A stretch of 64,000 nucleotides of DNA. It comes from an uncultured Desulfobacterales bacterium. GTDB lineage: Bacteria > Desulfobacterota > Desulfobacteria > Desulfobacterales > B30-G6. Both the position numbers and the translations under genes were made by a program. This document shows, one piece after another, positions 1-64,000 of this stretch. The first letter of the stretch is position 1. Every line of letters starts with the position of its first letter. Where the stretch lies: positions 6,288 to 70,287 of the forward strand of contig CAYVMI010000019.1 in the NCBI GenBank assembly GCA_964452555.1, in the 5' to 3' direction. The notes beneath the pieces were generated by a model. It made no database searches. It was not told the DNA's origin and saw only the letters and a program-made list of their open reading frames with translations.

Positions 1-872
1 ATGCCGAATCCAACAACAACGAGTTTACCCGTAAAACTCAGCAAACTCAAGGCGGTCTCTTGCCCGGGTTTGGTACCCGTAACTTCAAAAATTTTCCAAC
101 CATAGGCCGGAAGACCGAATTTCTTGCGCACAGCTTTTATCTCCGTGCTTATGTCCCTGGTTGATTTGTCGCGGGCGTTGATGGCGACATCGGCACCGTA
201 AGACAAAATTTGATTCAAACGATCCTCATCTATGTCGATGGCAACGACGCAACCGGCCCCCAATGCCTTGGCAGTCTGAACCATGTATTGCCCGACGCCG
301 CCGATGCCGATAACGATTACATTGTCACCAATTTGCATGTCTGCTTTTTTGAGGGCTTGAAAAGGGGTCGTACCTGCATCAGCAACCACCGATAGATGCT
401 CTAGGGGAATCTCACCCCGATTTTTAATCTCACACAGATCAATGCTGGGTACCGGAATATGACTTGAAAACCCACCGTATATGCCGATGCTGTTACCCGG
501 CATTTTTTGATTTAGACAGCGATTGCCGCGGCCGGTTTTGCAGAGATAACATTGCCGGCAGGGCATAACGGCCGGTATCAACACTTCCTTGCCAATCCAA
601 GCTTCATCTCCGGCAACGACCGTACCGGATATTTCATGACCAAGCGTCAAGGGCGGTTTTGATACCGTTGGCACGCCATCATAAAAATATCCCAAATCAG
701 TGTGACAAACGCCACAACCGGCGACCTCCACCAGTGCATCGCCTGGTCCGATATTCGGAACGGGTATGGTCGTTTTTTCCAATTTTCCGGGCGTTACTGC
801 TTTAGTTTCCCGATCCCGGGTAGTTGGTTGGGTCATTTGCCAGGTTTGAATCATATCAGGTACGTTTCCCAT
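1..872 (-). CDS. Zinc-dependent alcohol dehydrogenase family protein, 3' end cut by window edge; possibly 6-hydroxycyclohex-1-ene-1-carbonyl-CoA dehydrogenase-like
   Basis: My own minus-strand translation from the ATG at 872 gives MGNVPDMIQTWQM... It contains CGVCHTD, GHEISG, a structural-Zn CRQCYLCKTGRGNRC and a Rossmann VIGIGGVG. GGAGGAGG Shine-Dalgarno (SD) sequence lies just upstream. Absent from the ORF track because it runs off the window. Confidence 0.85.
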   Translation of the reverse strand, partial: MGNVPDMIQTWQMTQPTTRDRETKAVTPGKLEKTTIPVPNIGPGDALVEVAGCGVCHTDLGYFYDGVPTVSKPPLTLGHEISGTVVAGDEAWIGKEVLIPAVMPCRQCYLCKTGRGNRCLNQKMPGNSIGIYGGFSSHIPVPSIDLCEIKNRGEIPLEHLSVVADAGTTPFQALKKADMQIGDNVIVIGIGGVGQYMVQTAKALGAGCVVAIDIDEDRLNQILSYGADVAINARDKSTRDISTEIKAVRKKFGLPAYGWKIFEVTGTKPGQETALSLLSFTGKLVVVGFG

Positions 873-975
873 GAATTACCTCCTCCTTTAATGGCATATC
901 TTTTCAATTGGATTGAAGTTATAATTTAGCTATAATGTAACTTCGGGCTCGGTTTCAAGTCAACAATAAAATCGC

Positions 976-1025
976 AAATTTAAATTCACCCCGCACTAAA
1001 CTTAGTGCGGGGTGAATTTAAATTT
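976..1025. promoter_or_regulatory. Perfect palindrome (23-bp arms, 4-nt centre) between two divergent genes; candidate operator or cruciform
   Basis: 976-998 AAATTTAAATTCACCCCGCACTA is the exact reverse complement of 1003-1025. It lies between an inverted TTGACT at 958-963 and TTGACT at 1030-1035. Confidence 0.6.
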
Positions 1026-1029
1026 TTGC

Positions 1030-1058
1030 TTGACTATTTATGTAGCTAATATATAGCT
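1030..1058 (+). promoter_or_regulatory. Candidate sigma70-type promoter for the SDR/thiolase operon
   Basis: TTGACT at 1030-1035, then about 16 nt, then TATAGC. The exact -10 register is ambiguous in an AT-rich run. Confidence 0.4.
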
Positions 1059-1215
1059 ATGGGTCAATCAAGTCTTTTATAACTTTAATCGTCTCCCGAG
1101 TCGTTGTACAATTGCAAACGGAATATTCCACTTGTCTGGAATCTAAGAATTGGGATGCGAGGCGCCAAGAACTCAAGCGAATTGATTCGCAATATACCTT
1201 AACAAGGAGCTTTAT

Positions 1216-1968
1216 ATGAAATTAGATTCAAAAGTCGCCCTGGTAACCGGAAGCAGCCGCGGCGTCGGCAAAGCAGTAGCCCTAGGATTTGCCAAGAATG
1301 GTGCCGATGTTGTCATTAATTATACATCCAATCAGGAAGCAGCCGACAACGTGGTCGCTGAAATCGAATCCATGGGTCGCAAGGCAATCGCCGTCAAAGC
1401 GGATGTGGCCCAAAAGTCTGATGTCACTGATTTGGTTGGAGCTGCCATTGACACCTTCGGCAAATTGGACATTCTGGTCAACAATGCTGGTTTTACACGA
1501 CCTGCCATGATGGTAAAAATGAGTGAGGAGCAGTGGGATCAGGTGGTGGATATCCATTTAAAGGGTGCTTTTATGTGCACCCAGGCCGCCGCCGTACATA
1601 TGAAATCGCAGAACAGCGGAAAAATAATTAATGTCACCTCCGTAGCCGGCCTGGTGGGAACAGTTGGTCAAATTAATTACAGCGCCGCCAAAGGGGGCGT
1701 CGTCAGCATGACCAAATCAATTGCCAGAGAAATGGCACGCTACTCGGTGTGTGCCAATGTTATTTCGCTGGGTATCGTTGCCACGGACATGTCAGAAAAG
1801 ATTCGCACTGACGAAAAACTTAAAGAGATATACATGAATCGCATACTGCTCAAACGCTTTGCAGAGGCCGAGGACATCTCCCCGGCATTTGTGTTTCTGG
1901 CTTCGGACGACAGCAACTATATCACCGGTCAGCTTTTGTGCGTCGATGGCGGTTACGGAATGATCTAG
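1216..1968 (+). CDS. Short-chain dehydrogenase/reductase (3-oxoacyl reductase, FabG-like)
   Basis: TGSSRGVG cofactor motif, NNAG, YSAAK catalytic Tyr/Lys. AAGGAG SD upstream. Confidence 0.92.
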   Translation: MKLDSKVALVTGSSRGVGKAVALGFAKNGADVVINYTSNQEAADNVVAEIESMGRKAIAVKADVAQKSDVTDLVGAAIDTFGKLDILVNNAGFTRPAMMVKMSEEQWDQVVDIHLKGAFMCTQAAAVHMKSQNSGKIINVTSVAGLVGTVGQINYSAAKGGVVSMTKSIAREMARYSVCANVISLGIVATDMSEKIRTDEKLKEIYMNRILLKRFAEAEDISPAFVFLASDDSNYITGQLLCVDGGYGMI

Positions 1969-2125
1969 ATTAGGCTTCAAGGGGTCAAGGATTCCGGGTC
2001 CACGTGCAGCCAAAAACAGGATGCCCTGGGCAGCCTTCCGGCATCCAAGCATCCCAGCCTCCAAGCCATATCGGATGCCGATATCATATAGCTAAGAGCT
2101 TAAATAATTTGAGGAGATAATAATT

Positions 2126-3292
2126 ATGGGAAAAGTAGGAATCATTGGTGTGGGCCAGAGCACGTTTGTGCGGTCCTATCCCGGATCTATCAGGGAACTT
2201 GTGTTCGATGGCTTTAAAGATTGTATGCAGGATGCTCAGATTGCGGCCAGTGATATTGACGCATCCGTGGTATGCTCTGCACCGGAGTATGACAAACAGC
2301 GTTCGCCGGCGGGAGTATTCGCAGAGTACCTGGGTTTAAATCCCCAACCAACCTTTTATGTGGAAACCCTGTGTTCTTCCAGCACGACCGGTTTGAAATT
2401 GGCTTATTCCCTGGTAAAATCCGGACTGCATGATGTGGTGGCCGTTTTAGGTTTTCAAAAAATGTCTGAAATATCTTCATCCGAATCCCAAGAACGGATG
2501 GGACGCGGGGCCGATATTCAGTGGGAAAGTCCCTTCGGCACAATGATGCCGGCTTATTACGCCATGTACGCCCGCGCTTATCTGGAACAGAGTGGCGCTA
2601 CCCTGGATGATTTGGCGCTCATTCGTGTCAAAGCAGCAACCTATGGTCAAATCAACGATCGCGCTGTATATCGCAAGCCGGTGACATACGACATGTTTCA
2701 GGATCCCGAACATATTATGGGCCGACCTGTTTCAACGCCTCTGCGGGTTGGAGACTGCTGTGCCAATGCAGACGGCAGTTCCTGCATTATCGTTGCCAGT
2801 GAAGAAAGAGCCAAAGCCCTGGGTGTTGAGCCCATTTGGATTCTCGGCATAGGCTCGGCCACCACGAGCGTAAACCTGGCAGGTAGAGACCTCTTTTCAG
2901 GCCTTACGGTAGCTCAGCTTGCTGCCAACCAAGCCTACAACATGGCCGGCATTACCCCCCAGCAAGTCGACGTAGCTGAAGTGCATGACTGTTTTACCAT
3001 CGCTGAAATGATGGCGTATGAAAACCTGGGTTTTGCCGAGCCTGGCCAGGGCAAAGAGCTTATTCGCAACAAAGAAACCTATAAAGAAGGCAGTATTCCG
3101 GTTAATGTTGACGGCGGACTTCTGTCCAAAGGACACCCCATCGGGGCAACCGGCGGATCCCAGGTGCGCACAATTGTGCTTCAACTAAGAGGCCAAGCCG
3201 GCGACATCCAGGTAAAGGATCCTGAAATCGGCTTGGTACACAATATCGGCGGTGTGGGTCTTTATGGGAATGTCATCGTACTGGGTCGGTAA
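2126..3292 (+). CDS. SCP-x/DUF35-associated thiolase (thiolase domain protein)
   Basis: Nucleophile context VETLCSSSTTG and NVDGGLLSKGHPIGATG. GAGGAG SD. Followed by a DUF35 partner gene. Confidence 0.9.
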   Translation: MGKVGIIGVGQSTFVRSYPGSIRELVFDGFKDCMQDAQIAASDIDASVVCSAPEYDKQRSPAGVFAEYLGLNPQPTFYVETLCSSSTTGLKLAYSLVKSGLHDVVAVLGFQKMSEISSSESQERMGRGADIQWESPFGTMMPAYYAMYARAYLEQSGATLDDLALIRVKAATYGQINDRAVYRKPVTYDMFQDPEHIMGRPVSTPLRVGDCCANADGSSCIIVASEERAKALGVEPIWILGIGSATTSVNLAGRDLFSGLTVAQLAANQAYNMAGITPQQVDVAEVHDCFTIAEMMAYENLGFAEPGQGKELIRNKETYKEGSIPVNVDGGLLSKGHPIGATGGSQVRTIVLQLRGQAGDIQVKDPEIGLVHNIGGVGLYGNVIVLGR

Positions 3293-3344
3293 TACTGACC
3301 AAATCATAAACAAAATTTTTGCTTAACAACAATTACAACTTAAT

Positions 3345-3483
3345 AGGATTCGAGGATTCAAGGGGCCAACTGATAGCTTTTTAGGTGTTTAGGCCGAAGA
3401 CTGTTAGCAGCTGACAGCCTAATAGTCTTCAGTCTAAAAACCAGATAATGCTTGCCCCTCGGATCCTTGACTCCTTGAACCCT
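3345..3483 (+). repeat. Long imperfect intercistronic hairpin built from CAAGG/GGATTC and TAGAC/CTAA words, apex GCAGCTGACAG
   Basis: Outer arms 3345-3366 and 3454-3475 pair at 22 positions with 2 mismatches and 2 G:U. Inner arms are 3397-3408 and 3419-3430, apex 3407-3417. Paired by eye. Confidence 0.65.
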
Positions 3484-3500
3484 TATTATTCGGAGGCCTC

Positions 3501-3938
3501 ATGGGTAAAAAGCAGAGCATCGACGATCGTTTCAAACATTTTGGAACGGTAAGTTTTACAGCAACAACCAAAACAAATGAATTTATTGACTTTCTGAAGG
3601 ACGGTAAAGTCATGGGATCGCGTTGTATGGATTGCGGTCTGGTGTTCTTTCCCCCCAGAGCTGATTGTTACCATTGCTTGTCCAGTAATATGGAATGGGT
3701 TGAGGTCAGCGGCGCCGGCAAACTGGTTACTTTCAGCAAACTGACATTTGCACCCATCGGTTTTGAAGATGACGTACCCTACTGCATTGCGCTCTTGGAT
3801 TATGGTGCTTACAAAGTTTTTGGCCGCATCGCTTCTGATATTCCAGATGAAGATATCCAAATCGGCATGGACATGAAAACAGTGGTCAACACCCTGCCGA
3901 ATGGGCAGATGAACTATGTGTTCGAGCCGGCCAGCTAA
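3501..3938 (+). CDS. Zn-ribbon/OB-fold DUF35 protein (thiolase partner, BbsA-like)
   Basis: CMDCG...CYHC zinc ribbon. GGAGG SD. Positioned after an SCPx-type thiolase. Confidence 0.88.
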   Translation: MGKKQSIDDRFKHFGTVSFTATTKTNEFIDFLKDGKVMGSRCMDCGLVFFPPRADCYHCLSSNMEWVEVSGAGKLVTFSKLTFAPIGFEDDVPYCIALLDYGAYKVFGRIASDIPDEDIQIGMDMKTVVNTLPNGQMNYVFEPAS

Positions 3939-4000
3939 CATTATCTATCTGCTGAAAACACTATAATTATTTAGATACTGCGGGCTAAAAAAAATAATAT

Positions 4001-4068
4001 TCTGTGTTTTGTTTTTAGTATGTTGTGTTTCGTAAGCCCAACACGAAACACCCAACACGAAACACCCA
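4001..4068 (+). repeat. Imperfect hairpin of GTGTTTCGT / ACGAAACAC words
   Basis: 4025-4033 GTGTTTCGT pairs with 4043-4051 ACGAAACAC. The ACACGAAACACCC word is duplicated at 4055-4067 and partly complements 4003-4012. Confidence 0.45.
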
Positions 4069-4086
4069 TAAACTAAAGGTAAAATC

Positions 4087-4857
4087 ATGACCGAAGAAAA
4101 AACCATTATCGTTGAAAAAGAAAATAATGTGGCCACGATTAGCTTTGCAAGACCCAAACATAATGTCTTCAATATTGATATGATGACGTTGTTCTGTGAA
4201 GAGCTGGAAGGACTGGTGCAAGACGACGAATTAAAATGTTTGCTGCTCAAAGGACAGGGAGCCAGCTGGTGTGCAGGGGTTGATGTGGGTGATCACAAAC
4301 CGGAAATGGCGGACCAGATGATCGCTACCTTTAACCGGTCGCTTTTGCTCCTGGAAAGCTTTAAAATACCCACGATTGCCGCCGTACATGGTGCCTGTCT
4401 TGGCGGCGGTATGGAATATGCTGTTGCCTGTGATGTGGTTCTGGCCAGCGAAAAGGCCAAATTCGGGCAACCGGAAGTGAAACTGGGTTTCCTGCCGCCA
4501 TATGCGGCCATTCGCCTGCCCAAATTGGTCGGCCCGGCCAAAGCGATTGAAATCTGCTGCTCTGGTAAAATATATACAGCCGCCCAAGGTTTATCCATGG
4601 GATTTGTCAGTCAATGCATTCCTGCCGACGAGTTTGATGCTGCGGTAGATACATTTGTGGCCGAAATTACGGCCAGCAGTCCGCTGATCCTGCGGCTGAA
4701 CAAACAAGCTGTTAACCAACACCTGACAATGCAGACCGCCGATGCAGTGGAAAGTGTCAGCGACCTGTTCCTCAACACACTCATGAAAACAGAGGACACT
4801 CTGGAAGGCATTGCCAGCTTTTACGAAAAGCGTAGACCGGACTGGAAGAACAGCTAA
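4087..4857 (+). CDS. Enoyl-CoA hydratase/isomerase (crotonase) family protein
   Basis: CAGVDVG and GACLGGGMEYAVACD oxyanion-hole regions; typical length of 256 aa. Confidence 0.9.
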   Translation: MTEEKTIIVEKENNVATISFARPKHNVFNIDMMTLFCEELEGLVQDDELKCLLLKGQGASWCAGVDVGDHKPEMADQMIATFNRSLLLLESFKIPTIAAVHGACLGGGMEYAVACDVVLASEKAKFGQPEVKLGFLPPYAAIRLPKLVGPAKAIEICCSGKIYTAAQGLSMGFVSQCIPADEFDAAVDTFVAEITASSPLILRLNKQAVNQHLTMQTADAVESVSDLFLNTLMKTEDTLEGIASFYEKRRPDWKNS

Positions 4858-4860
4858 TTA

Positions 4861-5028
4861 AAGGGTTGGGATTCTGGAGGGTAGCAGAGCTAAGGTGTGG
4901 TGCCTTTGAACGGCGGCGGCAATCTCCAAACATTGAAATTGAATTAATATTCGTAAGCTATAATGCTCGAATGGTTTAAAGCTGCATATCGCCCGTACAC
5001 CCCTCAACCCTCCGGACCTCCAACCCTT
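4861..5028 (+). repeat. 22-nt inverted repeat arms enclosing a 124-bp ORF-less insert
   Basis: 4861-4882 AAGGGTTGGGATTCTGGAGGGT against 5007-5028 ACCCTCCGGACCTCCAACCCTT: 18 Watson-Crick pairs, 2 G:U, 2 mismatches. Confidence 0.6.
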
Positions 5029-5087
5029 CAGGGTAACTCATATATCGTCTGATGGCATGCTTTTTAACCACTTAAAAACCTAAAGCA

Positions 5088-5666
5088 ATGAATTCGCATC
5101 CCGAACACCCTGCCCTGCTGATCATCGATATGGTTAAAGACAACTTTCGGGATGAAAGACAGCTGCCCATCACCCCCCTGGCCCGCAAAATAATCGCCCC
5201 CATTAATCAAACCATTCAAAGTTTCCGATCAAACAACTGGCCGGTTATTTTTTCAACCGATTCATTCCATAACGAAGACTTTATTTTTACGGGCAGTATG
5301 TCACCGCATTCACTAGCCGGAACCGAAGGCGCCGAAGTTGTTGATGAGCTGGATATGCGGGAAGGTGATGTTTGGCTTCCCAAACCCCGTTTTTCGGCAT
5401 TCTTCAATACGGGTTTGGAAAACGATTTGCATGAACTGGGCGTAACCCTGTGCGCTGTTGCCGGCATCGCTACCCATTTTTGTGTACTTACAACCGCCAT
5501 GGATGCCTTGTGCCATGACTTCAAAGCGGTCCTTTTGGAAGATTGCTCGGTATCATATGCAGCGGAAGTGCATCGACAAACCCTTGATTTGTATCGACGC
5601 AACCCGCTTTATCCGTTATTTCGAGTTATGACAGCCGAGCAACTTCTATTGGAGTTGGTACCATAA
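5088..5666 (+). CDS. Isochorismatase-family cysteine hydrolase
   Basis: LLIIDMVKDNF N-terminus and GIATHFCVLTTAMDA catalytic Cys context. Confidence 0.85.
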   Translation: MNSHPEHPALLIIDMVKDNFRDERQLPITPLARKIIAPINQTIQSFRSNNWPVIFSTDSFHNEDFIFTGSMSPHSLAGTEGAEVVDELDMREGDVWLPKPRFSAFFNTGLENDLHELGVTLCAVAGIATHFCVLTTAMDALCHDFKAVLLEDCSVSYAAEVHRQTLDLYRRNPLYPLFRVMTAEQLLLELVP

Positions 5667-5754
5667 GGATATGTATAATATTTACTTTAGGTTACGATTT
5701 TAAACTTACTCTTTGCACTTCATTGCAGCGTTAAAACCGGGTCGTGATTTTATC

Positions 5755-5783
5755 TTGACTTAACCGTTTTGTAGCTGTAATGT
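5755..5783 (+). promoter_or_regulatory. Candidate sigma70-type promoter upstream of iorA
   Basis: TTGACT (5755-5760), 17 nt, TAATGT (5778-5783). Confidence 0.5.
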
Positions 5784-5967
5784 AGCTTCATATTTTTAAC
5801 CTAAAATGAGGGATATTCACATAATGCCAGGTCCTCACATTAGGAAATGGATTCATGTCCACGTTTTGAATTCACCTTGACGCAGGAATTTCCAGTGGGC
5901 TGAAGTCAAGCCGCAATTGGGGAATTCAAACTTAACCTACTTCCCAGAAAAACGTAAGGAAAAGACC

Positions 5968-7818
5968 ATGCACAAATTACTAACTGACGAACCAGGTAAA
6001 AAAATGCTGCTTCTTGGCAACGAAGCCATCGCTCGCGGGGCCATGGAAGCGGGTGTCGCATTTGCATCAACCTATCCGGGAACACCTTCTTCCGAAATTT
6101 CTTTGGCCCTATTTCAAATGTCCCAAGAATGTGATCTTTATTTTGAGTACAGCACCAACGAAAAAGTGGCCCTGGAAGTCGCCGCCGGTGCTGCCAATTC
6201 AGGGGTTAAGACCATGTGCATGATGAAACACGTGGGCCTGAACGTTGCCGCCGATCCCTTGATGACCCTGGCATACGTGGGTGTTACCGCCGGCATGGTG
6301 ATTCTGACCGCCGACGATCCATTCATGTTTTCAAGTCAGAATGAGCAGGACAACCGTTATTATGGCAAACTTTCCGGCTTGTCGATATTGGAGCCTTCGT
6401 CTGTGGAAGAGGCCAAGGAAATGATTCCGTATGCATTCGATCTTTCAGAAAAATTGAAGGAACCGGTACTTTTCCGTACGACCACGCGCATTAACCATTC
6501 CACCGGGGTTGTAACCCTGGGTGCTATGCAACCACGGAAAACACAAGGCGATTTCACCAAGGATCCCTTTAATCTCGTTACCGTACCGGCTGTCTCTCGC
6601 AAGTTGCATGTAAAGCTCCTGGAGAATATACAAAAGGCCGAAGCCATCTCGGAAACATCTGAATACAACATGTTAAACGGCCAAGGGCCCTGGGGCATCA
6701 TTTGCAACGGTGTCAGCTACAATTATGTTAGCGATGCCGTCAAAGATCTCGACATTGCCGATAAAGTTGCCACCCTGCGTATCGGGTTTTCACATCCCCT
6801 GCCGGAAAAACTCATCAAGAAGTTTATTGCCGAGCGTGAAAAGATTTTGGTGGTCGAGGAAGGCGAGCCCTATCTGGAAGAAGCCATCAAATCTTTTGCC
6901 CAAGAAGCCCAAAGTACAATACCCATAAAGGGCAAGGACGAGACTTTATTTAGCAGGCTATATGAATTCAACCCATCCCAAGTGAGAGAAATCGTCGCCA
7001 ATTATTTTGGTACAGGCTTTGAAGCCTCTCAAATACCGGATCTTTCGGATGTCCCTGAAATACCTCAAAGGCCACCCAACTTGTGTGCCGGTTGCTCGCA
7101 TCGGGCCACTTTTTATGCCGTAAAGAAAGCCATGGAAGGCGAAGAGACAGTCTATCCCACCGATATCGGCTGTTATACCCTTGGTTTTTTACCGCCCTTA
7201 TCCATGGGCGATTTTCTGATTTGCATGGGATCTTCAGTCAGTACAGCTTGCGGTTTTGCGCAAGCCACCGATAAAAAAGTGATTTCGTTTATCGGCGATT
7301 CCACTTTCTTCCATTCCGGTTTGACGGGTTTGGTCAACGCCGTCTTTAACGATCATAATTTTACTCTGATTATTCTGGACAACAGCACCACGGCCATGAC
7401 CGGGCACCAGCCACATCCGGGTGTTGACATGGGCAATTGGAACCTGGAAGGATACGGCCGTGTATCCATAGAGGAGGTTGTCAAGGGAATCGGCGTAAAG
7501 CACGTTAGTGTCATCAAACCTTTTAAAATTCGAAAAAGTGTCGAAGCCATCAAGGAAGCCGTGGCATTTGAAGGTGTTTCCGTTGTTATTGCCAAAGAAA
7601 TCTGTACGTTATATGCAAAAGGCTTGAAACAACTTAAAGTCAGAGCTTTCCAGGTTACCGACAAATGCAAGGACCACAAGGATTGCATTACCAGTCTGGG
7701 GTGCCCCGCATTCTATATACAAGACGCGCGCGTTAAGATCGACGCCGATTTATGCGTCGGATGTGCGGTGTGTGCTCAAATTTGCCCGGAGAATGCTATT
7801 TTACCTGTTAAAGCGTAG
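5968..7818 (+). CDS. iorA: Indolepyruvate:ferredoxin oxidoreductase alpha subunit
   Basis: TPP motif GDSTFFHSG and a C-terminal CVGCAVCAQICPENA 4Fe-4S motif. I prefer the ATG at 5968 (AAGGA SD) to the TTG at 5917 given in the track. Confidence 0.92.
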   Translation: MHKLLTDEPGKKMLLLGNEAIARGAMEAGVAFASTYPGTPSSEISLALFQMSQECDLYFEYSTNEKVALEVAAGAANSGVKTMCMMKHVGLNVAADPLMTLAYVGVTAGMVILTADDPFMFSSQNEQDNRYYGKLSGLSILEPSSVEEAKEMIPYAFDLSEKLKEPVLFRTTTRINHSTGVVTLGAMQPRKTQGDFTKDPFNLVTVPAVSRKLHVKLLENIQKAEAISETSEYNMLNGQGPWGIICNGVSYNYVSDAVKDLDIADKVATLRIGFSHPLPEKLIKKFIAEREKILVVEEGEPYLEEAIKSFAQEAQSTIPIKGKDETLFSRLYEFNPSQVREIVANYFGTGFEASQIPDLSDVPEIPQRPPNLCAGCSHRATFYAVKKAMEGEETVYPTDIGCYTLGFLPPLSMGDFLICMGSSVSTACGFAQATDKKVISFIGDSTFFHSGLTGLVNAVFNDHNFTLIILDNSTTAMTGHQPHPGVDMGNWNLEGYGRVSIEEVVKGIGVKHVSVIKPFKIRKSVEAIKEAVAFEGVSVVIAKEICTLYAKGLKQLKVRAFQVTDKCKDHKDCITSLGCPAFYIQDARVKIDADLCVGCAVCAQICPENAILPVKA

Positions 7819-7931
7819 AATGTTTTCTTTTGAGAGAGACCGGTCGACAAGATTTTAACATGCAATATTAACCATTTTATTTTTGCGCTGGATAAGCGTT
7901 GGAAAAAAATAAAATTAAGATTGGATAAATC

Positions 7932-8531
7932 ATGGAAACAAAAAAATTGATCATTGTGGCGGTTGGTGGCCAGGGCAACCTGCTGGCTTCAAAGGTTCTT
8001 GGTGAGGCGGCCTTGATTTCCGACATTCCTGTTCGGATGAGTGAAATCCACGGCATGGCGCAACGCGGAGGGGTGGTTGAATCGGCCATTCTATTTGGAG
8101 ATGCCCAAAGTACCATTATTTCGGATGGCGAGGCCGATATATTGGTTGGATTTGAGCCCTCAGAAACATTGCGTGCCCTGAATAAGTGCAGTTCAGACAC
8201 AGTCGTGATTACCAATACGGCGCCGCTTCCGCCTTTTACAGTCGGCATCGGCATCGGAAAATATCCGGATATGGAAGAATTGCAAAAGCTGATAAAGGCC
8301 AAGACCGGCCGATTTATTGCTTTTGATGGATCTGATCTCGCTAAGCAGGCCGGCAACCCCATGTCCCTAAACATCGTGCTTTTAGGTGCCTTGATTCAAA
8401 CCGGCATTCTGCCTATATCCGCCGATAGTATCAGGCAAGCCATCCATTCGACCACCAAACCCGCGTTTTTGGATGTCAATATCAAGGCTTTTGAATTGGG
8501 ATTTACAGCTGCAGAACAAGCAGCAGCCTAA
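7932..8531 (+). CDS. iorB: Indolepyruvate:ferredoxin oxidoreductase beta subunit
   Basis: VGGQGNLLASKVLG gamma-domain motif; directly follows iorA. Confidence 0.9.
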   Translation: METKKLIIVAVGGQGNLLASKVLGEAALISDIPVRMSEIHGMAQRGGVVESAILFGDAQSTIISDGEADILVGFEPSETLRALNKCSSDTVVITNTAPLPPFTVGIGIGKYPDMEELQKLIKAKTGRFIAFDGSDLAKQAGNPMSLNIVLLGALIQTGILPISADSIRQAIHSTTKPAFLDVNIKAFELGFTAAEQAAA

Positions 8532-8588
8532 TTTGTATTTTTTTTGATAATAACGCTTTATTCTTATTTAGCCTGAAGGAGGTAGCAT

Positions 8589-9896
8589 ATGCCCTGGAAC
8601 AAAGAATTCGAGTGTATGCCGGTTGAAAAGCTCCAAAAATTACAACTGGAAAAATTAAAAGAAACCATTGAGTGGGTATCCAAAAAGGTTCCGTTTTATC
8701 AAAAAAAATTCAAAGAAATGAATCTGAAACCGGGCGACATCAAAAGCCTGGAAGATATTGCCAAGTTTCCGGTTACGGTTAAGGAAGACCTCCGTGATAA
8801 TTATCCCTTTGGATTGTGTGCCGTCCCCATGAAAGACGTCGTTCGGGTGCATGCCTCTTCCGGGACAACAGGCAAGCCCATTACCGGACCCTACACGTTC
8901 GAAGATTTGGAACAGTGGACCGAATGCATGGTTCGAAATTTTTGGGCTGCCGGGGTCCGACCCGAAGATGTGGTACAGAATGCCTATGGCCATGGCTTAT
9001 TTACAGGCGGTCTTGGATTTCATCAGGGAGCTACCGGCCTTAAATGCACGACCGTGCCGACAAGCGCAGGCTTAACCGAACGCCAAATTACCATCATGCA
9101 GGACTTTGGCACCAATATCCTTTGTTGTACACCCTCTTATGCCCTGACCATTGCCGAACGTGCCGAAGAACTAAAGGTCGACATCCGGTCGTTGCCGGTT
9201 CGCGCAGGCATATTCGGTGCCGAACCTTGGACGACACCCATGCGTAAAGAAATCGAAGAACGCATGGGCATCAAGGCTCATGAAGCCTATGGTTTGACTG
9301 AACTCGGTGGACCGGGCGTTTCCTTTGACTGCGAGGTTCAGGACGGCCTGCATATCAATGAGGATCATTATCTGGCTGAAATCGTCGATCCGGCTACCAT
9401 GGAACCGGTACCCTTGGGAGAAAAAGGGGAGCTCATCTTCACATCGCTGCAACGCAGAGCCATGCCGATGATTCGCTACCGCACCAAGGATATTACCAGT
9501 CTCCGGCGTGAAAAGTGTGCCTGCGGCCGAACCTTAATTAAAATGCAAAAAGTATTCGGGCGTACCGATGACATGCTGATCATCAGCGGTGTCAATGTGT
9601 TTCCATCCCAGATTGAATCGTTATTACTGGATGTTGAGGAAGTAGAGCCGCAATACCGCCTGGTGGTCCGCAAAAAGGGCTATCTTGACCAACTGATTGT
9701 ACAGGTTGAAGCCAAGAAAGAAGTATACGACGCCGGCAAGGAAAAACAGTCCGAAATCGAAGGCAAAATCATGGGTCACATTAAGGGCAACATGGGCATC
9801 AGTGTCGAAGTAAACCTGGTTGAGCCCAAATTCATCGCCCGCAGCGAAGGCAAGGCTCTGCGGGTTGTGGATGAACGGCCCAAGCAAGAGCGCTAA
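8589..9896 (+). CDS. paaK: Phenylacetate-CoA ligase family protein
   Basis: SSGTTGKP motif, PaaK-like N-terminus, 435 aa. AAGGAGG SD. Confidence 0.9.
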   Translation: MPWNKEFECMPVEKLQKLQLEKLKETIEWVSKKVPFYQKKFKEMNLKPGDIKSLEDIAKFPVTVKEDLRDNYPFGLCAVPMKDVVRVHASSGTTGKPITGPYTFEDLEQWTECMVRNFWAAGVRPEDVVQNAYGHGLFTGGLGFHQGATGLKCTTVPTSAGLTERQITIMQDFGTNILCCTPSYALTIAERAEELKVDIRSLPVRAGIFGAEPWTTPMRKEIEERMGIKAHEAYGLTELGGPGVSFDCEVQDGLHINEDHYLAEIVDPATMEPVPLGEKGELIFTSLQRRAMPMIRYRTKDITSLRREKCACGRTLIKMQKVFGRTDDMLIISGVNVFPSQIESLLLDVEEVEPQYRLVVRKKGYLDQLIVQVEAKKEVYDAGKEKQSEIEGKIMGHIKGNMGISVEVNLVEPKFIARSEGKALRVVDERPKQER

Positions 9897-9953
9897 TAAA
9901 AGCCTACGCGCTTTTATGTGAAGCGACTTTGTCGCTTTATAAAGCAAAAATTA

Positions 9954-10026
9954 GACGGTTTTGTAAAAAGTTCAAATTCAAGTGCGTGCTGCACAACGCA
10001 GAAGTTGAGCTTTTTACGAAACCGTC
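9954..10026 (+). repeat. Intercistronic hairpin with a 22-bp stem, ending 15 nt before the next start codon
   Basis: 9954-9975 pairs with 10005-10026. The only two non-Watson-Crick positions are U:G on the plus-strand transcript and would be C:A on the minus strand. Inner mini-hairpin TGCGT...ACGCA. Confidence 0.75.
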
Positions 10027-10041
10027 AATAGGGGGAAAGGT

Positions 10042-10986
10042 ATGGGAGAAGAAAAAGTATTAGATCCCCAGAAATTCGCCGTAATCGGTGCCGGCCCGGT
10101 TGGAAGCATCTTAGCCGCATTCCTGGCTAAGAACGGATATGATGTTACCCTCTGCGACATATTAGAGGATTTGCTGGCGCCGGCGCTTGATCCCGGCATC
10201 ACGATTGAAGGCGCCGAAAATATGGTTCAGCCGGTAACGCGTGTCTGTCAGGCTGTAGACGAAATAGCTGACAATCCGCCTGACGTTATCTTCATTACCG
10301 TGAAAGCCAATGCGCTGCCCCTCATCGTATCAGCCATTGAAGGATTCTATCAGGATGGCATGTCGGTAGTCAGCTGGCAGAACGGCATCGATACTGAGCT
10401 GGAAATATCAAAAACGCTGGGAAACAAGTCTGCCATGCGGGCAGTTGTAAACTATGGCTGCGGGCTAAAAGCGCCCGGACACGTCGTCATGCCGTTTCAC
10501 CACCCACCCCACTATATCCAGGAACTTGATCCGGAATCAAAAGACGCCGCGATTGCCATCGCCGGGGCTTTGTCCGAAAGTGGCCTGGAAACGGCGCATA
10601 CCGACCAAATCATTTCGATGGTATGGCGTAAAGCCGTTATGAACGCCTGCATGAATCCTGTTTGTGCCGTAACCGGCCTTACCATGGCCCAGGCCATGGG
10701 TGACCCGATTGTTTTCAACATTGTCGACTGCCTGGTTAAGGAATGCATAAAAGTGGCACGCGCCAATGAAATAAATCTGGGCTGGGATTTTTATCCATTT
10801 GCCATCAATTATATGCGCAATGCCGGAAATCACAAGCCCTCCATGTTGATGGACATTGAAAGTAATCGTCGAACCGAAATCGACTATATCAATGGCAAGT
10901 TTGTGGCGTACGGTGAGCGGGCCGGTATTGAAACCCCCTACAACAACACCTTGCGGTCACTGGTTAAAGGGCTAGAATCCAGATAA
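10042..10986 (+). CDS. 2-dehydropantoate 2-reductase family (PanE/ApbA-like 2-oxoacid reductase)
   Basis: VIGAGPVGSILA Rossmann motif; family-typical length. Stop overlaps the next ATG (TAATG). Confidence 0.85.
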   Translation: MGEEKVLDPQKFAVIGAGPVGSILAAFLAKNGYDVTLCDILEDLLAPALDPGITIEGAENMVQPVTRVCQAVDEIADNPPDVIFITVKANALPLIVSAIEGFYQDGMSVVSWQNGIDTELEISKTLGNKSAMRAVVNYGCGLKAPGHVVMPFHHPPHYIQELDPESKDAAIAIAGALSESGLETAHTDQIISMVWRKAVMNACMNPVCAVTGLTMAQAMGDPIVFNIVDCLVKECIKVARANEINLGWDFYPFAINYMRNAGNHKPSMLMDIESNRRTEIDYINGKFVAYGERAGIETPYNNTLRSLVKGLESR

Positions 10987-11768
10987 TGTCTTCTTCTAAA
11001 CCTATTTACGTGGGTGTGGATGTGGGTGCGTCCCGCACAAAGGTCGCGATCCTAAATGCCCAGAAAAGCCTGTTAGGTCACGCGGTTCAAAAGTCTGGTA
11101 CGGACTTCGCTGCGACGGCGAATCGTTGTCTGCAAATGTCCTTGGAGATGGCGGGTGCCACTAAGGAAGATATGAAGCGCGTTGTGTCCACCGGATATGG
11201 CCGCAAGAATGTCACCTACACGCATGCGACCAAAACCGAGATCGGATGCCATGCCAAAGGCTGTTATCTTTATTACCCAACGGCGATCACGATTATCGAC
11301 ATCGGCGGCCAGGATAATAAAGTCATAAAATTAGATGAAAGCGGTCGTCGAACCGGTTTTAAAATGAATCGCAAATGTGCAGCCGGTACAGGGGCATTTC
11401 TGGAAGAAATGTCACCCCGCCTGGACATCCCGTTGGAAGACATGGATGGATTGGCCCGGCAATCCAAAGATATGGTCAAGTTAGGCAGTTTCTGTACTGT
11501 ATTTTCAGGAACCGAGGTGCTGGAAAATATCAGGCGGGGCAAAAAAATAAGTGATATTATCAAGGGACTGTTTTACTCGGTAACCAAACGTGTCATCGAA
11601 ATGGATGCCCTCAGTGAAAAAGTCGTAATGACTGGCGGGGTCGTGGCCCACAATCCCTATCTGGTTACCATGATGGAAGAAATAATTGGCAGATCCATCA
11701 GCGTGCCTGAACATCCGCAACTTACCGGTGCCATTGGCGCAGCAATTTATGCCCTAGAAGCGGTTTAG
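10986..11768 (+). CDS. Acyl-CoA dehydratase activase (BcrAD/BadFG/HgdC-type ATPase)
   Basis: GVDVGASRTKVA and DIGGQDNKVI ASKHA motifs. Cys residues in NRKCAAGTG and GSFCTVF. Confidence 0.9.
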   Translation: MSSSKPIYVGVDVGASRTKVAILNAQKSLLGHAVQKSGTDFAATANRCLQMSLEMAGATKEDMKRVVSTGYGRKNVTYTHATKTEIGCHAKGCYLYYPTAITIIDIGGQDNKVIKLDESGRRTGFKMNRKCAAGTGAFLEEMSPRLDIPLEDMDGLARQSKDMVKLGSFCTVFSGTEVLENIRRGKKISDIIKGLFYSVTKRVIEMDALSEKVVMTGGVVAHNPYLVTMMEEIIGRSISVPEHPQLTGAIGAAIYALEAV

Positions 11769-11913
11769 GCTGTAGACTGGTAGACTACTAGTTGGTTGCA
11801 ATATAGAGATTTCCGCATTTGATCGGTTAAAAGTTTTAGGTATTAGGTTTTTGGGCATTATAATCTAATAGCAATTTACGCCTAACTGCCCAACAGTCTT
11901 AAGCCTTATAACC
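11762..11913 (+). repeat. Long, loosely paired word-repeat hairpin (TAGAC / CTAA family)
   Basis: 11762-11795 GGTTTAGGCTGTAGACTGGTAGAC... is partly complementary to 11881-11913 CCTAACTGCCCAACAGTCTTAAGCC.... Pairing is patchy. Confidence 0.35.
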
Positions 11914-11994
11914 TATTCACACAAATTGGTGCTGTAGCTGAATAATTCCAACTAACCATCTTAAAATCTCAATAATTTGGTAAAGGGGTTAAAA

Positions 11995-13239
11995 ATGAAT
12001 GAGGAAAAGAAAATCAACATTCGACGTTTGAAGACGGCCCGGGACATGGGCAAATTCATGGCTGACTACTATTATGAACTGGATGAGGCCTCTAAAAGTG
12101 GTAAGCAAAAAATAGCCTGGTGCACCAGCGTCGGCCCGGCGGAAATTTTGCGTGGCATGGGGTACTTAACCTATTTTCCGGAAACTCACTCCGCCATGCT
12201 CGGTACCACGCGCATGGCCGTGGATTTGATCCCCAAAGCAAATGCATTGGGCTATTCGCCTGACATTTGCTCTTACCTAACGGCGGATGTCGGCGCTTTT
12301 TTGGAAGGTGTTACGCCGCTTTCTAGGGCATTCAAAGGAATTGAATCTGTTCCCAAGCCGGACGTATTGGTTTTCAATACCAATCAATGTCGTGATGTGC
12401 AGGATTGGTTTGCCTGGTACGGCGAAAAATTCAACGTGCCGGTGGTCGGTGTGCATTCTTATGTAGGCGTCAAAGAGGTTACCCCTTCACATATCACTTC
12501 AATTGCCAAGCAAATGGAAAATATTGTCGAACCATTGGAGGAAGTCGCCGGGCGTAAGCTGGACATGGATGAATTCAAACACGCCGTCGGTCTATCCCGG
12601 GAATGCTCGGACCTATGGGAAAAATGTCTGGCGGCTGCAGCCGCAAAACCCTCTCCCATCTCATTTTTCGATGCCACCACTTTGATGGGTCCGGCCGTCG
12701 TCGGGCGCGGGACCCAAAAGGCCATCGATGCCTATCAGCTCCTGCTGGAAGAATTAGAGGAACGCGTGGATGCCAGCACCGGTGTAATCGACGACGAGCA
12801 GCACCGCATTTATTGGGACGGCATGCCGGTTTGGGGACGATTAAGCATGCATTCCAAACTTTTCGCCGGCTTGAACGCCAATGTGATCGCTTCGACATAT
12901 TGCAGCTCTTGGATCTTTTCGGCGCTGGATGCGGATGATCCGTTTAACAGCATGGCCAGAGCATACACGGAGCTTTTTATTGTTCGGTCGGATGAGTACA
13001 AGGAAGATTACATCAAAAACAAACTCGAATTATTCGATATTGACGGTGTGGTTTACCACGATGCCAAAACGTGCCCCAACAACTCCAACTGTCGATACGG
13101 TCTACCCCAGCGCTTGGAAAGCATTACCAAGATCCCAAGCCTGACCATCAATGGAGATTTGAACGATCTGCGTCTCCTCTCGGACGAGCAAACCAAGACC
13201 AATGTGGAGGCCTTTATCGAGCAACTGGAAGAAAAATAA
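11995..13239 (+). CDS. 2-hydroxyacyl-CoA dehydratase family (HgdB/BcrC/YjiM-like) Fe-S protein; single subunit
   Basis: HGD-D family-like sequence with conserved Cys contexts (AWCTS, DICSY, NQCRD, KTCPNNSNC). ATG at 11995 preceded by AAAGGGG, preferred to the TTG at 11977. Confidence 0.85.
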   Translation: MNEEKKINIRRLKTARDMGKFMADYYYELDEASKSGKQKIAWCTSVGPAEILRGMGYLTYFPETHSAMLGTTRMAVDLIPKANALGYSPDICSYLTADVGAFLEGVTPLSRAFKGIESVPKPDVLVFNTNQCRDVQDWFAWYGEKFNVPVVGVHSYVGVKEVTPSHITSIAKQMENIVEPLEEVAGRKLDMDEFKHAVGLSRECSDLWEKCLAAAAAKPSPISFFDATTLMGPAVVGRGTQKAIDAYQLLLEELEERVDASTGVIDDEQHRIYWDGMPVWGRLSMHSKLFAGLNANVIASTYCSSWIFSALDADDPFNSMARAYTELFIVRSDEYKEDYIKNKLELFDIDGVVYHDAKTCPNNSNCRYGLPQRLESITKIPSLTINGDLNDLRLLSDEQTKTNVEAFIEQLEEK

Positions 13240-13273
13240 AATCGCTAGGGATTTTATTTTAGAGGAGGATGTT

Positions 13274-15352
13274 ATGCTGGAAAGTTTGTTTCGCCCCAAG
13301 TCTGTCGCCGTGATCGGGGCATCTACCAAAGAATTGTCCATCGGAAATCGTGTCATCCGCAATCTGGTCGATTTTGGATTTAAAGGTCCCATATATCCCA
13401 TAAATCCAAAGGCGGATGAAGTGCGCGGCATCAAGGCCTACAAATCTATTTTGGATGCACCCGACAACATCGATGTGGTTCACATGGTTATTCCGGCCAA
13501 GTTTGTGCCGATGGCAGTCGAAGACTGCGGCAAAAAGGGTGTCAAAAACATTATTATCAATTCAGGTGGGTTCTCTGAAATCGGACCTGAAGGCGAAGCC
13601 TATGAAAAGGATTTTCTTGAAAAGGCCAGGCAGTATAATATCCGCGTTCTCGGCCCTAATTGCCAGGGCATCATCAACAGCGATCCGGACGTCAGAGCCT
13701 ATTGCAACTTTACCTTCACCAAACCGGATATCGGCCATATCTCCATTGTGGCCCTCAGTGGCGGTGTTGCCGAAGTTATTCACCAGGGTTTTTCAGCCAT
13801 GGGTGTTGGCACGCGGATATACGCATCCAACGGCAATGCCTGCGACATTACCATTCCGGAAATCATCCAATATCTCGGTGATGATGAAGGCACCCGTGTA
13901 ATCGTCACCTATGTTGAAGGTTTGCGGGACCCGGCTACGTTTATGAAAGTGGCCCGCGAAGTTGCCGCCAAAAAGCCAATTTTAGCCATGAAAGCCGGGC
14001 GCACAGTGGAAGGCGCCAAGGCGGCCGCTTCCCATACCGGTGGACTTGCCAAGGAGGATTTAGCCACGGACCTGATTTTCAAAAAGGCCGGTGTGTTGAC
14101 CTTTATGGACGAAGGTGAACTCATTCAGGCTGCGGCGGCTTTTGCTTCCCAGCCGATACCCAAAGGCAACCGCGTCGGACTGATTACCAATACAGGCGGA
14201 CCCGCTGTTATCGCCACTGACATCCTGGTGGGAGCCGGAGCTGAGATTCCACCGCTTTCGGCAAAAACCGAGACTGTATTAAAAGAGAATCTTTACCCGG
14301 AGGCGTCCGTCAACAATCCGGTGGATGTATTGGCCACCGGAAATGCCGCCCATTACCGGACCTGCATGGATGCCATGCTGGATGACGATGCTTTCGATGC
14401 ACTGTACATCAATTTCGTGACGCCCTTTTTCGTGGATACCGACAGTATCGCCAAAGAAATAGCGGCGGTTAATCAGTTGCAGCAGAAACCCATGGTCTGC
14501 AATCTGATGACGGATAAACGTCAATGGACTGAAACAGTAAAGATCCTCAAGGAGGCCCAGGTGCCTACATTCAGCCTGCCGGGTGAGGCTGCGCGTGCCA
14601 TGACAGCTCTGGTGCGCTATCAAGGCACGCGATCACGTGACATTGGAACGGCAACGGTGTTTGATGATGTGGACAAATCCAAAGTGGCCGACATCCTATC
14701 AGCTGCTTCTGATGCGGGGCGTAGTTTTTTAACATCCGCGGATGCATATGATATTTTAACGGCCTATGGCATTCCTTGCGCTGAATACGCCATGGCCGCA
14801 ACACCCGAAGATGCGGTTGCCACAGCGGAAAATATCGGCTTTCCGGTGGTTGTCAAGGCTGACGCCGCCGCTATTGTTCACAAAAGCGACATGGGGGCTG
14901 TGGCTGTCAATTTAACCAGCGCCGCCGATGTTCGGCAGACAGTGACTGACATGCAGCAACGCCTCAAAGCGGATGACCTCACCTTCCTGATTCAGAAATT
15001 CGTACCGGAAGGGCTGGAAGTTATTCTGGGGGCTAAAGCCGAACCGGGCTTGGGACACTTGATCATGTTTGGCATGGGTGGCATCTATGTGGAGGTGCTC
15101 AAAGATGTGATTTTCAATCTGACGCCTGTTACCGAATTCGAAGCCCGGGAAATGATGGATGGCATTCAATTAGCGCCGATACTCAAAGGCGTCCGCGGGG
15201 AAACTGGTGTTTACCAGGACGGTATTGCAGAACTCATTCAGCGCCTATCGCAGCTGGTATCCGATCACCCGTCGATTCAAGAATTGGATCTGAATCCAAC
15301 CTTGGCCTTTGAGGAAAGTGTGGTGGCTGTGGATGTACGCATCAGTATTTAA
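13274..15352 (+). CDS. ADP-forming acyl-CoA synthetase (fused CoA-binding and ATP-grasp domains)
   Basis: KSVAVIGAS CoA-binding N-terminus and ATP-grasp C-terminal half. ATG at 13274 with AGGAGGA SD, preferred to 13202. Confidence 0.9.
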   Translation: MLESLFRPKSVAVIGASTKELSIGNRVIRNLVDFGFKGPIYPINPKADEVRGIKAYKSILDAPDNIDVVHMVIPAKFVPMAVEDCGKKGVKNIIINSGGFSEIGPEGEAYEKDFLEKARQYNIRVLGPNCQGIINSDPDVRAYCNFTFTKPDIGHISIVALSGGVAEVIHQGFSAMGVGTRIYASNGNACDITIPEIIQYLGDDEGTRVIVTYVEGLRDPATFMKVAREVAAKKPILAMKAGRTVEGAKAAASHTGGLAKEDLATDLIFKKAGVLTFMDEGELIQAAAAFASQPIPKGNRVGLITNTGGPAVIATDILVGAGAEIPPLSAKTETVLKENLYPEASVNNPVDVLATGNAAHYRTCMDAMLDDDAFDALYINFVTPFFVDTDSIAKEIAAVNQLQQKPMVCNLMTDKRQWTETVKILKEAQVPTFSLPGEAARAMTALVRYQGTRSRDIGTATVFDDVDKSKVADILSAASDAGRSFLTSADAYDILTAYGIPCAEYAMAATPEDAVATAENIGFPVVVKADAAAIVHKSDMGAVAVNLTSAADVRQTVTDMQQRLKADDLTFLIQKFVPEGLEVILGAKAEPGLGHLIMFGMGGIYVEVLKDVIFNLTPVTEFEAREMMDGIQLAPILKGVRGETGVYQDGIAELIQRLSQLVSDHPSIQELDLNPTLAFEESVVAVDVRISI

Positions 15353-15371
15353 GCAACAAGGTTTAAGCCAC

Positions 15372-15406
15372 AGCTATAAGCTGCTAAGAGCCAGCAGTTA
15401 AGAGCT
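15372..15406 (+). repeat. Small word-repeat hairpin (AGCTGCT / AGCAGTT)
   Basis: 15379-15385 pairs with 15393-15399 including one G:U, with a patchy extension. Confidence 0.35.
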
Positions 15407-15500
15407 AATAGCCGCGGCGCAAAATTTAGAGTTTCCAGCATAATATGGTAGAATCACGAATAATATATCACCTTGATAGCATCAAGAAGGAGCGCCGCCT

Positions 15501-17054
15501 ATGACCGCCTGGATGAATTTGGGCCAGCAGCTCAAGATGAATGCCGCTAAATACCCCGATACGATTGCACTGGCCGACAAAGACCGCCGATTTACCTATC
15601 CCCAAACCAACCAGCGCGTAAACCAGCTCAGCCACAGCCTGCTGTCTATGGGATTGAAAAAAGGCGACAAGGTTGCTGTATTTATGGAGAACAGTATCGA
15701 AATCATAGAAGTTTTCCTGGCAACCGCCAAGACTGGTTTGGTGATTGTGCCCATCAACTTCCGTTTAGTAGGCAAGGAGGTTGCTTACATCGTCAATAAT
15801 TCAGATGCCAAAGCCTTCTTTATTGATGATGAGTTCGCCCCCATGATTAACGGCATCAAAGCAACGCTCACCAACATTCCATCAGAGAATTACGTCGTTA
15901 TCGGTGAAGCTGTTGACGGCTACAAAGAATACGAACGCTTCATTGAGTCCGGTTCCAACCTCGAACCGGTATGCGCGGTTGACTCTAAAGACACCTGGAT
16001 TCTCATATATACATCCGGTACAACCGGCAAACCCAAAGGGGTGGTGCGCTCACATGAATCGCATATAGCTTTTTACCTGATCAACGGCATTGATTTCGGC
16101 TTCAACGAACATGATGTCTGCTTGAATGTCATGCCCCTGTGCCACATTAATTCAACCTTTTTTACCTTTACATTCCTGTATATAGGGGCCAGTGTATACG
16201 TGCATCCTGCCCGGTCCTTCAAGCCTGAAGAAATCCTCTACATCATTCAAAATGAGAAAATTACCTTCATTTCCCTGATTCCCACCCATTATAACCTGAT
16301 TCTCAATATTACTGATCAAGCCCAGAAATATGACGTTGGCTCTATTCGCAAATTGCTCTGTTCTTCCGCCCCGGTGCGCAAGCAGATGAAGCTGGCCATC
16401 ATGGATTTTTTTCCGGGCGTGGATCTCTATGAGGGGTATGGGTCCACTGAGGCCGGCATTGTAACCGTGCTCAAGCCGGATGACCAGCTCAAAAAACTGG
16501 GTTCCATCGGCTACGAATCTTTGGGAACTGATTTCATCAAGGTTCTGGATGAAAATGGAAACGAAGTGCCCGCCGGTGAGGTCGGAGAGCTCTACTCGCG
16601 CGGCCCGATGCTTTTCGATGAGTACTATAAATTGCCGGACAAGACCAAAGAAGCCTTTCAAGGGGAATGGTTCAGCGCCGGTGACATGGCCCGTAAAGAT
16701 GAAAATGGCTTTTATCAAATCGTTGATCGCAAGGATAATATGATTATCACCGGTGGTGAAAATGTTTATCCCAGTGAAATCGAAGAGGTTGTCGGAAGTC
16801 ATGAATGTGTTTTCGACTGTGCCGTGATTGGCATGCCGGATGACAAATGGGGCGAGAAAGTTGTGGCCGTGGTGATACCTAAAGGAAACGAAGACGTGGA
16901 ACTGACTGAAGACATGATCATTGATTGCTGTCGTGATCAGATGGCCGGTTATAAACGTCCCAAGGAAATTCTCTTTATTAAAGAAGACGATATGCCGCGA
17001 ACTCCCACAGGGAAGATATTGCATCGCAAACTACGAGAAAAATTTAAAGAATAA
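15501..17054 (+). CDS. AMP-dependent acyl-CoA synthetase/ligase
   Basis: YTSGTTGKPKGV and GWFSAGDMA...DRKDNMIITGGENVYP motifs. AAGGAG SD. Confidence 0.92.
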   Translation: MTAWMNLGQQLKMNAAKYPDTIALADKDRRFTYPQTNQRVNQLSHSLLSMGLKKGDKVAVFMENSIEIIEVFLATAKTGLVIVPINFRLVGKEVAYIVNNSDAKAFFIDDEFAPMINGIKATLTNIPSENYVVIGEAVDGYKEYERFIESGSNLEPVCAVDSKDTWILIYTSGTTGKPKGVVRSHESHIAFYLINGIDFGFNEHDVCLNVMPLCHINSTFFTFTFLYIGASVYVHPARSFKPEEILYIIQNEKITFISLIPTHYNLILNITDQAQKYDVGSIRKLLCSSAPVRKQMKLAIMDFFPGVDLYEGYGSTEAGIVTVLKPDDQLKKLGSIGYESLGTDFIKVLDENGNEVPAGEVGELYSRGPMLFDEYYKLPDKTKEAFQGEWFSAGDMARKDENGFYQIVDRKDNMIITGGENVYPSEIEEVVGSHECVFDCAVIGMPDDKWGEKVVAVVIPKGNEDVELTEDMIIDCCRDQMAGYKRPKEILFIKEDDMPRTPTGKILHRKLREKFKE

Positions 17055-17200
17055 AAAATTTATACAGATCAATAAATCTTTTATATGATGCAGGACATCC
17101 GCCCTGCGATTATATTGGCAGAGGTTTGTAACAAAATATAAATGCGGCGAAGCCGCACCAAATAAAATCGTGAAACGATTTTATTTTAAGGAGGAAACTT

Positions 17201-18394
17201 ATGTTAACTAAGGCCTATATCCCCTACGGCGGCTATTACAGCACGCCATTCTGTCGCTGGCAAGGTAGCATGCAGAATGAAAACTCGATCATCCTGGCAG
17301 CCGACACATCCAAACGCTGGCTTGAAGCCAAAGGTATTGATGCCGGCGTATTTGATTATTTGTATCTGGGCATCACCATCAGCCAGCTCAGCCAATTTTA
17401 TGCAGCGCCATGGGCCGCGGCCTTGATGGGCGCCGGGCACGTTCCCGGCATTGCCCTCAGCCAGGCCTGCACCACCGGTACAACCTGCATCTACCAGGCC
17501 GCCGTGGGTGTCGAAGCCGGCCTGTATAAAAATGCCTATGTCATGACCACGGATCGCACCTCCAACGGCCCCCATACCATTTGGCCTAATCCCAAAGGCC
17601 CGGGTGGGGAAGTCATTTCGGAAAATTGGCTTATGGACAACTTCAACGCCGATCCCAATGTTGGACTGCGTATGATCGAAACAGCGGAAAATGTTGCCAA
17701 GGAAGAAAACATCACCAAGGAAGAATGCGATGCGGCGGCCCTAAAACGATATGAACAGTATCTGATGGCCCTGGAAAATGATCGCGAATTCCAGAAAAGG
17801 TATATGTTTGGGGCCGAAATCAAGCTTTCCAGAAAAAAAACCATAATGGTGGAAGAGGATGAAGGCATTACGCCCACCAGCGCAGAAGGATTGGCAAAAC
17901 TAAGACCTTTGATACCTGACGGCGTTGTCAGCTTTGGTGCCCAGACCCATCCGGCAGACGGCAATGCCAGTCTGATCGTCACCACTGAAGAACAGGCTAA
18001 GGAATTAAGCGCCGACCCATCAATCCCCGTTCAGGTGGTGACTTATGGATTTTCCAGGGAGAGAAAAGGCTATATGGCTGCGGCACCGGTTCCGGCAACA
18101 AAAATAGCTTTGGATAACGCCGGCTTGTCCATCGGCGACATGGCCGTTATCAAATCGCACAACCCCTTTATTGTTAACGACATCAATTTTGCCAACAAAT
18201 TCGACATTGATGTCAACAGCATGAACAACTATGGCTGCTCCATGATATATGGCCACCCCCAAGGATCCACGGCTACACGCTTGATTATCGAAGGCATAGA
18301 AGAGACCGCCATGAAGGGCGGCGGGTATTTTCTGTGGACCGGTTGCGCCGCCGGTGATTGCGGTGCAGCACTGATCCTTAAGGTTGGAAAATAA
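17201..18394 (+). CDS. Thiolase family acetyl-CoA C-acyltransferase
   Basis: SQACTTG nucleophile, YGHPQGSTA His region, GCAAGDCGAAL C-terminal Cys. AAGGAGG SD. Confidence 0.9.
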   Translation: MLTKAYIPYGGYYSTPFCRWQGSMQNENSIILAADTSKRWLEAKGIDAGVFDYLYLGITISQLSQFYAAPWAAALMGAGHVPGIALSQACTTGTTCIYQAAVGVEAGLYKNAYVMTTDRTSNGPHTIWPNPKGPGGEVISENWLMDNFNADPNVGLRMIETAENVAKEENITKEECDAAALKRYEQYLMALENDREFQKRYMFGAEIKLSRKKTIMVEEDEGITPTSAEGLAKLRPLIPDGVVSFGAQTHPADGNASLIVTTEEQAKELSADPSIPVQVVTYGFSRERKGYMAAAPVPATKIALDNAGLSIGDMAVIKSHNPFIVNDINFANKFDIDVNSMNNYGCSMIYGHPQGSTATRLIIEGIEETAMKGGGYFLWTGCAAGDCGAALILKVGK

Positions 18395-18422
18395 ATTAAA
18401 AGCCCTTAATTTATTTTATGAA

Positions 18423-18447
18423 GCCCCGGTTTTCCCGGGGCTTTTTT
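18423..18447 (+). terminator. Rho-independent terminator after the thiolase gene
   Basis: GCCCCGG / CCGGGGC stem (18423-18429, 18435-18441) followed by TTTTTT. Confidence 0.75.
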
Positions 18448-18476
18448 CAATTTGAATTGTGTTCTTTCGTCTAGGA

Positions 18477-18546
18477 GCGACGGTCTTTCGCCCGCTGGGC
18501 GAAAGACCGTCGCGTTATAATAAAATCGTGAAACACGATTTTTTTT
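18477..18546 (+). terminator. Two further tandem hairpins (17-bp GC-rich stem; AT-rich stem plus U-tract)
   Basis: GCGACGGTCTTTCGCCC / GGGCGAAAGACCGTCGC is a perfect pair (18477-18513). AAAATCGTG / CACGATTTT (18522-18542) is followed by a T run. Confidence 0.6.
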
Positions 18547-18551
18547 GAGTT

Positions 18552-19658
18552 ATGAAAACAAAGATCAATTCAGCTTATCTTAAAAAATACCACCCTGCCC
18601 TCCTGCGCTGGTATGATAAAAATCATCGCAAGTTGCCCTGGCGGGAAACAGAAGACGCTTATTACATCTGGATCTCAGAGGTCATGCTGCAGCAGACTCA
18701 AGTTCGTACGGTTATCCCCTATTATTCCCGATTTATTAAAAGATTTCCCACTGTCCAAAATTTAGCCAATGCCCACCAACAAACCATACTAAAAATGTGG
18801 GAAGGACTTGGATACTACAGCCGCGCTCGCAACATGCACCGCGCAGCCAAAATTATAGTCCATGAATATAATGGCGTGATACCTCAAAACTGGACTCAGA
18901 TTCGTAGCCTGCCCGGCATAGGGGACTATATTGCCGCTGCTGTGCTCAGCATTGCAAATGACCAATCCTATGCGGTAGTGGATGGCAATGTTAAACGCGT
19001 TTTTTCGAGGCTTTTCTGTATAAGCTCACCCACAAATCATGCTTCCGCGAAAAAGGAGTTTAATCTCATCGCTGAAAAACTTCTCCATGAGATGGAATCA
19101 GGAAAATATAACCAGGCGGTCATGGAACTGGGGGCCTTAATCTGTACCCCAAGAAATCCTGGTTGTAATAGTTGTCCCCTCAACTTCCTATGTGACGCTT
19201 TCCGGGATTCCTCAGTTGCAGATTTTCCCCAGAGAAATAAATCCAAACCAACTCCATCCCATCTATTGGCAACGGGTGTAATTGTTAAGGAGAATAAAAT
19301 TCTGATAACTCAGCGGCCGGAAAATGGTCTTTTAGGAGGTCTGTGGGAATTTCCGGGAGGGCAGATTAAAGTTGGAGAGGACGCCCAAGAAGTATGCAAA
19401 CGGTCTATCAAGAAATCAACCGGGCTTAATATCGAAATACGTGATTATTTGACGTCCGTTAAGCACGCATATACGCATTTTAAAATAAAAATGGATGTTT
19501 TTCTCTGCCACACGAATTCATTTGCGGTCGAATTAGACGGACCGATGGGCTATCGCTGGATCGATATTGATGATATTCATAAATACCCATTGCATAAGGC
19601 CAATCACAAGTTTCTGCCACGTGTTCGTGACGCATTGAAGAACCTTCAGGCGGGTTAG
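18552..19658 (+). CDS. mutY: A/G-specific adenine DNA glycosylase with C-terminal NUDIX-like domain
   Basis: HhH-GPD core, Fe-S loop CTPRNPGCNSCPLNFLC, MutT-like C-terminal region. Confidence 0.92.
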   Translation: MKTKINSAYLKKYHPALLRWYDKNHRKLPWRETEDAYYIWISEVMLQQTQVRTVIPYYSRFIKRFPTVQNLANAHQQTILKMWEGLGYYSRARNMHRAAKIIVHEYNGVIPQNWTQIRSLPGIGDYIAAAVLSIANDQSYAVVDGNVKRVFSRLFCISSPTNHASAKKEFNLIAEKLLHEMESGKYNQAVMELGALICTPRNPGCNSCPLNFLCDAFRDSSVADFPQRNKSKPTPSHLLATGVIVKENKILITQRPENGLLGGLWEFPGGQIKVGEDAQEVCKRSIKKSTGLNIEIRDYLTSVKHAYTHFKIKMDVFLCHTNSFAVELDGPMGYRWIDIDDIHKYPLHKANHKFLPRVRDALKNLQAG

Positions 19659-19667
19659 AATGCTGTA

Positions 19668-19706
19668 TTTTGGTTTATTGGGTTCATTGGATTCGTTGAG
19701 TTAAAC
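19668..19706 (+). repeat. Solo GT-rich arm of the four-helix-bundle cassette repeat family
   Basis: TTTATTGGGTTCATTGG (17 nt) is the exact reverse complement of part of the AC-rich arm at 22956-22990. It ends in GAGTTAAACAA, like the left arm at 22504-22545. Confidence 0.6.
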
Positions 19707-19794
19707 AAATTGCTGGCATGCAATGACGTTATAAATAGGTCATAGCTGATAGGTCCTGGGCTCGTATTGCGTTCCGCTTTTGGTTTGATCGCTA

Positions 19795-19861
19795 TCGGTA
19801 TCGCTATCGGAATTGAAAAAGCAGGATCCGACACCGATTTTGATACCGATGGCGATACCGA
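19795..19861 (+). repeat. Hairpin of GATACCGA/TCGGTATC words
   Basis: 19795-19810 pairs with 19846-19861: 16 bp with a single U:G on the plus strand. Confidence 0.65.
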
Positions 19862-19933
19862 CCTCACAGCTACCTAACAGCCTACAGCCTAAACACCTAA
19901 AAGGCTGTTTGTTAATGGAGGTATCGTTAATTT

Positions 19934-20815
19934 ATGCGCGAACAACATTTCGGACCTATTTGGTTCATCCCCGGTGAAAATAAAGGTAAATATCCATTCT
20001 GCCATTCAATCTACCTCGAAGGCCCTGGCATCTTAATCGATCCGGCTTCGGATCGAAAGAGACTGATGGCCTTGAAGGACTCTCCGGGTGTTCAGGCGGT
20101 ATGGCTGAGCCATTGGCATGAGGATCATTTTCTGCACCTCGATTTATTCGAAGGTGTACCGCTTTCCATTACGAAAGCCGATGCCCCAACCTTATCGAGT
20201 ATCGAAGCTTTTTTGAATGGATATGGGGTTGAACCACAAGATCGCGAGATGTGGCGCAAACTGGCTGTGGACATGTTTCATTTTCGGCCAAGGAAACCCG
20301 ATCAATATTTGATTACGAATAAATCTCATCTATTTGGATCACTTAAAATAGATATATTAGCCGCCCCAGGGCATACCCCCGGCAACATCGCCTTGCATTT
20401 TCCAAATCAAGATGTACTTTTTATAGGCGATTATGATTTAACGCCCTTTGGGCCCTGGTACGGCGACGTGGATTCTAATATTCAGCAGACCATAGAATCA
20501 GTAAGGATGCTTCGCAAGTTTCAGGCCACAACTATTCTGACATCACATGAGCAGGGAATTTTCGAATCACCACCTGATGATATATGGAATCGATATCTGA
20601 ATGTTATAGCTGAACGTGAAAATAAATTGCTGGAGGCCCTGTCGACACCCTGCAGCATGGATGATATCGTCAATAAATGGATCGTTTACCGTAAGCCACG
20701 TGAACCGTTGCCGTTCTATACGTTTGCTGAAAAAGCCTTGATGCGAAAGCATTTAGCGGATTTGATCAATCGCGAGGTGGTTATAAAGGAAGACAGAAAA
20801 TATTCAAGGCTATAA
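19934..20815 (+). CDS. MBL-fold metallo-hydrolase
   Basis: SHWHEDHF (HxHxDH) motif with later His/Asp ligand contexts. Confidence 0.88.
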   Translation: MREQHFGPIWFIPGENKGKYPFCHSIYLEGPGILIDPASDRKRLMALKDSPGVQAVWLSHWHEDHFLHLDLFEGVPLSITKADAPTLSSIEAFLNGYGVEPQDREMWRKLAVDMFHFRPRKPDQYLITNKSHLFGSLKIDILAAPGHTPGNIALHFPNQDVLFIGDYDLTPFGPWYGDVDSNIQQTIESVRMLRKFQATTILTSHEQGIFESPPDDIWNRYLNVIAERENKLLEALSTPCSMDDIVNKWIVYRKPREPLPFYTFAEKALMRKHLADLINREVVIKEDRKYSRL

Positions 20816-20928
20816 AGCAGAGTGTCGATTGAAAGGTCAAAGCTGATAAGTCATAGGACTCGCATAATTACGCTTCTGCTCAAAAAGTTCAAAGAATTCA
20901 ACAATCCAAATAACGATAGAGACTCCAT

Positions 20929-21321
20929 ATGGATACAAAAATCAACAGCGTTGACTACCTGAGAAAAATAACCGTTTCCTTGGAAATGGGAACATCCGCG
21001 GAAGAAATGGATCTAAGTTCTGCGTCCAGTGAGTTTCAATTCATATACGGTGTTGGTACCCAAGGAATTTGCCTGTTCGAAAAGGCACTTTTTGGGAAAC
21101 AACCAGGGGAAGCCGTTGTCCTGCCAGTGGAAATTACAAACGTGAAAGACTTTTTCGGTCACTTGTTGCCGTCTATTCGCCCAATCTTGCCGCCAGCATC
21201 CTTTTTCTACTTAAAATCGAATTTAATTGCTGTCGATCTGGTAGAAAATCGGGAAGTTGTCCAGGCAATCGCTGACGGCAGGGGTTTATGTGCTTGTGAT
21301 TGCGGCTGCGGGTGTGACTGA
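20929..21321 (+). CDS. Hypothetical protein with an alternating-Cys C-terminal tail (CACDCGCGCD); possible degenerate FKBP/SlyD-like core
   Basis: 130-aa ORF. FQFIYGVGTQGICLFEKALFGKQPGE resembles the FKBP F-x-F-x-x-G-x-G...AL-x-G-x-x-x-GE pattern. Five Cys sit at alternate positions in the last 10 residues. Confidence 0.6.
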   Translation: MDTKINSVDYLRKITVSLEMGTSAEEMDLSSASSEFQFIYGVGTQGICLFEKALFGKQPGEAVVLPVEITNVKDFFGHLLPSIRPILPPASFFYLKSNLIAVDLVENREVVQAIADGRGLCACDCGCGCD

Positions 21322-21394
21322 TATGTGTCCGCTTTTGCAAAAAAACAGTGAACGCCCGTGGATGAATGCCCAAAATAAATCTTGAGGATAGGGC

Positions 21395-21610
21395 ATGATG
21401 CCGCCCCTAAAGATAAGGCGGATAACCGCGGCCTGGCTTAAAACAGGCATTGCAATGCAACTACGGGCTTACCCTTTTGGATCCATAATCTTTTCGGCTA
21501 GTAATGGCAAGCTTATCAGCACTGAACTGTTCGAATGCTCACCCGCAGGTGGTAAGGTGAGTCCCAATGCTGTGTTCAAATCCATGCTTGCAAAAAATAT
21601 CAAAAATTAG
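21395..21610 (+). CDS. Hypothetical small protein (71 aa), doubtful
   Basis: The only ORF in a 390-bp gap. GAGGA about 8 nt upstream. No recognisable motif. Confidence 0.25.
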   Translation: MMPPLKIRRITAAWLKTGIAMQLRAYPFGSIIFSASNGKLISTELFECSPAGGKVSPNAVFKSMLAKNIKN

Positions 21611-21712
21611 TAGATGCTGCTAAATTATTCATAATTACCGGCAGTTTCTCAACATATTGGTCAACCCAGCGAACTCAATGAAGCCAATAAGCCCGACAAA
21701 TCGCTAACAGCC

Positions 21713-22489
21713 ATGCAATCCGAAAAAATAGTTAGTCTTATCGTCAGTGAACTGACACAATATTGCGACAATGCCGGTCTGAGCGGCTTCGTGGTGGGTG
21801 TGTCCGGGGGCATTGATTCGGCGGTCACTTCCACACTATGTGCCCATACAGGTAAGCCGGTGATTGTGCTCAACATGCCTATCCGCCAGGCAAAACAGCA
21901 AGATTCACTATCCTCCCGGCATATGCAATGGCTTCAAAGTCGATTTGAGAATGTTCGCGGTTTGCGCCTAGATCTCACAAGCCCATTTGATTCCCTGCAT
22001 GCTACCTGGCCAGTTGAAATCCAAGATGATCTAACCATGGCAAACACACGATCACGACTGCGCATGCTGACACTATACGCAATAGCCGGCCACCATCGAT
22101 TTTTAGTTGCTGGCACCGGCAACAAAGTAGAAGATTTCGGTGTTGGTTTTTTTACCAAGTACGGTGACGGTGGGGTCGATATTTCTCCGATCGCCGATCT
22201 GTTAAAATCAGAGGTTGGCACGTTGGGTAAATATCTCGGTATCCTCGATGAGATAATCAAAGCACCACCGACCGATGGTTTGTGGGCCGATAATCGTACC
22301 GACGAAAGTCAAATCGGAGCAAGCTATCCAGAACTGGAATGGGCTATGGGCACAGCCGAACAAAACCCCGGAGATAAATTAACTCAGCGTCAGGAAGAAG
22401 TTATCTCCATTTACCGCAGATTTCGCGAACGCAACCGTCATAAAATGGAACCCATCCCGGTGATTAAGATACCGGATGAGTTTCGATAA
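21713..22489 (+). CDS. nadE: Ammonia-dependent NAD+ synthetase
   Basis: SGGIDSAV PP-loop; NadE-like length and sequence. Confidence 0.92.
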   Translation: MQSEKIVSLIVSELTQYCDNAGLSGFVVGVSGGIDSAVTSTLCAHTGKPVIVLNMPIRQAKQQDSLSSRHMQWLQSRFENVRGLRLDLTSPFDSLHATWPVEIQDDLTMANTRSRLRMLTLYAIAGHHRFLVAGTGNKVEDFGVGFFTKYGDGGVDISPIADLLKSEVGTLGKYLGILDEIIKAPPTDGLWADNRTDESQIGASYPELEWAMGTAEQNPGDKLTQRQEEVISIYRRFRERNRHKMEPIPVIKIPDEFR

Positions 22490-22503
22490 TAGCAACTGAA
22501 TGT

Positions 22504-22990
22504 TTTTTGAGTTCGTTGAGTTTATTGTGTTTATTAAGTTAAACAATGGGTATATCGATTAAAAGATTTGAAGAAATTGATGCATGGCAAGCATCACGAG
22601 AATTAACCAGATTCGTATATAGTGCAATCAACCGTAACGAAAGGTTTCGTAAGGATTTCAGGCTCTCAAATCAAATTCAAGGTGCAGCCATATCAACAAT
22701 GTCAAATATAGCTGAAGGATTTTCAAGAAAAAGCAATAAGGAATTTATTCAATTCCTATTTATTTCTAAAAGTTCTGCAGCTGAAATACAAAGCCAACTG
22801 TATATTGCACTTGACCAAAATTATATTGACGAAGCTACTTTTGATATCATCTACGAACAAGCTGAAAAGGTATCAAAGCTCAACTCTGGCTTCATAAAAT
22901 ACTTGCGAACTAAGATTTAATTCAGTGTAAAATTTATTCCATTTCAAATAAGTGGCAACTCAAATAACCCAATGAACCCAATAAACATAA
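22504..22990 (+). other. IVS-like cassette 1: GT-rich left arm, four-helix-bundle ORF, AC-rich right arm
   Basis: Left arm 22504-22541 (GAGTTCGTTGAGTTTATTGTGTTTATT) is imperfectly complementary to right arm 22956-22990 (CAACTCAAATAACCCAATGAACCCAATAAAC). Confidence 0.6.
22546..22920 (+). CDS. Four-helix-bundle protein (23S rRNA intervening-sequence protein / Avd-like family)
   Basis: 124 aa with SNIAEGFSR and SKSSAAEIQSQL motifs typical of the family. Paralog at 30651-31025. Confidence 0.9.
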   Translation: MGISIKRFEEIDAWQASRELTRFVYSAINRNERFRKDFRLSNQIQGAAISTMSNIAEGFSRKSNKEFIQFLFISKSSAAEIQSQLYIALDQNYIDEATFDIIYEQAEKVSKLNSGFIKYLRTKI

Positions 22991-23463
22991 AAGCCGGATA
23001 TTTCCCAGGCACCATCGGCAGGATTGCGGAAATGCATGCCCGCTATTATAGTTTGCATTGGAACTTTGGTGTCTATTTTGAAGCCAAAGTGGCATCAGAG
23101 CTGTCAGAGTTTGCTGGCAGATTTGATGAACAACGAGATGGATTCTGGACAGCTTGGGAGTCTGATCGTGTTGAGGGATCCCTAATAATCGATGGCATTA
23201 AGGCCGATTCAGAAGGTGCTCATTTGCGTTGGTATATCGTTTCCGAAAAGATGCGTGGTTACGGAACCGGCGACAAGCTTCTCTCCCTTGCTATGCAACA
23301 CTGTCGCATACAAAATTTTTCTAATATTTACCTTTGGACCTTTGCCGGATTGGACTCGGCACGGCACCTATATGAAAAACATGGTTTCAGCCTGGTTCAC
23401 GAACAAAGCGGCGATCAGTGGGGTACGCCGGTTACAGAGCAAAAGTTTGAGTGTTATCTCTGA
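22972..23463 (+). CDS. GNAT family N-acetyltransferase
   Basis: MRGYGTGDKLL acetyl-CoA-binding motif. Its ATG lies inside the AC-rich repeat arm (CCAATGAACCC). Confidence 0.85.
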   Translation: MNPINIKAGYFPGTIGRIAEMHARYYSLHWNFGVYFEAKVASELSEFAGRFDEQRDGFWTAWESDRVEGSLIIDGIKADSEGAHLRWYIVSEKMRGYGTGDKLLSLAMQHCRIQNFSNIYLWTFAGLDSARHLYEKHGFSLVHEQSGDQWGTPVTEQKFECYL

Positions 23464-23464
23464 A

Positions 23465-23555
23465 AAAGCTTGGATGCCGGGATGCCAGAAAGCTGGGATG
23501 CTGCCAATAGCTACAAGTAAGATGCAGCGTCCAGGCATCCTTGCTTTCCAGCTTT
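23465..23555 (+). repeat. Imperfect hairpin of GGATGCC / GGCATCC words
   Basis: 23495-23504 pairs with 23524-23533, GGATGCC 23480-23486 with GGCATCC 23534-23540, and AAAGCTTGG with CCAGCTTT. Confidence 0.5.
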
Positions 23556-23601
23556 ATAGCAAAGAAATAGCGAAAAAAATTTGAAGACAGAGATTGTTTA
23601 A

Positions 23602-24294
23602 ATGAAAACGACACAATTAAAAAGCAAAATTGCGAGGTTCATGCGTGGCTGGGGTTTTTCCATTATCGCCGCAGTATTGATCGCCACCTCATTTAAATCC
23701 GCCATTGCCGATTGGAATGATGTGCCCACCGGCTCTATGATTCCTACCATTCTCGCGGGAGACAGGGTGTTTATCAACAAGCTGTCCTATGGCCTAAAAG
23801 TACCCTATACTACCTGGCATATTTTACGGTGGCACACACCCAATCGCGGCGACATCGTCGTTTTTTATTCGCCCGTAGATGGCAAACGATTAATCAAGAG
23901 ACTAATCGGCATTCCCGGTGATGAAATTGCTTTGTATCGCAATCGCCTGTTTTTAAATGGCAAGCCGCTTCAATATCAAAATGCTCAAGAAAGCGTAAAT
24001 AAAAGCCGACTTTCAAAAATAGAGCATCAGTATCTAATTGAAAATTTGGCTGGAGTGCGGCACTCTGTCATGTTTACTGCGCTGAGAAGCCCGCTTGATT
24101 CCTTTGATCCCATCATCGTCCCTCCTAACAAAGTGTTTGTCATGGGTGATAACCGTAACAACTCGGCGGATTCACGCGTTTTTGGATTTGTTGAAATCGA
24201 CCAGGTTGTGGGTCGCGCTACGCATATCGCCCTAAGTCGAGAAGGATCATTTTTACATCCGCGGTGGCATCGTTTTTTTCAGAAATTGTTGTAG
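23602..24294 (+). CDS. lepB: Signal peptidase I
   Basis: N-terminal TM segment, GSMIPTI Ser box, KRLIGIPGD Lys box, GDNRNNSADSR. Confidence 0.92.
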   Translation: MKTTQLKSKIARFMRGWGFSIIAAVLIATSFKSAIADWNDVPTGSMIPTILAGDRVFINKLSYGLKVPYTTWHILRWHTPNRGDIVVFYSPVDGKRLIKRLIGIPGDEIALYRNRLFLNGKPLQYQNAQESVNKSRLSKIEHQYLIENLAGVRHSVMFTALRSPLDSFDPIIVPPNKVFVMGDNRNNSADSRVFGFVEIDQVVGRATHIALSREGSFLHPRWHRFFQKLL

Positions 24295-24452
24295 CAGAGA
24301 GTTTTTGAACTGAGATGGTGAGCGTATTCCACGTAGCGACTCGACTGAGGCCTTCGAGGGAGCGTTCTAATTCGGCAAGCTCATTCGATATAGCCGAAGT
24401 CCTCATCGAAGTCTTGCTGCAGGGTACGCTTCAATAACAGCATATCTATTGC

Positions 24453-24481
24453 TTGACAAAACGCAATGTATTCTTTAATGT
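24453..24481 (+). promoter_or_regulatory. Candidate sigma70-type promoter for the ABC transporter operon
   Basis: TTGACA (24453-24458), 17 nt, TAATGT (24476-24481). Confidence 0.55.
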
Positions 24482-24604
24482 TCCTTCATAGTTGAACATC
24501 ACATCATTTCATGAATTCCGTTTATTAAAAACAGTTGCCGACGCAAGCTAATTGCGTCAATATATCTCAAAAGGTTGTATTCAACTTTAACTGAGGAGGG
24601 AATT

Positions 24605-25795
24605 ATGCTTTCAAGAAGTCTCTTATTAATTATCTTAGCGTCAATTCTTCTCATTCCGAACGCTGTACTGGCAAAAGATCCCGGTATAACCGATGATGAA
24701 ATTGTTCTCGGCTGCACGACACCCCTGACAGGTCCTGCTGCTGGCTGGGGCATTACGATTTCAGGCGGCATGAAAGCCTGGGCAGAGCATGTCAACAGCC
24801 AGGGCGGTGTCCATGGCCGTAAAATTAAACTGATTATCAAAGATGACGGTTACAACCCGGCCAGAGCAGTGGCCAATTTGCAGGAAATGAAAAACAAGAT
24901 ATTTGCAGTTGTGGGACAACTTGGATCAGCCCCCTGTAATGCTGCCAAAGATTTTTACCCCAAAAACAAGATACCTTTGATTACGGCCTATGCCAGCCTT
25001 GGGATTTATGAACGCCAGCCCAAAGAGGCCAGGAAATATTATTTTATTTCCTATCCTGACTATGAAGATGAAACTGAATTCATGACCGAATATGCCATGA
25101 AGAGCCTGGGCGCCAAAAAGATTGCACATTTCTACCAAAACGACGAATACGGTCTGGGTGCCAATGCTGGAATAAAGAAAGCTTTAAAATCTCACTCGGG
25201 GGCTAATCTGGTGGCCGAAGTTCCGTATGAAGTAACCGAAAGGGCCCTGGGGACCCACGCACTTAAACTAAAAGAATCCGATGCGGATCTGGTGATCATG
25301 ACGAGTATGATCGGAACCGGCGCTATCATGACCAAAGAAATGGCCAAAATTGCATTTCGCCCCAAGGTCATGGGAAATTTTCCCATTGGTTTCCCCCTGA
25401 TGTATAAAGTGGCAGGTGAAACCTGGGAAGGAACCTACACCACCATGTCGGCCCATATGAGTCTTCCCGATTTTCATCCGGAAGCCGACAAAGTTACCGC
25501 TATTCTCAATAAAATCAACCCGAAACTCAAGGGCAATGAGTTTCTGTCACTTTTTGGGGCGGTTTCCATGATGCACTTTGTGGAAGGTGCCAAAAACGCC
25601 GGCAGAAATCTCACCCGCGAAAGCCTGATCAAGGGTATGGAGATGATTAAGAACTGGAAACCTGAAGGAATGGGAGCCCCCGTGACTTATGGTCCCGATC
25701 GTCATAATGGCTGTAATGCCGTATGGCTCCAAGTGGCTGAAGGCGGCAAACATAAACCTGTGATGAAATATGTGGAATTTCCTCCCAAATTCTAA
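24605..25795 (+). CDS. ABC transporter periplasmic substrate-binding protein (LivK / type I PBP family)
   Basis: Signal peptide MLSRSLLLIILASILLIPNAVLA. GAGGAGGG SD before the ATG at 24605, preferred to the TTG at 24575. Confidence 0.9.
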   Translation: MLSRSLLLIILASILLIPNAVLAKDPGITDDEIVLGCTTPLTGPAAGWGITISGGMKAWAEHVNSQGGVHGRKIKLIIKDDGYNPARAVANLQEMKNKIFAVVGQLGSAPCNAAKDFYPKNKIPLITAYASLGIYERQPKEARKYYFISYPDYEDETEFMTEYAMKSLGAKKIAHFYQNDEYGLGANAGIKKALKSHSGANLVAEVPYEVTERALGTHALKLKESDADLVIMTSMIGTGAIMTKEMAKIAFRPKVMGNFPIGFPLMYKVAGETWEGTYTTMSAHMSLPDFHPEADKVTAILNKINPKLKGNEFLSLFGAVSMMHFVEGAKNAGRNLTRESLIKGMEMIKNWKPEGMGAPVTYGPDRHNGCNAVWLQVAEGGKHKPVMKYVEFPPKF

Positions 25796-25822
25796 ATTGC
25801 TTGCTAATTAAAATAAATATAC

Positions 25823-25860
25823 TAGAGCTAAGGCAATACACGCCTTAGCTCTATTTTATT
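25823..25860 (+). terminator. Rho-independent terminator or attenuator after the binding-protein gene
   Basis: TAGAGCTAAGGC / GCCTTAGCTCTA is a perfect 12-bp stem followed by TTTTATT. Confidence 0.75.
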
Positions 25861-25978
25861 GATTGAATCCCAATGCGTTAAGATCTACTTGAGCCCTTAA
25901 ATCCTGGAGCCCTTTGATCCTTATGGATAGGGTACCACAGACAGTGGGTCTGATGCGGCATCTGGAAAGAAATTTGGA

Positions 25979-26734
25979 ATGTCTTTACTTGATATAAAAA
26001 ATCTGAGCATGAGTTTCGGTGGTATTCAGGCCTTGTCGGATATTAGCCTGTCGGTGGAACACGAAGAAATTTTGGCCGTAATCGGCCCGAATGGTTCCGG
26101 AAAAACCACCTTGTTCAACTGTATATCCGGTTCTTACCATCCTCAAGCTGGTGAAATTACATTTAATGGGCAAAAGTTATTGGGATTGTCACCAGATAAA
26201 GTCGCTAAACGCGGCATTGCCCGTACCTTTCAGAATTTACGCTTGTTCATGCATATGACGATTCTGGATAACCTCATGCTCGGGCGGCATGTCAAGTTTA
26301 AGAAGAATCCCCTGCATGCTTTTTTACGCCTGCGAAGCGAAGAGTTAAAACATCGTGAAAAAGTAGAAGAGCTGATCGATTTCTTACAGCTCGAGGCCTA
26401 TCGTATGGTGAGAATTTCTGATTGCCCTTATGGTGTTCAGAAACGCGCTGAAATTGGACGTGCTCTGGCTTTAGAACCTAAAATGCTCATGCTGGATGAA
26501 CCCATTTCGGGTTTGACGGCTGAAGAAAAGCAAGAAACCGCCTATTTGATTAATGAAATTCGTGGCCGGTTTAAGCCTACGATTCTATTGGTTGAGCATG
26601 ATTTGCGCCTGGCTTCGGTTCTGTCCGACCGCATGGTAGCCTTTGACACGGGGTTAAAGATCGCTGAAGGGACACCCGATGAAGTTCAAAGAAACCCTGA
26701 TGTAGTGCGGGCATATCTTGGAGAGGATGAATAG
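25979..26734 (+). CDS. livG: ABC transporter ATP-binding protein, LivG type
   Basis: Walker A GPNGSGKTT, Walker B MLMLDEP, LivG-type C-terminal extension. Confidence 0.9.
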   Translation: MSLLDIKNLSMSFGGIQALSDISLSVEHEEILAVIGPNGSGKTTLFNCISGSYHPQAGEITFNGQKLLGLSPDKVAKRGIARTFQNLRLFMHMTILDNLMLGRHVKFKKNPLHAFLRLRSEELKHREKVEELIDFLQLEAYRMVRISDCPYGVQKRAEIGRALALEPKMLMLDEPISGLTAEEKQETAYLINEIRGRFKPTILLVEHDLRLASVLSDRMVAFDTGLKIAEGTPDEVQRNPDVVRAYLGEDE

Positions 26735-26856
26735 CCTTGCGTTAGCCTGCTGGAAGACTATCCGGCGGGGATGCCATAAAGCTGCTAATTGCGAATCGTC
26801 TCTGGCGGCATTTAGGCATCCCGGTGTTCTAGCTTAACAGCTATTTTTCTACTTCT

Positions 26857-26940
26857 CTCAACAAACTCAACGAACCCAAAAAAATCAACCAACAAGACAA
26901 CTCAATGAACCTAAAAAAAACAACAAACTCAATAAACGCG
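26857..26940 (+). repeat. Solo AC-rich arm (CAACAAACTCAACGAACCC... words) overlapping the livF start
   Basis: Same word vocabulary as the right arms at 22956-22990 and 31059-31103. No local GT-rich partner was seen. Confidence 0.55.
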
Positions 26941-27714
26941 AACCCTCTGCTCCGCATAGCCAATATCGAGACACTCTATTTCGATCGGATCTATGCGTTG
27001 CACGGGCTTTCATTAACGATCCAAGAGCAAGAAATTTTCGCGGTACTGGGCCCCAATGGTGCCGGCAAGACAACGTTGTTAAAAACTATCGCGGGACTTT
27101 TGAAGGACCAGCCCAACAAAGGGATTATCGAATTTATGGGCAAGCGGATTCATCGGCGCCCACCCGAACGTGTTGCTAACCTCGGAATTGTTTATGTGCC
27201 CGAAGACAGAGGGCTGTTTCGAGAGCTAACCGTGAAAGAGAACCTGGACATCGGTTGCTGGGGAAGAAAAGGTAAGGAAGTACTGGACGACCTTGAATTC
27301 GTATACACCTTATTTCCGATCTTAAAAGAGCGTGGCAAACAGCAAGCCGAGACGCTATCAGGCGGGCAACAACAGATGCTTGCGGTTGCCAGAGCCATGC
27401 TGCGAAGACCCAAGCTGCTTATGCTGGACGAGCCTTCCTTGGGATTGGCACCTCTGGTTGCCAAGGATGTTTATGAGGCTCTGGTCAAGATCAGTAAAAC
27501 CGGAACAACCATTCTGTTAGTGGAACAAAATGCTAAAATGGCCTTAGGTATTGCCGACTATGGTTTTATAATGGAATCCGGCCGCATCGTCCTGGAAGGA
27601 TCTTCAACGGATCTTAAAGAGAATAAGGATGTCCAGGAGCTTTATCTCGGAATCGGACAAGACGATGAATCTTCCACCGGCTTTAGGCTGTATAAGAAAA
27701 GGAGAACCTGGTGA
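26905..27714 (+). CDS. livF: ABC transporter ATP-binding protein, LivF type
   Basis: Walker A GPNGAGKTT, signature LSGGQQQML, Walker B LLMLDEPS. The first roughly 13 codons are encoded by the AC-rich repeat, so the start is somewhat uncertain. Confidence 0.88.
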   Translation: MNLKKTTNSINANPLLRIANIETLYFDRIYALHGLSLTIQEQEIFAVLGPNGAGKTTLLKTIAGLLKDQPNKGIIEFMGKRIHRRPPERVANLGIVYVPEDRGLFRELTVKENLDIGCWGRKGKEVLDDLEFVYTLFPILKERGKQQAETLSGGQQQMLAVARAMLRRPKLLMLDEPSLGLAPLVAKDVYEALVKISKTGTTILLVEQNAKMALGIADYGFIMESGRIVLEGSSTDLKENKDVQELYLGIGQDDESSTGFRLYKKRRTW

Positions 27715-29507
27715 TGATGAACCATGCCGCCCATTTTCCGGATCTCTTTTTTACCCAAGTCAAACGATTGGGAGACAAGGTAGCACTTCGGCACAAGGAT
27801 TTTGGCATTTGGAATCGTATATCCTGGAAAGAATATGGGCAAAACGTACGTCTGGCCGCTGCCGGCTATTTAGCATTAGGGCTTGAACCAGGCCAACGCA
27901 TCTCAATATTAGGCGATAATCGACCCGAATGGTTGGAGTGTCATCTAGGATCCATGACAGCCGCTTGTGTCACGTGTGGTATCTATCCTACCTCCTCGCC
28001 TGAAGAAATCGAGTATATAGTTGAACATTCAGAGTCGAAAGTTCTTTTTGTCGAAAACGAAGAGCAAATCGAAAAAGTTCTTCAGATTATCGATCGATTA
28101 AACATTAAAAAAGTGGTTATATGGGATGAACAAGGGTTGTGGGGATTCAATCACCCGCGAGTCATCTTCTACAAAGATTTCATTAAAAAAGGCGCTAGCT
28201 TTCTTGAGTCTAATCCGAATGCACTAGATGACCGTATGGCCGCAATCCAACGGGATGACATTGCCATGATGATCTACACTTCCGGTACCACCGGGAGACC
28301 GAAAGGGGCCATGATCTCACATGAAAATATTCTGGCTTTAACGGGTTCTCTAGTGCAGGTCCTCGGTGAAAGAGATGATGACGAATTACTTTCTTACCTA
28401 CCGCTTGCTCATATTTACGAAAACCTCATTTCTGTTTTTCAGGCGGTATGGACCGGCGCAACCGTAAATTTTGTGGAAAGTATCGATACCCTGGCCCTGA
28501 ACTTGCGGGAAGTGTCACCAACCATATTTGCCAGCGTACCGAGACTTTGGGAAAAGTTTGTTTCCATGGTTGAAATCAAAATGTCCGATTCAACTATAGT
28601 CAAACGCGCGGTCTACAAATTGGCCATCGATATCGGATTGAAGCGCATGCGAGCGCAAGCAGGGTCATCTGAGCGGTTGTGGCTCAGCCTCATATATTGG
28701 CCACTATACTGGACGGTTCTGTATCACCTCAAACGACAATTGGGTATGGAACGCATCCGCTATTCCATTTGTGGCGCTGCTCCGGCCAGTCCTGACTTAT
28801 TTGAATGGTTTAATGCCATCGGTGTACCATTACGTGAAGGCTACGGCCAGACCGAATCCACCGGTGTTATTGCCATACAACGGGTTGATCGTCCGAGGGC
28901 CGGGTACGTAGGAGAGGCACTACCCGGTGTTGAAATGAAGATTGCGGAAGATGGGGAAATTCTCGCTCGAGGCAAGGGTGTTTTCAAAGGCTACTATAAG
29001 CAGTCGGAATTGACGGACGAAACTATTGTAGACGGGTGGCTGCATACAGGTGATGTTGGCACTATCGACAATGGTTTCTTACAAATCCTGGATCGTAAAA
29101 AAGACATTATTATCACGCGCGGCGGAAAAAATATTACGCCGGCCTTCATCGAGAATAAATTGAAATTCAGTTTTTACATCCAAGATGCCGTTGTGATTGG
29201 AGACAATCGCAAATACTTGACGGCCCTGATCTTGATTGATGAAGACAATGTCAATAAATATGCCCAGGACAATGCCATTCCCTTTACAACTTTTGCTGAT
29301 TTAACGCAAAATCAGGAAATCATTAAATTGATCGATAAGGAAATTCGTTCCATTAATGAAACCCTGGCCCGGGTGGAAACAATCAAGAAATTTCGTTTGC
29401 TGCCTAGACGTTTCTATGCCGAGGATGGAGATGTGACCCCAACCCAAAAGGTTAAAAGGCGGGCACTGGAGAAAACGTACGGGGAATTGATTGAATCAAT
29501 GTACTAA
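27711..29507 (+). CDS. Long-chain-type AMP-dependent acyl-CoA ligase embedded in the ABC operon
   Basis: YTSGTTGRPKGAM and GWLHTGDVG...DRKKDIIITRGGKNITP motifs. Start is GTG 27711 or ATG 27714, overlapping the livF stop. Confidence 0.9.
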   Translation: MMMNHAAHFPDLFFTQVKRLGDKVALRHKDFGIWNRISWKEYGQNVRLAAAGYLALGLEPGQRISILGDNRPEWLECHLGSMTAACVTCGIYPTSSPEEIEYIVEHSESKVLFVENEEQIEKVLQIIDRLNIKKVVIWDEQGLWGFNHPRVIFYKDFIKKGASFLESNPNALDDRMAAIQRDDIAMMIYTSGTTGRPKGAMISHENILALTGSLVQVLGERDDDELLSYLPLAHIYENLISVFQAVWTGATVNFVESIDTLALNLREVSPTIFASVPRLWEKFVSMVEIKMSDSTIVKRAVYKLAIDIGLKRMRAQAGSSERLWLSLIYWPLYWTVLYHLKRQLGMERIRYSICGAAPASPDLFEWFNAIGVPLREGYGQTESTGVIAIQRVDRPRAGYVGEALPGVEMKIAEDGEILARGKGVFKGYYKQSELTDETIVDGWLHTGDVGTIDNGFLQILDRKKDIIITRGGKNITPAFIENKLKFSFYIQDAVVIGDNRKYLTALILIDEDNVNKYAQDNAIPFTTFADLTQNQEIIKLIDKEIRSINETLARVETIKKFRLLPRRFYAEDGDVTPTQKVKRRALEKTYGELIESMY

Positions 29508-29534
29508 GCCGAAGTTTTATCCTAAATTCGGCTC

Positions 29535-29606
29535 GAGACTGTAGGCTGTAGGTTTTTAGACTGTAGGCAGCTGACAGTCTACAGTCTAAAAACCTACAGT
29601 CTAAGC
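29535..29606 (+). repeat. Intercistronic hairpin with a perfect 21-bp stem, apex GCAGCTGACAG
   Basis: 29546-29566 CTGTAGGTTTTTAGACTGTAG is the exact reverse complement of 29579-29599. The loop contains the same 11-mer as 3407-3417. Confidence 0.8.
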
Positions 29607-29623
29607 CGACTAACTGGGAGGCT

Positions 29624-30607
29624 GTGTTGGATCTAATCGAAAGTTACGCTGAAGAATTAAAGCTCATACGTAAAGCCGGCACTAAAGCCTGGGTATTTGC
29701 TGTCATTATTGCCTTATTTCTGCTACCCCTCTATGCACCTGAAGATTTTGTTTACGTTGCAACCATCATCGCCATATTTTCCATCGGTATTATCGGTCAA
29801 AACATCCTGATTGGCTATACCGGCCAAATCTCCTTTGCTCAGGCGGGATTCTTTTGCATCGGGGCCTTTGCTTTCGGGCATCTATACCGGGCTGGTGTAC
29901 CCTGGCCCCTGAGTGTATTAGCCGCCGGTATAATTACCGGATTTGTGGGTATCCCGGTGGGATTTCCATCTCTCAGGCTCAAAGGTCCTTACCTGGCCAT
30001 TGCTACCATGGGATTTGGCATTGCTGTGTATCAGATCTTCGTCAACACCCCCCTACTCTCCGGCGGACGCATGGGATTGATGATAACCAAATTAGAGCCG
30101 ATTTTCGGGCTCTCGACAGTCAATACGTATTACTATATCAATTTGATCATCGCTTCCATATTTACACTGGTGGCCTACAATATTGTTTCCTCATACATGG
30201 GACGCGCCTTTATCGCCATCCGTGACAATGACATTGCCGCTGAAGTTCTGGGAGTTAATCTGACTCGATACAAATTGATGTCTTTTGCCATTAGCTCTTT
30301 TTATGTGGGCATCCAGGGCGGCCTATATGCCTTATTTCTGGGCTATTTGGAACCTAACATGTTCACCTTTATGGAAACCATTACCTTTCTCGTTGCGGTT
30401 ATCGTGGGAGGGCTGGCTTCTGTGGAAGGTGCCATCATGGGGGCGGCCTTTGTAATTTTAATTCCGACGCGTCTTAGCGATCTGCGTGAATTTATTCCGG
30501 TTGTGTACGGTGTCGTCATAATTCTCATTCTGATATTTCAACCCGGCGGCTTGGCCGGCCTGTGGATGAAAATTCGGCTTTATTTTCGCAATTGGCCATT
30601 CCGTTAG
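29624..30607 (+). CDS. livM: ABC transporter permease, LivM type
   Basis: Polytopic hydrophobic protein with LivM-like sequence. GTG start with GGGAGG SD. Confidence 0.88.
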   Translation: MLDLIESYAEELKLIRKAGTKAWVFAVIIALFLLPLYAPEDFVYVATIIAIFSIGIIGQNILIGYTGQISFAQAGFFCIGAFAFGHLYRAGVPWPLSVLAAGIITGFVGIPVGFPSLRLKGPYLAIATMGFGIAVYQIFVNTPLLSGGRMGLMITKLEPIFGLSTVNTYYYINLIIASIFTLVAYNIVSSYMGRAFIAIRDNDIAAEVLGVNLTRYKLMSFAISSFYVGIQGGLYALFLGYLEPNMFTFMETITFLVAVIVGGLASVEGAIMGAAFVILIPTRLSDLREFIPVVYGVVIILILIFQPGGLAGLWMKIRLYFRNWPFR

Positions 30608-31103
30608 TTCTTTGAGTTTATTGTGTTTATTGAGATTATTGAGTTGAATAATGGGAATGTCGATAAAAAGTTTTGAAGAAATTGATGCATGGAAAGCATC
30701 TCGAACGTTGACCAGATTCGTTTATGGCGCAATCAAAAGCAATGAACATTTCAAGAGGGATTTCAGGCTTTCTAACCAAATTCAAGGTGCGGCCATATCA
30801 ACAATGTCAAACATAGCGGAAGGATTCTCAAGAAGAAGCAATAAAGAATTTATTCAATTTTTATTTATTTCTAAAAGCTCTGCTGCTGAAATACAAAGCC
30901 AGTTGTATGTGGCCCTTGACCAAAACTACATTGATGAAGACACATTTAATATGATTTACGCACAAGCAGAAAAAGTATCAAAGCTCAATTCTGGATTCAT
31001 TAAATATCTTCGCACAAAAATTTAATCGTTCGAAAGGTGGCTCAAACACATAGAATCGTCAACAAAACAAACACAATGAACTCAACAAACACAATAAACA
31101 CAT
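30608..31103 (+). other. IVS-like cassette 2: GT-rich left arm, four-helix-bundle ORF, AC-rich right arm, inserted between livM and livH
   Basis: Left arm 30608-30647 against right arm 31059-31103. An approximately 33-nt alignment has about 6 mismatches by eye. Confidence 0.6.
30651..31025 (+). CDS. Four-helix-bundle protein (23S rRNA intervening-sequence protein / Avd-like family), second copy
   Basis: 124 aa. By my count it differs from the 22546-22920 product at about 16 residues. Confidence 0.9.
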   Translation: MGMSIKSFEEIDAWKASRTLTRFVYGAIKSNEHFKRDFRLSNQIQGAAISTMSNIAEGFSRRSNKEFIQFLFISKSSAAEIQSQLYVALDQNYIDEDTFNMIYAQAEKVSKLNSGFIKYLRTKI

Positions 31104-31113
31104 AAGGTATCAT

Positions 31114-31998
31114 ATGGAACGCGTTCTACAGTATATGGTTTCCGGTCTCTCCCAAGGCAGTCTGTATGCATTGGTAGCAATTGGCGTAGTCCTCATCTAC
31201 CGATCCAACCGTGTATTAAATTTTGCACATGGTGATGTTACCACTGCGGGTGCTTTTATCGCGCTGGCCTTCATGCTCATGAACATGAACTGGTGGTTGG
31301 CCGCCATATTCGCTTTGGTTTTAGGCGCATTGATCTCCATACTGTTCTATTTCGTGATTTTAATTCCGGCCCAACGCCGTGAAGCTACCCATTTAGGCCA
31401 AGTTATCCTAACTTTGGGCTTCGGGCTTATTCTGCAAGGACTAATTCTCAGATTCTGCAATACGGCTGAACCGCAAAATTTTCCCTTCCCTCTTTCCGAT
31501 GTAAAAGTATTCACCTTCGGAAACATAATAATAAGCCATCTCAGTTTGGGTACGCTCATTGTAGGCATAGCAGGAAGCCTGCTTTTTTATCTTTTGATCC
31601 AGAAAACCCGGATCGGACTTGCCATGCGGGCCACATCCGAAAATCTTCCTGCGGCCCAGACCTTGGGCATTCCGACCCGGAGCATACTGGCGCTTTCCTG
31701 GGCCATGGCGGCTTTCACAGGCATACTCGCTGGATTATTTCTGGCAGCCCAACTTCTCATCGACCCATTCTATATGTTGGAACCTTTCTTAAAAGGGTTT
31801 GCTGCCGCTATCCTGGGTGGACTCAACAGTTTGCCCGGGGCCATTGTTGGGGGTTTACTCCTGGGGGTGGTGGAAGCCCTCTTCGGCGGTTTTATTTCGG
31901 TTGCTTTTAAGAATACGCTCGCATTTCTGATAATCATTGTTGTTTTGGTGTTCCGACCCGAAGGTTTGCTTGGCAAGGAATTTATTGAAAGAATATAA
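31114..31998 (+). CDS. livH: ABC transporter permease, LivH type
   Basis: Polytopic hydrophobic protein with LivH-like sequence. Confidence 0.88.
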   Translation: MERVLQYMVSGLSQGSLYALVAIGVVLIYRSNRVLNFAHGDVTTAGAFIALAFMLMNMNWWLAAIFALVLGALISILFYFVILIPAQRREATHLGQVILTLGFGLILQGLILRFCNTAEPQNFPFPLSDVKVFTFGNIIISHLSLGTLIVGIAGSLLFYLLIQKTRIGLAMRATSENLPAAQTLGIPTRSILALSWAMAAFTGILAGLFLAAQLLIDPFYMLEPFLKGFAAAILGGLNSLPGAIVGGLLLGVVEALFGGFISVAFKNTLAFLIIIVVLVFRPEGLLGKEFIERI

Positions 31999-32057
31999 AT
32001 GTATTTTTTCGTATAGTCATTACTGACATATTTTTCATTTGCTTTGGGATATTGGTA

Positions 32058-33332
32058 ATGGATGAAGCACGTTTAAATAGGGCGAAAAAATACCGCTGGT
32101 ACATCTTCTGGGTATTGGCGCTGGGATATGTATTGGTCTATTTTCACCGTCTTTGTCCAGCAGTTGTTGCTGTTGAGATGATGAAAGATCTAAATGCAAC
32201 CGGAGCTTTGACCGGCTTTTTAGGAGCAGCCTATTTCTATCCATACGCTGCCATGCAGTTACCGGCCGGTCTTTTGTCCGATTCCTGGGGACCGCGCAAT
32301 ACGATCACATTGTTTTTCAGCGTTGCTTTCATTGGTTCCGTCATCCTTGCTATGGCGCCTTCTGTTTCATTGGCAATTTTAGGCCGAACCCTGGTGGGGT
32401 TGGGCGTTGCGATGCTGTTTGTTCCCACTATGAAGATTTTGGCTGAGTGGTTTCATGCCAGAGAGTTCGCAATGATGACCGGCATTCTTATGGCCTTGGG
32501 CGGACTGGGTTCTCTAATTGCGGCGACACCACTCGTATGGCTCAGCAATTGGATCGGCTGGCGCCAGTCTTTCTTATTTGTGGGCATATTTACGCTAATG
32601 CTGGCCGTATTCGTTTTTATTATTGTCCGTGACAAACCCGCTGACAAAGGATTGCCGTCACCAGTAGAGACGGCGCAAACAGTCATAAAACCGATAGCAC
32701 TCATGGCCGGCGTTAAGAAAGTCGTGACGACTACATATTTTTGGCCGGTTGCCGTATGGTTCTTTTTTGATTGTGGCATATTTTTTTCCTTTGGCGGGCT
32801 ATGGGGCGGACCCTATCTTATGCAGGTTTACGGATACAGCAAAAGCCAATCCGGTCAGATCCTCTCCATGTTGGCCATCGGGATGATCGTGGGCAGTCCC
32901 TTGTTGAGCTATCTGTCAAATAACGTCATTAAATCACGCAAAAAGACAATTGTCCTATCAAGTTTGCTCGTTTTAATTCTGATGCTGCCGCTTGCCTTTT
33001 TTACGGCATCTATCCCTTTGATTTGGCATTATATCATTTGCCTGGGTCTGGGTATATTTTCCAGTGCCATCGTGGTGATCGGCTTTACTACAAATAAGGA
33101 GCTATTTCCGGTTCAAATGGCTGGCACCGCCACCGGCATGATTAATCTCTTTCCATTTCTAGGCGGAGCTGTATTTCAGCCGATACTGGGCTTGGTGTTG
33201 GAATTAAACGGCAAAGTGAATGATGCCTTCACACTGGCCGGTTATCGACAGGCGTTTCTAGTTTTATTCGCCTGCAGTGTCATCGCACTCATCTCCAGTT
33301 TTTTCTTAAAAGAAACGCTTCAGGACCAATAA
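32058..33332 (+). CDS. MFS transporter
   Basis: About 12 hydrophobic segments and a GLLSDSWGPRN motif-A-like loop. ATG at 32058 preferred to the TTG at 32052. Confidence 0.88.
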   Translation: MDEARLNRAKKYRWYIFWVLALGYVLVYFHRLCPAVVAVEMMKDLNATGALTGFLGAAYFYPYAAMQLPAGLLSDSWGPRNTITLFFSVAFIGSVILAMAPSVSLAILGRTLVGLGVAMLFVPTMKILAEWFHAREFAMMTGILMALGGLGSLIAATPLVWLSNWIGWRQSFLFVGIFTLMLAVFVFIIVRDKPADKGLPSPVETAQTVIKPIALMAGVKKVVTTTYFWPVAVWFFFDCGIFFSFGGLWGGPYLMQVYGYSKSQSGQILSMLAIGMIVGSPLLSYLSNNVIKSRKKTIVLSSLLVLILMLPLAFFTASIPLIWHYIICLGLGIFSSAIVVIGFTTNKELFPVQMAGTATGMINLFPFLGGAVFQPILGLVLELNGKVNDAFTLAGYRQAFLVLFACSVIALISSFFLKETLQDQ

Positions 33333-33349
33333 GCTGGCAAGTTTGGACG

Positions 33350-33421
33350 CTAGAAGGCCAGATAGCGCTTTTAGATCAGAGCTTGAGCAGCTCCCCGCAG
33401 GATAGCTACCCAGCTTTCTAG
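33350..33421 (+). repeat. Imperfect hairpin of CTAGAA/AGC words
   Basis: 33350-33366 against 33405-33421: 13 Watson-Crick pairs, 1 G:U, 3 mismatches. Confidence 0.4.
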
Positions 33422-33588
33422 AAAAAGTGCCCCATCAATCACTGTTATCACCAACCCCTTGAAATTTGGATAAGATAGTTTATATTATTAGAATCTTTGT
33501 TATTTTTATATATTGCTGAATCATGAAAAGTGAGCGACAGCTCACGTAATAATAGAATCGCCAGGCGGTTTTATTTAGGAGGAAAACG

Positions 33589-34044
33589 ATGAAACTCAAA
33601 CAGATCACCATATCGATCGAAAATGCACCCGGCAGATTATTGGAAGTAACTGAAGCCTTAGGCAATGCCGGAATCAATTTGCGAGCCTTAAACCTGGTGG
33701 ACACCGGGGCATTCGGCCAACTTCGCTTACTGGTTTCGGATGTTAAGAAAACGCGACGGATCTTGATGGATATGCAGGCCAGCGCTCGAGTCGATGAGGT
33801 CCTGGCCGTCGAAATTGAAGATAAACCCGGCAGTCTGGCTGCTATTTTAAAGCCATTGAAAGCCGCCAGCATCAACGTTCGCTACATGTATGCCTTTATC
33901 GGCTTATCATCGAATAAAGCTGTAATGATTTTCAAATTTAGTGACAACGACAAAGCGATCAAACTTATTCAAGAAATTGGTGTCAATATTATAGATGCAC
34001 AAACGTTTGGGATACTAGAAACCGGAAATAACGGAAACCAATAG
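33589..34044 (+). CDS. ACT domain-containing (amino-acid-binding) protein, tandem ACT
   Basis: Two ACT-like beta-alpha-beta-beta-alpha-beta units (ITISIENAPGRLLEV...; AVEIEDKPGSLAAIL...). Confidence 0.85.
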   Translation: MKLKQITISIENAPGRLLEVTEALGNAGINLRALNLVDTGAFGQLRLLVSDVKKTRRILMDMQASARVDEVLAVEIEDKPGSLAAILKPLKAASINVRYMYAFIGLSSNKAVMIFKFSDNDKAIKLIQEIGVNIIDAQTFGILETGNNGNQ

Positions 34045-34136
34045 TCAGGATACAGAAGACAGAATTCAGAAACTAAGCATGGGAAAGACTAAGAGATACA
34101 GCGCATTCTGAATTCTGTCTCCTGACTCCTGTCTTC
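34043..34136 (+). repeat. Hairpin of CAGAATTC/GACAG/TCAGGA words
   Basis: 34058-34071 GACAGAATTCAGAA is the exact reverse complement of 34106-34119. AGTCAGGA 34043-34050 pairs with TCCTGACT 34120-34127. Alternative registers are possible. Confidence 0.7.
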
Positions 34137-34171
34137 TAAATATTTTCACAAAAAAACCGTAGGACATCATA

Positions 34172-36496
34172 TTGAGCAACGATCCTTCACAAAACTCTCG
34201 AACGCCACCCGATAATGCCGCGCTGTTAGAAGCCTGTGATATACCCCAGGATCGCTACCGCGTGTTTTTAGAGGATGTTGCCGATGCTTTCTTCGAAACC
34301 AACATCCAAGGCAACTTTGTATTTTTTAATAACGCACTTTGCCGTATCTTCGGATATGACCGAGAAGAAATCGAGAATCAAAATTTCCGACACTTTATGG
34401 ACGACCAAAACGCCGAGTATGCCTATAACAGTTTCAATCGCATGTTCGAAACCGGCGGTCGTGTTAACAATATATTATGGGAAATCAAAACAAAGTCTGG
34501 TAAGACACGCATACTTGAAATCAATGCCAGGCTTTTGGAAGATACCCGTGGTATTAAAACAGGCTTTCAAGGTATAGCCCGGGATATCACCGAAAAAATA
34601 AAAGTTGAAAATGCACTTAAAGCTTCTGAAAAGTTAGCCCAAGAGCAATACGCGGCCAGCCGATTGGCGGAGAAGCGCTATCGTGCTTTATTGGAATTCT
34701 TGCCGGTTCCCGTATTTGTGTTTAATCTCGATGGCACCATTGCTTACATAAATCCCGCCTTTGAAAAAACATTTGGTTGGAACCTGAAGGAGACTGAAGG
34801 TAAATATATTCCCTTTGTTCCCGCAGACCAAAAAGAAAAAACCCGCCAAGGCATTAAAGAACTTTTCGAACAAAAACGAATTTTTGGATTTAAAACCCAA
34901 CGTCTGACCAAGGACGGACGGATTCTGGACATCATCTTAGATGGCGCCCTTTTCTATGACGAGAACGGCCGGCCGGCCGGTCAGGTTGTCACCCTTCAAA
35001 ACGTGACCCAGGAAAATCGAGTCACGCGCATCAACAAGGCACTCTTTAGAATTGCCCAGGCATTATATGAATTCAGGGGACTTGATGAACGACTACAGTT
35101 CATTGCAATGCAGGTTAAGGAACTATTGGGTGCAAGCGGGGCCATGGTTATTCTTGTCGATCCGAAGACCAATGAATTTTTCTTTCGTGAAGCTGCTTTT
35201 GAAGACGAAATAACGGGCCAAAAGGTAAAAGAGATCCGATTTCCCGTTGACAAGGGGGTTGCCGGAGAAGTCTATCGCACCGGCAAATCTATGATCGTCA
35301 ATGATACCAACAAGAGCCCCCATTTTTTCAAGCAGGTGGATGATAAGGCCGATATGCATACTCAAAACATGCTGGATGTTCCTATTCAGCTTGAAGATAG
35401 GCTCATCGGCGTTCTTTGTATAATTAACAAGCAGGGGGGACCGTTTGACGAAACGGATGCGGAACTGGCAATCGCCATTGCCAACATGGTAGCCTTGCCC
35501 ATTGAAAATGCCAGAATCACTGAAGCCCTGGTGAGATCTTATGAAGATGTGCAAAACCTGAACCGGGCTAAAGACCGGGTTATTCACCATCTATCCCATG
35601 AGCTTAAAACACCCGTATCCGTTTTATCAGCCTCCTTAAGCCTTCTCCAAAAGCGATATTCCGGCACGGATACCGAAGGTCTTTCAAAAATACTGACGCG
35701 AACCGAACGCAGCCTTAATCGGATCTTGGAAATGCAGTATGAAATTGAAGACATTGTGGGACAAAAGGATTATAAAAGTCACTACCTGCTGTCCGTCATG
35801 TTGGATGCGTGCCAAGATGTATTGGATGCCCTTGTAGCCGAAGAACTGGCTTCAGAAAAAATCACAGACATCCTGCGCCGAAAAATCGACACGGTCTTCG
35901 GTCCCCGTAATGTTGAACCCGAACTAATTTATCCGAATTCGTTCTTGGATGATTTGTATCAAAAGTTACACCCCAAATTTATCCATCGAACATGCCAGAT
36001 TGAGACCCGTTTCGAAAAGACAAGCCCCATTCTCATTCCGCCGGAGGTCATGTCAAAAGTTTTCGAAGGTCTCCTTCGCAATGCAATAGAAAATACGCCG
36101 GACGTCAGTAAAATCATTGTTTCCCTATCACAATCGGCCAAAGGTCCTGAATTGGTGGTAAAAGACTACGGGGTGGGCATTTCTAAAGAGAACCAACGCC
36201 TAATTTTTGACAACTATTTTGCTGCCTATGAAACAGCCCATTATTCATCCAAAAAACCCTATGATTTCAATGCGGGCGGCAAAGGGTTTGACCTAATCCG
36301 TATGCAGATTTTTGCAGAAAGGTATAATTTTAAACTGAAAATGGCATCCAGACGATGCCCTCATATTAATGAAGACCAAAACGATGGATTTAGCGGCAAT
36401 CATGCCTGCACCCAGTGCAAATTAGACGAGGCCTGTTTATCGTCCGGAACGATCATGACCGTTCAATTTAAATCCGCGTCTAATCCGGCGAAGTAG
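34172..36496 (+). CDS. PAS-PAS-GAF sensor histidine kinase with a Cys-containing C-terminal extension
   Basis: Two PAS-like blocks, a GAF-like block, H-box HLSHELKTPVS and G-boxes DYGVGIS / GGKGFDL. TTG start; no in-frame ATG nearby. Confidence 0.88.
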   Translation: MSNDPSQNSRTPPDNAALLEACDIPQDRYRVFLEDVADAFFETNIQGNFVFFNNALCRIFGYDREEIENQNFRHFMDDQNAEYAYNSFNRMFETGGRVNNILWEIKTKSGKTRILEINARLLEDTRGIKTGFQGIARDITEKIKVENALKASEKLAQEQYAASRLAEKRYRALLEFLPVPVFVFNLDGTIAYINPAFEKTFGWNLKETEGKYIPFVPADQKEKTRQGIKELFEQKRIFGFKTQRLTKDGRILDIILDGALFYDENGRPAGQVVTLQNVTQENRVTRINKALFRIAQALYEFRGLDERLQFIAMQVKELLGASGAMVILVDPKTNEFFFREAAFEDEITGQKVKEIRFPVDKGVAGEVYRTGKSMIVNDTNKSPHFFKQVDDKADMHTQNMLDVPIQLEDRLIGVLCIINKQGGPFDETDAELAIAIANMVALPIENARITEALVRSYEDVQNLNRAKDRVIHHLSHELKTPVSVLSASLSLLQKRYSGTDTEGLSKILTRTERSLNRILEMQYEIEDIVGQKDYKSHYLLSVMLDACQDVLDALVAEELASEKITDILRRKIDTVFGPRNVEPELIYPNSFLDDLYQKLHPKFIHRTCQIETRFEKTSPILIPPEVMSKVFEGLLRNAIENTPDVSKIIVSLSQSAKGPELVVKDYGVGISKENQRLIFDNYFAAYETAHYSSKKPYDFNAGGKGFDLIRMQIFAERYNFKLKMASRRCPHINEDQNDGFSGNHACTQCKLDEACLSSGTIMTVQFKSASNPAK

Positions 36497-36544
36497 TCGT
36501 TGAATAGGGCGCGGATTCAAATTATGAAAAGTTCTTTATTGATT

Positions 36545-36569
36545 AAGCGGCAACGCCGCTTCTCGTTTT
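36545..36569 (+). terminator. Possible rho-independent terminator
   Basis: AAGCGGC / GCCGCTT stem followed by CTCGTTTT. Confidence 0.5.
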
Positions 36570-36613
36570 GAAAAAATTCACTTTATATAAAACCATAGCA
36601 GGATTACAAAAAA

Positions 36614-37405
36614 ATGATAAGCAACAAGGGAAATTTAAAATCTAAAGGATTTTTTCAAAACTTGGATATCGAGTTTCTAATTCACGAACTCAAAGATCCT
36701 ATTGCCGTGATAGAGACAGGTGCCCGGACCCTTCTCGAAAAGCAGGATAAATTCGGTGTGTTATCCAGCCGTCAAGAAAGGACCATTAAACGCGTTATAC
36801 GCAATACCCGCAAAGCACGCGACATGCTTTACAGCTTATTAGAGGTGGGTCGTTCCGAAGCTGGTAGCTTTGCATGCGGTTCTTTCAAGCCTGTCGAAAC
36901 AACTTTCACGGTGTTGTGTGATTGTATAGAATTGAGGACGCCCGCCATCGCTGATGAGCTGCAGCAATTACCAGATATGCTTGCGGCAATTGAATACCTT
37001 AATTCATGTGGTATATATTTTTCAGCCGCTCCTGAAATGAGTTTAATGGAAATTACCCAGGACGTTGAAAAATACCGGCAAATCCTGGGAAACCTGATTA
37101 AAAACGCGTTGCATTTCCGACGCCAGCGCATACAAATAAACCTGGAAATAAATAATGAGTATCTACATGCAGCCATTATCGATGACGGCCCCGGGGTAAA
37201 CCCGGAAGATTGTGAAGCTATTTTCGAGCGCTATGCTCAGTCCAAGGATTGCACGCTAAATGCCCGACAAGGGCACGGTCTGGGTTTGGCAGGTGCACGC
37301 ACGATGGCTCGTTACCTAGGCGGGGACATAGAACTGATTCTTGATCCCAAAGAAGGAACTAAATTTCAGTTAACTTTACCGGTGGATCTCGCCGCCGCTT
37401 CTTAG
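36614..37405 (+). CDS. Soluble histidine kinase (HisKA plus HATPase_c only)
   Basis: H-box IHELKDPIAV, IDDGPGVNPED, GHGLGLAGAR. No TM or sensor domain recognised. Confidence 0.85.
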   Translation: MISNKGNLKSKGFFQNLDIEFLIHELKDPIAVIETGARTLLEKQDKFGVLSSRQERTIKRVIRNTRKARDMLYSLLEVGRSEAGSFACGSFKPVETTFTVLCDCIELRTPAIADELQQLPDMLAAIEYLNSCGIYFSAAPEMSLMEITQDVEKYRQILGNLIKNALHFRRQRIQINLEINNEYLHAAIIDDGPGVNPEDCEAIFERYAQSKDCTLNARQGHGLGLAGARTMARYLGGDIELILDPKEGTKFQLTLPVDLAAAS

Positions 37406-37670
37406 GCATATAAACAAACTTAACTCTGATTCTCTATAGATTTTTAAGCCAAAGAGGCAAAATAAATAAGTTATTATCTCTGTGTCCATTGAACCCCTGG
37501 GTGAAATTATACCAGTATATATATAAAATTAGACTCTAAGCGTCCCGCTTATCACTCGAATCGGAACGTTAAAATGACAATCACTGTAAAATTGTAATCA
37601 AGAAATTGACAGTTCAGATAGATGGGTATAACCTAAGAATATAAGAAATCGACACTTAAATGGGGGAGTT

Positions 37671-38222
37671 ATGACTCAATTAGAATTTCTGGCGGGAAAA
37701 TCGATTTTGGCGGTGGATGACGAAGAAGATATTCTGGAAACGATTGAGGATGTTTTGGAAGAATGTAAGATTGATACGGCGCGTGACTATGAAAGCGCCT
37801 CAGACAAGATTAAGAACCAGTCCTATGACTTGGTTATACTCGATATCATGGGTGTGAACGGGCTACAGCTTTTAGAAGAATCAGTAGCAAAGGGCTTTCC
37901 TACGGTGATGTTGACCGCCCACGCCATCAACCCTGAATCATTAATGGAATCGATCCGAAAAGGGGCTATCTCGTATCTACCCAAAGAATCCCTGGCTGAC
38001 TTGGATGAACTTTTGAATGAACTCCTGGGGGCCTATGAAAGGGGTGAGGCGCCCTGGAAATTGCTGTTCGATAAATTGGGATCTTATTTTGATGAGCGCT
38101 TTGGTACCGATTGGAAGCAAAGTGATCAAAAATTTTGGTCGGACTTCGATCAGACCTATGAGATTGGCAAGGGAATCCAGGAGCGGTTAAAGCAAGACGA
38201 TCGTATCACCAGCAAGTTCTAA
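37671..38222 (+). CDS. Response regulator, receiver domain with a short uncharacterised C-terminal region
   Basis: VDDEEDI, DLVILDI (phospho-Asp context), MLTAH, YLPKE. GGGGAG SD. Confidence 0.88.
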   Translation: MTQLEFLAGKSILAVDDEEDILETIEDVLEECKIDTARDYESASDKIKNQSYDLVILDIMGVNGLQLLEESVAKGFPTVMLTAHAINPESLMESIRKGAISYLPKESLADLDELLNELLGAYERGEAPWKLLFDKLGSYFDERFGTDWKQSDQKFWSDFDQTYEIGKGIQERLKQDDRITSKF

Positions 38223-38368
38223 TGATAATATCTTGTCCCAAAATGCTATATCTAGCGGTATCGCCTTGGTCCATGGTTTAAAGTGGGTTGAGTTCCCTTT
38301 AGATTCCGACTTCAATGGGTAACGCTAAACTGACCGAATAGCCTAACCGTATTCAGCCTAAATTGCTA

Positions 38369-39190
38369 TCAGTGTAGCATCTTGTCTGCAAGTTCCTTCA
38401 TCAGCTTGGCTGCCACCATCGCGGTCATATCATTGACATCCCTTGTTGGATTGTATTCAACAATATCTGCACCTACAATAGGTGCCTGAATCTGTTGAAT
38501 CACACTTATTAGATCACGTGTACGCAAACCTCCAGGCTCTAAATGAGAGACTCCCGGTGCAAAAGCCGGATCCAACACATCCAGATCGATCGAAATGTAG
38601 AGAGGTCCCGGAAAGTTAAGCTTTGATAGACCCTGGGGGATGGATTTCATATCAACAACCTCCACATTAAATCGATTGGCCTGTTCCTGTTGATGGGGTG
38701 TCATGCAACGAATGCCCACTTGCACAAGTTTTTTAACTAAACCCTCCTCCATAATGCGAGCAAATGGGCAGGCATGTGAGTACCGATTGCCATCCAATTC
38801 ATCATAAAGGTCTGGATGGGAATCAAACTGCAATAGACTCAATCCGGGATAATGTTTTTCGTATGCCTGAATAATAGGCAGCGTTACGGCGTGGTCACCA
38901 CCTAATGCTATTATTCTGACCTGATTATCGAGTAATTCCTCAAAGGTATGCTCGATGGAACTAAACACATTCAATCCACGTTTCCAATCCAGATCACCGA
39001 GGTCATGAAAGTTTGACTGTTGGGCTAAATCTAATCCACTCTCAGTACATTTATTCGTGGAACTTGAGTGATAAGCTTCTCGAATTATTGCCGGTGCTTT
39101 GGCCGCTCCCTTTAAAAAAGATGACTGCTCATCATAAGGAACGCCGACTACGGCAACAGATTTTCTATTTAATTTATATTTATTAATCAT
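38369..39190 (-). CDS. Agmatinase/arginase (ureohydrolase) family protein
   Basis: GGDHAVT, DSHPDL and SIDLDVLDP Mn-ligand motifs. Confidence 0.9.
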   Translation of the reverse strand: MINKYKLNRKSVAVVGVPYDEQSSFLKGAAKAPAIIREAYHSSSTNKCTESGLDLAQQSNFHDLGDLDWKRGLNVFSSIEHTFEELLDNQVRIIALGGDHAVTLPIIQAYEKHYPGLSLLQFDSHPDLYDELDGNRYSHACPFARIMEEGLVKKLVQVGIRCMTPHQQEQANRFNVEVVDMKSIPQGLSKLNFPGPLYISIDLDVLDPAFAPGVSHLEPGGLRTRDLISVIQQIQAPIVGADIVEYNPTRDVNDMTAMVAAKLMKELADKMLH

Positions 39191-39280
39191 TATGTTACAA
39201 TACTTTTGTTAATGTTATATGTAAAAAAATATAGACCTCAATATAAATTTAATAGAACCTAGCCCCAAAGCCTGATTGGA

Positions 39281-39886
39281 TTATCGCCCAATCGGCATAA
39301 TATAAAGCGGCGCCACTTCCTGGTCTAATGACAGCACCTTTTTGACCTGATTATCACGAAAAGCACCGATGGAAACGGTTTTCAAACCCAGGGAAACTGC
39401 TTGCAAATAAATATTTTGCGCGGCATGACCAGCTTCCATATGAATATATTTTATGGCCCTATCGCCGTATTTTACGCGTGTTCTTTGTTGAATCGCACAG
39501 ATTACGATATCAATGGGGGCCCACTGTACACTGCGCTGATTTAGGGCGGCGCGGCATAGTTCCGGACGTACATCTCTATTGATCAGACTTGTCAACTCAT
39601 GTGTTTTAGGTAGGTAATGATAAATGCCGACATCCAATTCCTGAACATTTCCCGAAACGATTATAATTTCGAGCGGGTAAAGGGCACCGGCAGACGGGGC
39701 TGCACGAAAACCGCGCAGGCTGGTTTTTCCCTGTGCCGCCCAACACAATTGCCCGACCTGCTTTAATTCTAAGGATCGCTCTGCAAATAAACGGTTGGAC
39801 CGCCGTTCCTTTATTGCCTCTTCAACCGACACTTCGCTATGGAACCACGGTTCCGGCAATTTAATGATCTGCGTTGCTGCCTTCAT
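39281..39886 (-). CDS. SagB-type dehydrogenase / nitroreductase-superfamily protein (stand-alone)
   Basis: RAAPSAGALYP hallmark motif; nitroreductase-like length of 201 aa. Confidence 0.85.
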   Translation of the reverse strand: MKAATQIIKLPEPWFHSEVSVEEAIKERRSNRLFAERSLELKQVGQLCWAAQGKTSLRGFRAAPSAGALYPLEIIIVSGNVQELDVGIYHYLPKTHELTSLINRDVRPELCRAALNQRSVQWAPIDIVICAIQQRTRVKYGDRAIKYIHMEAGHAAQNIYLQAVSLGLKTVSIGAFRDNQVKKVLSLDQEVAPLYIMPIGR

Positions 39887-40012
39887 CGTTTAATTTAGAA
39901 TCCGCCGGCGCTTTCCTTCCCACTTCATGATTTAATATTTTAATTCATCTTAGATTAAGCACGCTGTTTCTGGGTGCGAGGGATTAAGCTGACACCGTTT
40001 CCGAGATCGCTG

Positions 40013-41086
40013 TCACCTTCCAAACAATTGATTCATACGCAACAACAGCTCAAGATCCCCTTCGACGATGTACTTCTGCTGCATGAACATGGTTTGGCCA
40101 TCGGCTTTGCCTGTCATGATATCCATCCACAGTTCAAATGGTGCCTGTATGCTGACATCCGGATTCGCGTGCAAACCCGTCTCCGTCTTGATCGTTCCCT
40201 TGTTAATAGAAAGAAAGCAGTTGCCGCTGACAACGCCGGAAAATACGAATTGTATAACCGCCCTCGTATCACCGGCACCTTCCGGATTGAAACCCAGACT
40301 GAGGATGGCCAGAAAGCTGTCAAGTGAATCAGGCCGAGGTATCATGCCTTTTTCCTCAAACTCCCTGGGTGTCACACCCGCGTCAATGCAGGTCTGCCAA
40401 AATAAATTGCCCAGTCCACCGAACCCTTCTTGTTCGGATGTACGTAACGGCTGCTGTATGGCTGCTATGGTTTCCGCGGCGACTTTTCCTGTTTGGATTA
40501 TCTCTATTCCGGCTGCTTGGACTGCCTGGGCGATTTGTGCTCTCACCGTATCGTTGCCGGTCTGCATCATGGTTTCAGCGGCAGGTCGATATATTTCCGC
40601 CAACAGCCTTTTTTTATATATAAAATTAACATATTGGGACAGCTGGTCAAAAACACTCATCTCTGAAAATCCCGCTACGGACAACCACACCGCATCCGGA
40701 TGCTCATGCCGCAACGGATGACCTGATCGGCCATTCTCTTTTTTAATAATAAAGGGCTCGAGTATCGGTAGTGTTCGTTCGATAAATGTTTTGATCTGGG
40801 CATTAACGGTATAATGATACAATGGGGTTGCGAATACGACCAATTCGGATTCAATGAATTGTTGAAACAGTTCTCGGGCCATATCATCATTGTGAACGCA
40901 TACCCCGGGGGTTTTAGACCAGCAGGTAAAACAGCCGATGCAATAATTTATCTTTTTTTTACGCAGATCAATCTTATCTACCTCAGCCCCGGCTGAACAC
41001 ATGCCTTCAATCAGATTATCGAGCATCCACTCGGTTTTGCTTTGTCCCCCTCCCCGCGGACTTGAATTCAACGCCATGACTTTCAT
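40013..41086 (-). CDS. Iron-sulfur-flavoprotein-like NAD(P)H-dependent FMN reductase domain fused to a C-terminal SCP2 lipid-binding domain
   Basis: N-terminal LNSSPRGGG and CIGCFTCW. The C-terminal roughly 100 aa are SCP2-like (QAPFELWMDIMTGKADGQTMFMQQKYIVEGDLELLLRM). AGAGGGA SD. Confidence 0.8.
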   Translation of the reverse strand: MKVMALNSSPRGGGQSKTEWMLDNLIEGMCSAGAEVDKIDLRKKKINYCIGCFTCWSKTPGVCVHNDDMARELFQQFIESELVVFATPLYHYTVNAQIKTFIERTLPILEPFIIKKENGRSGHPLRHEHPDAVWLSVAGFSEMSVFDQLSQYVNFIYKKRLLAEIYRPAAETMMQTGNDTVRAQIAQAVQAAGIEIIQTGKVAAETIAAIQQPLRTSEQEGFGGLGNLFWQTCIDAGVTPREFEEKGMIPRPDSLDSFLAILSLGFNPEGAGDTRAVIQFVFSGVVSGNCFLSINKGTIKTETGLHANPDVSIQAPFELWMDIMTGKADGQTMFMQQKYIVEGDLELLLRMNQLFGR

Positions 41087-41107
41087 ACACAGTCCCTCTT
41101 TTTAGAG

Positions 41108-42469
41108 TTACAGACGCCAGTAATGGAGATCATATTTGGCGGACTCCTTTAGGCCAAACATAGATTTTACATCAATCAGGCAACCACCCGGAACAAGTTT
41201 CCGGGTCAATCCATCCATACCTTCATTCGCGTAAAAAGAGTGCGACACCGCCAGAACAACCGCGTCCAGATCCTGTAAGCTTTCATATGAAATCAATTCT
41301 ATATCATAGAAAGCCTTGGCCTCTTCCGGATTAGCCATGGGATCATGAACCAGCACTTCGATTCCATAAGTGCTCAGCTCTTTGACGATGTCCGGCACAC
41401 GTGAATTCCTTAAATCCGGGCAGTTTTCCTTAAATGTCAGCCCCATGACACCTACCCTGCTCTCCTTTATGTGCAAATCGGCAGAGATCATCATCTTCAC
41501 TGTCTTTTCAGCAACATATTTTCCCATATTGTCGTTGATGCGGCGACCGGCCAATATAATCTCCGGATGATAGCCCACCAATTCTGCTTTGTGGGTCAAG
41601 TAGTAAGGATCCACGCCGATACAGTGCCCACCCACCAAACCGGGGCTGAATTTCAAAAAGTTCCACTTGGAACCGGCTGCTTCCAATACATTCACTGTGT
41701 CAATGTCCAACTTGTCAAAAATTATGGAGAGTTCGTTTATCAATGCAATATTGAGATCCCTTTGTATGTTCTCAATAACTTTGGCCGCCTCGGCTTCTTT
41801 AATGCTTTCGGTTCGATGAACTCCGGCTTCAATGATTGACTCATATAAAACAGCAACGGCATCCAAGGTCGGTGCATCATCTCCGGAAACAACCTTGGTG
41901 ATGCGCGTTAGGGTGTGTTCCTTGTCCCCCGGATTAATTCGCTCCGGCGAATAGCCCACATGAAAATCCTTTTTCCAGACCAAGCCCGATTCCTTTTCCA
42001 GAATGGGTACACAAACCTCTTCTGTGGCCCCTGGATAAACTGTGGATTCAAAAATGATGACGGCCCCCTTTTTCATGTTCTGACCTACGATGCTGGATGC
42101 GGACATCAAAGGCGTCAAATCCGGCTGCCGGGCTGCATCGATTGGTGTTGGTACCGCCACGATGATGTAATTTGCCGTTCCCAGGGCCGCTGCATCCGCT
42201 GTTACCCTCAGATGGATCGCTTCTTTGAATTCCGCTTTGGAAACTTCACCGGTCACATCAACTTGCCGGTTTAACTGATCTATTTTAGCCGCATCGAGAT
42301 CGAATCCGATCGTGTCGATTCGTTTGCCGAAAGTTACCGCCAAGGGCAGTCCGACATAGCCCAGACCGATCACGCCGACAGTCGCATCTCCTTGCGGGCG
42401 ATCGGACATCATTGAATTTTGCACGTTTTGTTTTGGTGTGGCCAGGTTTGATGTGTTTATTGTATTCAT
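41108..42469 (-). CDS. Nucleotide-sugar dehydrogenase (UDP-glucose/GDP-mannose dehydrogenase family; UDP-HexNAc dehydrogenase-like)
   Basis: GVIGLGYVGLPLA NAD motif, GGHCIGVDPYY catalytic Cys. GGAAGGA SD. Confidence 0.9.
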   Translation of the reverse strand: MNTINTSNLATPKQNVQNSMMSDRPQGDATVGVIGLGYVGLPLAVTFGKRIDTIGFDLDAAKIDQLNRQVDVTGEVSKAEFKEAIHLRVTADAAALGTANYIIVAVPTPIDAARQPDLTPLMSASSIVGQNMKKGAVIIFESTVYPGATEEVCVPILEKESGLVWKKDFHVGYSPERINPGDKEHTLTRITKVVSGDDAPTLDAVAVLYESIIEAGVHRTESIKEAEAAKVIENIQRDLNIALINELSIIFDKLDIDTVNVLEAAGSKWNFLKFSPGLVGGHCIGVDPYYLTHKAELVGYHPEIILAGRRINDNMGKYVAEKTVKMMISADLHIKESRVGVMGLTFKENCPDLRNSRVPDIVKELSTYGIEVLVHDPMANPEEAKAFYDIELISYESLQDLDAVVLAVSHSFYANEGMDGLTRKLVPGGCLIDVKSMFGLKESAKYDLHYWRL

Positions 42470-42736
42470 TGAATCCTTCCGTACATGTGGTTAATTGGAT
42501 AGACTGTTATTACCTTAAAGAGACCTGATCTACCGTGAAAGCCTCCGTTGCAGCAAAAGCTTAGTGGATGCCATGCGAGATAAACCTTAATGGAAAAACG
42601 AGCCGAACCCCTGAACAGGCTGCATCCGATAGATCGATCATAATCCATACACAATCAAGGCGTTTGGATGCCTTGATTCAACTATATTATTATGGTTCAT
42701 GGTAAAGCGCATGGCAACGTATATGATGTGGCCCAA

Positions 42737-43786
42737 TTATTTTGCCAGCATTTTATCGATAACGGCCCTGTTGGGCATTGAATTTTCATCATACAATTTC
42801 TCAAAACCAAAGCACTGCAATATTTTAAGGCCGGCGTCAATTTTTCTTACGCTTAATTCTGACTTCCATGAAGTGATAGGTGAAAAGCCCTTTATAATGC
42901 CGCTGTCGGGGTTGGTTACCCGGCTGGGCTGATTGATAATATCTTTACTCAGACGAACCGGGTGGCCTTTCACTTTGGTATGCGCGATAATACCGGACAC
43001 TTCATCATTTGGATTGGCGTATATTTTTTCGTAAAAGGCCACGTGTATTTGATTGGGGGAAAATTGCATGAGCGGCACATAATTTATAATCGACCAAATT
43101 AATATCTGACAGGTTATATAGTCAGCCTCCCGACTAGTTTTCTGAATAATATCATCAAACGGAGACAAGTAATCTTCGCAAAGTTTAGGCTGTTTAAGAA
43201 ATTCCGATGGATCGGTCATCCAAAACCAATTTTGCCGATTATATTTAGATAATGCCACAGAGAAAGGATTACGAATTAGTAAAATAATTTTTAAATCGGG
43301 GAAAAAACGTGACGCCCAGTATGAAAAGAGATTTGCGAAAATATCTTTTATCAGCAAACCGCTGAAAGTTAATGAGCGTACGGCCGGATCAACCGAAGGA
43401 TGTATAAATTTTCCGCAAAAAATCTCCTTGGCTGCGTTTTCCAATTTAGAATGCGAATCTTGCGGCCGCATGTAAAGATGCGGCTTCAAGAAGCTCATGC
43501 TGTCAACCGTCTTCGGGTGAAAGGGCTCAAACATCTCCCGGTAATTCTTTTTATGATTCAGCAAATTCGCCACCCAAGTCGTACCGCTTCTGCCATCACC
43601 GATTAACCATACCACCTCCTTGTAATTGTTAAGGAAATAATTCAGTTGAATTATTGTCCTGTAGAGATAAGCCTTTAATCTTTCTTTCATTCCGTGTCTG
43701 TGAGCCATTGCTTGTGTATGCGGCCACGTCCGGTTTGGTGGTTCGGATAAGTCGTCAGGTACAAACAAATTATGAAAGCCGCTCAA
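42737..43786 (-). CDS. Sulfotransferase family protein
   Basis: GDGRSGTTW 5'-phosphosulfate-binding loop and LLIRNPFSVALS 3'-phosphate-binding-type motif. The start is uncertain: TTG at 43786, with alternative ATGs at 43708 and 43690. Confidence 0.82.
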   Translation of the reverse strand: MSGFHNLFVPDDLSEPPNRTWPHTQAMAHRHGMKERLKAYLYRTIIQLNYFLNNYKEVVWLIGDGRSGTTWVANLLNHKKNYREMFEPFHPKTVDSMSFLKPHLYMRPQDSHSKLENAAKEIFCGKFIHPSVDPAVRSLTFSGLLIKDIFANLFSYWASRFFPDLKIILLIRNPFSVALSKYNRQNWFWMTDPSEFLKQPKLCEDYLSPFDDIIQKTSREADYITCQILIWSIINYVPLMQFSPNQIHVAFYEKIYANPNDEVSGIIAHTKVKGHPVRLSKDIINQPSRVTNPDSGIIKGFSPITSWKSELSVRKIDAGLKILQCFGFEKLYDENSMPNRAVIDKMLAK

Positions 43787-43860
43787 GCAAGATTCGCAAG
43801 TGGCGTCAAAAGCGTCCGATCAGGTAAACCCTTTGGCTGTGCCCATATTTCGTCATCATA

Positions 43861-43894
43861 AAAAACCCCGCGATTACTTTTGCGGGGTTTTTTC
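43861..43894. terminator. Bidirectional-looking rho-independent terminator downstream of the giant gene
   Basis: AAAAACCCCGC / GCGGGGTTTTT stem flanked by A and T runs on both sides. Confidence 0.7.
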
Positions 43895-44057
43895 TATTTA
43901 TGAGTATCGAAAGAATTTCGAATAAAAGTGACTAAAGACACGCTTATAATAAACAAGCTCTGAAGAATTTATCGTCGGGCCATACCTCAGCGAAACATGA
44001 ATTTTCGAACGCTTTTTTAAACCCAATTAATAATAATGAAATTAACGCAGCATTAAT

Positions 44058-47000
44058 CTATTCAAAAATAACGGATCGAATAAAGCAGTCTTCAACATCG
44101 TCCTCTGGATCATCGTCATCGTCACCTCCGCCGCCGCCACCGCCGCCAGTGTTCGTTACGACGGCCGCATGCACGCCGGAAAAATGGTATACCTTGAGCT
44201 GAATACCGGAGGCACTGTTCACTCGTGAGCCTGCCACCATCCATCCCGGCAGACCGGAACTCCCATCGGTGTCCGAAGCCAGAACCCACTCCCCATTGTA
44301 AATATAAATCTGTACGGTCGCGGCACTCACACCTTGGGTAGGAATAATCAGTTTTACCGGTGTACTGAATATGGCCGGCGGCTGCACATTGAGCAGATCA
44401 CCGAGTTCATTTACGTTGGCCGAGGGTAAAAAATCCGGAATGCCGTCTGTGGGCGCCAGGACCGGTATAATGGGTTCGGCGTCATTGTAGAGTACTTTGG
44501 CACCTTGCATAATCCCCGAATCAACCTGATACCCTGCATTGTAGGTATGGTCAGGATCGGTCAGATCCGGATCGGCAACATCCACGGTACTGTAATCGGG
44601 AATAGATGGATCCGTGGGCGCACTGTTGTGTTCTGCCTCGGTTTCAACACGGAAACGGTAATCCGCGGTGGCTATATGCCCATCGACATTGCTTACCGTG
44701 GCCGTAATTTCCACGGACGCGTCAAAGGGAAAGTCGCCATTGGTGTCCAAAGAACGGTCATATACAAACCAGAAAGCCGTCACAGCGGTGTCCGGATCGC
44801 TGGCATCCATCTTGATGATCCTCACAACGCTCGCGTCACCCAGATTGACCTCATAGGAAGTGTTGACCGTATCGTCCACTTCGAGAACCACACTGTTGTT
44901 GTCGGTTGTGTCGATACCGGCACTATTTGATATATAAACGCCAAAAGAAGCATTGCTGGGCACACGGAAGGCGTCATCGATGCCGGCCCGGTGATGGGGT
45001 ACGCTGTCCAGCAAATCAGGAGGTGACGGGAAGTCGGTGTCATCATCCGGATCGGTGTTGCTGATAAACTCCTCGTAGTTGGTATACCCATCCGAGTCAA
45101 AATCACCGGTTTTACCTTCGCCGGCAGATGTATTCGTGCTGGTGGCATCCAGTCCGTTTTCAGTCTCCCAGTCGTCCGGCAGATCGTCACCATCATTGTC
45201 ATTTATTTTCACCGTAGCAGGCTCCACATAATACCCGTCGGCGTCGGTGATGTCCTGAGTCAAGGTCAGGGTGTAGATGGTGTAGGCTGTCACGTCATCG
45301 TAGGACAGACGATAAGTACTGGTTTCACCAATGGAACTCTCCAGTTCGATGGAATTGCCAGGATTTGCAAAGTTCATGCTGGGCGTGATTAAATAATACG
45401 CTTCCCCTTCTGCATTCTGCATATTTAATTCGTCATAGGTAATCTCAATATAGTCAGCTGCGGCGTTTGCCACTGGATATTTGGTAGGATGCTGGGCATC
45501 AGGGTACACGATAATCGAGGGCGGATCCGCCTCGCCAGTGGTCGTCAGCCTTTCGATGGATGGGTTGACATCCGAGCCACTTGTTTCAAAGTTATTGCCA
45601 CTGGCGTCGGTGGAGCTTGCCCGCACATAATAAAGTGTGCTGGGCGACAGTCCGGTCAGCGTCACACTATGCTGCATTGTCAAGCCGCCGTCATTTTCAC
45701 TAAAAGGGTAATCCTGCCACACGGCACTGCCAGTCCCGTACCGGACCTGGCTGTTACCGGGTTCGTCCGTAATCCAGGTTACCAAAACGGTAGTGCCAGA
45801 TAAGGCCTGCACAGCCATATTGGAAATCTGGGGAGCACTCACATCGGGACCGTCGTCGGTGGTAAAATTAACTTCTGCTGAGGGCGTTGGTCCGTTCCCT
45901 TTGGCATCTGTCGAACCTACCATGAAATAATAGGGTGTGTCGGGCTGCAGGTTGGCTAAAGTCACGCTGTGGTTCAGAACCATATCAACATCGTTTTCGA
46001 AAATTGCGTAAGTGTTCCAGGTACCCGTAGACACATCGTAACGCACCTGGCTGTTGCCGGGTTCATCTGTGGTCCAGGTAATAAGGGCAGTGCTGTTGGT
46101 AACCCAGGCAACGGTCACATCTGTTATGACCGGAGCTGTGGTGTCCAAATCCACTGCCGTGGTAAAAGTGGATTCGCTGCTGGGGTTGGTGGCATCCTGG
46201 TTCAGTTCGGGGCCGTTTCCGGCGGCATCCGTTGAGCCCACGCGATAGTAATAAGCTGTAGAACCTGTCAAGCCGGTTAGCGTTACACTATGATGGGTTC
46301 TTAAAACAGCATCGTCCTCGCTGTCTGAATAGTTTGCCCAGGTGCTGACGGTTTCACCAAAACGAACGATACTGTTAGACGGTTCATCGGTTTGCCACTC
46401 GATGATGGCGGAGCCGGCATCCACGGCCGTTACGGATGGGCCTGCGATGATTCTCGGCGCTTCCTCATCTGCGGCCATGTCAGTAATGAAAGTTTCCTCG
46501 GCAAAGGGATTGTTGTTGTCAGTATCGGCGGGGTCAGGTCCATTACCGGCGGCATCCGTTGAGCCTACCATGAAATAAAAGGTGCATCCACCGGCATCAC
46601 AATCCTGAAACTGGCTCAAGCCGGTTATGGTAACACTATGGCTGGTCACCATATCACTGTCATTCTCGACATATCCATATGCAATCCAACCAAGAGATCC
46701 CTCATCATAGCGAACCTCACTGGTGCTGGGTTCATCCGTCTCCCATTCAATTGTGGCCGAATCGAGGGACTTATCAGTAACGGTGGGCGGAGTGGTAATC
46801 CGCGGCGCTTCCATATCCGGATCAGGATCTGTCCTGAAGGTGATTTCGGAAGATGAAGCAGGTCCATTGCCGGCGGCATCCGTACTGCCAACCCGTAAGT
46901 AATAGAGCGTATCGCCGCTTAGCCCCACCAGGGTAACTGTATGTGCCGTTACCAGCTCTCCATCGTTTTCGCTGAAATCGAAGCCGCCCCACTCTGCCGT

Positions 47001-49934
47001 ACTAGTACCGTATTGAACCTGGCTGTTACTTGGTTCATCCGTGAACCAGGCGATTACGGCGGAGTCATTGTCAACCGTCGTAACCGTGGGAGGGGCCGTA
47101 AATTGTGGTGGAATTACGTCCGGATCCGGATCGGTTGTGAAGCTGACCTCGGTGGAACTCGTGGGGCCATTACCGGATGCATCCGTTGAGCCGACTCTGA
47201 AGTAGTAGAGCGTATCGCCGTTGAGGTTGGTGAGGGTCACTGTGTGGTTGACTACCATATTGGCGTTGCTCTGGGCTTGCGTATAAGCGCCCCAGGCATT
47301 GCTGTCCGTGTCATACTGGACAACACTGTTGCTTTCTTCGTTGGTTGTCCACGCGATGGTGGCGGTTTCATTGGTTTTGATGGTCACCGTCGGGGGGCTG
47401 ATGATTTGCGGCGCCGTGGTATCGGGCGTTGCATTGGTGGTGAAGGAGAACTCTCCGGAGGTGGCCGGACCATTGTTGGCATTGTCCGTAGAACCGGCCC
47501 GGAAAAAGTACTCCGTATCGCCCGCAAGACCGGTCAAAGTGACGCTGTGGAAGGTCACCATGCCGGCGTCGTTTTCGCTATCCGGATAATCATTCCAGGC
47601 TTGACTACTGGTGCCGTATTTTACCTGGCTGTTGCTGGGCTCGTCCGTTTCCCAAACGATTATGGCCGAATTGTGGGTCTTGCCCGTGGCAGTGGGCGGA
47701 GATGTAAACTGCGGTTCGGTCACATCAGGATCCGGATCGGTGGTAAAACCTACCTCATTGGATGTTATGGGTCCGTTCTGTTCCACGTCCGTTGATCCCA
47801 CCCGGAGTGTATAAGTGGTGCTTCCTGTCAGGTTGGTAAGGGTAACACTGTGATCCGTCACCATGGCTCCGTCATTCGCACTGGAGTTGCCGGCACCATC
47901 CCATGTGAGGCTGCTTCCGGCAATGTACTGCACCAGGCTGTTGCTCGGTTCGTCCGTGGACCAGGTAATGGTGGCGGTGGCATTGCTGATGCCGGTAACA
48001 GTTGGCGGAACAGTGATGGTGGGCGGCGTCTGGTCTGCCAGGGTCGTGAAGTTCAATTCAGTATTGGTGGGGTTGTTGTCGCCCGTGAATGCCGGGTCCG
48101 GGCCATTGTTGAGCAGATCAGTAGAACCAACTCTGAAATAGTAGGTCTGCTGGTCGGTTAATCCGGTCAGAACCACGCTATGGTTGGTTACCATGGCGGG
48201 GTCGTTTCTATTGCCGGCATAGGTCGCCCACGTGCGGGAGGTTGTATCGTACCTTATTATACTGTTGGACGGTTCGTCCGTTGTCCAGGAGATTGTAGCT
48301 GTTGTGTCGGTGATACTTGTGACCGTGGGTGAAGAAATAATGGTCGGGGCGGTTGTGTCCGCCTGGGTTGTGAAGCTCAGAGCCGTATTGGTGGGATTGT
48401 TGTCTAGGCCGTAAGCCGGATCCGGGCCATTGTTGTAAGTATCGGTACTTCCGACTCGGAAATAATAGGTCTGGTTCTCAGTCAAGTTTGTAATCGTTAC
48501 ATTGTGAGAGGTAACCGATTCGGCCTTGTTTACCACTGTACTTAAATTGGCCCAGGTCTGAGATGAAGTATCGTAACGCACCTGGCTGTTGCTGTTCTCA
48601 TCTGTCTCCCATATAATTGTAGCGGTTGTATCCGTTACGCCGATGGCCGTGGGTGTGGTCGTAATTACCGGTGCCGTGGTATCTACTTCCGGTTCGGTTG
48701 TAAAGGTGTCATCCGGAGAATACCTGGGACCATTGCCGGCTTCGTCGGTTGAACCAACCCTGTAGTGGTAAAGCGTCTCTGGATCGAGCAGCGTTATCGT
48801 CACGCTATGATTAATGACATAGTCTTCCAGCGATCTCGAACGTGTGTAGGTCGTATCACCAAACTCGACAATGCTGTTAGCCGGTTCGTCGGTGGTCCAT
48901 TCAATTACCGCCGTGGTGTCGGTAATGGATGTCACCGTAGGCGCAGCGGTGATCACGGGCATGGTGGTATCGGCTGCCGGTTCGGTGGTAAAGGTAAAGT
49001 CGGCCGAACTCGTTGGACCGTTGTCGCTTGCATCCGTAGAGCTGACTCTGCAGTGATATGTGCTCTCGGGATCCAGTCCGGTTAATGTTACACTGTGAGA
49101 CACCACGTCCGTTCCATCGGTCTCGGTACTGCCATAGCTATCTGTCGGGCCGTAATCCACCACACTATCGGACAGCTCATCCGTAGTCCAGAATATAGTG
49201 GCTGTTGTGTCGGTGGCGTCGATGGCTGCCGGAACATTGGTGATCACGGGTGCGGTGGTGTCCGTCTGGCCGCCGGATAGTGTCGTGAAGGTAGCATCCA
49301 CTGATGGATTATAGTCCACTGCCGAGTTGTCCGGCCCGATCCCCTGTGAGTTGACGGAACTGACCCGGAAATGGTACTCGGTGGCAGGCGTCAGCCCGGA
49401 AATGGCGACCGTATGGCTGGTAAGATGATCCGTCGCGGGCGGCAATGGCGCCGTGCTGCCGTAACTCGCCGTGGTGCCGTATTCGACGATGCTCGTGCCG
49501 GGTTTATCCGTGGTCCAGGATATGGTCGCGTTCGTGTCCGTTAGCGAAACCAACGTTGGCGACGATGTGATCTGGGGTGCAGCCGTGTCCACTTCCAGTG
49601 AGTAATCGCTTTCAAAACCGTCAGCATTTACGGCCGTAACTGCAAAGAATAAGATCGGGACCGGATCGCTGAATGTTTTCTGGTAGGTATAGGTGTCTAA
49701 ACCGGGGCTGTGGGCAATCTGATCTGGGGTGCCGTCTCCATCCACCAGGTTGTCGAAAACACCCGGCGTTTCGCCCCAATACAAGCGGTAATGAACAATA
49801 TTTTCAATGGGATCATTGGCTTCCCATTGAAAGGTGTACGTCACAGCGAAACAGGGAATTGCCAATATGAAAAAGAAAGCCGCAAAAAAGACACCCGGCA
49901 ACAGACGATATATGAAAGGTCGTAATGATTTCAT
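44058..49934 (-). CDS. Giant secreted FN3-repeat protein (1958 aa)
   Basis: N-terminal signal-like segment, one FN3-like domain and 13 tandem repeats of about 100 aa. Also a D-x-D-x-DG Ca-binding-like region (DFDSDGYTNYEEF) and Ig-like C-terminal modules. The tail is GGGGGGGGDDDDDPEDDVEDCFIRSVIFE. Confidence 0.93.
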   Translation of the reverse strand: MKSLRPFIYRLLPGVFFAAFFFILAIPCFAVTYTFQWEANDPIENIVHYRLYWGETPGVFDNLVDGDGTPDQIAHSPGLDTYTYQKTFSDPVPILFFAVTAVNADGFESDYSLEVDTAAPQITSSPTLVSLTDTNATISWTTDKPGTSIVEYGTTASYGSTAPLPPATDHLTSHTVAISGLTPATEYHFRVSSVNSQGIGPDNSAVDYNPSVDATFTTLSGGQTDTTAPVITNVPAAIDATDTTATIFWTTDELSDSVVDYGPTDSYGSTETDGTDVVSHSVTLTGLDPESTYHCRVSSTDASDNGPTSSADFTFTTEPAADTTMPVITAAPTVTSITDTTAVIEWTTDEPANSIVEFGDTTYTRSRSLEDYVINHSVTITLLDPETLYHYRVGSTDEAGNGPRYSPDDTFTTEPEVDTTAPVITTTPTAIGVTDTTATIIWETDENSNSQVRYDTSSQTWANLSTVVNKAESVTSHNVTITNLTENQTYYFRVGSTDTYNNGPDPAYGLDNNPTNTALSFTTQADTTAPTIISSPTVTSITDTTATISWTTDEPSNSIIRYDTTSRTWATYAGNRNDPAMVTNHSVVLTGLTDQQTYYFRVGSTDLLNNGPDPAFTGDNNPTNTELNFTTLADQTPPTITVPPTVTGISNATATITWSTDEPSNSLVQYIAGSSLTWDGAGNSSANDGAMVTDHSVTLTNLTGSTTYTLRVGSTDVEQNGPITSNEVGFTTDPDPDVTEPQFTSPPTATGKTHNSAIIVWETDEPSNSQVKYGTSSQAWNDYPDSENDAGMVTFHSVTLTGLAGDTEYFFRAGSTDNANNGPATSGEFSFTTNATPDTTAPQIISPPTVTIKTNETATIAWTTNEESNSVVQYDTDSNAWGAYTQAQSNANMVVNHTVTLTNLNGDTLYYFRVGSTDASGNGPTSSTEVSFTTDPDPDVIPPQFTAPPTVTTVDNDSAVIAWFTDEPSNSQVQYGTSTAEWGGFDFSENDGELVTAHTVTLVGLSGDTLYYLRVGSTDAAGNGPASSSEITFRTDPDPDMEAPRITTPPTVTDKSLDSATIEWETDEPSTSEVRYDEGSLGWIAYGYVENDSDMVTSHSVTITGLSQFQDCDAGGCTFYFMVGSTDAAGNGPDPADTDNNNPFAEETFITDMAADEEAPRIIAGPSVTAVDAGSAIIEWQTDEPSNSIVRFGETVSTWANYSDSEDDAVLRTHHSVTLTGLTGSTAYYYRVGSTDAAGNGPELNQDATNPSSESTFTTAVDLDTTAPVITDVTVAWVTNSTALITWTTDEPGNSQVRYDVSTGTWNTYAIFENDVDMVLNHSVTLANLQPDTPYYFMVGSTDAKGNGPTPSAEVNFTTDDGPDVSAPQISNMAVQALSGTTVLVTWITDEPGNSQVRYGTGSAVWQDYPFSENDGGLTMQHSVTLTGLSPSTLYYVRASSTDASGNNFETSGSDVNPSIERLTTTGEADPPSIIVYPDAQHPTKYPVANAAADYIEITYDELNMQNAEGEAYYLITPSMNFANPGNSIELESSIGETSTYRLSYDDVTAYTIYTLTLTQDITDADGYYVEPATVKINDNDGDDLPDDWETENGLDATSTNTSAGEGKTGDFDSDGYTNYEEFISNTDPDDDTDFPSPPDLLDSVPHHRAGIDDAFRVPSNASFGVYISNSAGIDTTDNNSVVLEVDDTVNTSYEVNLGDASVVRIIKMDASDPDTAVTAFWFVYDRSLDTNGDFPFDASVEITATVSNVDGHIATADYRFRVETEAEHNSAPTDPSIPDYSTVDVADPDLTDPDHTYNAGYQVDSGIMQGAKVLYNDAEPIIPVLAPTDGIPDFLPSANVNELGDLLNVQPPAIFSTPVKLIIPTQGVSAATVQIYIYNGEWVLASDTDGSSGLPGWMVAGSRVNSASGIQLKVYHFSGVHAAVVTNTGGGGGGGGDDDDDPEDDVEDCFIRSVIFE
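45528..49589 (-). repeat. Coding tandem array of 13 FN3 / purple-acid-phosphatase-N-like units (96-116 aa each)
   Basis: Each unit matches D-T-T-A-P-x-I...T-x-T-x-A-x-I-x-W-x-T-D-E-P-S-N-S...H-S-V-T-L-T-G-L...Y-Y-F-R-V-G-S-T-D...G-N-G-P...F-T-T. I parsed residues 116-1469 by hand. Confidence 0.85.
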
Positions 49935-50134
49935 AATTCACATCCAAATTTTTGAATACCCTGCTGGGATTCGTCTGAGGAGTTGCCTGAGCCACGGGAA
50001 ACGTCCTCGTCAAATGGTCCAGGGTGGGTTCAACTTAATTGATAAAGATCATATTAACGAAATTGGCCGAACCTTAAAATTGTTTAATAGCGCATAATTA
50101 TTTTTAAGGCATGAAAACAAAGGCACATATAGGA

Positions 50135-50163
50135 ATTTTATGTCCTATACGCTTTGAAGTCAA
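50135..50163 (-). promoter_or_regulatory. Strong candidate sigma70-type promoter for the giant gene
   Basis: On the minus strand: TTGACT (50163-50158), 17 nt, TAAAAT (50140-50135). This implies a leader of roughly 195 nt. Confidence 0.6.
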
Positions 50164-50479
50164 GTATTTACACTCAAGATCCTTTTTTCAACTTTTCCGA
50201 GCCCATCAGATAGGATCAGCACGATTCATGCCAAAGGAACGAATTTGATATCCGGAAGGCTGGTGGAATGCGACCATGTGCCGCCTTTGATGCTCTGATA
50301 TTTGCATCCGGCGGTTCTCCTCCGATCAAACGATTTGTGCATGTATCTGCATGCTTCCGGGTACTTCCGGTTGTCGCCATAGACGGTATTGTTCTCCTTC
50401 GTCCTAGAAGGAGGCCCGATATTCGCCTTAAAACCGTTGCCTGGCCGGCGGTCGCGGTGCTGGTACTGAATGAAGGCTT

Positions 50480-51304
50480 TTATTCAGTTAGTCTGAAGTC
50501 GGATGGCGGACTGGGAGGTGGACTTCCCCCGTTGGAACCAAGGTCAGGATCTTCTTCGGAAAGCGTCCAATTGTCATAATATTGGTATCCGTCCTGAAGA
50601 CTGCTGTTGCGCGTATAGCTAGAGAGCAAATATTTTCCAAACCCGAATGAAGTATTTTCGCGAATATTCAGGTTTGTCTGATCGATTTTAAGCTCATCAT
50701 TGATCCACATTTTTATCACACCGTCCGCAAGGTTGGGTGTGTTGAGCCTGCAATATAGTTTTATTTTATCCCAACTTCCCGGGGTAATATATGCAGGTTG
50801 CCCGACATGTTGTCGAATACCGAAAAATCTCCATGAACCGATATATGAATACTGTACCCGGTATTCTGCCTGATCTGCATCGGAAAACTTCCGTGCCTGA
50901 ACCATAACTTGGTAACGTCTTGTACTAACAATGCCATCTGTAAGATTCAAAAGCATTACCTTAACATTGTCGCTCGGCCAGGTAACATAGTTGGCGGAAA
51001 ACTTGACATGGCCCGACCACCAAATCTCTTCTAACTTTGTCCCGCCAATTGAATAATAATCACCGATTTTGTGTTCTTGATAATTGTCATTCAACGTACC
51101 GGTAAGGTGCGTGGCCCGCGCATGATACGACCCCTGGAACGGGGTTCCCTCGGTGGTGATAACAAGACCGGTTTCTGCGCGTCGGCTTCCGTCCCAATCG
51201 CTCCAACTGGCATCCTCAAAATCCTCGAAAAGTATGGGTTCAGAGTATGCGCTCAGCGGTATCATTGCCAAAATTATTATGTATAACACGATTGATTTAT
51301 TCAT
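50480..51304 (-). CDS. Secreted concanavalin-A-like (lectin/glucanase-fold) protein, possible polysaccharide lyase
   Basis: Signal peptide MNKSIVLYIIILAMIPLSAYS from the ATG at 51304, preferred to 51433. Beta-rich sequence with a GVIKMWINDE motif resembling polysaccharide-lyase (heparin-lyase-I-like) families. Pro/Ser-rich tail. Confidence 0.6.
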   Translation of the reverse strand: MNKSIVLYIIILAMIPLSAYSEPILFEDFEDASWSDWDGSRRAETGLVITTEGTPFQGSYHARATHLTGTLNDNYQEHKIGDYYSIGGTKLEEIWWSGHVKFSANYVTWPSDNVKVMLLNLTDGIVSTRRYQVMVQARKFSDADQAEYRVQYSYIGSWRFFGIRQHVGQPAYITPGSWDKIKLYCRLNTPNLADGVIKMWINDELKIDQTNLNIRENTSFGFGKYLLSSYTRNSSLQDGYQYYDNWTLSEEDPDLGSNGGSPPPSPPSDFRLTE

Positions 51305-51605
51305 ATCTATTTCATTTCTTTTTAAAAAAGGTTTGATCGTCTTTTCGAACGCGTCGGCTTCTCCGGCGCAGGAAGGTTCGGTTCCGGAACAGGGAAATTC
51401 CCCGCTTTTTATGGCGCCTGCACGCGCTAACACCCTTGAATGACGGCCTTGATCCGTCCTCTAAATACCAAATGGGCAGCAACGACAGCCCCTATAAATA
51501 TCAAATGATTGCTTAAAGGGCAAGTCCGGGATGGTGAAACCCTATGCCGAAGCAGCGGGTAATATCACATCCGCAGGTCGTGACACCAATTATTAACTGA
51601 AATAT

Positions 51606-52556
51606 TTAACCGATTTTGTTGCCACGCAATAATTTGTACGCCAGTTGTCCAATGATTGAATATTTTAGTCTTCGTTTTGCTCTGAAGCGCATGAACCGCC
51701 ATCCCAGATTCAAGGAAGCCATTTTTTTCTGTCTTCCCGTCCAGTGGGTGCTTGTAGCTACTGGATCACGCACCTGCATGGTTTCTGAAAGCTCTAAATT
51801 GCGTTTCCATTCTGCATGGAATGGGCTTTCAGGAAGCCACGGCTGCAGGCAGTGAACAAAATGCAGGACAATGCCAACGGCCTTGTTGGGGTGAGTCATT
51901 TTGTAATGGTGAAGGTAGGTGTTGTAAATCAATGGCAAGCGGACCCACTTATCACAAAACATCAATCCCAGTACGGACTCATCTTCCTGCAGTATGAGTT
52001 TTTCATACTGCTGAAAGACGCGCTTCAATTCAGAAAAGGTTTCTTTTTTAATAATATCTGTATTGAAGGCATAAACACCCCCGTTGAACCCCGGACAATC
52101 AAGATTGTATTTACTGTTAAGTTTGTTGTATAAATGTTTAAATTCGCTGGAGGCCTCTTCCGTGACGGACTTAAATCTATTCCTGATCTTTGGCAGTCCA
52201 ACACCTCGGACGGCCCCAAATCCGTCAACATCGGCCAAATCATCAATTGAAGCCCGGACGATAATATCCGAATCAAGAAAAACGACGCTTTTCCAGTTTT
52301 TCATATTATCTTTGAACAGTTCTAACTTGGTCAGAAGAATTTTACGTTTATGCTCTAAATAATCGAAAAGCGGTGCGCACTTTTTAATTAATATGCCTCT
52401 TGCACGAAACCACGCTAACTTAGATTCAGGGATATCCAGTGAAAGCAGCATGTAGTCACCTTTCCAGCCGGCATTATAATGAACGCTGGCAAATAGTTGT
52501 TTGGCCTGTTCCACATATTTGTCGTCAGACAAGGTAACCACCACGCTTTTTTTCAA
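51606..52556 (-). CDS. Glycosyltransferase family 8-like protein
   Basis: VVFLDSDIIV DxD motif; GT-A-like N-terminus. TTG start with AAGGAG SD. Confidence 0.78.
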   Translation of the reverse strand: MKKSVVVTLSDDKYVEQAKQLFASVHYNAGWKGDYMLLSLDIPESKLAWFRARGILIKKCAPLFDYLEHKRKILLTKLELFKDNMKNWKSVVFLDSDIIVRASIDDLADVDGFGAVRGVGLPKIRNRFKSVTEEASSEFKHLYNKLNSKYNLDCPGFNGGVYAFNTDIIKKETFSELKRVFQQYEKLILQEDESVLGLMFCDKWVRLPLIYNTYLHHYKMTHPNKAVGIVLHFVHCLQPWLPESPFHAEWKRNLELSETMQVRDPVATSTHWTGRQKKMASLNLGWRFMRFRAKRRLKYSIIGQLAYKLLRGNKIG

Positions 52557-52652
52557 TCGCTCAATCTCCTTTTAGTCGATTCGAATTTGAAAGCACCTTC
52601 GCCGAAATTATTTGCGGCATGCTAGTTCAGGCAACATTCATAGATATGATCC

Positions 52653-53825
52653 TCACAGCCACTTTTTAATGACCTTTGCTATGGCAATAACATCACTGCT
52701 TTGCACAAATTCATGTAGGGGCAAGGTCAAAATTCTCTCTGATATAATTTTTGCATTTTTATACACGACGTTATCATCAAAATATCGGCTGGCACCTTCC
52801 AGTTCATTAAGCGGAACCGGATAACTGCCGGTTGCGCCCAAACCGCGCTGTTTGAGATCTTTTAAAACTCCGTCCCTAATTTTTTTCTCCTTAAAAATTA
52901 TTGGAAATCGCAACAAAGCCTTTTTATGGTCCAAATTGGGAATAAATTCGAATGCATCCCTGAGGTCTTCCAGAGAATTCAAATATAATTTTGCCAGCTT
53001 AATTTTTACATGGTTTAATTTATCCATTCTTTGGATTAACATATTGCCGAGAGCGATCACGCCTGGGCCGATTTTTTCCACTTTTACATCTAAAGCAAAA
53101 ATGGTCTCTCCGATATGCAACCATGGCAGCGAATTGGGGATCCAATACATTCGCGGACGGAAAAATATTGAATATAAGATAAGTTTGACTAAGTACTCTG
53201 TTTTAAATTGGACAGGATTTGGCGATAAGACTTTCTGCATATGCTGACGCACGTATTGATTTAAGCGGTCATTAGTGACAATGACCGCTCCGCCACTTAA
53301 TAAACTCATCGGCTTTCCGCGCCCGAAACTGAGTACGATCAGGTCACCCCTGCCGGCACCGTTTTTAACGGGTCCGAGATTTCCCTGAGCCGCATCCTCA
53401 ATTACGTAAATTCCATGTTGAATTGCAATGGCCTTTATCGCCTTTACATTCTCATGCATCCCGAACAAATGGACAGCCATGACCGCGGCCGTATCCGGGT
53501 TGATTTTTTGCACCAATTGATCCAGATCAAGTTGAAAGCTGTATGGTTTTAGATCGCAAAGCACCGGCTTAAGCCCGGCTTTCAAAATAGCAGCGACCAA
53601 TGAAGGGCAGGAATAAGCAGGCAGTATCACTTCATTTTTTTTTGATGCCTCCTTGAGGCATTGAGCAGAAATGGCCAAGGCGGCACTCCCGGATGAGACC
53701 GGAAAATACGGATGGCGGCCAAACCAGTTGCTTAGAAAGCTTGATTGCGGCGCGCTTTGTCTAAAGATCCGTAGAAAATCACGCACCAGTATTGAGTTGC
53801 CTGCAGGTGGCAGCGAGCGTAGCAT
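52653..53825 (-). CDS. DegT/DnrJ/EryC1/StrS family sugar aminotransferase
   Basis: Family-like sequence with SFGRGKPMS PLP-Lys context. Confidence 0.88.
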   Translation of the reverse strand: MLRSLPPAGNSILVRDFLRIFRQSAPQSSFLSNWFGRHPYFPVSSGSAALAISAQCLKEASKKNEVILPAYSCPSLVAAILKAGLKPVLCDLKPYSFQLDLDQLVQKINPDTAAVMAVHLFGMHENVKAIKAIAIQHGIYVIEDAAQGNLGPVKNGAGRGDLIVLSFGRGKPMSLLSGGAVIVTNDRLNQYVRQHMQKVLSPNPVQFKTEYLVKLILYSIFFRPRMYWIPNSLPWLHIGETIFALDVKVEKIGPGVIALGNMLIQRMDKLNHVKIKLAKLYLNSLEDLRDAFEFIPNLDHKKALLRFPIIFKEKKIRDGVLKDLKQRGLGATGSYPVPLNELEGASRYFDDNVVYKNAKIISERILTLPLHEFVQSSDVIAIAKVIKKWL

Positions 53826-53834
53826 TTTAGATAG

Positions 53835-54599
53835 TTAAATTCGACCTTTCAGCTTGTACCAAAACAGCCCCAAATACTCATGAAATGCATAATCCGTGTA
53901 TTTAAGGTGAGTTATGGATGGCAATAGTTTTGCAACCAGTGGATTGTTTCCGACCATGTAATCAGTAGGTGCGGGTATCGGTTTCATTTCCAGTTTCAAG
54001 AAAATTTTTATGGCGCGGGGCATGTGCCCGGCGGAAGTAACTAATATAAATGGCTGTTGGTCTAACATTCCCCTTAAAGCTGTCGCATTTTCAAAGGTGT
54101 TCCTCGATTCATTTTCTATTAGAATTCGGTCCTCCGGCAAACCAAGCGCCAGGAATACATCTCTCATCAATCCGGGAACATCCTCATTCCCGGTTATCAC
54201 GATTGTGGCATGTGTAAATTTGTTCCAAATTCTCATGGCCTCGATTATTCGATATGTCGATGAGGCGTTTCCCACGCTACTGAGTGGAAAATATGGATCC
54301 GGCATGGCATGCCCGGATAAAACCACAATCTTCTCAAAACGTTGAACATTTTCAAAAGAGTGAATGGCCGGATATTTTGACTCCAGCGTTCCGATCACCC
54401 AATACGAAAAGGGCCCATTGCCAAGTGCGATGAACAATAGCGCCCCGGCTCCCCATGCATAAGTCGCGTAACGTCGAAAACGACGCACTGCCAGCAAAAG
54501 AAAACCTGAAATCATGGACAGGCTAATCAGGTTTGAGGGGGTCAGCAAAAATTTGAGAATCTCAATCACCCGGGGATTCTCCAAAAAGTTGGGGGACAT
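53835..54599 (-). CDS. YdcF/ElyC (DUF218) family protein
   Basis: N-terminal TM segments; ILVTSAGHMPRA motif typical of DUF218. The annotated start overlaps the upstream gene by 38 nt, so a later start is possible. Confidence 0.8.
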   Translation of the reverse strand: MSPNFLENPRVIEILKFLLTPSNLISLSMISGFLLLAVRRFRRYATYAWGAGALLFIALGNGPFSYWVIGTLESKYPAIHSFENVQRFEKIVVLSGHAMPDPYFPLSSVGNASSTYRIIEAMRIWNKFTHATIVITGNEDVPGLMRDVFLALGLPEDRILIENESRNTFENATALRGMLDQQPFILVTSAGHMPRAIKIFLKLEMKPIPAPTDYMVGNNPLVAKLLPSITHLKYTDYAFHEYLGLFWYKLKGRI

Positions 54600-55350
54600 G
54601 CTTTTGGGTGAAGGCTGTTAGTACTTCGTAGCCTTTTGAGGAAACATGGGTGCCGTCTTTAGTGGCATATTTCTTTTTACGCATATTTTTCTCGTCTGAC
54701 AAAAGTGTCTGAAAATCAAGCAGCATGAGATTGTTCTGCTCAGCATAATTTTTGAGCCAGTTATTAACAGCAACGACCTGCCGGTTGACATAGTCCTGAT
54801 AGCTCTGCTTTCCTAAAATACGGCCCACCAAACCCATAATTGTCTCCACGAAGGATTTCTCAGGCCTTATGGTCACTTCGCTGGCAAGTATCGTTTCGAT
54901 GCCGGCGTCCCTGGACAATGCTATCATTTTTTCGTAACTTGACTTGATCTTATCAATGGTTGATTCCATATTCTTTCGATTTGATCTATGAATGTCATTA
55001 ATAAAGCCCCAAATAATAACAGCTTCCGGTTGCAGTGACAAAACATCATCCCTGAAGCGGGACAAGAATTCAAAAGATTGCTGACCATCGATGCCTTTGT
55101 TGACCACTTCCATTCCGGCCACGTTTTTCAGGTGCCAAGCATTCACATAGGAGGCACCCATCAATATAATTTTCTTGGTTGATTTTTTTAAGTCGCTCCG
55201 ATGATCTCCCATTTTTTCGGTCGAATTCAGATTACCCTGATCTTGATCTGACCACGCTGAAATGCAGATTATAAGAATCCCTGCGACTGCCAAAACCAAT
55301 CCATACATATATTTTACTATTTGATATTTTTTCATTGGCAAAAATCTCAT
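54562..55350 (-). CDS. SGNH/GDSL-type hydrolase
   Basis: Block I LMGASYV, block V DGTHVS; N-terminal membrane anchor. Confidence 0.8.
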   Translation of the reverse strand: MRFLPMKKYQIVKYMYGLVLAVAGILIICISAWSDQDQGNLNSTEKMGDHRSDLKKSTKKIILMGASYVNAWHLKNVAGMEVVNKGIDGQQSFEFLSRFRDDVLSLQPEAVIIWGFINDIHRSNRKNMESTIDKIKSSYEKMIALSRDAGIETILASEVTIRPEKSFVETIMGLVGRILGKQSYQDYVNRQVVAVNNWLKNYAEQNNLMLLDFQTLLSDEKNMRKKKYATKDGTHVSSKGYEVLTAFTQKHVPQLFGESPGD

Positions 55351-55689
55351 TCACAAATAGATTGAAATTGCACGGGCGGTGCTGCCCGGAGGTTGAATAC
55401 TATTTTATATTTAGGCAAATTCGGAGAGTTGCCGGCAATTGGGATATTAAACCCCGATTTCCTGAATGGATATTTCTACATTTAGATCGGTTTCCAAACC
55501 CTCTTGTCTGCCCACTCCAAATACGGCAAATTAAGGGTTTCGATGAGGTTCTCTTATCTTTTTCTGGTGTCATTCGGTGCGGCACACACTGTCAGTGCCT
55601 TTCCACCGAATATGGTCGAGCCAGCTGCAAGTCCGGCTTTATATTTAATAACCTGCCTCCGAGTTATTACACGCCGACCCCGATATTGC

Positions 55690-56295
55690 TTATTTTTTTG
55701 GGCAGCGTTTTGCGATCTCCGTCACACATTTTTCAATCCTGCGAAAGCATTTTTCGAATACATCGATATGCTTCCCGTAAGGATCCTCGATGTTGTATTT
55801 CTGGTAACCTTTCAGCCGGCTGCCTTCATTATCCAACAGGGCCAGTAAAAAAAACTTTTGTTTATATTCTGGGTAATTATTTCTCATCGCACGAACATGT
55901 TTTGCTTCCATTCCAAATATCATGTCGGCATTTTTGACCATGGCATGATTCAGCTTTTTGGGTTGATGTTCCCTGAGCATAACGTCAAAGTTAGACGCTG
56001 CCATGACCGCATTTTCGGGCGATTTTTCAGCTTGTTTGGCAGTTAAACCAGAGGAGGATATCTTAATTTTCGAGCTGCCGCCCTCGCTGATGATCATCGC
56101 AAGCAGATGGTGTGCAAATGGGCTTCTGCAAATATTGCCCTTGCAAACAAAATGCAATAGTTTCGGGTTGTCAACATATTCGGGATTTTTCAGGAATTTA
56201 CCGTAAATGTTCCAGTATTGATCCCGCAAAAATTCCTTAACCACCTTCCGGTAAATTTTACGCAATAACTTGAATATGCCGTTATCATTAACCAT
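55690..56295 (-). CDS. Low-molecular-weight protein-tyrosine phosphatase
   Basis: VCKGNICRSP (C-x5-R-S) P-loop and EDPYG Asp loop. Confidence 0.88.
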   Translation of the reverse strand: MVNDNGIFKLLRKIYRKVVKEFLRDQYWNIYGKFLKNPEYVDNPKLLHFVCKGNICRSPFAHHLLAMIISEGGSSKIKISSSGLTAKQAEKSPENAVMAASNFDVMLREHQPKKLNHAMVKNADMIFGMEAKHVRAMRNNYPEYKQKFFLLALLDNEGSRLKGYQKYNIEDPYGKHIDVFEKCFRRIEKCVTEIAKRCPKK

Positions 56296-56468
56296 ATCAG
56301 ATCCAGACTATCATTTTTCATAATAATATTCAGCAACTTGGTAGCGCCGGCCAAATAGGTTTACCATGTGAGATTTACTACTTTCATTGTAATTTATTCC
56401 GGTCAAGTCTCTATAATTCAGCAAAATGTTTTCTGACAAACCTCCGACTTAGCCCTAGATTTACCGGG

Positions 56469-57563
56469 TTACTTAAGCCATATTCTTTTTAACTTCAGTA
56501 ATTGGGTGGAGACTAACGATGCTAGTGAAATCATACTTCTTAGCGAGTAAGGAAAAATTAAGATCGTCAAGTACCTGTGCCTGTTTGTTGGCCAGGATGA
56601 TTGCCAAGTTTCCGCTGAGCCCAGAAACTCGTAACGCTTCAGCTTGGATTCGAAGCAGTGTTGTATGGAGGCATGCGTTAATTGAATACCTGGTGAACAG
56701 TGGGAAACCTCATTGTGATAACCCATTTTAAGTATCCACAGTGTCTGTTGCGATTCGATTGCGATGAGCATTGAAACTGGTTTTTCATTGATCTTAAGGA
56801 AAAAAAATCTCAATATTTTGTTCTGAGCAGCGAGTTTGCAATAATTTTGAAAAAAATCTTTAAGCTGCGGATTCTTTAATAGGGAACTACCTTCAACGCC
56901 TTTCCAACTGCTATCTTCTATTTCTATGGACAGGTTAAATAGAAAATCGAAATTTTCCGCCGCGGGTGTAATACATTCAATTGCCAAATCACCGAGTTTT
57001 TCGGCTTTTTTACGCTTTCGTTTTAAATCATAACGCCTGTTGGAAGAAAGCTGTCGCACAAACAGATCCCAGTCTCCCTTTATGTCGATATAGGATGATG
57101 GCGACGTTTTCTTTTTGATTATTAAGGATTTACGTACTTTAATTGACTGGCATAGGGCATTTATATCATCATTCTCCGGTATGCGTAACAAGCTGATCGG
57201 CAATTTCTGGCGGATTGCTATTTCGAGCAAATAGCGTAAAGCATTCTTGTCGTTGTAAATAATCTGGCACGGCTCATAGAGTGATGATGTCCCGATAAGT
57301 TCCAGCCGATCATAACCCTTTTGTTTTTGAACGTAAAAAGGGGCGACCGCCCTGATTTCATTATCTTGTCGTACGATAATTATCCGTAGTTCGTCATTTT
57401 TGTTTATCGTTTTTGCACAGCAATAAAACCAATCAAAACATAGCAAAGGTGATTTGAATCTATAAGCGAGTTGATCCCAATCAAAACGCAGTCTTTTTAG
57501 TTGATTTCCATTATAATGCTCAAAGCTGTAGATAATTTCATGCTTATACATATTAAGTTTCAA
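56469..57563 (-). CDS. CelD/BioF2/FemAB-like GNAT acyltransferase
   Basis: Acetyltransf_6-like architecture. Start is TTG 57563 or ATG 57551. Confidence 0.75.
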   Translation of the reverse strand: MKLNMYKHEIIYSFEHYNGNQLKRLRFDWDQLAYRFKSPLLCFDWFYCCAKTINKNDELRIIIVRQDNEIRAVAPFYVQKQKGYDRLELIGTSSLYEPCQIIYNDKNALRYLLEIAIRQKLPISLLRIPENDDINALCQSIKVRKSLIIKKKTSPSSYIDIKGDWDLFVRQLSSNRRYDLKRKRKKAEKLGDLAIECITPAAENFDFLFNLSIEIEDSSWKGVEGSSLLKNPQLKDFFQNYCKLAAQNKILRFFFLKINEKPVSMLIAIESQQTLWILKMGYHNEVSHCSPGIQLTHASIQHCFESKLKRYEFLGSAETWQSSWPTNRHRYLTILIFPYSLRSMISLASLVSTQLLKLKRIWLK

Positions 57564-57571
57564 ATATAAGC

Positions 57572-58360
57572 CTAGAGGCGATGGTTTGATCGTTTCTGAT
57601 AGATATTATACGATCTATTTGAGGTAATTATATTTAAGGACGCATGATTAAAAAGGTCAGCGCAGGTTGGATTTCGATATAAAATGATAAAGTCAAAAGG
57701 TTGCTGCTTTATGAATCGCATAATTTTTTCGGATACTGATCGCATAACCTTGCCGATAAAAGGGTTATACATAAACAGAACAATATTGTTCTCCGGGAAA
57801 TCATAGTGCTCAACGTCCATGCAGTGTAGTTCGAATTCGTTAGAAGAAGGCAGTGTTCGTTGGTAAGATGCTATATTCTTGATAGCCTTCTCATGCAGTG
57901 ATTTTGAAAATTCTATACCGATCAATTTTTTAAAGGGATACTTGGCAGAATACATCAAGGCTCTACCTTTGCCGGAGCCAAGGTCTATAAAAGTATAATT
58001 GCTAGTATTGTCTACAATCTGCAGAAGATGGTTCATCATTTTAGTAAAAACGTCGAATTGTATTGCCTGATATGGAATGGCGTAATCGGCGTTTCCCGTA
58101 TCAATTTCTTTCAAATACTCAGATTCACCCAACGCGGTCTCAACATCATATTTCCGCTCGAATCGCTCTTCTTTAATCTGGTTGACTTTCCATCTGATAT
58201 GATCGATGGCATCAAGTATAGGCTTCATAACAGCAGTTTTCCATGAATTTATTTCGCACGCCGTGATCTTATCCTCATCCCCGAGCATGTCGAGGGGAAC
58301 CAAAAATCTTATGCCCGAGACAACTACTCGTAATATAGACAGGCTCGGATCTGCGAACAC
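57572..58360 (-). CDS. Class I SAM-dependent methyltransferase
   Basis: FIDLGSGKGRAL motif I. Start uncertain (GTG 58360). Confidence 0.82.
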   Translation of the reverse strand: MFADPSLSILRVVVSGIRFLVPLDMLGDEDKITACEINSWKTAVMKPILDAIDHIRWKVNQIKEERFERKYDVETALGESEYLKEIDTGNADYAIPYQAIQFDVFTKMMNHLLQIVDNTSNYTFIDLGSGKGRALMYSAKYPFKKLIGIEFSKSLHEKAIKNIASYQRTLPSSNEFELHCMDVEHYDFPENNIVLFMYNPFIGKVMRSVSEKIMRFIKQQPFDFIILYRNPTCADLFNHASLNIITSNRSYNIYQKRSNHRL

Positions 58361-58381
58361 GCTGATCCGATTTTCAGCAAA

Positions 58382-59419
58382 CTACATGATCATATGCTTC
58401 AGGCGTCTAAATATTCCAAGAATAAACGGGCTAAATGGGATGTATGCCAACAGCTTCATAATAAGAAGATTATAATTATTGGGCTTGATGTTTTGCTGTT
58501 TCATGGTTTGGATGTTGCGCTTAATTCCATCAATATCCGCCCGCAATAGTTGCAATTTAATGAGGTCGCAATACAGTTTATATTGTTCATTATTAAGTTC
58601 TGCTGAATATTCTTGGCTGAATTCAGGATCTGCCTGCCAGATTCGTTCTATCAGTTTAACCCGTCTCGTTAATATAATTTTACGGTCAATCCTGGTAAGT
58701 CTTACGGCATCTTCATGACTACGGTTGTAGGCGGTCTCCAGGTCAATGTAACCGGCGCCGTGCAATTTGGATAATCGTGCAAAAAATTCCCAATCCCCAC
58801 AGGTTGAGTCTTCCTCATTAAAAACAAGTTTTCCTTTTGTCATCGAGCTTCTATAGAGTGAAGCGCTAGGTAATACTGCCGGGTGAAATAAAGATGAATG
58901 ATAAATATCACCTAAATATACTCGATGCTCGTCGTAGTTATAATTTGAGAATTTATCCGTAAATGATTTTGGCAATTTATGCGAATGGTTAAACAGTTTC
59001 TCCCAGTCGTTTTCATAAGTGTACCATTTGCGAATACCGTTATTTATTATACTACCAGTTGGCTTTAGAATTGCAAAATCAGAATAAACGAAACCAATGT
59101 TTGGGTGGGCATTGAGAACTGCGACTTCAAGATCTAACTTAAATTCCATCCATAGATCATCACTGTCCAATAACGCGATATATTCACCTTTAGCAATTTC
59201 TAAGGCTAAATTTCTGGCTGCATTTACACCCTTATTACTTTGTTTTATGTATTGGATATCTTTTAAATATGGTGCTATTCGATGCTCGGTATCGTCGGTT
59301 GAGCCATCATCAACAACAATTATTTCTTTGTCCTTAAATGTTTGCTTAATTACGGTTTTCAAGGTCTCCACTAAAAGCTTTGCACGGTTGTATGTGGGAA
59401 TAACTACACTTACTTTCAT
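58382..59419 (-). CDS. Glycosyltransferase family 2
   Basis: VVIPTYNR, DDGSTDDT and LDSDD motifs. Confidence 0.9.
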   Translation of the reverse strand: MKVSVVIPTYNRAKLLVETLKTVIKQTFKDKEIIVVDDGSTDDTEHRIAPYLKDIQYIKQSNKGVNAARNLALEIAKGEYIALLDSDDLWMEFKLDLEVAVLNAHPNIGFVYSDFAILKPTGSIINNGIRKWYTYENDWEKLFNHSHKLPKSFTDKFSNYNYDEHRVYLGDIYHSSLFHPAVLPSASLYRSSMTKGKLVFNEEDSTCGDWEFFARLSKLHGAGYIDLETAYNRSHEDAVRLTRIDRKIILTRRVKLIERIWQADPEFSQEYSAELNNEQYKLYCDLIKLQLLRADIDGIKRNIQTMKQQNIKPNNYNLLIMKLLAYIPFSPFILGIFRRLKHMIM

Positions 59420-59734
59420 ATTTCAAAATTCCAGACTAAAAGCATATAAAGAGAAGATTTTAGTGAAATTCTTATGATAAACAATAGCGGAACGGTCGTG
59501 TGGTTTTCGGTCCGATGTACAAGAATGAAGCTGACTATTATCGATCGAACAGTTTCATGGTTATTGAGCCAAGGTTAGGAATTTATCACGATTGGTGACA
59601 ACCGGTCGAGACGGACAAGAAGATATTCCCGCCATAATCGCTAATTATGTAACCCTCACCAAGTTAAACTTAACTGAAGGTAGCGACCTCTGGCTAACTT
59701 AAGCATTGAATACTGATCAATCGCTAAATTTATC

Positions 59735-60853
59735 TTATTTATTTTTTTTTAATTTTCCGAACACCATCCGCATCCACGCAACGGCTTTGGTGTTTCTTTT
59801 TGATAGATTGTATTTCTTTTTATTCTTCCAATATATTGCGCGGTAGTTGGTCCTCACGCGGTTGCACCATCGAAACTTATAGGGTTCGGTCCCGGTTAAA
59901 AAGTCGAAACAGTTGGCACCTTCCTTGATGGATTCTTCGACAACCCTGTTTAAGAGCACCGTGCCTACACGGTATCTGGAATAATCCATATCCCTTCCGG
60001 ATTGATAATAAGAATATTGCTTGTTGTAAAAAAAACAGTAAATGCCTGCAATAGGCCTGTCCGCGTCAAATAACATATATAATCGGAGCCAACCGTTGTT
60101 TAAGAATTGTTCACAAATTTTTCTATGAAATTCTATATATTGTTCATTTTTGAACGCGTTTGAGTTTTTCTTCCAGCGATCATGGTGAAGCTTGATTAAC
60201 TGGCTGTAATGAAATTCCAAATCATCCTGATTGTTGCTTCTGATCAAACTAGGCTCTAACTCTCTATCAATTCTGCGATAATCCTCTTTCATTTTCTTTT
60301 TGAAATTTTTACTTTTGCCGCCATAATATTCCTCCAAAGAAGCGGGAAGATCTGCGATAGGACATTTAGAATCGATATCAATTCGATAGTGGCTAGCTTG
60401 GGAATTTTTGGCAGCATCGCTCATGTACTGCTTTATAACGCCAGAAGAAATTGATCTCAGGTCATAAACTTCACATTTGCTTTTCATTTTGATATAACTA
60501 AAAACTGCTTCATTGACCTGCTTTTCGTACCCCATTTTAATGATGAAATTGAGGTACTCAGGCGTAACGTCTTCTCCAAACCCTATAAATTCTAAGGTTT
60601 TCATCTTCCGAAGAAGATAATGACGCTTATACGTAATTTTTAAGGGGGCAATGCATAACAGAATTCCATCGTTGTCTCTCACGGTTACTAAAAATAAGGA
60701 GTATCGAGAACCATATACCTTCCACCAAGTATAGTTCCATTCCCAGGTAAGGAATATGTTGTTATCCACACTTTCTTGAAGAAGTCTGTTCCATTCTTTC
60801 TTTAAGGCTTTAAATGCGGATGCTTCGCTATAGTGAGTAACCATGAAATTCAT
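59735..60853 (-). CDS. CelD/BioF2/FemAB-like GNAT acyltransferase, second distant paralog
   Basis: Same architecture as 56469-57563 (WNRLL... N-terminus; C-terminal GNAT-like core FDFLTGTEPYKFRW). Confidence 0.75.
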   Translation of the reverse strand: MNFMVTHYSEASAFKALKKEWNRLLQESVDNNIFLTWEWNYTWWKVYGSRYSLFLVTVRDNDGILLCIAPLKITYKRHYLLRKMKTLEFIGFGEDVTPEYLNFIIKMGYEKQVNEAVFSYIKMKSKCEVYDLRSISSGVIKQYMSDAAKNSQASHYRIDIDSKCPIADLPASLEEYYGGKSKNFKKKMKEDYRRIDRELEPSLIRSNNQDDLEFHYSQLIKLHHDRWKKNSNAFKNEQYIEFHRKICEQFLNNGWLRLYMLFDADRPIAGIYCFFYNKQYSYYQSGRDMDYSRYRVGTVLLNRVVEESIKEGANCFDFLTGTEPYKFRWCNRVRTNYRAIYWKNKKKYNLSKRNTKAVAWMRMVFGKLKKNK

Positions 60854-61044
60854 AATTTAAGACAGTCATCTCCTCAATACGTTTTAAATTGTTTAGCGAT
60901 GATGAAGCTGCAAAGGTGGATATGTAGTGCGGAAGTTTTTAAATCAGGAATCTAACTTTGGGAATGATAAACAGGACATTGATCTTGTAATTTTCTCAAT
61001 ATGAATCTGGATATCGGCATTATTCCTTACAATCCAGCCCATCT

Positions 61045-62244
61045 TCAAAGTTTTCGTTCTGTTTTTTGCCAGTCGGTATCCTTTATTCCGATAATGCCTT
61101 TGATTGTCACGAAAACTTTCCATATCAAAAAAGCGGGGATCAATATCGTAAATAGCCATGTTTTCAAGGGAGCCTTTGAAATAATCAGACCATAAACGAA
61201 ATTAGCTAGCTGCATCACAATGAGAACTATGCTCCATATTACTAGGTAATTATTTTCGAAACCAAGCAAAAGCAATAGCAATGCAACCAGCAGCAATAAG
61301 AAGCTCCAGGCAAATAACATAGAGTACGAAGGCAAAGCCAATTCAATCAGGGTGTCTAGTATTCTAAGATCCTTGTCTTTATAAAATTTAGCCAGCAATT
61401 TTCGGTAATATTTCAAGAGAACGTTCAGTCTGCCTTTGAACCATCTTTTTCTTTGAACTTCTCCATGCGCCAGCTTTGTAACAGCATGGGACAGGATAAC
61501 GGCATCTTCTTCATAAGCGACAGTGTACCCATGGATTAATAACTCAACGTAGTATTCCCAATTTTCGGTTATTGAGAAAGCATTCCAACCATAGGCTTCG
61601 ATAATCTTTTTGGAAAAACACATGCCATTACCCATCAGAGGGCATGACAGCCCGACAATGTCTTTGCAGTAATACCGGATTTTAAATTTTAAGAAACCAG
61701 GAATGAGCATTAATTTTGTTAACCAGCTGTCATCCGGGTTCATGATTCCGAAATAAGCTTGGATTGCTTCCGCACCACCATTGAGTTTTTGATTCAGCAT
61801 GTTTAAATAATTCTTGTCCAACATGGTATCAGCATCAATGATGGTAAACGCATCATAAATGTCGGTCTGAATTTGTTTAAAGATCCAGTTTAAAGCATAC
61901 GGCTTTCCTTTTTTGCTGCTTTTTCTAACATAGCACTGGAATCCATTTTCTTTAACAACATTTTCGGTCCCATCGGTACAGTTGTCAGCTATAATCATGA
62001 CATCATATTGCGCTTTGGGATAATCCAGGGTTTTTACACTGCGCAATAGTTCTGCGATTATGCTTTCTTCATTGTGAGCCGGTACAATAATGGCAAACTT
62101 ATTCAGCTTGTCATTCGTTGCTGAATCGCTGCGGCTGCCTTTTCTTACTAACCAGGACCAAACAATAAAAAAATAGTGGTATCCTACAAAAACGCTTATC
62201 AGTGCCAAATTTGCGAAGACGATTAAATACAACACGATGCTCAT
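61045..62244 (-). CDS. Membrane-integrated family 2 glycosyltransferase of the processive synthase type
   Basis: N-terminal TM, IIVPAHNEE, DNCTDGT, IIDADT, QRKRW (QxxRW) and C-terminal TM helices. Confidence 0.88.
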   Translation of the reverse strand: MSIVLYLIVFANLALISVFVGYHYFFIVWSWLVRKGSRSDSATNDKLNKFAIIVPAHNEESIIAELLRSVKTLDYPKAQYDVMIIADNCTDGTENVVKENGFQCYVRKSSKKGKPYALNWIFKQIQTDIYDAFTIIDADTMLDKNYLNMLNQKLNGGAEAIQAYFGIMNPDDSWLTKLMLIPGFLKFKIRYYCKDIVGLSCPLMGNGMCFSKKIIEAYGWNAFSITENWEYYVELLIHGYTVAYEEDAVILSHAVTKLAHGEVQRKRWFKGRLNVLLKYYRKLLAKFYKDKDLRILDTLIELALPSYSMLFAWSFLLLLVALLLLLLGFENNYLVIWSIVLIVMQLANFVYGLIISKAPLKTWLFTILIPAFLIWKVFVTIKGIIGIKDTDWQKTERKL

Positions 62245-62303
62245 ATCTTATGGCCTATTATTCTTTGGTATCGTTGTTCTGTTCCAATGATTTGAATTTC
62301 GCT

Positions 62304-64000
62304 CTAGTTTGCATTCTCGACGACTTTGCGGATAAGCGTCGTATCGTAATATTCGGTAGAAAAAGCAGAATACAGGTCAATCGGTTTCTTTTTTGACAGG
62401 AGCACCCTTTGCAGAACGATCAACAGAGGCGATACGGTCTTAAGCACAAAAGCCGGTATCCAGATAGACTTAAGTTCCAGCCTTTGATTTAAAAGTCTCA
62501 GAACAAGATCTTTCCTCGTCGGTGCTTCGGGCTCCACCACGTTCAACAAATCAGGCACTTCATCGAACTTTTGCATATATTGAATAATCACCTTAACCGC
62601 AGTCGCGGTCGTGCATATGCTCATTCTGTCTTTTTTACTTCCGACGGCGAAAAATGTCGTTCCTATTTCTCGACCTAGCCTTCCGGGCGGATAATATGCG
62701 TCATAGTCAACCAAAGGACCCAGCCTTAAGGTTTTGCCTTTTATCTTCCCTTTCTCATCAGCCTGGCAAACTAAATCCTCAGCTATCGATTTTGCCCAGA
62801 CATAGGGCCCGCGGTCAAGATTATCAATATCAACCGGAGATTGTTCGCTCAGCTTCGCTTTAGCGTCCGTCCCGGGTTTCAATACGGCGATACTGCTGAT
62901 ATTGATGAAATTGGATATTTTGGCAGCAATGGCGCCGTTGAGCAAATTTTCGGTGGCCACTATCGTATTCTTGCGGTGTTCTTCTTGATTCCCGGCGGTT
63001 TCGGCAGCGCAGTGAATGATGCATCCGACATTTTTAAACAACTGACCGTCCAGGGGAGCCGCAAGATCTGAAATGCAGTATTCGACACCTGGCTTGACGA
63101 CCGATTCATCCGGTTTTTTCCGAGTCAGCACACGAACCGGCCATCCCATGTCCCGTAGATCGGAAACAAGTTTCTTACCTAAGAATCCAGTGCCACCGGT
63201 GATCAGAATTGTCGCTTTCTGCTTGTCCACCGGTACCAATTTTGCTTCAATCTTTTTCAACTCCTCCCGGTTTTTTCTTTTGACTTCTTTTTCAATGGAA
63301 TTTAACCGCGTGTTAATTCTCTCACTTAATGCTACGGTATTCCAAATCAGCTCTTTTGAAACCGGTGCTTTCGTTTTGTTTCTAATGCTTTGGTAAAATT
63401 CTTCGATCAAACCGGCTAATCCCGGGTAACTTTTATGTTTACTTAATGCTCGCCGAATAAAAGCTACGGTTGTATTCACTGCAAATTGCCTTGCAAGGGA
63501 GTATGGGTTCAGGATTGCAGAAAATACCGATATACCCGGACCGGGTAGAATTGACACAGTACCTCTTACAAAATCCGTGACAATCGTCCCGTTAGTGCCC
63601 ACAATTTTCAAATAGGATTCTACCGGACGACCCTTAAGTGTTATGGTTAGCAAACCGCTGACTTTGCCCATGCTAACCAATGCATGGACATCATAGTCAT
63701 GATTGACGGTAATTTTATCAGTAATTACTTTTTGATCCCAGCCGCCCCCGTTTGCCTGGTTTAAAAAATTGAGTAAAATGTAAATCGGGTGAGGCATGAT
63801 ATCGACCAGTTGTTCTCTGGCGGTGCTGGTTTTTCTTACCTGATGAAACGAGAAATAGCTTTCAATATGGTTAATTCTACCTATCAGATGAAGCAGTCCC
63901 ATGGTCTCGGTGGCGGCGCTATCGAATAAAACTTGATGACCGGCGCATACATTGACGCCTTCTTTTGCGGCCAAATCCAAAATGGTCTGAGCCTCTTCGG
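62304..64000 (-). CDS. Gfo/Idh/MocA-like oxidoreductase region fused to an NAD-dependent epimerase/dehydratase (SDR) domain; 5' end beyond the window
   Basis: C-terminal half has ILITGGTGFLGKKL Rossmann. The N-terminal half resembles a Gfo/Idh/MocA C-terminal domain. The reading frame stays open to the window edge. Confidence 0.85.
   Translation of the reverse strand, partial: EEAQTILDLAAKEGVNVCAGHQVLFDSAATETMGLLHLIGRINHIESYFSFHQVRKTSTAREQLVDIMPHPIYILLNFLNQANGGGWDQKVITDKITVNHDYDVHALVSMGKVSGLLTITLKGRPVESYLKIVGTNGTIVTDFVRGTVSILPGPGISVFSAILNPYSLARQFAVNTTVAFIRRALSKHKSYPGLAGLIEEFYQSIRNKTKAPVSKELIWNTVALSERINTRLNSIEKEVKRKNREELKKIEAKLVPVDKQKATILITGGTGFLGKKLVSDLRDMGWPVRVLTRKKPDESVVKPGVEYCISDLAAPLDGQLFKNVGCIIHCAAETAGNQEEHRKNTIVATENLLNGAIAAKISNFINISSIAVLKPGTDAKAKLSEQSPVDIDNLDRGPYVWAKSIAEDLVCQADEKGKIKGKTLRLGPLVDYDAYYPPGRLGREIGTTFFAVGSKKDRMSICTTATAVKVIIQYMQKFDEVPDLLNVVEPEAPTRKDLVLRLLNQRLELKSIWIPAFVLKTVSPLLIVLQRVLLSKKKPIDLYSAFSTEYYDTTLIRKVVENAN

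Follow-up and report, generated by a model that had tools for sequence, protein, structure and literature searches.

Word-built hairpins in bacterial operon spacers look like rRNA-type insertions housed in ordinary operons

The hairpins found in the operon spacers of the window (the whole 64,000-nucleotide stretch of DNA analysed here) look like part of a wider population of rRNA-type insertions housed in ordinary operons. The explanation that we favour, with a confidence somewhat better than even, is that they form a lineage-specific population of structured insertion elements in transcribed operon spacers, similar to the intervening sequences (IVS) of 23S rRNA and with a function that we infer from this likeness. 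Each element has a long stem, built from imperfect tandem repeats of a 6-9-nt word in one arm and of its complement in the other, and a loop that is short, or contains nested hairpins, or carries a small ORF. In the window, the ORF product is a four-helix-bundle protein (TIGR02436) and, in relatives, a GxxExxY PD-(D/E)XK protein (TIGR04256). The generality of this architecture for the ORF family, the sense orientation inside operons, the presence/absence and turnover of elements between relatives, and the lengthening of arms by whole added words were also established.

Hairpins and solo arms in the window

The window genome is sulfate-reducer-like. The first-pass annotation had described hairpins made of private low-complexity words in nearly every spacer of the plus-strand block and had listed 13 of them. 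Each of the 13 intervals was folded on both strands and compared with 200 dinucleotide shuffles (Table 1): seven beat all shuffles, two were marginal and four lay at chance level. The extent of the phenomenon had been overstated, as word arrays occur in approximately 17 of the 29 spacers in the plus block that are 40 nt or longer, and whole-spacer folds gave z < -3 in 10 of these 29. In the spacers of the minus-strand block (38.3-64 kb), no word hairpins were found, save for one solo arm. The low complexity of the words held for most intervals, with a maximal autocorrelation at lags 6-9 of 0.43-0.59 (coding DNA, 0.34), but not for 9954-10026 (only 0.28), which lacks repeated words and is probably another kind of element. 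Similarly, the longer example words were enriched 6-40-fold in spacers relative to coding DNA, whereas CAAGG was not. The privacy of the words had likewise been overstated, since homologous copies of the GATACCGA hairpin, loop included, were found at non-orthologous sites in the relatives L161 and L165.

Several of the hairpins are composite or lie very close to genes. In 3345-3483, an outer stem (GGATTCGAGGATTCAAGGGGCC / GCCCCTCGGATCCTTGACTCCTTGAACCC) contains an inner one of the TAGGC/GTCTA family (3384-3442), which by reading has in common with 29542-29603 the centre GCAGCTGAC and TTTTTAG/CTAAAAA flanks. The hairpin at 29535-29606, between an acyl-CoA ligase gene and livH, has a 27-bp stem of period 7, with 25 Watson-Crick pairs and two G:U pairs. 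In the spacer fold, outer arms at ~19735-19760 and ~19862-19890 enclose the hairpin at 19795-19861, and in 4861-5028 the 22-bp arms (AAGGGTTGGGATTCTGGAGGGT / ACCCTCCGGACCTCCAACCCTT) surround a structured interior of 124 nt. The hairpin at 23465-23555 follows the stop codon of the GNAT gene after 2 nt, and that at 34043-34136 overlaps the stop codon of the ACT-domain gene. The words of 4001-4068 are also present in L002, at 4650-4713.

Other arms stand alone. The reading of 25890-25922 as a solo arm without a fold was confirmed. The arm at 19669-19702 matched sequences flanking PF05635 genes in metagenome loci (27 blastn-short hits), and that at 26855-26904 lies with livF directly 3' of it, similar arms being located before livF or an MFS gene in L002, L161 and L165. 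The interval 1972-2070 was not supported as a hairpin, with only nine paired positions; by reading, a GGATTC-type left arm there adjoins a GGATGC-type right arm, that is, two different word families.

Table 1. Hairpins, word arrays, solo arms and ORF-bearing cassettes in the window (z, folding energy relative to shuffles)
Position	Strand	Feature	Evidence or location
1972..2070	+	Two unmatched arms side by side	z -1.0; 9 paired positions by aligner
3345..3483	+	Nested gene-less hairpin	z -8.1 sense, -5.1 antisense; 0/200 shuffles
4001..4068	+	Marginal hairpin, GTGTTTCGT / ACGAAACAC family, period 7	z -2.9; 2/200 shuffles as low
4861..5028	+	Gene-less hairpin	z -3.2 sense, -4.2 antisense; 0/200 shuffles
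9954..10026	+	Long clean hairpin, ~31 bp	z -8.4; 0/200 shuffles
11762..11913	+	TAGAC/TAGGT-family word arrays, pairing partial	z -1.0 sense, -1.8 antisense; chance level
15372..15406	+	Short AGCTNNN word array, weak dyad	z -1.5; chance level
19669..19702	+	Solo left-type arm, cassette word family GGTTTATTGGGTTCATTGGATTCGTTGAGTT	blastn-short
19795..19861	+	Gene-less hairpin, GATACCGA family, period 6	z -6.4; 0/200 shuffles
22500..22996	+	ORF-bearing hairpin cassette 1	Between nadE and GNAT gene
23465..23555	+	Gene-less hairpin, GGATGCC/GGCATCC family, period 8	z -3.9; 0/200 shuffles
25890..25922	+	Solo C-rich arm, complement of GGATTCAAGG-type words, period 8	z +0.3
26770..26835	+	Marginal hairpin, GGATGCC family	z -2.3 sense, +0.2 antisense
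26855..26904	+	Solo right-type arm, cassette word family CTCAACAAACTCAACGAACCC...	Read from spacer sequence
29535..29606	+	Gene-less hairpin, TAGGCTG/CAGTCTA family	z -9.3 sense, -7.2 antisense; 0/200 shuffles
30607..31106	+	ORF-bearing hairpin cassette 2	Between two liv permease genes
33350..33421	+	Weak dyad CTAGAAGGCC / GCTTTCTAG	z -1.6 sense, -2.7 antisense; sense at chance level
34043..34136	+	Gene-less hairpin, CAGAA/TTCTG family	z -5.0; 0/200 shuffles

Cassettes carrying PF05635 and GxxExxY genes

Two genes overlooked in the first-pass annotation (22546-22920 and 30651-31025) encode PF05635/TIGR02436 "23S rRNA intervening-sequence proteins", and each lies in the loop of a long-range hairpin stem. 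In cassette 1, the ORF (Pfam PF05635, 6.3e-30) stands between a left arm at ~22500-22531 and a right arm at ~22956-22988, which cofold with -28.5 kcal/mol, the right arm overlapping the first codons of the GNAT ORF (22972). In cassette 2, the ORF (Pfam PF05635, 2.5e-29, with a TIGR02436 match) is flanked by a left arm at ~30609-30645, with the words TTGAGTT/ATTGTGTTT, and a right arm at ~31070-31107, with AACTCAA/AACACAAT; the arms cofold with -38 kcal/mol, and the full fold encloses the ORF by a long-range stem. The two copies are 87% identical, with homology between the cassettes bounded by the arms (~495 bp), and the nearest solved structure to the window PF05635 protein is XCC0516 (PDB 2GSC, E = 2e-11). 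Because two of the hairpins enclose PF05635 genes, the set is linked with insertion elements of the IVS type and not with host-designed RNA structures.

The same arrangement was found elsewhere. Of 76 metagenomic loci with a homologous gene, 35 have it between the arms of a significant inverted repeat of 6-9-nt tandem words, with a score beyond the 99th percentile of shuffles. The arms are periodic (lag 9 > 7 > 8; autocorrelation 0.55 and 0.51 vs 0.34 in coding DNA), the left one ending a median of 16 nt before the start codon and the right one beginning a median of 7 nt after the stop. The cassette gene points the same way as the upstream ORF in 59 of 62 cases and as the downstream ORF in 59 of 65, and lies in sense in ~95%; in locus L083 the cassette is placed between two co-oriented tRNA genes. 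An Rfam scan of the window and of 20 loci detected no rRNA. In relatives, hairpins of a second word family enclose GxxExxY (TIGR04256) genes: conserved TCACCGCAGAG.../...CTCTGCGGTGA arms are present on both sides in four of five independent loci, and L178 has the downstream arm only.

As for the gene-less hairpins, most families (GGATTC, TAGGC, GGATGC, GATACC and CAGAA) showed no sequence match to the flanks of 80 PF05635 loci, and no ORF remnants were detectable in their loops. What links them to the cassettes is therefore a similar architecture and their co-occurrence, and direct descent is supported for the TTGAGTT word family only.

Turnover among relatives

Word hairpins occupy the corresponding liv-operon spacers of L002, L006, L008, L161 and L165, with varying numbers of words, nested inserts or other families; in the more distant L004, L005, L007 and L017, these spacers measure only 12-30 nt and contain no hairpins. 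At the livH|livM site, a cassette is present in the window and L165/L166, and in L161, L006 and L008 another hairpin, without a gene, takes its place. The CAGAA/TTCTG family of the ACT|PAS spacer is also found in L168, L170, L171/L165 and L161 (five lineages), where word counts vary and loops range from 34 to ~300 nt. Orthologous arms differ by whole words gained or lost rather than by paired substitutions, the right arm in L165 being made of ~19 tandem AACCCAAYR 9-mers, and one hairpin differs in copy number between two near-identical assemblies.

Strand asymmetry

Selection on sense-strand RNA had been proposed from the two cleanest stems, in which every non-Watson-Crick position was said to be U:G on the plus-strand transcript. 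This is nearly correct, since these stems contain two and three G:U pairs and one mismatch each. The tests suggested together with the proposal lent it weak support: the sense strand was the more stable in 8 of 13 listed intervals (p = 0.58), and the ratio of sense to antisense G:U pairs in the window was 26:17 (p = 0.22). This ratio became 107:77 (p = 0.03) once the cassette stems were added, an excess that could also stem from a C-to-T bias on the non-template strand. The G-rich arm is the 5' one in 32 of 40 clearly skewed cases (counts pooled from two different scans), and in relatives the C-rich arm is 5' in 8 of 33. The location of the elements in co-directional operon spacers, the sense orientation of the ORF-bearing versions and the 5' position of the G-rich arm support a transcript-related feature.

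Origin and possible function

In the mechanism that we propose, replication slippage would change the arms, which would keep pairing because no particular register is needed for two word arrays to pair; template switching from one arm to the other may contribute. The element would be co-transcribed with its operon, so that a 20-35-bp stem could form in the mRNA. By analogy with rRNA, such stems are probably RNase III cut sites or barriers to 3' exonucleases, and the cut or block would release or insulate the insert and divide the polycistronic transcript into segments. This would explain why inserts are tolerated between cistrons, just as rRNA tolerates them, and the gene-less hairpins would be ORF-less members or relatives of the cassette class. 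Against this, an mRNA cut between cistrons could harm the host rather than be neutral; the positive outcome of the strict inverted-repeat test in just 35 of the 76 cassettes, the weak wobble asymmetry and the existence of some C-rich-5' families also count against it. So do the lack of a sequence match between most gene-less families and the flanks of the PF05635 loci, and the fact that neither a target-site duplication nor, among the 43 window ORFs scanned, a mobility enzyme was identified.

A different notion is that the hairpins evolved in place as host-selected operon punctuation (REP-like mRNA 3'-end stabilisers or processing sites), the PF05635 cassettes being unrelated passengers. Hairpins mostly start 0-60 nt after a stop codon without covering the ribosome-binding site of the next gene, the same spacer keeps one in at least five lineages, and both the 5' G-rich arm and the slight sense G:U excess agree with this notion, which we nevertheless regard as unlikely. 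The liv operon of distant relatives works with its short, hairpin-free spacers, the other gene block of the window lacks hairpins, and the exchange of occupants between families at one site, the nesting, the common solo arms and the presence of one element family at non-orthologous sites are more readily explained by insertion and turnover than by a designed regulator. Dispersal at differing sites across genomes and nested insertion would suit DNA-level miniature mobile elements (MITE-like or REP-like), whose transposase, encoded elsewhere, would recognise single-stranded DNA hairpins, with RNA structure as a by-product. The difference in copy number between near-identical assemblies points the same way, as do the homologues of both ORF families, found mostly on very short contigs, as multicopy repeats would be. 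We consider this slightly less likely still: no transposase, RAYT, integrase or reverse transcriptase matched in a Pfam scan of 43 window ORFs (which omitted ten minus-strand ORFs at 44-50 and 52.7-64 kb), and neither a mobility enzyme nor a target-site duplication at the cassette ends was seen. Moreover, outside the GxxExxY family the arms are variable word arrays and offer no conserved sequence for recognition, and a strong sense bias in operons is unexpected for a DNA transposon.

Two further explanations appear very improbable. Stable stems close behind stop codons recall intrinsic terminators or attenuators; however, a scan for canonical terminators (short loop and T-run after the stem) flagged none of the listed word hairpins while finding classical ones at 18420-18444 and 25823-25853, which, together with 977-1024, provide operon ends with canonical GC-stem and T-run terminators. 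In addition, the cistrons that the hairpins separate belong to one transporter operon, two hairpins have a gene in the loop, and the stems far exceed the length that a terminator needs. The minisatellite-like arms, the four listed dyads at chance level and the solo arms could instead be expected from neutral mutation, namely slippage-prone spacers plus quasi-palindrome template switching, with neither element identity nor function. Such a process does not account for the non-repetitive loops shared by homologous copies at different sites, for the specific enclosure by word arms of two unrelated small ORF families in many taxa, or for a neighbouring gene block of the same genome with hairpin-free spacers.

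Comparison with known systems

The insertion-element reading finds its closest counterpart in the 23S rRNA IVS of Leptospira and Coxiella, which, like the window cassettes, have an S23p/PF05635 protein gene in the loop and a long complementary end stem, lie in sense orientation inside a longer transcript, and exist in ORF-less versions. Experiments have established that RNase III excises the stems of 23S rRNA IVS (PMC4990558), and the sporadic distribution of these IVS suggests horizontal spread (PMC4990558; bioRxiv 10.1101/2024.02.27.582315). In contrast to rRNA IVS, the window elements reside in mRNA operons, and the L083 cassette in a tRNA operon; IVS arms are unique inverted repeats, not tandem arrays of 6-9-nt words, and RNase III cleavage of the latter would follow by analogy. 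PF05635 proteins also resemble Avd, an accessory protein of diversity-generating retroelements (PMC10053308). Unlike Avd, the window proteins stand alone, with no Pfam reverse transcriptase match among the 43 scanned window ORFs.

The REP/BIME elements of enterobacteria are likewise multicopy extragenic hairpins between co-transcribed genes. REP elements shield upstream mRNA from 3' exonucleases; they are ~35 bp long, conserved in sequence genome-wide and tied to the RAYT transposase. The window set differs in its many word families, its nesting, its stems of up to at least 35 bp, and its association with TIGR02436 and TIGR04256 ORFs rather than RAYT.

As regards the arms, comparable repeats are the STRR of heterocystous cyanobacteria, the TAACTGA repeats of Beggiatoaceae, Cyanobacteria and Bacteroidetes, and long simple sequence repeats of 5-11 nt (PMC4679880). 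These repeats share with the window arrays the imperfect ~7-9-nt tandem unit, the exclusively intergenic location and the patchy distribution across taxa, and slippage is the likely driver in both (PMC4679880). However, they have been described as direct arrays, frequently located immediately before a start codon, whereas the window arrays are paired with their complement, form hairpins and can flank a gene.

Gene setting of the hairpin-rich spacers

The window consists of a plus-strand block (1216-38222) and a minus-strand block, and the same contig is contained in a Logan assembly. The nearest genome is an uncultured deltaproteobacterial MAG, followed by Desulfobacteraceae and Desulfarculaceae MAGs. 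The plus block carries genes of anaerobic acyl-CoA metabolism (SDR, thiolase/DUF35, enoyl-CoA hydratase, indolepyruvate-type oxidoreductase, CoA ligases and parts of a BcrAD/HgdB-type dehydratase), together with mutY, nadE, lepB, an MFS transporter, an ACT protein, a two-component system and a Liv-type ABC transporter with its own acyl-CoA ligase; genes for arginase, nitroreductase and polysaccharide functions are found in the minus block. A 1958-aa ORF lies within a stretch of 51-55% GC (44058-49934) and is followed by a glycosyltransferase/polysaccharide cluster of 37-39% GC (56000-62000); the GC content of the hairpin-rich block, 43-50%, is unlike that of either stretch. At gathering thresholds no Rfam family, rRNA included, matched the window, and no tRNA or tmRNA was found in it.

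Two further structures were observed. A small twin-hairpin motif, distinct from the word hairpins (stems with arms of short repeated words), directly precedes the ribosome-binding site in several genes. Its parts are, in order, GCGNC-loop-GNCGC, AAAATCG-(T)GAAA(C)-CGATTTT and GGAGG; it is kept between the window and the relative L002, and has no Rfam match at the gathering threshold. Moreover, a perfect 24-bp palindrome at 976-1025 (AAATTTAAATTCACCCCGCACTAA / TTAGTGCGGGGTGAATTTAAATTT) is bordered by T-runs to its left and right and resembles a bidirectional terminator placed ahead of the first operon.

Folding and word content of the spacer hairpins

The 13 spacer intervals in which the first-pass annotation had named a hairpin were folded on both strands, each against 200 dinucleotide shuffles; seven beat every shuffle, two were marginal and four remained at chance level (Table). 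One of the latter, 1972-2070, reads as the left arm of one word family beside the right arm of another, which accounts for its lack of a fold. The low-complexity words are real in most arms, whose best self-match falls at a lag of 6-9 nt (43-59% identity vs 34% in coding DNA), and spacers hold the longer words at 6-40 times the density of genes, but the hairpin at 9954-10026 is an ordinary one. That nearly every spacer of the plus block carries such a structure was too strong a statement: word arrays occur in about 17 of its 29 spacers of at least 40 nt, and whole-spacer folds reach z < -3 in 10. The minus block has no word hairpins and a single solo arm at ~38330-38368. Nor can the words be called private, since families are shared within the window and with related genomes: centre and flanks are common, on reading the sequence, to the inner hairpin 3384-3442 and the hairpin 29542-29603, and the GATACCGA hairpin, loop included, was found again at other sites in related genomes. 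Within 34 kb there are at least five mutually unrelated families; their stems measure 17-35 bp and their word content varies. The feature is real, though over-described in part.

Coordinates of spacer hairpins, cassettes and accompanying features (L-numbers denote loci or contigs of relatives or metagenomes)
Feature	Sequence	Coordinates	Remark
Hairpin interval more stable than all shuffles	window	3345-3483; 4861-5028; 9954-10026; 19795-19861; 23465-23555; 29535-29606; 34043-34136
Hairpin interval marginal against shuffles	window	4001-4068; 26770-26835
Hairpin interval not beyond chance	window	1972-2070; 11762-11913; 15372-15406; 33350-33421
PF05635 ORF, cassette 1	window	22546-22920	nadE-GNAT spacer
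PF05635 ORF, cassette 2	window	30651-31025	livH-livM spacer
Solo arm, TTGAGTT cassette word family	window	19669-19702; 26855-26904
Right arm entering downstream gene	window	22956-22996	GNAT ORF start 22972
Right arm entering downstream gene	L165	5380-5410
Right arm entering downstream gene	L155	1220-1243
GxxExxY gene with arms	L155	6032-6469
GxxExxY gene with arms	L161	~11270-11660
GxxExxY gene with arms	L163	8029-8412
GxxExxY gene with arms	L173-L178	1501-1905
Toxin-antitoxin insert	L165	7091-7719
Toxin-antitoxin insert	L171	1705-2333
Toxin-antitoxin insert	L155	8282-9462
Twin-hairpin motif	window	17143-17200; 18477-18551; 33555-33588; 36545-36565
Twin-hairpin motif	L002	14117-14150; 6690-6710; 16280-16318
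Classical GC-stem and T-run terminator	window	977-1024; 18420-18444; 25823-25853; 36545-36561

Hairpin cassettes enclosing PF05635 genes

Two ORFs absent from the first-pass annotation encode four-helix-bundle proteins of the "23S rRNA intervening-sequence" type (PF05635/TIGR02436) that share 87% identity; XCC0516 is the nearest solved structure. G/T-rich words (TTGAGTT, ATTGTGTTT) stand ahead of each ORF, and the complementary ones (AACTCAA, AACACAAT) come after it. Arm pairing amounts to -28.5 kcal/mol in cassette 1 and -38 kcal/mol in cassette 2, and in the minimum-free-energy fold of each whole cassette the ORF is closed in by a long-range stem. The homology of the two cassettes runs from arm to arm, over ~495 bp, with none outside. 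They are flanked by liv permease, nadE and GNAT genes, cassette 2 being placed between both permease genes of the Liv transporter. A profile search for decayed PF05635 genes in six-frame translations of the window and of L001, L002, L003, L006 and L008 returned only the two intact genes already described. The descent of the other word families of the window from such cassettes was considered and rejected, as only TTGAGTT matched when arms were compared with the flanks of 80 loci (blastn-short).

Right arms of the AACCCAAYR family were seen to extend into the start of the downstream gene, giving its ATG and first codons (MNPIN..., MNST...). Since the 9-nt period keeps arm expansions in frame, slippage could alter protein N-termini or mislead gene callers.

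Generality of the cassettes

A metagenome scan with alignment of PF05635 homologues yielded 80 loci at 49-79% identity, in which the 80 nt upstream of the ORF were tested for inverted repeats against the 100 nt downstream, with the 99th percentile of shuffles as cut-off. The cut-off was passed in 35 of the 76 testable loci, with 0.8 expected. Shuffles took the place of a swapped-partner control, a poor null because word families and complementary composition are common to arms from different loci. The arms again consist of tandem words (for instance GTTCAAG, GTCTAAA, GTTTCTG and GTTTACACA), a lag of 9 being the best, followed by 7 and 8. They lie close to the ORF, with median distances of 16 nt upstream of its start codon and 7 nt downstream of its stop codon. 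Under a strict composition test, 18 loci had a G/T-rich upstream and an A/C-rich downstream arm and none the reverse. The upstream ORF runs in the same direction as the gene in 59/62 cases and the downstream ORF in 59/65, well above the 75% baseline. An Rfam gathering search of 20 loci detected no rRNA around the cassettes. One cassette (L083 829-1559 and L084 574-1304) lies between co-oriented tRNA-Lys and tRNA-Arg genes and therefore within a stable-RNA operon, though not in rRNA. In L085, a group II intron domain (Rfam RF00029, 56.7 bits; 1460-1531) was matched on the opposite strand ~120 nt downstream of the cassette.

A second small-gene family, GxxExxY (TIGR04256/PF13366, PD-(D/E)XK), is found in such hairpins. 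In five independent loci these genes carry a conserved arm motif (TCACCGCAGAGACGCAGAG... / ...CTCTGCGTCTCTGCGGTGA), on both sides in four and as a downstream arm only in L178, and the arms are accompanied by subterminal small hairpins. The motif (TCACCGCAGAG.../...CTCTGCGGTGA) spans several Thermodesulfobacteriota lineages, and other spacers of the same genomes are filled by gene-less hairpins of this word family. In L173, the order of the arms relative to the gene is everted. The architecture has thus been shown, as have its generality for both ORF families and its placement in sense within operons.

Turnover of the spacers among relatives

In the Liv operon of relatives at 82-69% protein identity (L002, L006, L008), word hairpins, often nested, occupy the same spacers with different words; in relatives at 68-72% identity (L004, L005, L007, L017) these spacers measure 12-30 nt and lack hairpins, which are therefore lineage-specific additions. 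At the livH-livM site, the window and L165/L166 have a PF05635 cassette, L161, L006 and L008 carry a gene-less hairpin from a different family, and the L002 spacer, 244 nt long, shows no obvious hairpin. In the L165 cassette the right arm has grown to ~19 tandem 9-mers (AACCCAAYR) vs ~4 words on the left. Likewise, a CAGAA/TTCTG word hairpin fills the ACT-PAS spacer of the window, L168, L170, L171/L165 and L161, with varying word numbers and loops ranging from 34 nt to ~300 nt of nested hairpins; other families take up the site in L155/L172 and L002. The spacers thus change by lineage-specific gain, nesting, replacement and arm growth or other change by whole words, not by substitution with compensation, so that covariation statistics do not apply; the classical analysis was given up because orthologous arms, differing by whole-word gain or loss, cannot be aligned in register.

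Among near-identical assemblies compared for presence or absence, the only difference lay in the livM-MFS spacer of L165 (5254-5399) and L166 (4947-5399), which are 99.8% identical: one has a single GCTGGGATGC-type hairpin and the other two copies ~300 nt apart, as either recombination between hairpins or assembly collapse would produce. Toxin-antitoxin pairs (PhdYeFM-PIN, MazE, PIN_3) were observed in the same hairpin-rich spacers of relatives, with none in those of the window, and such spacers seem to receive small selfish genes in general.

Strand and transcript-level signals

The suggestion of selection on RNA structure in the sense orientation was borne out in part. Stability favours the sense strand in 8 of the 13 intervals, which is not significant. 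Whole-spacer minimum-free-energy folds show no G:U asymmetry (147 vs 162), hence the use of a strand-symmetric alignment of arms, in which sense G:U pairs exceed antisense ones by 26:17 in the window and 81:60 in cassette stems (107:77 combined, p = 0.03), an excess that C-to-T bias on the non-template strand could produce. The G-rich arm is 5' in all seven word hairpins of the window, and in relatives 25 to 8, the exceptions being confined to particular families. Among the transcript-related signals, the strongest comes from the ORF cassettes, which lie in sense orientation inside operons.

Interpretation

The best-supported reading is that the hairpins are IVS-like (intervening-sequence-like) structured insertion elements of transcribed spacers, some with an ORF and most without, whose arms are minisatellite-like word arrays. 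We infer that they are related in kind to IVS-type and REP-type elements, and a putative mechanism can be outlined. Slippage would drive arm change, and word arrays would still pair in any register, so that hairpins would withstand their own instability. The stem may form in the operon transcript and be cut by RNase III, as was shown experimentally for 23S rRNA IVSs (PMC4990558), or block exonucleases, which would explain the tolerance of inserts between cistrons. The gene-less hairpins probably belong to the same class, as architecture and co-occurrence suggest for families beyond TTGAGTT.

A far wider reading is offered tentatively and, taken as a whole, is rather unlikely: that 23S rRNA IVSs represent only the conspicuous part of a far larger, as yet undescribed class, "transcript-embedded hairpin cassettes". 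TIGR02436 (Avd-like) and TIGR04256 (PD-(D/E)XK) genes would be carried in minisatellite-armed stems colonising any co-directionally transcribed spacer, in mRNA, tRNA or rRNA operons; RNase III would cut the cassettes out of the transcript; ORF-less hairpins would be left behind as landing pads for more nested insertions; and the small proteins would bring about the spread, either by nuclease-driven homing or as nucleic-acid chaperones.

The reading as IVS-like insertion elements bears on the origin of rRNA intervening sequences, a question dating from the 1990s, and on the function of two very large families, PF05635/TIGR02436 and GxxExxY/TIGR04256, with thousands of homologues each, mostly on fragmented contigs. 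Both are routinely found in tandem-word hairpins, in sense orientation within ordinary operons, with like-built gene-less hairpins in neighbouring spacers. It is predicted that RNase III processes operon mRNAs at the stems, that hairpin sites gain and lose cassettes, and that arms evolve through slippage. In practice, such elements break metagenome assemblies and lengthen predicted N-termini, and they may reshape operon expression in sulfate-reducing Thermodesulfobacteriota with anaerobic degradation pathways.

Comparison with known element classes

The hairpins were compared with several known classes. Intrinsic (Rho-independent) termination was rejected as an explanation of the listed word hairpins, none of which was flagged by a consensus scan for a GC-rich stem plus T-run that did flag four classical terminators (Table). 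The integron attC reading and that of a diversity-generating retroelement, of which Avd is a component, were dropped because no integrase or reverse transcriptase (RT) domain occurs among the 43 window ORFs scanned, the latter being judged on RT and neighbours only. REP/BIME elements consist of one conserved short palindrome genome-wide, whereas at least five unrelated word families are present here, and no RAYT (IS200/IS605-like) transposase domain was found by Pfam among the ORFs scanned. Of the traits of MITEs, inverted arms and dispersed copies are present, and cassette ends show no evident target-site duplication, few filled/empty site pairs being available. Intergenic short tandem repeats (STRR/LSSR), known as heptamers in Beggiatoaceae, cyanobacteria and Bacteroidetes (PMC4679880), likewise have a head-to-tail unit of 5-11 nt in intergenic DNA (here, lags of 6-9 with autocorrelation 0.43-0.59), but the present arrays are paired with their complement, outside that family's definition.

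PF05635 ORFs are known from insertions in 23S rRNA and, in CPR bacteria, also in 16S rRNA (PMC4990558; bioRxiv 10.1101/2024.02.27.582315), their proteins are known as Avd relatives (PMC10053308), and they have been noticed between cas genes, e.g., between cmr3 and cmr2 (PMC3936711). In a non-exhaustive full-text literature search, no account turned up that describes tandem-word hairpin cassettes with PF05635 or GxxExxY genes in operon spacers, or the accompanying gene-less hairpins; an earlier one may exist elsewhere. The ORF-bearing 23S rRNA IVS differs from the cassettes in its host, a 23S rRNA helix, in place of which flanking protein or tRNA genes are found here, and from the gene-less hairpins, which lack a PF05635 gene or its remnants. 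Its excision from the transcript by RNase III, with no re-ligation afterwards, also defines the class and would be expected of the cassettes. The IVS resembles the cassettes in two respects: the termini pair in a long stem enclosing the insert, in both window cassettes and in 35 of 76 metagenome loci, and the loop of both window cassettes encodes a PF05635 (S23p) protein.

What the first reader, a model, noticed from the sequence alone, without database searches (positions are those of the whole stretch)
3345..3483. Homologous long hairpins with the same GCAGCTGACAG apex, 26 kb apart
The spacer between the thiolase and DUF35 genes (3345-3483) and the spacer between the ligase and livM genes (29535-29606) both fold by eye into long stems. 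Both are capped by the identical 11-mer GCAGCTGACAG (3407-3417 and 29567-29577). They share flanking words: AGACTGT(T)AG on the 5' side and (A)GTCTAAAAACC on the 3' side. Both are co-oriented with the operons and sit between cistrons that are presumably co-transcribed. This looks like a dispersed structured-RNA element family, possibly a processing or stability site, rather than terminators, because no U-tract follows.
Basis: seen in the sequence. Interest (0 to 1): 0.6.

Follow-up and report, generated by a model that had tools for sequence, protein, structure and literature searches.

The report
Gene-less copies of a hairpin repeat
The two hairpins are real, but they are just two of about 190 copies of a mosaic palindromic repeat that has invaded gene spacers in this genome; the same repeat forms the arms of a small four-helix-bundle gene cassette found in many bacterial phyla.

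Summary
GCAGCTGACAG sits at 3407-3417 and 29567-29577, at the tip of very stable hairpins (z -7.4 and -9.9), with no U-tract.

It is not a two-copy family. A model built from 24 other copies finds both hairpins (E 4e-14 and 2e-9). The genome holds about 194 such loci, all intergenic, biased to gene 3' ends and depleted between divergent genes. They are built from 7-8-nt units (TAGGCTGT, TAGGCTGA-AGACTGTT). The shared 11-mer is a variant of the common family apex TTAGCAGCTAAYAG.

Copies lie in either orientation relative to transcription, and sense and antisense strands fold equally well. No compensatory changes were seen. At orthologous sites, relatives carry either a 2-8-nt junction or a different hairpin filler. 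The core 17-mer is patchy within the genus (78, 54, 40, then 0-9 copies) yet occurs in many phyla.

One subfamily of PF05635 (23S rRNA intervening-sequence protein) genes is bracketed by these same arms across phyla, and this genome has one such gene.

Best reading: gene-less copies of a horizontally spreading hairpin cassette, probably cut by RNase III when transcribed.

The parts
3345..3366 (.). Outer left arm of copy 1: AGGATTCGAGGATTCAAGGGGC, tandem GGATTCRA-type units of a second repeat module
   Evidence: It pairs with 3454-3483 in the minimum-free-energy fold. The same module flanks about 45% of the best canonical copies in the genome and the orthologous spacer in G007.
3367..3382 (-). 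Conserved 16-nt family tail (AAAAAGCTATCAGTTG on the - strand)
   Evidence: The tail consensus AATAcGCTATCnGTTG follows the 62-nt hairpin in most canonical copies. It sets the canonical strand of copy 1 as '-'.
3383..3443 (-). Inner TAGG-family hairpin of copy 1 (the family member proper)
   Evidence: Model R1, built from 24 copies on other contigs, scores 58.2 bits (E 3.8e-14) on the - strand and 41.1 bits on the + strand. Fold is -29.4 kcal/mol, z -6.8.
3407..3417 (+). Shared 11-mer GCAGCTGACAG at the apex of copy 1
   Evidence: It is a variant of the common family apex TTAGCAGCTAAYAG: TAGCAGCTAA occurs 29 times and TAGCAGCTGA 7 times in the genome.
3454..3483 (.). Outer right arm of copy 1: GCCCCTCGGATCCTTGACTCCTTGAACCCT
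   Evidence: It pairs with 3345-3366. The DUF35 Shine-Dalgarno GGAGG at 3492-3496 and the ATG at 3501 lie outside the element.
29536..29606 (+). Copy 2: hairpin built from 7-nt units (GACTGTAG / GGCTGTAG), with about 27 consecutive pairs
   Evidence: Model R1 scores 41.8 bits (E 1.6e-9) on the + strand and 39.2 bits on the - strand. Fold of 29531-29608 is -44.9 kcal/mol, z -7.3.
29567..29577 (+). Shared 11-mer GCAGCTGACAG at the apex of copy 2
11836..11918 (-). Third, decayed family member, in the spacer between the activase gene and the HgdB-like gene
   Evidence: Model R1 scores 32.7 bits, E 6e-7. It folds weakly, z -1.9. A partial arm TTAGGCTGTAGACTGGTAGAC lies at 11766-11786.
2126..3292 (+). 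Thiolase gene upstream of copy 1
   Evidence: Pfam Thiolase_C_1 and Thiolase_N.
3501..3938 (+). DUF35 (ChsH2 zinc ribbon plus OB fold) gene downstream of copy 1
   Evidence: Pfam PF12172 and PF01796. In six more distant relatives it starts 2-8 nt after the thiolase stop.
27711..29507 (+). AMP-binding ligase gene upstream of copy 2
   Evidence: Pfam PF00501.
29624..30607 (+). LivM-type permease gene downstream of copy 2
   Evidence: Pfam PF02653.

Best explanation
Both hairpins are gene-less members of an abundant mosaic family of intergenic palindromic repeats, here called the TAGG family. Each arm is a short tandem array of 7-8-nt units (TAGGCTGT, TAGGCTGA-AGACTGTT, TAGACTGT), and the other arm is its inverted complement. 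The same arms bracket one subfamily of PF05635 four-helix-bundle genes, the protein family of 23S rRNA intervening sequences. So the hairpins stand to that cassette roughly as miniature, cargo-less copies stand to a full element.

Shown: the family spreads within genomes and between phyla and lands in spacers downstream of genes, including junctions inside operons that were once tight.

Inferred: the element is transcribed with the operon, and the 25-30-bp near-perfect stem makes double-stranded RNA that RNase III would cut, as it does in rRNA intervening sequences of the same build. That would split the polycistronic mRNA and uncouple the two cistrons. I see no sign that the host selected the element for this, so the default reading is selfish or neutral DNA with side effects on the mRNA.
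For: Family membership:
- Model R1, built from 24 copies on other contigs, hits both sites full length.
- There are 194 loci by HMM and none lies inside a gene. A covariance-model search gave 139 matches among only 150 scored candidates.

Placement:
- Of 190 classifiable loci, 136 lie between co-directional genes, 39 between convergent genes and 15 between divergent genes. This departs from expectation by spacer length (p=2.5e-6).
- The median distance from the upstream stop codon is 44 nt.

Insertion:
- The thiolase|DUF35 junction is 2-8 nt in six distant relatives. Within the genus it holds 77-230 nt of differing fillers.
- The ligase|livM spacer differs in G009.
- Two further orthologous spacers compared between G000 and G008 carry different hairpin modules.

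Proliferation and horizontal spread:
- The exact 17-mer occurs 78, 54 and 40 times in three genomes of the genus, 0-9 times in the other seven, and 0 times in the sister genera of the family.
- The exact 18-mer occurs in more than 106 contigs from Desulfobacterota, Verrucomicrobiota, Nitrospirota, Chloroflexota, Bacteroidota, Deferribacterota and others.

Link to PF05635:
- In L002 a PF05635 gene (E 9e-34) sits between TAGG arrays.
- Among its 69-92% identical relatives in metagenomes, 33 of 71 have at least 2 TAGRC units upstream and at least 2 GYCTA units downstream, against 2 of 71 in the inverse-orientation control.
- G000 has one such gene, at C3:196781-197134, with TAGG arms. G012, G004 and G002 show the same arrangement.
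- A cognate gene at 64-77% identity is present in 8 of 20 genomes sampled for carrying the 17-mer (three of the 20 duplicate genus relatives); the 8 include Nitrospira, Bacteroidota, Dehalococcoidia, Deferribacteres and Verrucomicrobiota MAGs.

RNase III:
- The genome encodes RNase III.
- The Coxiella intervening sequence has a 28-bp stem with tandem heptamers around an S23p gene, and RNase III cuts it in mid-stem (PMC4990558).
Against: - No movement, enzyme or target-site duplication was seen. The nearest relative is only 80-86% identical in DNA and its spacers are replaced, not empty, so the element ends could not be defined from a clean empty site.
- Only 1 of 106 loci holding the exact 18-mer has an adjacent PF05635 gene.
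- Cognate-gene presence and hairpin copy number correlate only loosely. The three high-copy genomes have the gene (one of them only a fragment), but G012, G014 and G030 have the gene and no 17-mer.
- No transcript data could be obtained, so transcription and RNase III cleavage are inferences.
- The two window copies do fold 4.6-9 kcal/mol better on the + (sense) strand. That could hint at RNA-level selection at these two sites, although the family as a whole shows none.
Confidence: 0.62

Rival explanations
1. A host-selected cis-acting RNA element. On this view the hairpins are processing or stability sites kept in operon mRNAs to set the relative expression of neighbouring cistrons.
For: Both copies lie between co-oriented genes with no promoter-like or terminator-like site. 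Both fold better on the sense strand. The downstream Shine-Dalgarno sequences are left free. REP elements in E. coli are known to stabilise upstream mRNA (my own knowledge).
Against: The family lies in either orientation (47 against 39). There is no sense-strand folding advantage over 130 loci. Compensatory pairs are 0 of 14. The elements are not conserved at orthologous sites. About 20% of copies lie between convergent genes. No Rfam family matches.
Confidence: 0.1
2. DNA-level protein-binding sites. On this view the tandem 7-8-mers are arrays of sites for a nucleoid or global regulator protein (IHF or HU type, or the four-helix-bundle protein itself), as proposed for the paired tandem-repeat sites of Geobacter metallireducens.
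For: The units are sequence-conserved across phyla down to an exact 18-mer. That is more than a stem needs and suggests a sequence-reading partner. A conserved non-palindromic 16-nt tail exists. Strand-symmetric folding fits a DNA-level role. Precedent: PMC2700814.
Against: Copies are depleted in divergent, promoter-bearing spacers and lie just after stop codons, which is an odd place for transcription regulators. Copy number ranges from 0 to 78 within one genus. No binding protein is identified.
Confidence: 0.13
3. A REP/REPIN system mobilised by a RAYT (REP-associated tyrosine transposase).
For: The family is short and palindromic, has about 190 copies, is strictly intergenic and is biased to gene 3' ends. 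That is the classic REP distribution.
Against: The genome has a single Y1 transposase-like gene (PF01797, 34.6 bits, C8:33928-34908). It is flanked by TTTAGGGGACGTCCTTGA inverted repeats, not TAGG units. REP families are usually species-specific, whereas this one crosses phyla.
Confidence: 0.04
4. Rho-independent terminators or attenuators.
For: Strong hairpins directly after stop codons.
Against: There is no U-tract and no terminator-like hit. The downstream genes have no promoter-like sites and are fused or tightly coupled in relatives.
Confidence: 0.03

Closest known systems
ORF-bearing 23S rRNA intervening sequences (Coxiella burnetii, Leptospira; S23p/PF05635 gene in a long stem; PMC4990558)
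   Same: The stem is formed by terminal inverted repeats that contain tandem heptamers. The cargo, where present, is a PF05635 four-helix-bundle gene. The full-length relatives of the window hairpins (G000 C3:196781-197134; L002) have exactly this build.
   Different: The window copies carry no gene. They lie in mRNA spacers between protein-coding genes, not in 23S rRNA helices. The family has about 190 copies per genome. RNase III excision is not shown here.
Paired tandem-repeat sites of Geobacter metallireducens ('global regulator binding sites' classes 1-3: GTTGCTYN, TCTCCGTS, MTYCTGA; PMC2700814)
   Same: Three to five tandem 7-9-nt units occur as inverted pairs at a variable distance, in intergenic regions and between operon genes such as proBA. 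They are species-specific in number. The MTYCTGA unit itself occurs in this genome as the arm of other PF05635 cassettes.
   Different: The unit sequence is different (TAGGCTGT / GAAGACTGTT). That paper proposed IHF or HU binding and made no link to PF05635 genes or to hairpin RNA.
REP / BIME / REPIN elements of Enterobacteria and Pseudomonas (PMC3116915)
   Same: High copy number, strictly extragenic location, palindromic form, bias to gene 3' ends and convergent spacers, and mosaic combination of modules as in BIMEs.
   Different: No RAYT partner was found. The arms are tandem arrays of short units, not a single imperfect palindrome. The distribution crosses phyla.
Intergenic heptamer repeats: cyanobacterial STRR, GGGNATC of Xanthomonas and Nostoc (PMC4692102), TAACTGA of Beggiatoaceae (PMC4679880)
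   Same: Arrays of 7-nt units, a preference for about 4 units, enrichment between co-oriented genes and near stop codons, transcription with the neighbouring genes, and sharing between distant lineages.
   Different: Those are mainly direct arrays on one strand. Here the arrays come as inverted pairs that form a hairpin, and they match the arms of a gene cassette.

Membership tests
TAGG-arm hairpin repeat family of this genome (defined here) | Full-length match to a model built from independent copies | tested here: met
   Model R1 was built from 24 copies on other contigs. It scores 3383-3443 at 58.2 bits (E 3.8e-14) and 29536-29595 at 41.8 bits (E 1.6e-9).
TAGG-arm hairpin repeat family of this genome (defined here) | Intergenic location and a stable hairpin | tested here: met
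   All 194 loci are intergenic. The two window copies give z -6.8 and -7.3.
23S rRNA intervening sequence, S23p type | Long stem made of terminal inverted repeats with tandem heptamer or octamer units | tested here: met
   Compared with the description in PMC4990558.
23S rRNA intervening sequence, S23p type | Inserted in a 23S rRNA helix (9, 25 or 45) | tested here: not met
   Both copies lie between protein-coding genes. The assembly has no 23S rRNA gene at all.
23S rRNA intervening sequence, S23p type | PF05635 ORF in the loop | tested here: not met
   The loops of the window copies are 3-8 nt. The feature is met only by the full-length relatives: L002 and G000 C3:196781-197134.
23S rRNA intervening sequence, S23p type | Excision by RNase III | not testable with these tools
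An RNase III gene is present in the genome.
REP/REPIN with RAYT | A RAYT (Y1 transposase) gene flanked by the same repeats | tested here: not met
   The single PF01797 hit is flanked by unrelated inverted repeats.
MITE | Terminal inverted repeats, a target-site duplication, and a transposase-bearing parent element | tested here: inconclusive
   The whole element is an inverted repeat. No direct duplication is visible in the flanks of 29 canonical copies. No clean empty site was available. The parent-like element carries a four-helix-bundle gene, not a known transposase.
Any Rfam family | Match at or near the gathering score | tested here: not met
   No match in the window at the gathering threshold. 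No match at E<=0.1 in five related loci.
Intrinsic terminator | GC-rich stem followed by a U-tract | tested here: not met
   No terminator-like sites in either spacer.
Geobacter-type paired tandem-repeat sites (PMC2700814) | Three to five tandem 7-9-nt units present as an inverted pair in an intergenic region | tested here: met
   Position profile of 103 arms, alignment A2, and the description.

The most novel reading that the evidence does not exclude
The PF05635 four-helix-bundle protein encoded by the single TAGG-armed cassette of this genome (C3:196781-197134) may be the sequence-specific partner of the roughly 190 gene-less TAGG hairpins. It would stand to them as a RAYT stands to its REPINs. 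That would define a new kind of protein-plus-repeat system that spreads across phyla and colonises transcribed junctions, both operon spacers and 23S rRNA. Each protein subfamily would read its own 7-8-nt unit. The exact conservation of an 18-mer across phyla and the constant pairing of this protein subfamily with TAGG-type arms are what one would expect under this reading. Neither proves it.
Probability: 0.2. Interest if true: 0.8.

Novelty: new variant of a known kind. Interest (0 to 1): 0.48.

Why it matters
Four reasons.

- It re-files a 'candidate structured RNA' as a repeat family. That guards against over-reading hairpins in the operon spacers of Desulfobacterota genomes. In this genome even control spacers fold almost as strongly as repeat-bearing ones (-44 against -49 kcal/mol).
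- It shows that junctions which are translationally coupled in relatives (thiolase|DUF35, 2-8 nt) can absorb a 200-nt insert of nested hairpins. This bears on how operon stoichiometry tolerates such invasions.
- It links a very abundant gene-less hairpin to one subfamily of the uncharacterised PF05635 proteins (homologues of the Avd protein of diversity-generating retroelements, from my own knowledge) across at least seven phyla. That gives a concrete, testable protein-repeat pair for a family whose function has been open since rRNA intervening sequences were described about 1990 (PMC4990558 cites Burgin et al. 1990).
- I found no paper holding the repeat's core sequence.

Tried and rejected
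- Rfam: no hits.
- Terminator reading: no U-tract.
- REP/RAYT reading: the only Y1 transposase gene has unrelated flanks.
- Strand asymmetry as a sign of RNA selection: absent family-wide.
- Orientation bias: weak with the arm model (62 against 37) and gone with the full-element model (47 against 39).
- Covariation: copies are too alike, 0 of 14 pairs informative.
- General nesting in outer hairpins: the flank-to-flank duplex energies do not differ from mismatched flank pairs overall (p=0.71). About 8-17 of 133 copies, including copy 1, are clearly nested in the GGATTCAAG module.
- CRISPR-like array in G004: the 104-nt periodicity is a plain tandem amplification at 99% identity, with no spacers.
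- Clean empty site or target duplication: not obtainable, because the nearest relative is 80-86% identical and its spacers hold other fillers.
- Plasmid and phage collections: no match. Seven IMG/VR contigs hold the 18-mer, some of them inside coding sequence by chance.
- Intervening sequence in this genome's own 23S rRNA: the assembly has no 23S gene.
- First tblastn with the window's own PF05635 protein missed the cognate gene on C3. It was found only with the L002 protein.

Full report
OBSERVATION

The 11-mer GCAGCTGACAG is at 3407-3417 and 29567-29577. With one mismatch allowed the window has 3 matches against 0.53 expected. Both surrounding regions fold into long stems. 3345-3483 folds at -61.3 kcal/mol (z -7.35) and 29520-29620 at -56.2 kcal/mol (z -9.85), and no shuffle folded as well. 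The flanking genes are a thiolase, a DUF35/ChsH2-type protein, an AMP-binding ligase and a LivM-type permease. Neither spacer has a terminator-like site.

NOT A PAIR BUT A LARGE FAMILY

The window is C19:6288-70287 of a 5.9-Mb assembly in 112 contigs. Words such as AGGCTGAAGACT and GTCTTCAGCCTA are among the commonest 12-mers of the genome, at about 105 copies each.

A profile of 103 arms shows a sharp consensus, AGGctnTTAGGCTGAAGACTGTTAGGCTgTTAGg, made of 7-8-nt units. The canonical element is a 62-nt hairpin, AGGCTRTTAGGCTGAAGACTGTTAGGCTGTTAGCAGCTAATAGTCTAACAGYCTAAAYRCCT. It is followed by a conserved 16-nt tail, AATAcGCTATCnGTTG.

A covariance model built from 24 copies, none from contig C19, finds both window hairpins full length. 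It scores 3383-3443 at 58.2 bits (E 3.8e-14) and 29536-29595 at 41.8 bits (E 1.6e-9). It also finds a third, decayed copy at 11845-11914. The genome-wide search gave 139 matches among only 150 scored candidates. An HMM census gives 194 loci.

TAGCAGCTAA occurs 29 times and TAGCAGCTGA 7 times. Its core, CAGCTG, is itself a palindrome. That explains why the same word appears on the same strand in two copies whose canonical orientations differ.

ANATOMY OF THE TWO COPIES

Copy 1 is a composite. Its parts are:
- an outer arm of GGATTCRA-type units (3345-3366);
- the family tail (3367-3382, read on the - strand);
- the TAGG hairpin (3383-3443);
- a short linker;
- the outer right arm (3454-3483).

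About 45% of the best canonical copies sit inside the same outer module. G008 has an identical composite at another site. Copy 2 (29536-29606) belongs to the 7-nt-unit subtype (GACTGTAG), with about 27 consecutive pairs. The Shine-Dalgarno sequences of the downstream genes lie outside both elements.

WHERE THE FAMILY SITS

All 194 loci are intergenic, although called genes cover 84% of the genome. Of the 190 classifiable loci, 136 lie between co-directional genes, 39 between convergent genes and 15 between divergent genes. That is an excess of convergent and a deficit of divergent spacers (p=2.5e-6 against spacer length). The median distance from the upstream stop codon is 44 nt. This is the distribution known for REP-type repeats.

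TESTS OF AN RNA-LEVEL FUNCTION

The canonical orientation is sense in 47 and antisense in 39 co-directional loci (p=0.45). The sense strand folds better in 68 and worse in 62 of 130 loci (p=0.70). RNAalifold finds 14 consensus pairs, none with a compensatory change.

The two window copies do fold 4.6-9 kcal/mol better on the sense strand. The family does not share this trend. No Rfam family matches.

INSERTION, TURNOVER AND SPREAD

In six more distant relatives the DUF35 gene starts 2-8 nt after the thiolase stop. Within the genus the spacer is 77-230 nt and holds different fillers:
- G008 has an unrelated hairpin family;
- G007 has the same outer GGATTCAAG module with a different interior.

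The ligase|livM spacer of G009 holds 138 nt of other sequence. Two further orthologous spacers compared between G000 and G008 show the same pattern: one species has a TAGG element and the other has a different filler. These spacers act as landing pads that are refilled over time.

The exact 17-mer AGGCTGAAGACTRTTAG occurs 78, 54 and 40 times in three genomes of the genus and 0-9 times in the other seven. It is absent from the sister genera of the family. Yet the 18-mer occurs in more than 106 contigs of Desulfobacterota, Verrucomicrobiota, Nitrospirota, Chloroflexota, Bacteroidota, Deferribacterota and candidate phyla, usually in several copies per genome. A patchy distribution within a genus combined with exact identity across phyla points to horizontal spread followed by bursts of proliferation.

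LINK TO A GENE CASSETTE

Earlier notes of this scan said that small PF05635 genes in this window are bracketed by inverted arrays of other short repeats. I treated that as a lead and tested it.

The nine PF05635-like genes found first in this genome carry arms of other unit types. In locus L002, however, a PF05635 gene (E 9e-34) lies between TAGGCTGAAG arrays. I fetched 80 metagenome loci that encode 69-92% identical relatives of that protein. Of 71 with enough flank, 33 have at least 2 TAGRC units upstream and at least 2 GYCTA units downstream. The inverse-orientation control gives 2 of 71. By eye most of the rest have variant units of the same type.

This genome has exactly one gene of that subfamily, at C3:196781-197134 (77% identical). 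Its arms are TTTAGGCTGTAGACTGTAGGC and GCCTACAGCCTACAGTCTAACAGTCTACAGCC, the same subtype as copy 2. Orthologues in G012, G004 and G002 have TAGG arms too, and more distant ones have GAAGG-type variants. A cognate gene at 64-77% identity is present in 8 of 20 sampled genomes that carry the 17-mer, three of which duplicate genus relatives already searched. The 8 include Nitrospira, Marinifilum (Bacteroidota), Dehalococcoidia, Deferribacteres, two Verrucomicrobiota and Desulfatiglandales genomes.

So the gene and the arms travel together, and the window hairpins are the arms without the gene.

LIMITS OF THAT LINK

- Only 1 of 106 loci with the exact 18-mer has an adjacent PF05635 gene.
- Three relatives have the gene but no 17-mer.
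- The association of high copy number with gene presence (3 of 3 against 4 of 28, Fisher p=0.008) is not phylogenetically independent, and one of the three genes is a fragment.
- No transposase-like enzyme, target duplication or clean empty site was found.
- The single Y1 transposase gene has unrelated flanks, which rules out filing the family as RAYT-driven REPINs.

MECHANISM

Shown: the family is real, strictly extragenic, biased to gene 3' ends, free in orientation, recently amplified, horizontally distributed and structurally identical to the arms of one PF05635 cassette subfamily.

Inferred: the hairpins are transcribed with their operons. Their 25-30-bp near-perfect stems are cut by RNase III, which the genome encodes. 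This is what is shown for the Coxiella intervening sequence, whose 28-bp stem contains tandem heptamers around an S23p gene (PMC4990558).

The likely consequence is splitting of the operon mRNA and loss of the translational coupling seen in relatives.

Whether the four-helix-bundle protein acts on the arms is open. I put it at about 0.2.

COMPARISON WITH KNOWN SYSTEMS

The architecture of inverted pairs of tandem 7-9-mers in spacers was catalogued in Geobacter metallireducens as putative regulator sites (PMC2700814). Its MTYCTGA unit occurs in this genome as another cassette arm. Heptamer arrays with similar placement are known from Xanthomonas, Nostoc and Beggiatoaceae (PMC4692102 and PMC4679880). 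I found no paper containing the TAGG core sequence, and none linking such gene-less hairpins to a cognate PF05635 subfamily. The library searched is incomplete.

VERDICT

The finding is a real and non-random feature. It is an ordinary member of a very abundant repeat family and not a special two-copy RNA element. I rate it a new variant of a known kind and of moderate interest. The interest lies mainly in the protein-repeat pairing it exposes.

Noticed in passing
L011, L013, L031, L044, L046, L053, L101 and others (around the 18-mer match): A conserved gene-less element of about 190 nt recurs in many Desulfobacterota and Syntrophaceae MAGs. It has outer inverted repeats (GTAACTACTCAGGTGGA ... 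TCCACCTGAGTAGTTAC), then TAGG arms, then a conserved core of about 100 nt (GAAAAAGCGCATTTTGAAGCCATGTTTGGTGCAAGAATCAGATATTTCCGCCAAAGTACGGCAATCGTGCTC). The same outer repeats flank many of the PF05635 cassettes in metagenomes. There is no Rfam match and it is absent from this genome.
   Followed up: partly
G004:C11:118700-119650 (L146 1201-2149); also G004:C18 and G004:C14: A 104-nt composite unit (TAGG arm plus a CCCTCGAACCC module) is tandemly amplified 9 times at 99% identity, in three separate arrays. It is a minisatellite built from the repeat modules, not a CRISPR array.
   Followed up: yes
G000 C8:33928-34908 (- strand): This is the only Y1 transposase-like (PF01797) gene of the genome. 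It encodes a 326-aa protein and is flanked by the inverted repeat TTTAGGGGACGTCCTTGA ... TCAAGGACGTCCCCTAAA. It may be a RAYT-like gene with its own separate repeat.
   Followed up: partly
whole genome G000: Other highly repeated short-unit families are present: AACATCGAACAT (111 copies), ATCGGGATCGGG / CGATCCCGATAGCGA (about 75), TAAAACCTAAAACTTAAAAC (about 80) and AAGCTATCTCAAAATAA (about 62). Several of them are the arms of other PF05635 genes. Control spacers without a TAGG element fold almost as strongly as those with one (-44 against -49 kcal/mol for about 185 nt).
   Followed up: partly
window 3293-3500 and its orthologues L116, L117, L119, L121, L123, L125: The thiolase and DUF35 genes are 2-8 nt apart in six relatives, which suggests translational coupling of a protein pair. 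They are 208 nt apart here. The insert must have broken that coupling, yet both genes remain intact.
   Followed up: partly
window 29508-29533: A small separate hairpin, GCCGAAgttttatcctaaaTTCGGC, starts one base after the ligase stop codon, just before copy 2.
   Followed up: no
G037:C9:42024-42371; G001:C18:122150-122497; G004:C26:94132-94473; G009:C1:412423-412764: Several PF05635 genes of this or a neighbouring subfamily carry one in-frame stop codon, and G008 has only a C-terminal fragment. This suggests frequent decay of the cargo gene.
   Followed up: no
L246, L248, L250, L251 (IMG/VR contigs): Four of the seven predicted viral contigs that hold the exact 18-mer show true TAGG arms. None carries the cognate gene. 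They could be a vehicle for transfer, or misclassified host DNA.
   Followed up: partly

Follow-up and report, generated by a model that had tools for sequence, protein, structure and literature searches.

Homologues of open reading frames (ORFs) carried in the intervening sequences (IVSs) of ribosomal RNA make up an orphan family that ranks among the large ones of bacterial genomes. To our knowledge, the ORFs inside long rRNA IVSs have gone unexplained since 1993, and we know of no function for this four-helix-bundle (4HB) family outside of DGRs. In the REP/RAYT (REPIN) systems, reportedly described by Nunvar et al. in 2010 and by Bertels and Rainey in 2011, a RAYT gene has on either side, in inverted orientation, a copy of the dispersed repeat on which it acts.

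The Coxiella IVS is 428-444 nt in length, low in GC, and has a 28-bp terminal stem that is cut by RNase III, with three tandem heptamers located just 5' of the S23p start codon (PMC4990558). The family to which these ORFs belong, PF05635, is also that of DGR Avd (PMC10053308); RNA stem-loops are bound by Avd, and in DGR RNAs the sequences that flank TR pair with each other (bioRxiv 10.1101/2023.10.23.563531). Tandem arrays of the heptamer TAACTGA have been described in Beggiatoaceae, cyanobacteria and Bacteroidetes, upstream of start codons lacking canonical ribosome-binding sites (PMC4679880). The 4HB/IVS protein family is not mentioned in that paper or in papers on G-quadruplex repeats, and a literature search of incomplete coverage found no paper tying the family to flanking tandem repeats, apart from the description of the Coxiella IVS.

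The window analyzed here is a 64,000-nt stretch of DNA from an uncultured Desulfobacterales bacterium, in which a 4HB gene is part of a discrete, low-GC module of about 490 bp that occupies a short spacer between co-oriented operon genes (cassette A; Table 1). The observation of a hairpin-bounded 4HB cassette, made in a first-pass annotation of this DNA, is confirmed. The assignment of the 124-aa product to the rRNA-IVS 4HB family was borne out by scores above the model cut-offs: PF05635 is the sole Pfam family matched (E 6e-30, 104 bits with a cut-off of 33.8, residues 9-113), and TIGR02436 is matched at 100 bits (E 8e-29, cut-off 24). A phmmer search of PDB sequences matched residues 8-105 to XCC0516 (2GSC; E 2.3e-11), for which a pentameric 4HB structure has been solved, and the best 4HB match among GTDB representatives is 72%. 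The location of the gene between nadE and a GNAT gene, with all three co-oriented, was also verified. The cassettes of the window have a GC content of 32-34%, as compared with 46% for the window itself, and promoter-like or terminator-like sites were not found on the plus strand between 21500 and 23700. It had been noted that rRNA and reverse transcriptase (RT) are absent from the vicinity, and this agrees with an Rfam scan of the 64 kb (zero matches at the gathering threshold, tRNA also being absent) and with a Pfam scan covering 36 large ORFs in the interval from 1 to 56 kb, among which no RT, transposase or integrase domains were detected. An integron gene cassette was ruled out, an attC-type match being absent from the locus and an integrase from the scanned ORFs; complementary sequences flank the 4HB ORF on both sides, about 425 nt apart, whereas an integron cassette has attC at its 3' end.

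Table 1. Positions in the window of the two cassettes, their host genes, and other repeat arrays.
Feature	Position	Strand	Remarks
GT-type nonamer array	19658..19702	+	directly 3' of mutY stop
AC-type nonamer array	21663..21698	+	15 nt upstream of nadE start
nadE (NAD+ synthase)	21713..22489	+	upstream host gene of cassette A
Left arm, cassette A	22500..22541	+	GT-rich, ~4.3 degenerate nonamers: GAGTTCGTT GAGTTTATT GTGTTTATT AAGTT
4HB protein gene A	22546..22920	+	124 aa, pI 9.2, GC 34% (window 46%)
Spacer 3' of 4HB ORF A	22921..22955	+	no conservation between the two cassette copies
Right arm, cassette A	22956..22992	+	AC-rich nonamers: AACTCAAAT AACCCAATG AACCCAATA AACAT
GNAT acetyltransferase	22972..23463	+	downstream host gene of cassette A
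ORF-less hairpin	23468..23555	+	octamer-repeat arms (GCTGGGAT type), GNAT-lepB spacer
Solo AC-type nonamer array	26855..26943	+	~9 units, includes start codon of ABC ATPase ORF 26905-27714
livM-type ABC permease	29624..30607	+	upstream host gene of cassette B
Left arm, cassette B	30608..30648	+	GT-rich nonamer array, ~3.8 copies, begins 1 nt past livM stop
4HB protein gene B	30651..31025	+	124 aa, 87% identical (aa) to A
Right arm, cassette B	31043..31102	+	AC-rich nonamer array, ~4.7 copies, ends 11 nt before livH start
livH-type ABC permease	31114..31998	+	downstream host gene of cassette B
AC-type nonamers	42449..42475	-	include start codon of UDP-glucose dehydrogenase (41108-42469, minus)

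The arms of cassette A are inverted arrays of a degenerate 9-nt tandem repeat, the left one made up of four copies of TATTGNGTT and the right one of the complement, and repeat scans of the cassette region revealed only nonamer arrays. The left arm begins 11 nt past the nadE stop and its last base is 4 nt before the 4HB start codon; in composition, 30 of 38 nt of the left arm are G or T, and 29 of 35 nt of the right arm are A or C. Pairing of 22500-22531 with 22957-22988 extends over 32 nt with 78% complementarity, and alternative registers exist. Compared with dinucleotide shuffles, the arms pair better than the controls, the duplex having -22.7 kcal/mol versus -14.7 +/- 3.0 (z -2.6; 17 of the 1000 shuffles did as well). 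By its absolute energy this stem is weak, in that pairs of windows drawn at random from the GC-richer genome have a mean of -23.6 kcal/mol; the arms are no stronger than such pairs because they are AT-rich, and the excess is seen only against composition-matched shuffles. The MFE fold of a 511-nt stretch and its centroid fold each show the proposed hairpin-bounded geometry, with the arms paired, and the arms of cassette B are paired in its MFE and centroid folds as well. Fold z-scores for the whole cassettes are unremarkable (-1.8 for A and -1.2 for B).

The right arm of cassette A does contain the ATG of the GNAT gene, as had been proposed: GNAT orthologues of 160+ aa conserve residues 5-20, and 22972 is therefore the real start. 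Nucleotides 22972-22992 of the arm are GNAT codons 1-7 and are conserved in relatives without the cassette, so this portion of the arm is resident and not imported; the outer 17-21 nt, or about half of the arm, are conserved 5' codons of GNAT itself. GNAT orthologues begin with an (NPx)n peptide of variable length, for which AC nonamers provide the codons, 1-4 units being translated. The annotation of the source assembly mis-starts the GNAT gene.

A second complete cassette (B) is located at 30608-31113 of the window, between livM and livH. Aligned over their whole extent, arms included, A and B agree at 87%, and past the outer edges of the arms there is no homology. Searches of the whole window with the cassette (tblastn and blastn) found two intact genes only, with no pseudogene remnants. 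The arms of cassette B pair over 33 nt with 85% complementarity (z -4.1 versus dinucleotide shuffles), and cross-pairing of arms between the two copies yields -33.3 and -28.7 kcal/mol. Comparison of gene B with gene A gave a dN/dS of 0.07 and a dS of 1.06, by which the 4HB protein is under strong purifying selection; a dS of about 1 between the copies reflects old divergence, and there is thus no sign of recent transposition.

Evidence for insertion comes from related loci. The livM-livH spacer is just 15-30 nt in about 45% of 80 such loci, so the module is an insertion, and these empty sites are without arrays, so the arrays arrived together with the gene. An orthologous cassette with an identical junction is present between livM and livH in one relative (L084), and the closest relative (L086) has at this site a different 4HB gene with octamer arms, such that nonamer-type and octamer-type cassettes occupy the same site in sister lineages. 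The livM-livH spacer of relatives holds different cassette types and also unrelated inserts bearing inverted repeats. In relatives with nadE-GNAT-lepB synteny, both the 4HB gene and the GT arm are absent. The first-pass annotation had implied that the boundaries of the insertion coincide with the arms; this is the case at livM-livH, where empty sites of 15-30 nt are array-free, but not at the right boundary of the nadE-GNAT insertion, where the outer 17-21 nt are GNAT codons. A target-site duplication was not recognisable at either site, the spacers being too diverged.

Arm motifs recur at other positions of the window, far more often than chance would give (4 matches versus 0 expected, and 9 versus 0.1 expected). 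The GT array behind mutY and the AC array ahead of nadE form a bracket around other genes, and relatives have the latter array at the same position, in 3 to 13 copies. Lone AC arrays are found at the 5' ends of unrelated genes in conserved positions, and for this reason have a life of their own. The octamer unit of the ORF-less hairpin in the GNAT-lepB spacer (GCTGGGAT type) is the one that also flanks the different 4HB gene of L086.

The 80 nearest 4HB homologues and their flanks, from more than ten bacterial phyla, were surveyed, and the layout of gene and inverted arrays recurs in most of them. At least one array with a period of 6-11 is found near the gene in 73 of the 80 loci; at distances of up to 150 nt from the gene the density of such arrays is 5.4 per kb, and elsewhere 0.41 per kb. 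Tandem arrays of 7-10 nt units are 13-fold enriched beside the 4HB gene. Inverted 7-mers common to cognate flanks average 7.0, as compared with 1.1-1.3 in controls, and direct arrays with none inverted account for 8 of 75 loci. The inverted layout and its polarity recur across phyla with differing units and periods: in 46 of 58 loci the GT-rich arm is the one upstream of the gene, both neighbours are co-oriented with the 4HB gene in 50 of 66, and the GC content of the ORF is below that of the flanks in 77 of 80. By the medians, the left arm starts 9 nt past the stop codon of the preceding gene, and the right arm ends 14 nt short of the next start codon. A core of GTT or GTC is present in the repeat unit of 46 of 60 upstream arrays and 51 of 60 downstream arrays (the latter read as reverse complement), with GTT alone in 35 of 60 upstream units versus 17 expected in shuffled units. 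Arms can differ greatly in length, as in L084 with 4 versus about 25 units, and 13 ORF-less inverted array pairs that share units with the local 4HB arms were found in 11 of the 80 loci. Wobble asymmetry was absent among 56 arm pairs (50 sense G.U versus 57 A.C mismatches), and selection for a stem in the sense RNA is therefore not visible. The suggestion that about five repeats per arm reflect the pentamer was dropped; the median is about 5 near the gene and 3.9 elsewhere, with a detection floor in TRF.

With respect to the ORF-bearing 23S IVSs (Leptospira; S23p of Coxiella burnetii), resemblance is closer than the first-pass annotation had it. In both, a protein of the PF05635 family is encoded in the loop in sense orientation, and the elements are of similar size (428-444 nt for the Coxiella IVS, about 490 nt here). 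Both have terminal inverted repeats of about 28-33 nt, i.e., a 28-bp stem in Coxiella and arms of 32-33 nt here, and a terminal complementary stem encloses each cassette of the window (78% in A, 85% in B). In each case the start codon is preceded, from the 5' arm onward, by short tandem repeats, which are heptamers in the Coxiella IVS and nonamers reaching as far as the start codon here. GC is below that of the host, an own promoter is absent, and the element is carried on the host transcript, or would be in the case of the cassette. However, rRNA IVSs sit in helix 9, 25 or 45 of 23S rRNA, whereas the cassette is in an mRNA operon spacer, and no rRNA was found by Rfam in the 64 kb, nor 23S sequence at the 80 loci with probes lying outside the helix 9 and helix 25 regions. 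The 28-bp IVS stem is nearly perfect, in contrast to the long 9-mer arrays with 15-22% mismatches found here; the Coxiella ORF is decaying, whereas dN/dS is 0.07 for the present protein; and excision by RNase III has been demonstrated for rRNA IVSs, whereas for the cassette it is a prediction.

The first-pass annotation had described the geometry as that of an rRNA IVS transplanted into an mRNA context. This direction of transfer was not upheld. Conserved 23S and 16S probes were negative in the window and near the gene at all 80 homologous loci, the 23S probes being without the helix 9 and helix 25 regions, and with 23S sequence unseen to that extent, operon spacers look like the usual home of the family and rDNA like a special case.

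Other described systems share parts of this arrangement. Avd is of the homologous 4HB family and is likewise a basic protein, and the RNA stem-loop to which it binds is encoded beside the avd gene; here, however, an RT is absent among the scanned ORFs, no template or variable repeat was seen in the repeat scans of the cassette region, profile similarity to Avd is marginal, and the context is one of housekeeping operons. As in REP/RAYT systems, a gene is located between inverted repeat copies, and the repeat is also dispersed as ORF-less spacer hairpins; dispersal without the gene is seen here in solo arrays and ORF-less hairpins of the window and in the 13 pairs at 11 of 80 loci. RAYTs differ in being HUH Y1 (IS200/IS605-like) transposases, as opposed to a 124-aa helical bundle, and in acting on single palindromes, as opposed to tandem arrays of 7-10-nt units; the 4HB gene, in addition, is present in several copies per genome. 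The TAACTGA and cyanobacterial STRR arrays are similar in having 7-9-nt units in few to tens of copies just 5' of the starts of unrelated genes, but the arrays described here are paired, inverted, and placed around one specific gene family.

Together, these findings favor, with a probability slightly above one half (about 0.55), an IVS-type insertion cassette, one of two in the window, the repeat arrays of which are probably bound by the protein it encodes. Read-through from the host operon would transcribe the module, and the arrays of the transcript would then pair into an imperfect, A.U-rich stem of about 30 bp that loops out the 4HB ORF. With such a stem, only about 20 nt would again separate the stop codon of the upstream gene from the start codon of the downstream one, and, as in the rRNA versions, the stem would be a plausible RNase III substrate. 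The protein, presumed pentameric by analogy with its structural homologue, may bind the arrays of its own cassette as well as the ORF-less hairpins. This putative binding is proposed because Avd binds a stem-loop beside its own gene and because RAYT genes are flanked by inverted target repeats; spread, maintenance or regulation are candidate roles for it. Several observations were counted against this explanation, namely the wobble symmetry, the weak stems and unremarkable whole-cassette fold z-scores, the unequal arms, the loci with direct arrays only and the solo AC arrays, as well as the resident half of right arm A and the old divergence of A and B; a mobility enzyme was not found among the scanned ORFs, and a target-site duplication was not recognisable in the diverged spacers.

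Some of these same observations are what would be expected if nonamer arrays were generic leader or spacer elements of the lineage, for example unstructured, slippage-prone AC-rich leaders for Shine-Dalgarno-independent initiation, with the 4HB gene merely among them and the hairpin a functionless by-product. AC arrays are found at the 5' end of nadE, GNAT, livF, livH and the minus-strand dehydrogenase, and several include the start codon; their positions are conserved with variable copy number among relatives, to the point that 1-4 units form part of the coding sequence in GNAT orthologues, where they read as (NPx)n; obvious SD sequences are missing from the genes behind the arrays; a similar idea has been put forward for the TAACTGA arrays (PMC4679880); and the wobble test was without an RNA-stem signature. 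Generic leaders do not readily account, however, for the fact that every strong GT array in the window has a downstream AC partner, and that two of the three precede a 4HB gene. Nor would they lead one to expect the 13-fold enrichment of arrays next to 4HB genes, the recurrence of inverted layout and polarity across phyla with different units and periods, or the array-free empty livM-livH sites, by which the arrays came with the gene. We thus regard this explanation as unlikely, and the insertion cassette with an array-binding protein as the better account.

An insertion of a more conventional kind would be a MITE-like non-autonomous DNA transposon, in which the arrays are terminal inverted repeats with multiple sites for a transposase encoded elsewhere, and the 4HB gene is a passenger or accessory factor. 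Terminal inverted repeats are indeed found at the ends of the insert, as seen from the edge of A-B homology and from array-free empty sites, and the insertion is discrete, with inverted termini within a few nt of the flanking genes. The low GC, the presence in one spacer of different cassette types or unrelated inverted-repeat inserts in relatives, and the existence of ORF-less versions all fit such an element, and mismatches without strand bias would be expected of double-stranded DNA sites. Yet a transposase or integrase was not found among the 36 large ORFs scanned, a target-site duplication was not recognisable at either site, and copies A and B are old (dS about 1). From a symmetric DNA transposon one would expect neither the GT-upstream polarity (46 of 58) nor the co-orientation with host genes, and the 4HB gene is under strong purifying selection and nearly always the cargo. 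A MITE-like element is accordingly considered improbable. Far more so is an orphan or decayed DGR, with the 4HB protein an Avd left after loss of RT and of the template and variable repeats: PF05635 is the Avd family (PMC10053308), and a marginal PHROGs match to 'Avd protein of DGR' was obtained (E 0.009), but the ORFs scanned in the 64 kb yielded no RT, nadE, GNAT, lepB and liv genes are what adjoins the cassettes, and both copies reside in housekeeping operons. Additionally, a PADLOC scan for defence systems gave no match, close relatives of the 4HB protein were not found in the viral contigs searched, and the array-bounded layout of 73 of 80 relatives is unlike that of a DGR; a DGR remnant is therefore strongly disfavoured.

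A broader generalization of the preferred insertion-cassette reading can be put forward, although only tentatively and as something we would doubt sooner than accept. IVS/Avd-family 4HB proteins may be sequence-specific partners of short-tandem-repeat hairpins in bacterial operon spacers, each subtype reading its own 7-10-nt unit. Gene-bearing cassettes would then be the 'autonomous' form, ORF-less hairpins and solo arrays would be derivatives or targets, and the rRNA IVSs would be the same cassettes landed in rDNA. If true, this would provide a function for a very large orphan family, and the intergenic arrays of heptamers and nonamers that are so far unexplained (STRR, TAACTGA-like) would gain a candidate factor. 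A typical locus of the family is a discrete cassette with inverted short tandem repeats in an operon spacer, and this layout connects three separate observations: rRNA IVSs, stand-alone Avd-like proteins, and intergenic heptamer/nonamer arrays.

Finally, host genes take start codons, and extensions of the (NPx)n type at the N-terminus, from the arrays, which has consequences for annotation. Assemblies, in turn, break at 4HB cassettes.

The product of ORF A matches PF05635 ('23S rRNA-intervening sequence protein'; E 6e-30, 104 bits where the cut-off is 33.8) and TIGR02436 ('four helix bundle protein'; E 8e-29), and it is homologous in sequence to XCC0516, a pentameric four-helix-bundle (4HB) protein of known structure (2GSC; E 2e-11). 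By these profile matches gene A is an ordinary member of the family, as the first-pass annotation had it. Best relatives in the searches were Desulfobacterales MAGs. The co-oriented nadE and GNAT flanks that it named were likewise confirmed, all on the plus strand, as is the signal peptidase gene that follows GNAT. Cassette GC is 32-34%, against 46% in the window and 46-48% in the adjoining genes, and a consensus scan found no promoter-like or terminator-like site on the plus strand at 21500-23700. The statement that no reverse transcriptase or rRNA lies nearby also stands: over all 64 kb Rfam gave no match and ARAGORN detected no tRNA, and Pfam found no reverse transcriptase, transposase or integrase in 36 large ORFs (1-56 kb), which are metabolic, transport, signalling and polysaccharide genes.

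An inverted-repeat search placed the arms of cassette A at 22500-22531 and 22957-22988 (32 nt, 78% complementary), and also returned shifted registers, since both arms consist of tandem copies of a degenerate 9-nt unit. These were identified by TRF as GTTTATTGA x4.3 in the left arm (22502-22540) and AACCCAATA x2.3 in the right (22966-22986); the former is 30/38 G+T and the latter 29/35 A+C. The claimed hairpin held against shuffling, with an arm duplex of -22.7 kcal/mol compared with -14.7 +/- 3.0 in dinucleotide-preserving shuffles (z -2.6; 17/1000 as good), a value unremarkable in absolute terms: random window pairs of 46% GC sequence average -23.6 kcal/mol. The arms are paired in both the MFE and the centroid structure of a 511-nt stretch whose overall fold has a z-score of only -1.8.

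Motifs of arm A recur within the window far above chance, which led to a second copy, cassette B. Modules A and B align at 87% over the whole length between the outer arm edges, and no further. The arm duplex of B reaches -30.1 kcal/mol (z -4.1), its folds likewise pair the arms, and arms pair across the two copies too. Protein identity is 87%, and the two genes differ at 37 codons synonymously and at 16 non-synonymously; a dS of 1.06 and a dN/dS of 0.07 mark both copies as old and under strong purifying selection. As a module the cassette is discrete, old and maintained by selection; it lies in operon spacers, co-oriented with its host genes, and has no detected signals of its own and inverted short-tandem-repeat arrays as its ends; chance as the origin of this layout is effectively excluded. 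A Logan contig from run SRR8146440, in which this organism was assembled independently, carries nadE and the 4HB gene and ends directly 3' of the latter, a break expected of a repeated cassette; such cassettes probably fragment metagenome assemblies.

Table. Cassettes, neighbouring genes and repeat elements (window positions).
Feature	Position	Strand	Remark
GT-type array	19658-19702	+	third strong one; directly 3' of mutY
Solo AC nonamer array	21663-21698	+	5' end of nadE
nadE	21713-22489	+	upstream neighbour of ORF A
4HB ORF A	22546-22920	+	124 aa
GNAT acetyltransferase	22972-23463	+	downstream neighbour of ORF A
ORF-less hairpin	23468-23555		octamer units of L086 type; GNAT-lepB spacer
Solo AC nonamer array	26855-26943	+	with ATG of ABC ATPase ORF
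livM-type permease	29624-30607	+	branched-chain amino-acid ABC permease
Cassette B	30608-31113	+	between livM-type and livH-type genes
Left arm B	30612-30645	+	GT nonamer array
4HB ORF B	30651-31025	+	124 aa
Right arm B	31043-31102	+	AC nonamer array
livH-type permease	31114-31998	+	branched-chain amino-acid ABC permease
Solo AC nonamer array	42449-42475	-	5' end of UDP-glucose dehydrogenase gene

A metagenome scan with livM as query yielded 80 related loci, in about 45% of which the livM-livH spacer is 15-30 nt long and array-free. At this site one relative, L084 (livM 90% aa), bears a cassette whose right junction is the same as in B (…acacataagg…ATGgaa), whose left array has four GT nonamers and whose right array has about 25 AC nonamers; its 4HB protein shares only 72% identity with copy B. 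The closest relative, L086 (livM 91% aa), carries here an octamer-type array (GCTGGGAA/GCTGGGAT…; 3979-4116) 5' of a different 4HB-like ORF (MGEDRWKKLEVWQIADDLAYQIYQVTKR…), after which the contig ends, and other relatives hold unrelated inverted-repeat-bearing inserts of 100-640 nt. Across these Desulfobacterales metagenomes (L083-L162) spacer lengths span 15 to 640 nt, with many unrelated small inverted-repeat inserts, which makes the site an insertion hot spot. On sequence comparison, the cassette module is an insertion.

Relatives of the nadE-GNAT site were reached via GNAT orthologues. They keep the order nadE-GNAT-lepB-livK and lack both the 4HB gene and the GT array, their nadE-GNAT spacers being 207-331 nt long with other repeat elements inside. 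Homology to the window ends on the left at the nadE stop codon, so that the left boundary of cassette A coincides with the left arm. On the right it resumes at the GNAT start codon (about 12 nt earlier in the relative L169), and ATGAAyhCAATAAACATmAAA forms GNAT codons 1-7 in every such relative; in its outer 17-21 nt the right arm is thus resident, not imported. Coincidence of arms and boundaries in relatives was accordingly borne out at the left edge and failed at the right. That the right arm gives the ATG and first codons of GNAT was upheld, since residues 5-20 are conserved in orthologues of 160+ aa, making the 22972 start better than the source's own gene call (P0001; 143 aa, 100% identical), which begins at M21. 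The orthologues' N-termini form a variable (NPx)n peptide (MNPINIK, MNPINPTNIR, MNPTNPTNPITG…), that is, 1 to 4 translated AC nonamers (P0001-P0047); more distant orthologues begin differently.

The array-bounded layout is a property of the 4HB protein family, not of the source genome. Scanning a single genome for each species gave the 80 nearest homologues, which are 48-72% identical and come from Desulfobacterota, Omnitrophota, Planctomycetota, Nitrospirota, Chloroflexota, Acidobacteriota, Binatia, Verrucomicrobiota, Gammaproteobacteria, Chlorobi, Cyanobacteria and others, and gene and arrays remain together across phyla. Autocorrelation of the flanks peaks at lags 7 and 9; arrays of period 6-11 number 5.4 per kb within 150 nt of the 4HB gene and 0.41 per kb elsewhere (13-fold), with at least one beside the gene in 73/80 loci. 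Inverted 7-mers common to cognate flanks average 7.0, against 1.3 for non-cognate flanks and 1.1 for shifted controls, and at least three are found in 68% of loci against 15-18% in controls. Among 75 loci the configuration is inverted in 37, inverted plus direct in 21, direct only in 8 and none in 9; the GT-rich arm is upstream in 46/58, and the best ungapped arm has a median of 29 nt. Neighbours are co-oriented upstream in 66/75, downstream in 59/71 and on both sides in 50/66. The left arm starts a median 9 nt past the upstream stop and the right arm ends a median 14 nt ahead of the downstream start, which lies within the arm in 19%. GC of the ORF is below that of the flanks in 77/80 loci (mean -7.4 points). 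The repeat unit is 9 nt in the nearest proteins whatever the host phylum and mostly 7 nt in more distant ones. Its core is GTT or GTC in 46 of 60 upstream arrays and, read as reverse complement, in 51 of 60 downstream ones; of 60 upstream units 35 contain GTT, where shuffled units would give 17. Inverted array pairs that lack an ORF and have loops of at most 120 nt are present at 13 loci, and 13 such pairs share their units with the arms of the local 4HB gene. Probes from outside the helix 9 and 25 regions found 23S rRNA near the 4HB gene in 0/80 loci, and IMG/VR held no close relatives of the protein.

Closest in working is the ORF-bearing IVS, from which the cassette differs in sitting in mRNA spacers, much the geometry first envisaged. 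The Coxiella IVS (428-444 nt) has a 28-bp terminal stem with a mid-stem RNase III cut, three tandem GACAGAT heptamers 5' of the S23p start, and GC under its host's (PMC4990558). In full-text searches of incomplete coverage, no literature was found linking the PF05635 family to flanking tandem-repeat arrays outside that IVS; for TAACTGA intergenic arrays, S1, Csp or CsrA were put forward as binders, in a paper that does not mention the family (PMC4679880). The DGR accessory protein Avd binds an RNA stem-loop next to its own gene, and in DGR RNAs the sequences either side of TR pair (bioRxiv 10.1101/2023.10.23.563531).

The favoured reading, at a probability of roughly 0.55, is an IVS-type cassette whose protein may bind its repeat arrays. 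Transcription would occur by read-through, and the arrays would pair in the transcript with the ORF looped out, in cassette B bringing the livM stop and livH start to about 15 nt, like the empty spacer; this geometry is boundary rather than functional evidence, since it follows trivially if the arms are the ends of an insert in a short spacer. By analogy with Coxiella the arm stem may be an RNase III substrate, a proposal rated a little below even odds. In arm pairs, sense G.U mismatches do not outnumber A.C ones (50 vs 57), which counts against pairing and processing, as do arm lengths that can be unequal, direct configurations in some relatives, and weak stems. Binding of the arrays by the 4HB protein, put at somewhat under even odds, is suggested by the Avd and REP/RAYT analogies, unit-protein co-variation and the conserved GTY core; array copy number is uninformative on this point.

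An unlikely account is that of generic leader arrays with an incidental hairpin, which would explain the solo AC arrays and leave unexplained the GT arrays, the 13-fold array enrichment and the empty sites free of arrays. Quite improbable is a MITE-like DNA transposon mobilised in trans: the termini, low GC and mismatches without strand bias fit it, but arm polarity, co-orientation with host genes and a near-constant, selected cargo do so poorly, and the 36 large ORFs (1-56 kb) include no transposase. For want of a reverse transcriptase in the same ORFs, DGR identity was rejected, a DGR remnant being effectively excluded, and rRNA IVS identity failed the location test; the earlier view that neither explanation applies was thus sustained. 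Integron cassette identity was also rejected, as was that of REP/RAYT, which has the wrong protein. The genome-level logic of REP/RAYT is similar to the cassette's, a gene being flanked by a dispersed repeat on which its product acts.

Repeat elements are found elsewhere in the window. In relatives the AC array before nadE stays in place, and its copy number runs from 3 to 13. Solo AC arrays can give the start and first codons of genes (ABC ATPase, MNLKKTTNSINANP…; UDP-glucose dehydrogenase, MNTINTSN…), and all ATGs inside one array share frame because the period is 9. Together with the pre-nadE AC array, the post-mutY GT array brackets a metallo-beta-lactamase-fold gene and two small ORFs. 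Beside this GT array lies a hexamer-repeat hairpin (ATCGCT/ATCGGT; 19788-19870) with a homologue in L163. There (990-1500) the homologues of the GT array/hairpin and of the AC array are only about 260 nt apart, so that the metallo-beta-lactamase-fold gene (19934-20815), a 130-aa ORF and a 71-aa ORF constitute an indel in the bracket. The 130-aa ORF (20929-21321) ends in a Cys-rich tail (…CACDCGCGCD) and has no match in Pfam, NCBIfam or PADLOC. ORF-less octamer hairpins (GCTGGGAT / GGAAGGCT type) occupy other operon spacers, besides GNAT-lepB also at 2039-2066 and in L169 at 2294-2500. Immediately before the enoyl-CoA hydratase gene at 4087 is a GT-rich/AC-rich hairpin (3998-4068; GTGTTTCGT…ACGAAACAC) that contains 2.3 copies of a 14-nt unit, CCCAACACGAAACA. 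On the minus strand, 44058-49934 encodes a 1958-aa protein with about 12 purple-acid-phosphatase-N / fibronectin-III-like repeats, adjoining sulfotransferase, glycosyltransferase and aminotransferase genes in what looks like a cell-surface polysaccharide region.
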